A stretch of DNA of 19,104 nucleotides from an uncultured Pseudomonadota bacterium (GTDB taxonomy: Bacteria; SAR324; NAC60-12). The notes under the pieces are model-generated. The model worked only from the letters and a program-made list of their open reading frames with translations, was not told where the DNA came from and did no database searches. The stretch is taken from positions 1-19,104 of the forward strand of contig CAJWCD010000071.1 in assembly GCA_913020725.1 (NCBI GenBank), in the 5' to 3' direction. Shown one piece after another: positions 1-19,104 of the stretch (its first letter is position 1; each line of letters begins with the position of its first letter). Made by a program: the position numbers and the translations under genes.

Positions 1-50
1 TTTACAGGGCGAATTTTGCTGAGGACAGGCACCAACACTCAAGAGGGGGA

Positions 51-329
51 CTATCGGGCCTTGTGATGGGAGTAATTTGGAATTTCCTTCATGAGGCGCA
101 GGTGGTCGAGTACAGCACCAAAGCGCTTAGGATCCAGTTTTGGAAACGCCCTCGTGTAGGACTTCCCAAAATCACCCACCCGCTCCTTCATCCGCGTGAA
201 GATGCCGGCTTGCTTGCGCCCCTTTGCCGCCTCCAGCCGCGCCTGCGCCTCTGAACTGATGCTCTTGCCAAACTCTGCAGTCTCCTCTGCAACCTGAACC
301 GAGACAAGCCCCCGGCGTCCTGCCGTCAT
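51..329 (-). CDS. Possible small hypothetical protein (92 aa from ATG at 329)
   Basis: C-terminal part of ORF 51..482 (MTAGRRGLVSVQVAEETAEF...) reads like a charged, helical protein. It lies just downstream of the hydrolase on the same strand. No family recognised and no clear RBS. Confidence 0.3.
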   Translation of the reverse strand: MTAGRRGLVSVQVAEETAEFGKSISSEAQARLEAAKGRKQAGIFTRMKERVGDFGKSYTRAFPKLDPKRFGAVLDHLRLMKEIPNYSHHKAR

Positions 330-357
330 CTCTGCATCTGCCACATCCCCGTGAGGA

Positions 358-1060
358 TCAGGGAACGAGCCAGTCGCACAGGGCGCGGGTGACGGCTTCG
401 GGCTGCTCCAGTGTGGAGAGGTGCCCGCAGTGCTCCAGCACCGTGAGTGTGGCGTTGGGGATGCTTGCGGCCATTTCCTCATGAAGTTCCAGCGGCGTCA
501 GGATGTCCTCACGTCCGCACAGCACGAGAGTAGGAACGGAGATGGTGGGCAAGGTGGAAACGCTGTTGCTCCTCGAAAGCACAGCGTTGATTTGGTTGCA
601 AAATCCCGTGGGGCCAACGGAGAGGCCCATATCGAGAATCACCTGACCGAGCGCTTGATCGTGCAGGCGGTCGGGATGGACCAAGCGGGGCAGCAGTACA
701 TCAGTGGTGATTTCCGGGAAACGCCCGGATGCGACCATGCGAAGCTGACGGCGGCGGTCCTCTTGACGTTCCGGGGTGTCGAGCCGGGGATTGGTGTCGA
801 GCAGGGCGAGTTGGGTGATGCACTCCGGGGCTTGCCGCCACAGTTCAAAGGAAAGCAAGCCGCCCATCGAAAGCCCGGCGAGGGCAAAGCGTTCCGGGGC
901 CTCAGCCAGCACCTGCTGTGCCATTTCCGCCATTGTGTCGGCCTGGCTCAGGTCCGGAACCCAGCAATCGGCGATCTCCCACAGGGCTTCAATTTGCGGC
1001 TGCCACATGCGCTTGTTGAGGAGCAGTCCCGGCCAGCAGAACGAGGGGAACCCGGCTCAT
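358..1060 (-). CDS. Alpha/beta-fold hydrolase, apparently with a +1 frameshift at ~1033 (pseudogene or sequencing error)
   Basis: Nucleophile elbow GLSMGG, acid in CGREDILTP, His in CGHLSTLEQP. ATG at 1060 overlaps the upstream stop (ATGA) and reads MSRVPLVLL. Removing one G gives the typical N-terminus ...LLPGLLLNKRMWQPQ in frame with ORF 358..1008. Confidence 0.85.
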
Positions 1061-2067
1061 TCGGCAGCGTCCGGCTCGACCGGAGCGGGGCTAGGTGCAA
1101 GAGTGTGCCAGAGCGTGTGTTCGCCGAATTCCGTCCAGCCTTCGGTGAGGCGGCGGTTGCGGACGTAAAGCAGCGAAAGCCCGGAAACGCGCACCCGCCG
1201 ACCCGTGGGCGCTCCCAGCCAGCCATGCCCGTCGTGTGTTCCCAGCCACGTCCAGCGCAGCATCGCTCGAAAGCCTTCCCGCGAGCCGCCCACCCAAATC
1301 AGATCGTCAATGTGATGCGCAAGGTCCGGGAACATCGCCAGCCAACCCAGTACGTCCTCCTGAAAATCCTGAGCGCCGTAGCGTTCGCCCCGTGAATTCC
1401 CGTGCCCCCGGAAGTAGTGGTCCACGCCCGCGTCGGAGCGTCCGACCATGCGGCGGTTCCAGAGCCGATGCAAGGTGGAGCGCAGGAAGGATCCGATCTC
1501 GAAATTTTCTCGCGCGTTGCCGGGGTCGGGCGGAAGCTGACCTTGCAGGCGTTCGATTTCGCCCTGCACTTCGGGGGCTTCCAGAGCGGAAAATCCCCAA
1601 GGCGGGGCTTGGCGAATGGCCTCATCGCTCCAGCCGAGTTGCCGAAGCAGCCCCACCTCGTCCACCGCTCGCCATTCCTCGGCAATGCACTCGTCCGCCA
1701 CGCGCAGCAGCAGCAGCCACGGCTGCACTATGCGCTGCCCGGTGGGCGTTCCGTAAACGCCGTGTCCCAAGTGCGTGCCCACGAAGGTGCAGCGCAACGC
1801 GACCCGGAAGTTCCCGGACTCGTCTTCGCAGGCGAACACCTCGTCAATGAAAAGCCGAGCGTCCGGAAAGCAGGTGAGCTGTTGGGTGACGCGCTCCAGC
1901 CACGCATCCCGCCCGTAGGTCAGTTGGCCCCCCTGAATGATGTTGGCCCGGTGGGTGTAGTGGTCGTACATGCGACCCAGTTCCCGGAACTCCCAGACGT
2001 TGCGGAGGGTGTCGCAGGCAACACGCAGGGCATCACCGAGGTCGTTGCGGCGTGGATTGGAGTTCAC
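1057..2067 (-). CDS. Two-domain SnoaL/NTF2-like ester cyclase family protein (paralogue 1)
   Basis: Two repeats of FPD...R(C/W)T(F/W)xGTHxGHGxxGxPTGxR...E(E/G)W. Likely start is GTG at 2067, overlapping the upstream TGA (GTGA). Confidence 0.85.
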   Translation of the reverse strand: MNSNPRRNDLGDALRVACDTLRNVWEFRELGRMYDHYTHRANIIQGGQLTYGRDAWLERVTQQLTCFPDARLFIDEVFACEDESGNFRVALRCTFVGTHLGHGVYGTPTGQRIVQPWLLLLRVADECIAEEWRAVDEVGLLRQLGWSDEAIRQAPPWGFSALEAPEVQGEIERLQGQLPPDPGNARENFEIGSFLRSTLHRLWNRRMVGRSDAGVDHYFRGHGNSRGERYGAQDFQEDVLGWLAMFPDLAHHIDDLIWVGGSREGFRAMLRWTWLGTHDGHGWLGAPTGRRVRVSGLSLLYVRNRRLTEGWTEFGEHTLWHTLAPSPAPVEPDAAE

Positions 2068-3206
2068 CACAGGCGCTCCGTGGCAAGGGCGGCTCCGGCG
2101 GACAGCGAACCCAGCTTGGCCCAAGTGATGTCGGCGTCCACACTGCCAAAGCCCGCGAAGGTGGAGAATCCGCAATCACTGCCCGCCAGTACCCGCTCCC
2201 GTCCCACAATGTTGGCATAGCGGCAAATGCGTTCGGCAATCAGTTCGGGGTGTTCCACAAAATTCGTCGTCGAATCCAGCACTCCGGGAATCAGGACCTT
2301 GTCCTCGGGTAACTTAGCGTCCCGAAAGGCGGTCCACTCGTGGGAGTGGCGCGGATTGGACCCCTCAAAGGAAAGCGCCTGCGGCTTGGCTTTGAGAACG
2401 GTCGGTAAAATTTTGGCCATTTCGATGTCGCAGTGGTGCGGCCCCTGATAGTTTCCCCAACAAACGTGCAACCGCACCATTTCGGCAGGAATGTTTTCTA
2501 GCGCATGGTTGAGCGCCTCAATGTGCAGTTCCGCCATTTCAAGAAACTCTGCGTCCGACTTATCCTTGAACATCATGTGCCGACCCAGTGCCAAATCCGG
2601 GCTGTCAACCTGCAAAACCAGCCCTGTGTTGACAATGCCTTCGTATTCAACGCGCATGGCCTCGGCGAGGGCAAACAGGTAGCTGCGGTGGTCCGGATAG
2701 TGGTCGTTGGGCTGGAAGAGCGCGATGACTCCGGGCGAGGCTGCGTTCAGGAATGCTTCGGCGACTCCGGATGCGGCCAGTGCGGCCTGAAAGTTGTCGA
2801 GGTCGATTTGCAACGGCTGGAGGTCTTTCACACCCACGTCACCTGTGCAGCGCGGTCGGGTGTAGGACGGCACCCCTCCGCTTTTCGCAATGCGCTTGGA
2901 AAACTCCGGATATTCCTCCAAGTCCTTGGGGGTGCAGCGTGGGCTGTCGCCCTCGAATCCGGTGAGGCGATCCTTGATGTAGGTCGCATAGCTGATCTTG
3001 CTTTGCTCGCCATCGCTGACAATGTCCACCCCCGCGTCCTTTTGCTTGCGCACGGTTTCCTGCACCGCCTCGGCGATCACGCGGTCATACTCGGCAAGAT
3101 CGTACTCCTTCTGCCCTTCCTTGGCGAAGACGAGTTCAAAGACGCGTTGTGAGCGCGGCAGGCTGCCAACGTGGGTGGTGAGAATGCGGTCGCTGCTCAG
3201 TTTCAT
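2064..3206 (-). CDS. Cobalamin-independent methionine synthase II family protein (stand-alone MetE C-terminal domain; epoxyalkane:coenzyme M transferase-like)
   Basis: TTHVGSLPR, SDGEQ, Zn ligands LHVCWGNY (HxC), E in LSFEGSNPRH and DCGF. 380 aa, with no N-terminal MetE domain. AAGGA RBS. Confidence 0.9.
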   Translation of the reverse strand: MKLSSDRILTTHVGSLPRSQRVFELVFAKEGQKEYDLAEYDRVIAEAVQETVRKQKDAGVDIVSDGEQSKISYATYIKDRLTGFEGDSPRCTPKDLEEYPEFSKRIAKSGGVPSYTRPRCTGDVGVKDLQPLQIDLDNFQAALAASGVAEAFLNAASPGVIALFQPNDHYPDHRSYLFALAEAMRVEYEGIVNTGLVLQVDSPDLALGRHMMFKDKSDAEFLEMAELHIEALNHALENIPAEMVRLHVCWGNYQGPHHCDIEMAKILPTVLKAKPQALSFEGSNPRHSHEWTAFRDAKLPEDKVLIPGVLDSTTNFVEHPELIAERICRYANIVGRERVLAGSDCGFSTFAGFGSVDADITWAKLGSLSAGAALATERLW

Positions 3207-3229
3207 GCGGTTCCTTTGAAGTGTTCTGG

Positions 3230-3257
3230 ATTATACCCTAGGCTATTGCAGTTGCAA
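3230..3257 (-). promoter_or_regulatory. Sigma70-like promoter for the MetE-like / SnoaL / hydrolase operon
   Basis: Minus strand TTGCAA (3257-3252), 16-nt spacer, perfect TATAAT (3235-3230), just upstream of the ATG at 3206. Confidence 0.6.
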
Positions 3258-3330
3258 ATCCGTTCAGGGACTCGGCAAAACTTAGGCTTGTTCTCTTCAG
3301 GACGGAGAGTCCGGATTGTGAAAAAACCTC

Positions 3331-3359
3331 TTGCATACGATTGCATACAGGAGTACAAT
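3331..3359 (+). promoter_or_regulatory. Sigma70-like promoter for the ABC operon with an overlapping LacI-type operator (TGCATACGATTGCA, 3332-3345)
   Basis: TTGCAT (3331-3336), 17-nt spacer, TACAAT (3354-3359). The operator matches the palindrome TGCATACGTATGCA at 12/14 positions. Confidence 0.7.
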
Positions 3360-3551
3360 ACCACACCTTGTGGACGAAGCAAGTGAACTTCACGGTTGAG
3401 TCTGCAGAGCAAGCCGTTTGGTTGATTTACGGCAAACCCAGTGAACGATCCAACCCGGAAGCAGATGGACCGGAAGGCAAGTTTGCGCAATCCATAGCCG
3501 GGCGGAACGCCCCTAGGGGCGAGAAGTCCATTTTCCTCAAAGGAGAGTACG

Positions 3552-4763
3552 ATGAAAATATTCAAACTGGTGCTGATTGCAGTGGCACTCGTAGCGTCTG
3601 GAACTGCTCAGGCGGCCTGCGGATTCAAGAACAGTGTGTCGCTGAAGTCGCTGACGGCGGGCTTTCAGGCGTGGAAATCCGTCACCAGCGCCATGGCCGA
3701 GTGCGGCAACTTTGAACCGGTGCTTGATCAGGAGTTCCGCAAGAAGCAGCCCGTCGCCTTTTCGGCAAATCCGGCGCTTTATCAAATTGGTGGCGTGTCC
3801 AACGGCACCATGGTTCCGCTCTTGAACGAGGGTACGATCCGTCCACTAGACAGCTTGGTCACCAAGCACGGACAGCATCTCAAGCCGAATCAGTTGATCA
3901 AGATTGACGGCAAGATCATGGCCGTGGCCATGATGGTCAATGCCCAGCACTTCATGTACCGCGAGGACATCCTCAACAATCTGGGCATTGCCGTGCCCGG
4001 TACCTACGGCGAAGTGCTGGCGGTGGCTGAGAAGATCAAGCAGGCGGGCGTTGTGGACTACCCGCTGGGCGGCACCTACAAGGCCGGATGGAATTTGGCG
4101 GAGGAATTCATCAACATGTACCTTGGCTTCGGCGGTGCGTTCTTTGGTTCCGGCAATTCCCCGACGGTCAACAACATCGAGGGTATCGTCACGCTGGAAA
4201 CCATGAAGGAACTGACCATGTACATGGACCCGGAGTATCTGGTTTCGGACTCCACCTATGTGCAGAAGCAGTTCCAGCAGGGCAAGATCGCCATGGCGAA
4301 CCTCTGGGCCACCCGTGCTGGTGCGATGGATGACGCCGCCGAATCTCAGGTGGTGGGCAAGGTGCAGTTCTCGTCGGCTCCGGCTCCGACGGCAGGCAAC
4401 CGCCCGGCCTCGACGCTGTGGTGGGACGGCATCGTGATTGCCAAGAACATCTCGGACACTCAGGCCGAAGCCGCCTTCCGCGTCGCGATGGAAGGACTGG
4501 ACAGTGAGATGGTGCAGGCCAACAATGCGGATGCCATTTGGCTGATTGACGGCTATGCGCCCGGAAAAGCCGCCAAAGGCGCGTCCGACACCGCCGCCAA
4601 TGGCGCGGTTCCGTATCCAGCCAGCAAGCAGATGGGCATGATGCACACCGCCCTTGGCAATGGCATCGCCGACTTCCTGATCGGGAAGAAGGACGCCCGC
4701 ACGGCACTCGCCGACATTGAGGCGGCCTACACGACCTCCGCCAAGGAAGCGGGGTTGCTCTAA
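3552..4763 (+). CDS. ABC transporter extracellular solute-binding protein (carbohydrate/CUT1 type)
   Basis: Sec signal peptide ending in AQA-A, family-1 SBP motifs (G-IRPLD, FMYREDIL, FQQGKIAM), AAGGAG RBS, followed by two permeases. Confidence 0.92.
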   Translation: MKIFKLVLIAVALVASGTAQAACGFKNSVSLKSLTAGFQAWKSVTSAMAECGNFEPVLDQEFRKKQPVAFSANPALYQIGGVSNGTMVPLLNEGTIRPLDSLVTKHGQHLKPNQLIKIDGKIMAVAMMVNAQHFMYREDILNNLGIAVPGTYGEVLAVAEKIKQAGVVDYPLGGTYKAGWNLAEEFINMYLGFGGAFFGSGNSPTVNNIEGIVTLETMKELTMYMDPEYLVSDSTYVQKQFQQGKIAMANLWATRAGAMDDAAESQVVGKVQFSSAPAPTAGNRPASTLWWDGIVIAKNISDTQAEAAFRVAMEGLDSEMVQANNADAIWLIDGYAPGKAAKGASDTAANGAVPYPASKQMGMMHTALGNGIADFLIGKKDARTALADIEAAYTTSAKEAGLL

Positions 4764-4774
4764 TCCTCACAATT

Positions 4775-4805
4775 GTTCCGGAAGGCTAAGCCCTTCCGGA
4801 ACTTT
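4775..4805 (+). terminator. Intercistronic stem-loop (partial terminator or mRNA stabiliser) after the SBP gene
   Basis: GTTCCGGAAGG-CTAAGC-CCTTCCGGAAC: perfect 11-bp stem followed by TTT. Confidence 0.7.
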
Positions 4806-4826
4806 CCGCCTTGTGGATCGGCAGTA

Positions 4827-5846
4827 ATGAAATTCAAGACCTTCGCGCTGTTTGTTGGCCCGTCGGTCTTTCTCATGTTCCTGTTCATCGCCGCCCCCCT
4901 GTTCAGCGTTTTCTGGCAGAGCTTCCACCTCACCAAACCCGTGTTTGAAACTGTGGAGGTGGAAACCTGCACTCCGGGTTTCACGGGCCAGACCTGTGTG
5001 GTCGAAAAGAAAACGCGCCCGGTTTTTGACGCCCAAGGCAAGCCCAAGACGGAAACAACCTTCGTCGGCCTGCAAAGCTACCGCAACCTCATTGAACCGG
5101 ATCGTGCCTTTCCGGCCATGGTGGACGGTGATTGGACCAAGCTGCTGACCATCGACTTCTGGAAGGCGCTGCGCTTCACGCTCACTTTCACCTTCATTAC
5201 CCTTCCCCTTGTGATCGCAGTTGGGTTTGCCATTGCGCTCGCGGTCGACAACACCCTCCGCGCCCTGCGCGGCCCGGTGATCTTCCTTTCGCTGCTGCCC
5301 TTCATCATCACTCCGGTGATCGGAGCGCTGGCGATCCGCTGGCTCTTCATCGGCGACGGCATCATGACCGCATTGCTGGAGTGGTGGCTGGAGCGCGACA
5401 TCGCCCTTTTTGCGCAGGGCTGGACGATTGAGCTGCTGATGCTCTTCTACCGCGTCTGGCACGCCGCGCCCTTCGCCTTTGTGGTGCTGTACGCGGGCCT
5501 CCAGACCGTGAACCAAGACGCGCTGGAGTCGGCCATCATTGATGGGGCGAACCGCTGGGAACGCCTGCGCTACATCGTTATCCCCCACCTGATGCCGCTG
5601 CTGATTTTCATTTCGCTGATTCACCTGATGGACACCTACCGGGTGTTCGAGGAGGTGGTGGGCTTCTCCAGCCAAGCGCACGTGATCTCGCTGCAATGGC
5701 TGACCTATGACTTCCTGACTCCGGACGACAGTGGCAGCCGTTCGATTGGCCGTGCTTCGGCCAGCGCGATGCTGACCATGATCGGCATTGCTATCATTCT
5801 GGTTCCACTGTTACGCCGCACCTGGCGTGATCACAAGGAGGGGTGA
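4827..5846 (+). CDS. Carbohydrate ABC transporter permease (MalF-like)
   Basis: Multiple TM helices and EAA loop ALESAIIDGANRWERLRYIVIPHL. Start taken as ATG at 4827 (MKFKTF). Confidence 0.92.
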   Translation: MKFKTFALFVGPSVFLMFLFIAAPLFSVFWQSFHLTKPVFETVEVETCTPGFTGQTCVVEKKTRPVFDAQGKPKTETTFVGLQSYRNLIEPDRAFPAMVDGDWTKLLTIDFWKALRFTLTFTFITLPLVIAVGFAIALAVDNTLRALRGPVIFLSLLPFIITPVIGALAIRWLFIGDGIMTALLEWWLERDIALFAQGWTIELLMLFYRVWHAAPFAFVVLYAGLQTVNQDALESAIIDGANRWERLRYIVIPHLMPLLIFISLIHLMDTYRVFEEVVGFSSQAHVISLQWLTYDFLTPDDSGSRSIGRASASAMLTMIGIAIILVPLLRRTWRDHKEG

Positions 5847-5848
5847 CG

Positions 5849-7009
5849 ATGGAAAACCTACCTCGCGCCCTGCGCCAGCCTTTTTTCCTGAAAGTAACCA
5901 CCGGTATTTTCTTGGGTTTCTGGTGCTTGCTGGCCGTGTTTCCGATTTTCTGGATCGCGGTGATGAGTTTTAAGGTACCGGTCGAGGCATTTTCTTCAAA
6001 TCCGTTAGCGGTGATTTTTGGTCCGCAAACCCGCGCCACCGGTAAAGGACTCTCGTTGTTGGACCTCATAGCTGGAATTGCGATGCTGGTGCTGGCAGTG
6101 CGGATGGCGATGCACTGGTTGCCGAATGCCGTCCGCCGTCATGCTCCTGCGAGCCAAGCGTGGCTGGGCTGGATTTTCGGGGTCGTACTCTTTGGAGCCG
6201 GAGTGGCGGTGGTTTTTCTTGAATGGCTGCCCGGATTACTCGGTGTGCTGAATCCTGCACTCGGTCCGCTCGGTGTCCCACTCATCGGCCTGACTCCGGA
6301 GCATTACATTGCCGTGTGGGTGGAGAACGAATTCTACCGCAATTTCATCAACTCGCTGATCGTGACCACCGGAGTGGTGACGATCTCGCTTTCCGTGGGG
6401 ACTCTGGCAGGCTATGGCCTGGCGCGCTCCCACACGAGCTTGGCGTTCTGGATTCTCATCATCGCGCTCATTTTCCGGGCCTTGCCGCATTCGGTGCTGG
6501 TGGCAGGCTATTTGCCGGTATTCATACATTCGGCGGAAATCCTCCGTCCATTCTTGGGCGATGCCGCACCCACACTCTATGGCCAACCGTGGGCGGTGAT
6601 CGCGGTACTGGTTTCCATCAACCAGCCCTTCACGATCTGGATGCTGCGCAGTTTCTTCCAGAACATCCCCTCCGAACTCGATGAAGCGGCCCGAGTGGAC
6701 GGTTGTAACCACTTTCAGGCGTTTCGGCTGGTGATCATACCCGTGATGTGGCCCGGTGTGATCACAACGGGGCTGTTCAGCTTCCTGCTCGCCTACAACG
6801 ACTTTCTGGTAACTTCGCTGTTGCTAGACGCGCAGAACCAAACGATGGTTCCGGCGATCAGCGGTTATTTCAACCGCGAGACCACCACCACCGATCAGGT
6901 GGAAGCCGTGGCCGCCGCGGTCTCCATTACCGCACCCCTGTTCGTGCTGGTGCTGTTCTTCCAGAAGCAGATCATCTCCGGGCTCGTACAGGGCGCGGTG
7001 AAAGGATAA
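5849..7009 (+). CDS. Carbohydrate ABC transporter permease (MalG-like)
   Basis: EAA loop FFQNIPSELDEAARVDGC and C-terminal ISGLVQGAVKG. AAGGAGG RBS precedes ATG 5849 (GTG at 5843 is an alternative start). Confidence 0.92.
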   Translation: MENLPRALRQPFFLKVTTGIFLGFWCLLAVFPIFWIAVMSFKVPVEAFSSNPLAVIFGPQTRATGKGLSLLDLIAGIAMLVLAVRMAMHWLPNAVRRHAPASQAWLGWIFGVVLFGAGVAVVFLEWLPGLLGVLNPALGPLGVPLIGLTPEHYIAVWVENEFYRNFINSLIVTTGVVTISLSVGTLAGYGLARSHTSLAFWILIIALIFRALPHSVLVAGYLPVFIHSAEILRPFLGDAAPTLYGQPWAVIAVLVSINQPFTIWMLRSFFQNIPSELDEAARVDGCNHFQAFRLVIIPVMWPGVITTGLFSFLLAYNDFLVTSLLLDAQNQTMVPAISGYFNRETTTTDQVEAVAAAVSITAPLFVLVLFFQKQIISGLVQGAVKG

Positions 7010-7076
7010 GATCGCCATGACCCAGCAAACAAGGGCTCGTGACGGTTCCCACGCTCAACCTCTGAGGCGGGAACAT

Positions 7077-8159
7077 ATGCCTACAGGCTTCTCCTTCTCC
7101 CTTGGGAACTACTTGGGGGGGGACTCTCGCACCGCTCAGCGCATCCCGGACGATTTTGGCCCTCGTCAACCGATGCGAGGGTTTGAGGAGACCTACCACA
7201 ACATCATCGACTACATTGTCCGCATCACGCACCGCATCTGGGAGGAGTGCAACGTCGAGTACATTCTCGACACCTACTCGGATCAATCCCATGTTTATGA
7301 CGACTATGGGCTTCAGCTAGGCAACCAGAAAATCGTCAGTGACACGCACCACACCACGGGTGCGTTTTCCAACATTGAACTGATCGCGGATGAGGTCATC
7401 TGGGCCGGCAACGATGCAATCGGATTCCATACCTCGCACCGAACCCTGATCCGGGGGACCAATGACGGGGAGAGCAATTACGGTCCAGCCACCAACCGCA
7501 ACATTGACATCTTGGTGATTGCCAACTGTGTTGCTCTGGAGAACGAAATCTTTCTGGAGCATGTCCTGTACAACACCTCCAGCATGCTTCAGCAACTGGG
7601 GCTTGACTTGAACGAGGTGGCCCAACGACTAGCGGCATCTCCACCTTCGGGATGGACAAGGAACGCTCAAACCTGGGAGAGGTTGCGCCAAGCGACTCGG
7701 CCTGAAACGCCGATTTGCATCAGTGAGCCGATTGACGGATTTGATGTAGACCATTTCATCCGCAAGCACTTTGATGAGGTCTGGAATCGAAAAAATCTGG
7801 AAGTTCTCACCGCCAGCAGCACCCCCGATTTTCAGTTTCAGGGACCAACCAACCGAGCTTTCTCTAGTGTTCAGCCCCACCAAAATTTTCTCCAGTCGAT
7901 CTTCATAGCCTTTCCTGACCTTGACTTGCAGGTGGACGAAGTTTACTGGATGGGCAACGAATTGGAAGGCTTTCTAGTCTCTACTCGTTGGAGCGCCATA
8001 GGCACTCATCAGGGGGGTGGCCTCTATGGACCACCGACTGCCCGACAAGTGCAGTTGTGGGGCATCACCCAAAATCAAATCCTTGATAGCCGCATTTCCA
8101 GCGAATGGATGCTGTTCAACGAGTTGGACTTGATGATACAGGTTCAAGCCAGACGCTAG
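7077..8159 (+). CDS. Two-domain SnoaL/NTF2-like ester cyclase family protein (paralogue 2)
   Basis: RQPMRGF...DYIVRITHRIWEE, FPDL...RWSAIGTHQGGGLYGPPT...SEWMLFNELDL. Start is either 7017 or 7077. Confidence 0.85.
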   Translation: MPTGFSFSLGNYLGGDSRTAQRIPDDFGPRQPMRGFEETYHNIIDYIVRITHRIWEECNVEYILDTYSDQSHVYDDYGLQLGNQKIVSDTHHTTGAFSNIELIADEVIWAGNDAIGFHTSHRTLIRGTNDGESNYGPATNRNIDILVIANCVALENEIFLEHVLYNTSSMLQQLGLDLNEVAQRLAASPPSGWTRNAQTWERLRQATRPETPICISEPIDGFDVDHFIRKHFDEVWNRKNLEVLTASSTPDFQFQGPTNRAFSSVQPHQNFLQSIFIAFPDLDLQVDEVYWMGNELEGFLVSTRWSAIGTHQGGGLYGPPTARQVQLWGITQNQILDSRISSEWMLFNELDLMIQVQARR

Positions 8160-8191
8160 CTAGGTTCAAACAGTTTATCTCCGGATCATTT

Positions 8192-8737
8192 ATGAAAGGC
8201 TCCCGTCCGCCACAAGCGGAACTGACGAAGGACAACGACCGCTCCAAAACCGAGGAGACCCGCCACGTCGTCGAGTCGATGGTGGACGGCCTCAACGACC
8301 ACGAAATTGACGGTATAGGGGCGTTCTTCGCCGAGAGCTTCCGCTGGATGGGCAACGCCGGATGCGGCTTCAAGAACGGCCTCAAGGAGTTTCAGGACAA
8401 CTGGCAGCGTCCCTTTCAGGCGGCGTTTTCCGACAAGGTGTGTATCGACGAGGCCCGCCTCGCCGAGGGCGAGTGGATGGCGGCTTTTGGCAGGCAGAGG
8501 GCCACGCACTCCGGAACCTTCATGGGCATCGCCCCCACTGGGAAGCGGGTGGAAATCCGCTACATGGACTTCTGGAAGGTACAGGACGGCAAGATCGTGG
8601 ACAACTGGGTGATGGTCGATTTTCCGCATGTGCTACGCCAACTCGGAGTCGATCCTTTCGACGGCCATGGCTGGGAGGCTTATGAACAAGGCGAGCAAAT
8701 CCTGCCTTGCCCACTGCACGAAGCGGAGGCCAAATGA
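8192..8737 (+). CDS. Single-domain SnoaL-like ester cyclase family protein (paralogue 3)
   Basis: ATHSGTFMGIAPTGKRVEIRYMDFWKVQDGKIVDNW is a canonical SnoaL motif. Start at ATG 8192 avoids overlap with the upstream gene. Confidence 0.9.
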   Translation: MKGSRPPQAELTKDNDRSKTEETRHVVESMVDGLNDHEIDGIGAFFAESFRWMGNAGCGFKNGLKEFQDNWQRPFQAAFSDKVCIDEARLAEGEWMAAFGRQRATHSGTFMGIAPTGKRVEIRYMDFWKVQDGKIVDNWVMVDFPHVLRQLGVDPFDGHGWEAYEQGEQILPCPLHEAEAK

Positions 8738-9780
8738 CACAGGATCGGCACACCCGGCACAAGGAACTGCTGGCCCCGTTGCGGGCGGCGATGTACGACT
8801 TCAGCGAACAGGGGATACGCTCGGCATTGGGAGCTTTACTGACTCCGGAAGCCGAGGTGAGGCTGTGCTTTCCGTTTGGGAAAATGGTCGGGGCGGCGGC
8901 GTTTTACGACTCCGTTTATGCGCCGTTGTTTGCAGCATGGCCGGACTTGGAGCGGCGCGATACCATCGTGATGGCCGGGGTCACTCCGGAAGGAGTTGAT
9001 TGGGTCGGTTGCGGGGGCTACTATACCGGGACGTTCCAGCAACCATGGCTGGACATTCCCCCGACGGGGCATCAGGCCGCGATGCGCTTTCACGAATTCT
9101 ACCGGATGAAGGAGAGACGGGTCACTGAAATTCAGGCGCTGTGGGATATCCCGGAGGTGATGATGCAGGCGAACGCCTGGCCGCTGGCCCCCAGTCTTGG
9201 CCGTGAATGGCAGGTACCGGGACCCGCCACGCAGGACGGCCTCGTGCCCGGCCCGCATGACGAAACACGAAGTCTGGCAACCTGCCAGCACATCATCGAC
9301 ATGCTGACAGCGATGAAGCGTCACCCCTCCGAAGGCGGGCCGGAAGTGATGGAAATGGAGAAATTCTGGTACCCTCGCATGAACTGGTACGGGCCTTCCG
9401 GCATTGGCACCGGGCGCGGCATCGCCGGTTTTCGATACTGGCACCAGATCCCCTTCCTCAACGGAATGCCCGATCGGGGGCAGTATGTGGACCAGATCAC
9501 CTACCACTTCTTTGGCGACGGCGACTACGCTGCCGTGACGGGCTGGCCCAACATGGTCCAGACCCTCTCCCACGACGGCTGGATGGGCATCGCCCCTGTC
9601 GGCAAGCGCATCACCATGCGCAGCCTCGACTTCTGGCGGCTTGAACGGGGACTCATCCGGGAGAACTGGGTGCTGGTGGACCTGCTGGACGTGTACGACC
9701 AGGTTGGGGTGGACGTGTTCCGGCGGATGAGGGAAGTGACCGCCCATCGGCAGACAAAGCCGATCAACCCGGAAGGGTGA
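8734..9780 (+). CDS. Two-domain SnoaL-like ester cyclase family protein (paralogue 4)
   Basis: GTFQQPWLDIPPTGH and WMGIAPVGKRITMRSLDFWRLERGLIRENW. ATG 8734 overlaps the upstream stop (ATGA). Confidence 0.88.
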   Translation: MTQDRHTRHKELLAPLRAAMYDFSEQGIRSALGALLTPEAEVRLCFPFGKMVGAAAFYDSVYAPLFAAWPDLERRDTIVMAGVTPEGVDWVGCGGYYTGTFQQPWLDIPPTGHQAAMRFHEFYRMKERRVTEIQALWDIPEVMMQANAWPLAPSLGREWQVPGPATQDGLVPGPHDETRSLATCQHIIDMLTAMKRHPSEGGPEVMEMEKFWYPRMNWYGPSGIGTGRGIAGFRYWHQIPFLNGMPDRGQYVDQITYHFFGDGDYAAVTGWPNMVQTLSHDGWMGIAPVGKRITMRSLDFWRLERGLIRENWVLVDLLDVYDQVGVDVFRRMREVTAHRQTKPINPEG

Positions 9781-9784
9781 CGCG

Positions 9785-10792
9785 ATGTCGGATTACCACA
9801 GTCTGAAAGCGCTCGTTCTCGACTACTACCGGGAACTGGAAGCCGCCAATGCGGAAACGGTGGCCAGCGTCATCGGAAGGTTCACAGCCCCGGGCTTTCA
9901 GTGGTACGGGGTTCATCCGTTCGGCGAGCAATGCGGCGCGGAGGCCGTTGCGGAAGCGTTCTGGTGCCCGTTCCTGAGTGCCTGGTCCCATGTCCAGCGC
10001 CGTCAGGACGTCTTCATCGCGGGCACCAGCGAGATTGACCAGACGGACTGGACGATCAGCATGGGCCACCTGATGGGTCTGCGGGATCGTCCGTGGCTGG
10101 GCATTCCCGCCAGCCACAAGGTGGGCTTCCTGCGCTATGCGGACTTCAACTGCGTCCGGAACGGGAAAATCGTCCGCAGTGGTTTTTTCTGCGACCTCAT
10201 TGGCGTGATGCACCAAGTGGGTATCCATCCCCTCCCGCCGCAGACCGGAGCCTCGTTCCTCTACCCCGGTCCCCGGACGCACGACGGCATCCAACTCGCC
10301 GCGCAGTCTCCGGAGGAATCCCAAAAAACGCTGGAACTGGTCAATCGTATGGTCGCCGACCTGACGGAACTCAACAAGAGTGGCAACGACTTCCCCCCTC
10401 CGGAGCTGCTGGCCCGAACGTGGCACGAGGACATGATTTGGTACGGCCCCACCGGGATTGGGGCTACCTACACCATCCCCCGCTATCAGGAGCAGCACCA
10501 GTACTCGTTCCGAGGCGGACTCAAGGGCAAGGTGTTCCACGGTCACGTCTGCCGCCTGGCCGAGGGCAATTACGCAGGGTTCTTCGGTTGGCCCAACCTG
10601 ACCAACACGCCCACCGGAGGGTTTTTGGGACTCCCCGCCAGTGACACCGCCGCCGACATGCGGGTGGTGGACATCTACCGACGCGATGGCGACAAGCTGG
10701 CAGAAAACTGGGTGCTAATTGACCTGCCTTGGTGGCTCAAGCAGCAAGGGCTGGACGTGCTGGAGCGTACCCGGAGCATCGTTGGTTCGTAG
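9785..10792 (+). CDS. Two-domain SnoaL/NTF2-like protein (paralogue 5)
   Basis: PWLGIPAS...NGKIV and GFLGLPAS...MRVVDIYRRDGDKLAENW. Collinear with paralogue 4. Confidence 0.88.
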   Translation: MSDYHSLKALVLDYYRELEAANAETVASVIGRFTAPGFQWYGVHPFGEQCGAEAVAEAFWCPFLSAWSHVQRRQDVFIAGTSEIDQTDWTISMGHLMGLRDRPWLGIPASHKVGFLRYADFNCVRNGKIVRSGFFCDLIGVMHQVGIHPLPPQTGASFLYPGPRTHDGIQLAAQSPEESQKTLELVNRMVADLTELNKSGNDFPPPELLARTWHEDMIWYGPTGIGATYTIPRYQEQHQYSFRGGLKGKVFHGHVCRLAEGNYAGFFGWPNLTNTPTGGFLGLPASDTAADMRVVDIYRRDGDKLAENWVLIDLPWWLKQQGLDVLERTRSIVGS

Positions 10793-10812
10793 GTATTTTG
10801 AATGTTTGTTCG

Positions 10813-11106
10813 CTATGCGGAAGACTTGGTGAGCGGAGCGCGGACGTAGGTTTCCAGCACAGCATTCATGCGGGTTTGGTAGCCCTTGCCTCCGTCCTTA
10901 AAGGCATCAACCACGAATTTCTTGACATGCAAGGTCACGGGCTGGGTTTTTTCAGGAAGGACGAGCATGGCGTTTTTCCAAAAGGCTTCGTCCAACTCTG
11001 GAACCTCGCTGAAGTCAATGTCCTGATCCTTGAGTTCGGCAAGCCTAGGGGCGCTCAGGGGTTGATCGTATGATTTCGGCAAACCGTTGCTTGTCTTCTT
11101 CATCAA
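10813..11106 (-). CDS. BrnA-family antitoxin (ribbon-helix-helix)
   Basis: DIDFSEVPELDEAFW...PVTL...VVDAFKDGGKGYQTRMNAVL matches the BrnA signature (GYQTRxN). Confidence 0.85.
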   Translation of the reverse strand: MMKKTSNGLPKSYDQPLSAPRLAELKDQDIDFSEVPELDEAFWKNAMLVLPEKTQPVTLHVKKFVVDAFKDGGKGYQTRMNAVLETYVRAPLTKSSA

Positions 11107-11140
11107 TCTTGGTGCGAGCCGTCGGTTTACTGGGGGTCTT

Positions 11141-11389
11141 TCAGGAGGGAGGCGAACTGGAGAGGGCGGACACTTCCGATTTGCTTGCGACCAGTGTTTC
11201 CATGAGCATCCGTTGGGTGTCTGGTCGAGTCACGCGCTTGGAAACACTGAGCATTTCAACGCCAACGATGTTGGTGTTGGCATCATAATCCAACACAACC
11301 CCGGGAGCGACGGTTTCGGAATCCACGATCTGAGCCTCTCCGAGTCTCAAATAAACGGCATCTGCGTCTGCATCGTAAGTGAGCTTCAT
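11141..11389 (-). CDS. DUF2283 domain protein (putative antitoxin)
   Basis: MKLTYDADADAVYLRL...GVVLDYDANTNIVGVEML is the DUF2283 pattern (YD..ADA.Y.....D.D..G...G.E). Confidence 0.85.
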   Translation of the reverse strand: MKLTYDADADAVYLRLGEAQIVDSETVAPGVVLDYDANTNIVGVEMLSVSKRVTRPDTQRMLMETLVASKSEVSALSSSPPS

Positions 11390-11649
11390 AGTCGGCCCTT
11401 CATGTTGCGATCAAAATGCACGGTGATGACCCGTAACGGGTTTGTCTTTGGGGCACAAACCACACGCAACACACGATGATCACATTCCAGAATTACCACC
11501 AGCCGATGCTCCAAACCTGAATCGGTTGCGTCAGGTTCCACCAACTTGGGTGTCGTGAGTGCGGCTTCTAACTATTCTGAAAGGATGCTGCGTTCCTGCA
11601 TCCGCATTTCAGTATGTTGGGTCAGTTCGTACTCTACCACATTTTTCAT
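11386..11649 (-). pseudogene. DUF4258-family putative toxin, interrupted by an in-frame TAG at 11572-11574
   Basis: Manual translation: MKNVVEYELTQHTEMRMQERSILSE*LEAALTTPKLVEPDATDSGLEHRLVVILECDHRVLRVVCAPKTNPLRVITVHFDRNMKGRL. Motifs (T.H...RM.ER.I, RVLRVV, VITV.FDR) fit DUF4258. Its stop overlaps the DUF2283 start (ATGA). Not in the ORF track. Confidence 0.8.
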
Positions 11650-11718
11650 CTGCGTGTCATCCAATCGACACCAAACCTTTGTTTTGGCTGGCCCCTCCCT
11701 CGATGGGGGTTCCAGAAG

Positions 11719-12819
11719 TCACTCCAGCGCCACCAACTGCTTCATGAGGGCGATTTCACTGTAGAGGGTGTAGTCCTCGACAAGCGTTTCGTTGCGGACG
11801 TAGAGGTGACTGAGGCCCATCAGGGAGATGCGCCGTCCGGTGGGACTGCCAAACACGCCCCAGCCTTCGTGGGTGCCTTGCAGCGTCCAGCGCACTGCGA
11901 GCTTGAAGCCGCCCTTGGCTCGGTCCGGATTCCAGTAGAGGTCGTCCACGAGCAGTTGTGCGTCTGGAAACTGCGCAAGCAGGCCCGTGACGTGCGCAGT
12001 GTAGTCTCCAGTGCCGTACAGTTCGCGTTGCCCCGGAAGGTGCAGCAGTATGTTAGGAGCACAGCATTCGCGGACGCGGTTGAGAAGCCGCACATTCCAA
12101 GCATCGTGCAGGAAGCCTCGCACGAAATCCTCAACATCGAAATCCCCTGACTTGGGCATATGCACTTGAGGTGCGTTCTGCCCGCTGAGACGGTCCAAAT
12201 CTCCGGAGGGGGAATCCTGCTTGCTCCATTCGGCCTCTTGACGCGCCATGGTGCGGGCCAACTCCCACGGATCCAGTCCAAGCTGCCGCACCACGGCGGT
12301 TTCGTCGCGGATGAGCCATTCCTCGGCAATGCGGTTTTCATGAGCGATACAGTTGCAGAGCGTACTCCAGTGGATGCGGCGTCCGGTGGGCGGTCCCAGT
12401 GGCCCATGCCCCCAGTGGTGGGCGAGGTTGGTGATGCGGGCGGAGAAATGGTAGGTCTGCTCCTCTTCATCAACGCGCCACATCACATCGTCCCCAAACG
12501 CCCGACGATCCGGGAAGGTGTGCTGCATCTGTAGGGTGTCGGAGATCACCTGGTCGCGTCCGTAGGAAACGCCGTGCGGGTGCCAAACCGGGGCGTTGTG
12601 GCGGTACTGGTTGTAGATGCGCCCCACGCCGCGCTCCTCCCAAATCCAGTGGGTTCCCCGGATGTGGTAGTCCACGATGTCCACGATGCGCTCGTCAAAG
12701 CCGCGCATCGTCTGCCGCTTTTCCGAACCCGGATTCATCAGCGTAGCGATGTCCTTCCAGCCGATTTCCGTGACAGGGGGAGCTTGAGCGGGTTTGGGTG
12801 GAGTTGAATCGTTTGCCAT
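11719..12819 (-). CDS. Two-domain SnoaL/NTF2-like ester cyclase family protein (paralogue 6)
   Basis: RQTMRGF...THWIWEER, FPD...GPPTGRRI...AEEW, and RWTLQGTHEGWGVFGSPTGRRI. Start ATG 12819 lies 4 nt after the cupin stop. Confidence 0.87.
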   Translation of the reverse strand: MANDSTPPKPAQAPPVTEIGWKDIATLMNPGSEKRQTMRGFDERIVDIVDYHIRGTHWIWEERGVGRIYNQYRHNAPVWHPHGVSYGRDQVISDTLQMQHTFPDRRAFGDDVMWRVDEEEQTYHFSARITNLAHHWGHGPLGPPTGRRIHWSTLCNCIAHENRIAEEWLIRDETAVVRQLGLDPWELARTMARQEAEWSKQDSPSGDLDRLSGQNAPQVHMPKSGDFDVEDFVRGFLHDAWNVRLLNRVRECCAPNILLHLPGQRELYGTGDYTAHVTGLLAQFPDAQLLVDDLYWNPDRAKGGFKLAVRWTLQGTHEGWGVFGSPTGRRISLMGLSHLYVRNETLVEDYTLYSEIALMKQLVALE

Positions 12820-12823
12820 TTTG

Positions 12824-13840
12824 TCACTCAGAAAGCCATTGGGGATCAGCCAGAGCATCCCCGGAGATCACAGAAAACAGATAGCCCTTTTCAGAACCGA
12901 CACACTCCAAGCGTCGGGACACCTTGCCGGGCAGGGAGAAGATATCCCCCGTTTTCAGCGTGAAACGGCCCGACTGTCCCTCGGTGCTCCAGTCCACCTG
13001 CCACTGGCCGCGATGGCAGATCAGCACCTCCTTTTCCGGGCGGGTGTGGGCTTGGTAACCACCACTGGGTTTGGCTTCGTGGAGCAGCAGCACAAAGCCG
13101 TCGCCTCCGGGAATGGCCGCGTTTTGCGAGGCAATCATTGCATAAAGCTGGATTGGACCGAAGTCTCCCGCTTGCAAGGGGTGTCCGGACGCTGGATGAC
13201 GTTGCCCAGCGTAGCAGATTTGCCGTGCCATTTCCGCTTGGGAGTAGTTGTCGTAGCCGGCTTCTTCTTCATGGGTCAGCGTCTTCACCCGTTTGGCACC
13301 TTCAGGAAGCGGCTTCTGTTTCGTGTCCCACACACCATGTTCTTCGAGCAGCACTAGCCCGTGGGCCTCGGCGGCCTCGAACACCTGGGGGGCCCACTCC
13401 ACCCCCCCGGTGTCGTCCCCGCCCAGCACAGTGAAGAGAAACCCGTAGTCCTCTCCAACGTTCTCAAATCCCCGGAAGCAGTGCGTGGGGATGGAAACGA
13501 CATCGCCTTCGTGGAGCGTGACGCGATTTTCGCCCTGAAGCCCCCAGTAAATCTCGAAGGAGCCTTCGTGGATCATAAAGACTTCGGCGGTGAAGTGGTT
13601 GTGCAGTGAATTCTTGATCCTCGGCGGCTGCCCGGCTGCCCCGATATTGAAACCATGGGGCTCGCGGATGTTGACAACCTGCTCGGTGTTTTCGGTTACA
13701 CCGGGGCCGATGATGCTGAAATTATCCTTGAGGTGGCTTCCGGGAGTGTGCGTGTCAATGAACGCGCTTTTGCACGGCACCATCTCGTTGCGGCGCACCA
13801 GCCGCTGGCGCATGGATTCCGGAGTGTGGATCGCAGGCAT
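12824..13840 (-). CDS. Cupin-domain protein (probable bicupin)
   Basis: Metal motif SLHNHFTAEVFMIHEG with GDVVSIP...FRGFEN, and a second degenerate repeat HTRPEKEVLICHRG...GDIFSLP. Start ATG 13840 (MPAIHTP). Confidence 0.8.
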   Translation of the reverse strand: MPAIHTPESMRQRLVRRNEMVPCKSAFIDTHTPGSHLKDNFSIIGPGVTENTEQVVNIREPHGFNIGAAGQPPRIKNSLHNHFTAEVFMIHEGSFEIYWGLQGENRVTLHEGDVVSIPTHCFRGFENVGEDYGFLFTVLGGDDTGGVEWAPQVFEAAEAHGLVLLEEHGVWDTKQKPLPEGAKRVKTLTHEEEAGYDNYSQAEMARQICYAGQRHPASGHPLQAGDFGPIQLYAMIASQNAAIPGGDGFVLLLHEAKPSGGYQAHTRPEKEVLICHRGQWQVDWSTEGQSGRFTLKTGDIFSLPGKVSRRLECVGSEKGYLFSVISGDALADPQWLSE

Positions 13841-13887
13841 TGAAACCTTTGGGTGTGGAGTTGAGTGGCGGCGGGCTGGGTTGGGAC

Positions 13888-14749
13888 TCAGACACGAAGC
13901 CGCTGCTTGGTGGCTGAGTCGAACAGGTAGCACTTTTCTGACACGAGCCGCACGCCAACCGCTTCATCAATGCCGATGCGGAATTCCTTGGGACCACGCA
14001 CGGTCAGCAAATCGTCGCCAAGTTGCACCGTGACCAAGGTGGATTCGCCCGTCAACTCAAACGAATAAACCGATCCGGAGCAGGTGCCATTCTCCGACTG
14101 GGTGAGTTCCAAATCCTCCGGGCACACTCCCAAGGTGGCCTGCTGGCAGTCGCCCAGCCCTGTTAAGATGGAAAGACGCGGGTGCTGGAACTGGCCCTGC
14201 TGAAGCGTTCCCGGAATCAGGTTCATGGCCGGAGAGCCAATGAAGCCCGCGACAAACAGGTTGGTGGGATCGTTATAGATGTTCTCCGGCGTGTCGAGTT
14301 GGGAAATGATGCCGTGATCCATGACGGCCACGCGGTCGGCCAGCGTCATCGCTTCGATCTGGTCATGCGTGACGTAAACCGTGGTGATGCGCAGTTCGTG
14401 CTGGAGGTGCTTGAGTTCTGCTCGCATGCTCACGCGCAACTTGGCGTCAAGGTTGGAAAGCGGTTCGTCCATCAAAAACACGGTGGGAGTGCGGACGATG
14501 GCACGGGCAAGGGCCACGCGCTGGCGCTGGCCTCCAGAAAGCTCACGGCGGCGGCGGTCCAAGAGTTGTTCCAGCCGCACTTTTTCTGCCGCGCGGCGTA
14601 CCTGCTCGGCGTGTTCGCTTTTGGGCACCCTGCGGACTTTCAGGGGGGTAGCGGATGTTTTCATAGACGGACATGTGCGGATAGAGGCCGTAGTTCTGGA
14701 AGACCATGGCCACGTCCCGGTCCTTGGGCAGTTCGTCGTTGACCCACAT
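13888..14749 (-). pseudogene. MalK/UgpC-like ABC ATPase, 5'-truncated (no Walker A) and frameshifted
   Basis: Q-loop [13 protein letters not shown] is in one frame. LSGGQRQR, Walker B FLMDEPLSNLD, H-loop YVTHDQ and the TOBE-like C-terminus are in another frame. The shift is in a G6 run at 14643-14648. No GxxGxGKT is encoded upstream. Confidence 0.85.
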
Positions 14750-14757
14750 GCTCTGTA

Positions 14758-14806
14758 TGAATACGTATGCAACGTATTTATACTGCAACTAAGCAGGAAA
14801 GGTCAA
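14758..14806 (-). promoter_or_regulatory. Sigma70-like promoter plus LacI-type operator (TGCATACGTATTCA, 14771-14758) for the ATPase-cupin-SnoaL operon
   Basis: Minus strand TTGACC (14806-14801), 18-nt spacer, TATAAA (14782-14777). The operator is 5 nt downstream and matches the palindrome at 13/14. Confidence 0.72.
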
Positions 14807-14819
14807 GGTTTTTTTCGAG

Positions 14820-15527
14820 TCAGTGGATTTCTGCGGAGTCCCCGATCGCCTGCTTGAGAACCTCAATAGTGAAATCCGGGCGTTTGCAGGCATCGAGGAT
14901 GACGGCCTCGCGGCGGATGCAGAGGTCAATGTACTCCGGAAGCTTGGGGGTGGCCTCCAGTGGGATCACTACCGCTCCGTGACGGTCGGCGTGGATCAGG
15001 TCGCCGTGCTTGACGGCCATCCCGAAGATTTCCACGTCAATGCCAATGTCCTCGACACGCACATAGACATGGCTGGGCGAGATCTTGCCGCCGAGCAGTT
15101 GGAAACCGGGGGCCAGCACATCGAGGTCGCGGATTGCCCCGTTGGTGATGCCTCCGGGTAGGCCCAGCGCTTTGTGGATGTTGGAGTTGACCTCGCCCCA
15201 GTGGGCACCGATTCCCGGACGCGAATCCAGATCTTGAATGACCACGATGTTGGGGCCGGGATCGCTGGCGACGTACTCGTAGTAGCGCAGGGCATTTTCT
15301 CGCTTGCGTACCGGGTCAACTTTGTTGGCCGCCCGGATCGTTGCGGTGCGGGCGTAGCCCACGATAGGTGGCAACGCGGGGTCGGCGCAAACAAACGGCT
15401 CGGTGGTGAAGCCAACTGTGCGGCGCTCCGGAACTGCATGCTCCAGTGCGTTGCAGATCGTGGGGGTGTCAAACTGGCGGAGGTGTTCCAAGAGCGAGGG
15501 GTCCAAAGACGCGGCTGAAGAAGTCAT
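14820..15527 (-). CDS. RraA-family / HMG-aldolase-like protein
   Basis: DTPTICNALE, IVGYARTA, AHWGEVNS, TNGAIRDL, GDLIHADRHGAVVIP. Start taken as ATG 15527. Confidence 0.87.
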   Translation of the reverse strand: MTSSAASLDPSLLEHLRQFDTPTICNALEHAVPERRTVGFTTEPFVCADPALPPIVGYARTATIRAANKVDPVRKRENALRYYEYVASDPGPNIVVIQDLDSRPGIGAHWGEVNSNIHKALGLPGGITNGAIRDLDVLAPGFQLLGGKISPSHVYVRVEDIGIDVEIFGMAVKHGDLIHADRHGAVVIPLEATPKLPEYIDLCIRREAVILDACKRPDFTIEVLKQAIGDSAEIH

Positions 15528-15572
15528 GGTTTGGTCATGCGATGAGGGAGAAAACGTTGCCCGAGCCAAAAC

Positions 15573-15625
15573 TTGACGTTTGGGGCAGTCTGCCAGTATC
15601 CTATTAGCAACAGCATACCTATGCA
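15573..15625 (+). promoter_or_regulatory. Sigma70-like promoter plus LacI-type operator (AGCATACCTATGCA, 15612-15625) for the hisD-like gene
   Basis: TTGACG (15573-15578), 18-nt spacer, TATCCT (15597-15602). The operator matches the palindrome at 12/14. Confidence 0.65.
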
Positions 15626-15661
15626 AAACTCATAACCCAGATTTTTTTACAGTAGATCACC

Positions 15662-16939
15662 ATGATTCGGTACCTCAAAGACGGCATCAGCGCCGAGCAG
15701 GTCAAGGCGGAGGACGCGCAGGTGCGGCAGACAGTGGAGCAGATTCTTGCGGACATTGAAGCGCGGGGCGATTCCGCTGTGCAGGAACTGGCCAAGAAGT
15801 TTGACAACTGGGACCAACCCACCTTCCGGCTCAGCGAGGAAGAGGTCGCGGCGGCGGTTGCAGGGCTTCCGGAACAGACCATTGCGGACATCAAGTTCGC
15901 GCAGGAGCAGATCCGCAACTTTGCACAAGTGCAGCACGACTCCATGCAGGAGGTCGAAGTGGAAACGCTTCCGGGGGTCGTGCTGGGGCACAAGCACATT
16001 CCGGTCAACAGTGTGGGCTGCTACGTTCCCGCTGGCAAGTATCCGATGGTTGCCTCGGCCCACATGAGCGTAGTCACGGCGAAGGTCGCCGGAGTGCAGC
16101 GCATCATCGCCTGTGCCCCCCCGTATCAGGGACGACCCCACCCGGCGATTGTCACGGCCATGCACCTTGGGGGCGCAACCGAAATTTACTGCCTGGGCGG
16201 CATTCAGGCGGTGGGCGCGATGGCGCTGGGCACTGAAACCATCCAGTCGGTGGACATGCTGGTTGGCCCCGGAAACGCCTATGTCGCCGAGGCCAAGCGC
16301 CAGCTTTTTGGGCGAGTGGGCATTGACCTGTTCGCCGGACCCACCGAAACCCTTGTAATTGCCGACGACAGTTGTGATGCCGAACTCTGCGCGGTGGACT
16401 TGCTGGGTCAGGCAGAACACGGGCTGAACTCTCCGGCGGTACTGCTCACCAATTCCGAAACGTTGGCCCGCGACACCATGAGCGAGGTGGACCGGCAGCT
16501 CACAATTCTGCCAACTGCCGAAACTGCGGGGCAGGCGTGGCGAGACTACGGGCAGGTGATCGTTTGCGACACCGAGGAGGAGATGATCGTCAAGGCGGAT
16601 GAGATTGCCTCCGAGCATGTGCAGGTCATGACCCGCAGTCCCCAAAATTTTTTGGAAGGCATGACCAACTACGGAGCACTCTTCTTGGGGCAAGAGACCA
16701 ACGTTTCGTATGGTGATAAGGTGATTGGCACCAACCACACCCTGCCGACCAAAAAAGCGGCCCGCTACACTGGAGGTTTGTGGGTGGGCAAATTCCTCAA
16801 AACCTGCACCTACCAGCGTGTGCTGACCAAGGAGGCGAGTGTGCTGATTGGTGAATACTGCTCACGACTGTGCGCGTTGGAGAACTTTGCGGGGCACAAG
16901 GAGCAGGCGGACATCCGGGTGCGGCGCTACACGCAATGA
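15662..16939 (+). CDS. Histidinol dehydrogenase homologue (HpsN-related, probably a catabolic NAD-dependent alcohol-to-acid dehydrogenase)
   Basis: [62 protein letters not shown]. No his genes nearby, and GDK replaces the GDY of HisD. Confidence 0.9.
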
Positions 16940-16975
16940 TTTTGTCGAGGTCTAATGGCAAACGACGGAGTTGAA

Positions 16976-17053
16976 GTAGGGCAGATGAAGCGTAGCACAT
17001 CCGCGAGTTTCGGTAGCAGTATTGGCGGTTCCGCTCCGATTGAACCACCCTAC
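16976..17053. repeat. Inverted pair of GTAG-family REP-like palindromes (REPIN/BIME-like)
   Basis: Left unit GTAG-GGCAGATG-AAGCGTAGCA-CATCCGCG. Right unit, read on the minus strand, GTAG-GGTGGTTC-AATCGGAGCG-GAACCGCC. Each is a GTAG tetranucleotide followed by an imperfect hairpin. Confidence 0.6.
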
Positions 17054-17096
17054 GCGGTTGCGTAGCGCGAGATCACTTCCAACTCAAACACAAACG

Positions 17097-18155
17097 ATGG
17101 CGGAGCAGCGGAAGAAGGCCACCTCGATGCAGGTAGCGCGGCTGGCGGGGGTGTCTCAGTCGGCGGTGTCCCGCGCCTTCACGCCGGGAGCCAGTGTTTC
17201 GGAGAAGATGCGCCGCCGTGTGCTGGAGGCCGCCCGCAAGCTCAGCTACCAGCCCAACGCCATCGCCCGCAGCCTGATCACGCGCCGCTCCAACATGATA
17301 GGTATCGTGATCGCTAACATCACCACCAACCCTTTCTATCCGGATGTGCTGGACGCCCTCAGCCGCCGCTTTCAGGAGCGCGGTCAGCGCGTCATGCTCT
17401 TCGTCGTTACCCGTGATCAAAGCCTGGACGACATCCTGCCGCAACTCTTTGAGTATCAGGTGGATGGTATCCTCATCACTGCAGCGACCCTCAGTTCCGA
17501 AATGGCACAGGAGTGCGAACGGCTGGGTACGCCTGTGACGCTTTTCAACCGCTACGTCCTTGGCACCAGCGCAAGCTGGGTTTGTTGCGACAACGAGGAA
17601 GGCGGACGGATGGTCGCACGGCTATTTCTGGATGCCGGACATGAGCGCCCCGCCTTTCTGACAGGATCGGAAGACACCTCAACTAGTGTGGACCGCGAAC
17701 GCGGCTTTACGGACTACTTGCAGGAACACGGGGTGATGCCGCTCCGAGAGGTAGGGCACTATACCTATCGCTGGGCGTATGAGGCCACCCTGCGGCTGCT
17801 GGATTGCCCGGAGCGTCCCGACGCCATTTTCTGCGCGAACGACATCATGGCGATTGGCGCACTGGAGGCCATCCGGAGCGGACGGGGCTTGCGGGTTCCG
17901 GAGGACGTTTCTGTGATCGGCTTTGACGACATCTCGATGGCTGCGTGGCCGAGCTACAACCTCACGACCATCCGACAGCCCGTGGTGCCGATGATGGACG
18001 AGTCGGTGGAGGTTTTGCTCCGGCGTGTGGAGGATCCGGAAGCCCCCTTCGTCAATCGGCTGATTCCCGGCGATTTGGTAGTGCGTGGTTCAGCGCGACT
18101 CCCCAAGGGCGTGTCCTCTGGTTGGGTGATCACCAAGGAACAGGACCACGAATGA
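17097..18155 (+). CDS. LacI-family transcriptional regulator
   Basis: [24 protein letters not shown], hinge [44 protein letters not shown]. Confidence 0.95.
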
Positions 18156-18898
18156 CGACGATGCAGGAAAAAACGGTTCTCGTGACCGGAGGCGCAGGCG
18201 GAATCGGTACGGCGATCTGCCAGAGGGTAGCCGAATCCGGGGCTTCGGTGATTCTTACCTACCACAACAGCAAGCAGAGCGCAGAGACTTTGCTGGCGTC
18301 TCTTCCGGGAACAGGCCACCTTGCCCTCCAGACGCGAGTGGACGAAACTCCGGCGGTGCAGGAACTTGCCGAACGGGTACAGTCGCAGCACGGCAAGCTG
18401 GACGTGCTGGTCAACTGCGCAGGTACCACTCGCTTTGTACCGCACCACGACCTTGACGCACTTGACGACAACCTCATTGACGAAATCTTCCGCATCAACT
18501 GGCGGGGTGCGTTTGCCTGCGTCCGGGCCTTCCGAAGTTTGCTGGAACGCGGTAGCGATCCGTTGGTGATCAACATCTCCTCCATCGCAGCCGTCTCCGG
18601 GATGGGCAGCAACATCGCCTACTGCGCGTCCAAGGCGGCACTCGATTCGATGACCCGCTCGCTGGCCCGTGCGCTGGCTCCGACGATTCGGGTGGTTTCG
18701 CTCTCTCCGGGAGTGGTGGATACCGAGTTCATCCGGGGGCTTGACCCTTCATGGCGCGAGGATCAACTCCGCCACACCCCGCTTCAGCGTTTCCCCAGTC
18801 CGGAGGAAATCGGGGAGGCCGTCGTTGCACTGGTCACCACGCTGACCAGCATGACAGGCTGCATCCTTCCTCTCGATGGTGGGCGGCCTCTTGGCTGA
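18152..18898 (+). CDS. Classical short-chain dehydrogenase/reductase (SDR)
   Basis: TGGAGGIG, LVNCAG, catalytic Ser (NISS) and YCASK, terminal DGG. ATG overlaps the lacI stop (ATGA). Confidence 0.93.
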   Translation: MTTMQEKTVLVTGGAGGIGTAICQRVAESGASVILTYHNSKQSAETLLASLPGTGHLALQTRVDETPAVQELAERVQSQHGKLDVLVNCAGTTRFVPHHDLDALDDNLIDEIFRINWRGAFACVRAFRSLLERGSDPLVINISSIAAVSGMGSNIAYCASKAALDSMTRSLARALAPTIRVVSLSPGVVDTEFIRGLDPSWREDQLRHTPLQRFPSPEEIGEAVVALVTTLTSMTGCILPLDGGRPLG

Positions 18899-19104
18899 TC
18901 AAAATCGAGTTTAGATTCCACATTCTTTAGCTCCATAACCTCGCGGATTCAACTCGTAAGTGAAACTCCCCGTCTGGTGAAGAAGGGCTGGTGGGATGCC
19001 GCCGAGGGGAAGACGTGATTCGCTGGCATGCCCACCCCTACAGTGTCTTGAATCAGGAGGATTTTGCGTACTGCCCGATGCCGCAGGTCTGCATGGTCTC
19101 CCGG

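Follow-up and report, generated by a model that had tools for sequence, protein, structure and literature searches.

A LacI regulon in a SAR324-lineage genome that probably serves to import and degrade mycosporine-like amino acids

The 19,104-nucleotide stretch of DNA analyzed here (the window), from a SAR324-lineage genome, carries one LacI regulon with uptake and breakdown genes, as delineated by Pfam and an ORF scan, and sequence comparison suggests that its substrates are probably mycosporine-like amino acids (MAAs: shinorine, porphyra-334, mycosporine-glycine and their kin). This assignment is based on the serine deaminase genes found next to the SnoaL-family gene S5, on the corrinoid demethylase and IolN relative of related clusters, on pyruvate aldolases that alternate in one slot, and on the atom balance, as the conversion of the deoxygadusol core into 4-carboxy-4-hydroxy-2-oxoadipate closes on both routes considered. 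With somewhat less confidence, we expect the cluster to be the first to define, at the level of genes, how bacteria degrade MAAs completely. The pathway would have an aerobic and an anaerobic branch, NTF2 folds would act as imine and enaminone hydrolases, a MetE-like enzyme would turn the O-methyl group directly into methionine, and Vibrio would use a version reduced to two steps ('strip and export'). Such a pathway would follow familiar logic, with a new substrate and new upper enzymes.

In the proposed pathway, import would be followed by hydrolysis of the C=N and enaminone links by the NTF2/SnoaL proteins, yielding 4-deoxygadusol; S5 would take off serine or threonine, and glycine and other amines would be released by the S4 and S1/S2/S6 types. 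The MetE-like zinc enzyme would then transfer the O-methyl group of this product to homocysteine, so that a cyclic reductone remains; in the deltaproteobacterial version, demethylation is assigned to a corrinoid demethylase. The bicupin would use O2 to open the ring to 4-hydroxy-4-hydroxymethyl-2-oxoadipate; without O2, an IolN-like hydrolase, isomerase, SDR, lactonase and 2-hydroxyacid dehydrogenase would lead to the same compound. Oxidation of its CH2OH group to COOH by the HisD-like enzyme would give 4-carboxy-4-hydroxy-2-oxoadipate, which the RraA (or HpcH) aldolase would cleave to pyruvate and oxaloacetate.

The gene content is as originally predicted, with six SnoaL-family proteins (S1–S6), a solute-binding protein (SBP), two permeases and Histidinol_dh, adh_short, Meth_synt_2, Cupin_2, RraA-like, Abhydrolase and LacI proteins identified by Pfam (Table 1), and no PKS/NRPS or exporter gene among the 20 ORFs scanned. 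The importer that had been described retains its SBP and both permeases, but its ABC ATPase is a remnant; likewise, the hydrolase is present, but its ORF carries an extra base at 1033 that is missing in contigs of two other samples. The best NCBIfam matches of the hydrolase are PcaD-type lactonases, with a score far under the cut-off. The SDR is ~50% identical to SDRs of Vibrio and deltaproteobacterial clusters, and RNA run X14 contains a contig of 1600 bases that covers the SBP gene. An Rfam scan gave 0 matches, and terminator and promoter scans were close to chance.

Table 1. Features of the window, with positions, strand and basis of assignment
Feature	Position	Strand	Basis
Alpha/beta hydrolase (GxSxG, Asp, His), N-terminal codons lost to extra base	358..1032	-	Pfam, motifs, alignment
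S1, two-domain SnoaL protein, S1/S2/S6 subfamily	1057..2067	-	Pfam; 36% to S6
MetE catalytic-domain-like zinc enzyme, proposed O-demethylase (methyl to homocysteine)	2064..3206	-	Pfam, conserved residues
LacI operator, divergent metE / SBP promoter	3330..3347		Matrix, 20 bits
ABC solute-binding protein, sugar (CUT1) type	3552..4763	+	Pfam
ABC permease	4827..5846	+	Pfam, NCBIfam
ABC permease	5843..7009	+	Pfam, NCBIfam
S2, SnoaL protein, S1/S2/S6 subfamily	7017..8159	+	Pfam
S3, single-domain SnoaL protein	8192..8737	+	Pfam
S4, two-domain SnoaL protein; accompanies core module	8734..9780	+	Pfam, neighbors
S5, two-domain NTF2 protein, proposed imino-MAA hydrolase releasing serine/threonine	9785..10792	+	Fold, neighbors
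Insert outside pathway: BrnA-type antitoxin, DUF2283, upstream ORF remnant with in-frame stop	10813..11613	-	Pfam
S6, two-domain SnoaL protein	11719..12819	-	Pfam
Bicupin, H80-H82-E86 + R123, proposed ring-cleaving dioxygenase or possibly isomerase	12824..13840	-	Fold, residues
ABC ATPase remnant, 5'-truncated, frameshifted	13888..14764	-	Alignment
LacI operator, internal promoter	14756..14773		Matrix, 24.9 bits, top site of genome
RraA / HMG-CHA-aldolase-family protein with W-G-E and R-D	14820..15527	-	Pfam, motif
LacI operator, divergent rraA / hisD-like promoter	15610..15627		Matrix, 14.2 bits
HisD/HpsN-superfamily four-electron alcohol dehydrogenase, third type (G-K-Y-P-M)	15662..16939	+	Sequence comparison
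LacI-family repressor	17097..18155	+	Pfam
Short-chain dehydrogenase	18152..18898	+	Pfam

A common operator motif had been proposed and is borne out by the palindrome TGCATAC-N-TATGCA, which occurs at 3332, 14758 and 15612 with at most two mismatches; dinucleotide shuffles contained at most one such site in 50 of 50 cases. The site at 14758 marks a third, internal promoter, and the regulon comprises five promoter-led units rather than the four counted before. Among 80 related loci, the palindrome was found in 50, with 87 sites observed compared to 19.5 expected. In five Vibrio-type cassettes the operator matrix scores <9 bits, indicating that LacI has a different site there or none. Further operator-like sites in the genome (C13, C77, C139 and C37) lie within or near unrelated genes and were discarded.

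The cluster recurs in many taxa, mostly marine, and its genes co-occur across genomes as anticipated: among 80 loci chosen by S5 alone (±10 kb each, the loci being kin), a HisD-like gene is found in 56, LacI in 50, the cupin in 44 and the MetE-like gene in 40. The uptake-and-degradation regulon put forward in the original prediction is conserved, and the data support the oxidation of a cyclic polar compound to an acid that then undergoes aldol cleavage. In the open-access literature, we found no described pathway with this gene set, as had been claimed, and no papers on the operator of the cluster or on MAA-degradation genes. At 90% clustering the cupin has at least 7999 relatives. Searches for more carriers returned the seed alone among 401 genomes of the phylum of G088 and among 201 genomes of the family of G493. 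Lone S5 genes amid unrelated neighbors (L004, L006, L036, L058, L066, L132, L149 and L182) are uninformative on the substrate.

A serine deaminase gene adjoins S5 in four lineages, with copies only 44–50% alike. In the Halieaceae lineage, an operator-like site of 17–21 bits lies ~100 bp upstream; in Hyphomonas (L068) the deaminase gene is within the cluster, with an operator of 26 bits, and the genome holds a second sdaA copy; the other lineages are Desulfocapsaceae (L097) and Vibrionaceae/Psychromonas. Minimal SSS+MFS+S5 cassettes of Vibrio and kin, with families confirmed, have sdaA in 16 of 22 cases, kbl-tdh adjoins 3 of the 22, and 2 have neither neighbor. These Vibrio cassettes are a single inherited event, and the five Vibrio genomes examined contain one to three extra sdaA copies each; in G494, the S5-linked sdaA is the sole copy. 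Two Halomonas loci have S5 flanked by kbl-tdh, and the Moritella kbl-tdh may be a household operon. Altogether, sdaA is found in only 11 of 126 S5-centered loci, and sdaA, tdh and kbl have no match at E<1e-25 in the window genome. V. harveyi, in which an S5 orthologue is annotated (P0197), is reported to strip serine and threonine from shinorine and porphyra-334 (review, PMC3083659). The bacterial conversion of these compounds to mycosporine-glycine and 4-deoxygadusol cited there is the activity expected of the minimal Vibrio cassette with its importer, S5, MFS and serine deaminase genes; in the available part of that review the conversion is described as a phenotype only, without genes.

Fold comparison of S5 gave the superfamily only, and the ESM Atlas returned only unnamed clusters. 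We know of no NTF2 protein that hydrolyzes such a C=N bond. SnoaL polyketide cyclases were considered and rejected: only S3 matches NF033407, with 40 bits compared to a cut-off of 200, and no PKS is among the conserved companions.

In the MetE-like enzyme, H247, C249, E281 and C345 as well as S15, E67 and D201 are invariant in 36 of 36 rows and match the zinc (H-C-E-C) and homocysteine (S, E, D) residues of MetE, while the score is under every NCBIfam cut-off (best 98 bits versus 406). To our knowledge, no MetE-like O-demethylase has been described. The enzyme shares the single domain, zinc ligands and homocysteine residues with the core methionine synthases MesA-D and the MetE catalytic domain, but differs in its sub-cut-off scores, its place in a catabolic regulon and the lack of a MesX or CoFeSP partner among the conserved neighbors (PMC7857596). 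A full corrinoid demethylase set is present in the deltaproteobacterial and acidobacterial versions; G088 and G089 have this set and lack the MetE-like and cupin genes, G090 combines it with both, and G091 has the cupin together with the hydrolytic set, the latter two mixtures indicating that slot swaps are not strict. Strict exclusivity of MetE-like/cupin and corrinoid/isomerase genes, as seen at ±10 kb, was dismissed as partly an artefact of that interval. In several core modules of Vibrio, Halomonas and Paracoccus, a demethylase was not seen nearby. As a corrinoid methyltransferase system shares the MetE-like slot in other genomes, removal of a methyl group is a better reading than the epoxide opening towards which the original prediction leaned. 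In the loci annotated, no alkene monooxygenase or coenzyme M neighbors are found.

An N-methylated osmolyte or heterocycle of the betaine or creatine type, degraded to sarcosine, glycine and serine, is quite improbable as the substrate. A Vibrio pelagius plasmid cluster is flanked by sarcosine oxidase genes, GcvT-like genes lie near 4 loci and a creatininase-family gene occurs in 8 of 80; however, sarcosine oxidase is found in 1 of 126 loci, the creatininase-family protein scores 153 bits with IolN compared to 85 bits with creatininase, and the first methyltransferase belongs to the MtaA/CmuA (URO-D) family, not to MttB, which handles N-methyl groups.

As for ring opening in the proposed MAA pathway, the bicupin has invariant H80, H82 and E86, with Arg123 where a third His is usual. 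It was compared with cupin dioxygenases of the quercetinase, gentisate and acireductone types; its fold matches 2h0v (Z 22.9, rmsd 2.6, 236 aligned), oxalate decarboxylase and seed proteins matching equally well, and such matches identify the superfamily only and do not separate dioxygenase from isomerase; the PDB contains no sequence relative of the cupin. The creatininase-family gene of the deltaproteobacterial versions best matches the 3-dehydro-scyllo-inosose hydrolase IolN (E 9e-45), whose model gave the highest score of three (153 bits), under the NF041098 cut-off of 245. We had predicted a hydrolytic opening step ahead of this match, and no paper on IolN was found in the open-access literature. 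The IolN-like hydrolase of related clusters, as in Thermotoga-type inositol catabolism (IolN, NF041098), implies hydrolytic opening of a hydroxylated cyclohexane-dione; in contrast to that system, there is no inositol dehydrogenase, the score is sub-cut-off and the IolN-like gene is absent from the window. The role of IolN in inositol catabolism, the sugar-type importer with its LacI regulator, and the isomerase, lactonase, SDR and HpcH, all sugar-acid enzymes, would also suit a non-MAA substrate with O- or S-methylation, either a cyclitol or a derivative of a branched sugar, which might be conjugated to an amino acid. We consider such a substrate unlikely, given that the conserved companions include no family of inositol dehydrogenases or sugar-acid dehydratases, that the HisD-type enzyme requires a CH2OH group and that the serine deaminase link would be left unexplained.

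For the proposed terminal cleavage of the MAA carbon skeleton, all 23 rows of the RraA-like protein carry W-G-E (110–112) and R-D, with the catalytic Arg followed by Asp as in HMG/CHA aldolase. HMG/CHA aldolases also follow the rule of an acidic residue 21 positions upstream of the catalytic Arg, to which this protein conforms. Two pyruvate aldolases occupy this slot, RraA in 17 loci and HpcH in 31, never together in one of the 80 loci. The syringate route, with its demethylate-then-cleave logic, resembles the proposed pathway. The gallate/protocatechuate 4,5-cleavage lower pathway likewise has an RraA-fold aldolase with a catalytic Arg-Asp pair (Arg123 and the metal-binding Asp124 of HMG/CHA aldolase), and the proposed end, CHA to pyruvate and oxaloacetate, is the same (PMC5065237). 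Here, however, there is no extradiol dioxygenase, PDC hydrolase orthologue or hydratase, the ring is proposed to be non-aromatic, and the aldolase is a distant member with HpcH in its place in many genomes.

The dehydrogenase had led to a leaning towards sulfonate (DHPS) catabolism. Its closest solved relative is HpsN (396 bits), and the HpsN zinc and catalytic residues Q248, H251, E318, H319, D352, K353, H359 and H411 are complete in 63 of 64 rows, with one truncated. Like its counterpart in the HpsN-dependent system (hpsRNOUP-suyAB; PDB 8V35; PMC11382572), this zinc dehydrogenase of the HisD superfamily has an SDR and a LacI-type regulator as neighbors. The G-R-Y-A/S-H motif of HpsN, the DHPS 3-dehydrogenase, including His126 (PMC11382572), reads G-K-Y-P-M in the window protein, and the His is missing in 62 of 62 readable rows (64 in total); HpsP and sulfolyase are found neither in the window nor among the conserved companions, and NTF2, cupin, MetE-like and aldolase genes are present instead. 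Moreover, the same genome has an HpsN-type locus on C32, flanked by HpsP- and SuyAB-like genes (ORFs as read), whose protein falls into a separate clade. A DHPS-like sulfonate or epoxide pathway thus appears very improbable, despite the HpsN relationship, the retained Lys353, one MetE-like homologue labeled epoxyalkane-CoM transferase in a database and epoxide hydrolases as the nearest two-domain folds of S5 (TM 0.34). A household HisD was rejected because the motif G-S-A-P-L is not matched; the more distant C2 paralogue (38%) is likely HisD, and the TIGR00069 score above cut-off accounts for the automatic naming of the window enzyme as HisD.

The window copy is damaged: a ~3.4 kb deletion, which took out a second ABC importer and has the ATPase remnant as its left edge, broke the ATPase, with the first ~68 codons gone and a frameshift at 14645/14646. 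The toxin-antitoxin-type insert is missing from the sister genome in the alignment. Together with the extra hydrolase base, these lesions could indicate a decaying mosaic without a working pathway, a concern limited to the window copy, but this is distinctly unlikely. The remaining pathway genes are open, the ATPase-remnant arrangement is identical in a 7632-base gap-free contig of an independent seawater run (X3), several genes are covered by RNA-run contigs (a weak argument, as contigs only do not allow genes to be ranked), and C2 of the same genome encodes an ATPase 53% identical. The importer in this genome would need an ATPase borrowed from another locus.

Cyanobacteria, algae and corals produce MAAs, which act as sunscreens in algae and are handed along food chains, and the cluster reduces the question of their breakdown to one enzyme, S5 with shinorine, followed by absorbance at 334 nm. 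If the MAA assignment is true, it would provide marker genes for a flux of carbon, nitrogen and methyl groups in SAR324, Halieaceae, Woeseiaceae, roseobacters and vibrios. Labels such as 'histidinol dehydrogenase', 'ester cyclase' and 'methionine synthase' would then be corrected in thousands of cases, and new kinds of reaction would become known for the NTF2 and MetE folds. Sulfatases are present in 10 loci, and MAA sulfate esters exist.

The cluster is a real, conserved and undescribed catabolic regulon. Every gene named in the original prediction was borne out by Pfam, and the six SnoaL proteins split into two distant groups, S1/S2/S6 (25–36% alike) and S3/S4/S5 (27–31%). A query with S5 only returned 164 loci, and in a ±10 kb survey of the best 80 of these 164, many of them shortened by contig ends, the HisD-like dehydrogenase was found in 56, LacI in 50, S1/S6-type proteins in 46, the cupin in 44, the MetE-like enzyme in 40 and the hydrolase in 30. 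The genes co-occur across genomes, with conserved content and rearranged order. The proposed shared operator is a LacI-type palindrome present at three window sites and enriched in related loci (87 sites versus 19.5 expected). Searches of open-access literature found no published account of the cluster, in agreement with the original prediction, whose author knew of no described pathway with such a gene set.

The distribution of S5 is wide but patchy: it is present in 21 of 44 genomes of its own family, in 26 of 75 Vibrio genomes and, with seeds counted, in 17/301, 12/301, 11/201, 10/401, 1/201 and 1/401 genomes of six other samples. Cultured carriers include Paracoccus alcaliphilus, Phaeobacter piscinae, Vibrio pelagius and the archaeon Halobellus limi, whose plasmid locus (L087) comprises five consecutive SnoaL genes, a MetE-like gene, an ABC importer and a GcvT-like gene, with IclR replacing LacI. 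Five loci (L004, L006, L016, L019, L160) carry a SAR324-type S5 without core genes, beside a sulfotransferase, PhyH and 2OG dioxygenases and an amino-acid ABC importer. The S5 orthologues P0175–P0178, P0194 and P0198 are assigned to Citrobacter, Atlantibacter and a number of pathogenic vibrios.

The window copy, an entire contig of a 3.4 Mb genome (93% complete), is damaged. At least half of its words occur in 13 of 23 listed marine metagenome runs, one being a possible source. In the sister genome G063 an additional ~3.4 kb encodes another solute-binding protein with two permeases, as well as the beginning of the ATPase. A gap-free 7632-base contig from run X3 has the same arrangement as the window, which shows that the deletion and the ATPase frameshift exist in the population. 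As for the hydrolase, its extra base is missing in the X3 and X6 contigs and may be an error or an allele. Binding proteins similar to that of the second importer also occur in L007, L015, L025 and L029. Between S5 and S6 lies an insertion, missing from the sister genome alignment, that encodes a BrnA-type antitoxin and DUF2283 together with an upstream DUF4258-like ORF interrupted by an in-frame stop. Two short repeats, each with ~14–17 genome copies, often at contig ends, are probably the ends of mobile elements at which the assembly breaks.

Coordinates of features in the window, its genome (G000) and related loci
Feature	Sequence	Position
Second ABC importer lost from window	L094 (G063)	3181-6365
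Site of the extra G063 segment	window	between 14745 and 14758
LacI-type palindromes	window	3332, 14758, 15612
Hydrolase extra base	window	1033
Insertion between S5 and S6	window	10813-11613
Short repeats	window	1-55, 18942-18983
Second RraA-type aldolase	G000:C144	6683-7387
HpsN-type locus	G000:C32	14144-18360
Activase and glyoxalase-family genes	L044	192-3632

For the HisD/HpsN-like dehydrogenase, HpsN is the closest match and the full set of zinc and catalytic residues is retained, but the His126 motif, diagnostic for HpsN according to PMC11382572, is missing. In a 23-row tree, the dehydrogenase joins the cluster homologues (branch 88/93, unstarred; two actinobacterial cluster rows lie outside), away from the genome's own HpsN-type protein on C32. 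The latter gene (G-R-Y-A-H), with a zinc dehydrogenase and SuyAB-like ORFs, forms a probable true DHPS locus. HpsN binds DHPS to zinc through an HOCH2-C(OH)-CH2-X-O spacing (PMC11382572). The proposed ring-opened intermediate would have equal spacing.

The aldolase was RraA-type in 17 of the 80 loci, HpcH-type in 31 and never both. As PMC5065237 describes both as class II pyruvate aldolases, this alternation suggests a 4-hydroxy-2-oxoacid as end substrate. A second RraA-type gene (84% identical) lies close to a contig end in the window's own genome. Importers were ABC-type (20) or sodium-solute symporters (22), and lactonase-like genes amidohydrolase-type (28) or SMP30-type (7); the window has neither lactonase type. 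The MetE-like enzyme retains the residues that PMC7857596 lists for zinc and homocysteine, and deltaproteobacterial loci and one acidobacterium encode an MtaA/CmuA-family methyltransferase, a corrinoid protein and a pterin-binding methyltransferase, the acidobacterium adding an activase and an MTHFR-family gene; together these point to a substrate with a removable methyl group. Two corrinoid-set genomes lack MetE-like and cupin genes genome-wide, one lacks MetE-like only and one has both sets. Also present in these loci are genes for a fucose isomerase-like protein, an Ldh_2 dehydrogenase and a member of the creatininase family (best model, 3-dehydro-scyllo-inosose hydrolase), suggesting that a hydroxylated cyclohexane-dione is opened. 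A Woeseiaceae contig (L044) has a corrinoid activase and a glyoxalase-family gene directly upstream of S5.

We sought genes near S5 able to use substrate side chains. Serine deaminase adjoined S5 in 11 of 126 S5-centred loci, a set from which 11 duplicate or own loci had been removed, and also lay within the extended Desulfocapsaceae region L097. These enzymes represent four lineages, with copies 44–50% alike; for four lineages, a rough Poisson null with assumptions set post hoc (two copies in 4 Mb, windows of 20 kb and 40–80 lineages) gave p = 0.0008–0.009. In Halieaceae and Hyphomonas the gene is preceded by the cluster operator and followed by a PF03458 'glycine transporter' gene. Of 29 Enterobacterales loci, 22 contain a minimal cassette in which S5 is combined with a symporter and an MFS transporter, and usually also with LacI and a porin; sdaA (serine deaminase) directly follows the symporter in 16, three (Moritella) adjoin kbl-tdh with a LysR gene between, one lies opposite a threonine-aldolase-like gene below cut-off and two have no such neighbour. 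A second Vibrio module comprises the core set (HisD-like, SDR, cupin, hydrolase, HpcH, S4, S1/S6 type), apart from the cassette in L173, L175 and L183 and adjoining it in G1899. A search of the window's own genome for sdaA, tdh and kbl gave no match at E<1e-25. Vibrio S5 is 55–59% identical to the window S5, with V. harveyi among named holders. According to the review PMC3083659, the mycosporine-like amino acids (MAAs) shinorine and porphyra-334 have a methoxylated cyclohexenimine ring that bears glycine and either serine or threonine; hydrolysis of the hydroxyamino-acid substituents by V. harveyi has been suggested to yield mycosporine-glycine, and bacteria form 4-deoxygadusol.

Judged from gene content, MAA catabolism is the probable substrate route. 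By structure and formula, loss of serine and glycine from shinorine would give 4-deoxygadusol, whose demethylation would yield a cyclic reductone; O2 addition and oxidation of CH2OH to COOH would lead to C7H8O8, 4-carboxy-4-hydroxy-2-oxoadipate. Acireductone-type cleavage by a cupin is known chemistry. A hydrolytic route could reach the same intermediate using every gene of the deltaproteobacterial set; all enzymatic steps are inferred. By atom balance, C7H8O8 equals pyruvate plus oxaloacetate, a fit to the route and no proof of use. Several core modules have no demethylase gene nearby, and the predicted S5 and cupin folds are confident (pLDDT 94 and 93) but point to no function. Sulfatases, often with a TonB-dependent receptor, lie within the cluster in L031, L034, L051, L055, L072, L077, L116, L118, L119 and L143, which fits sulfated substrates.
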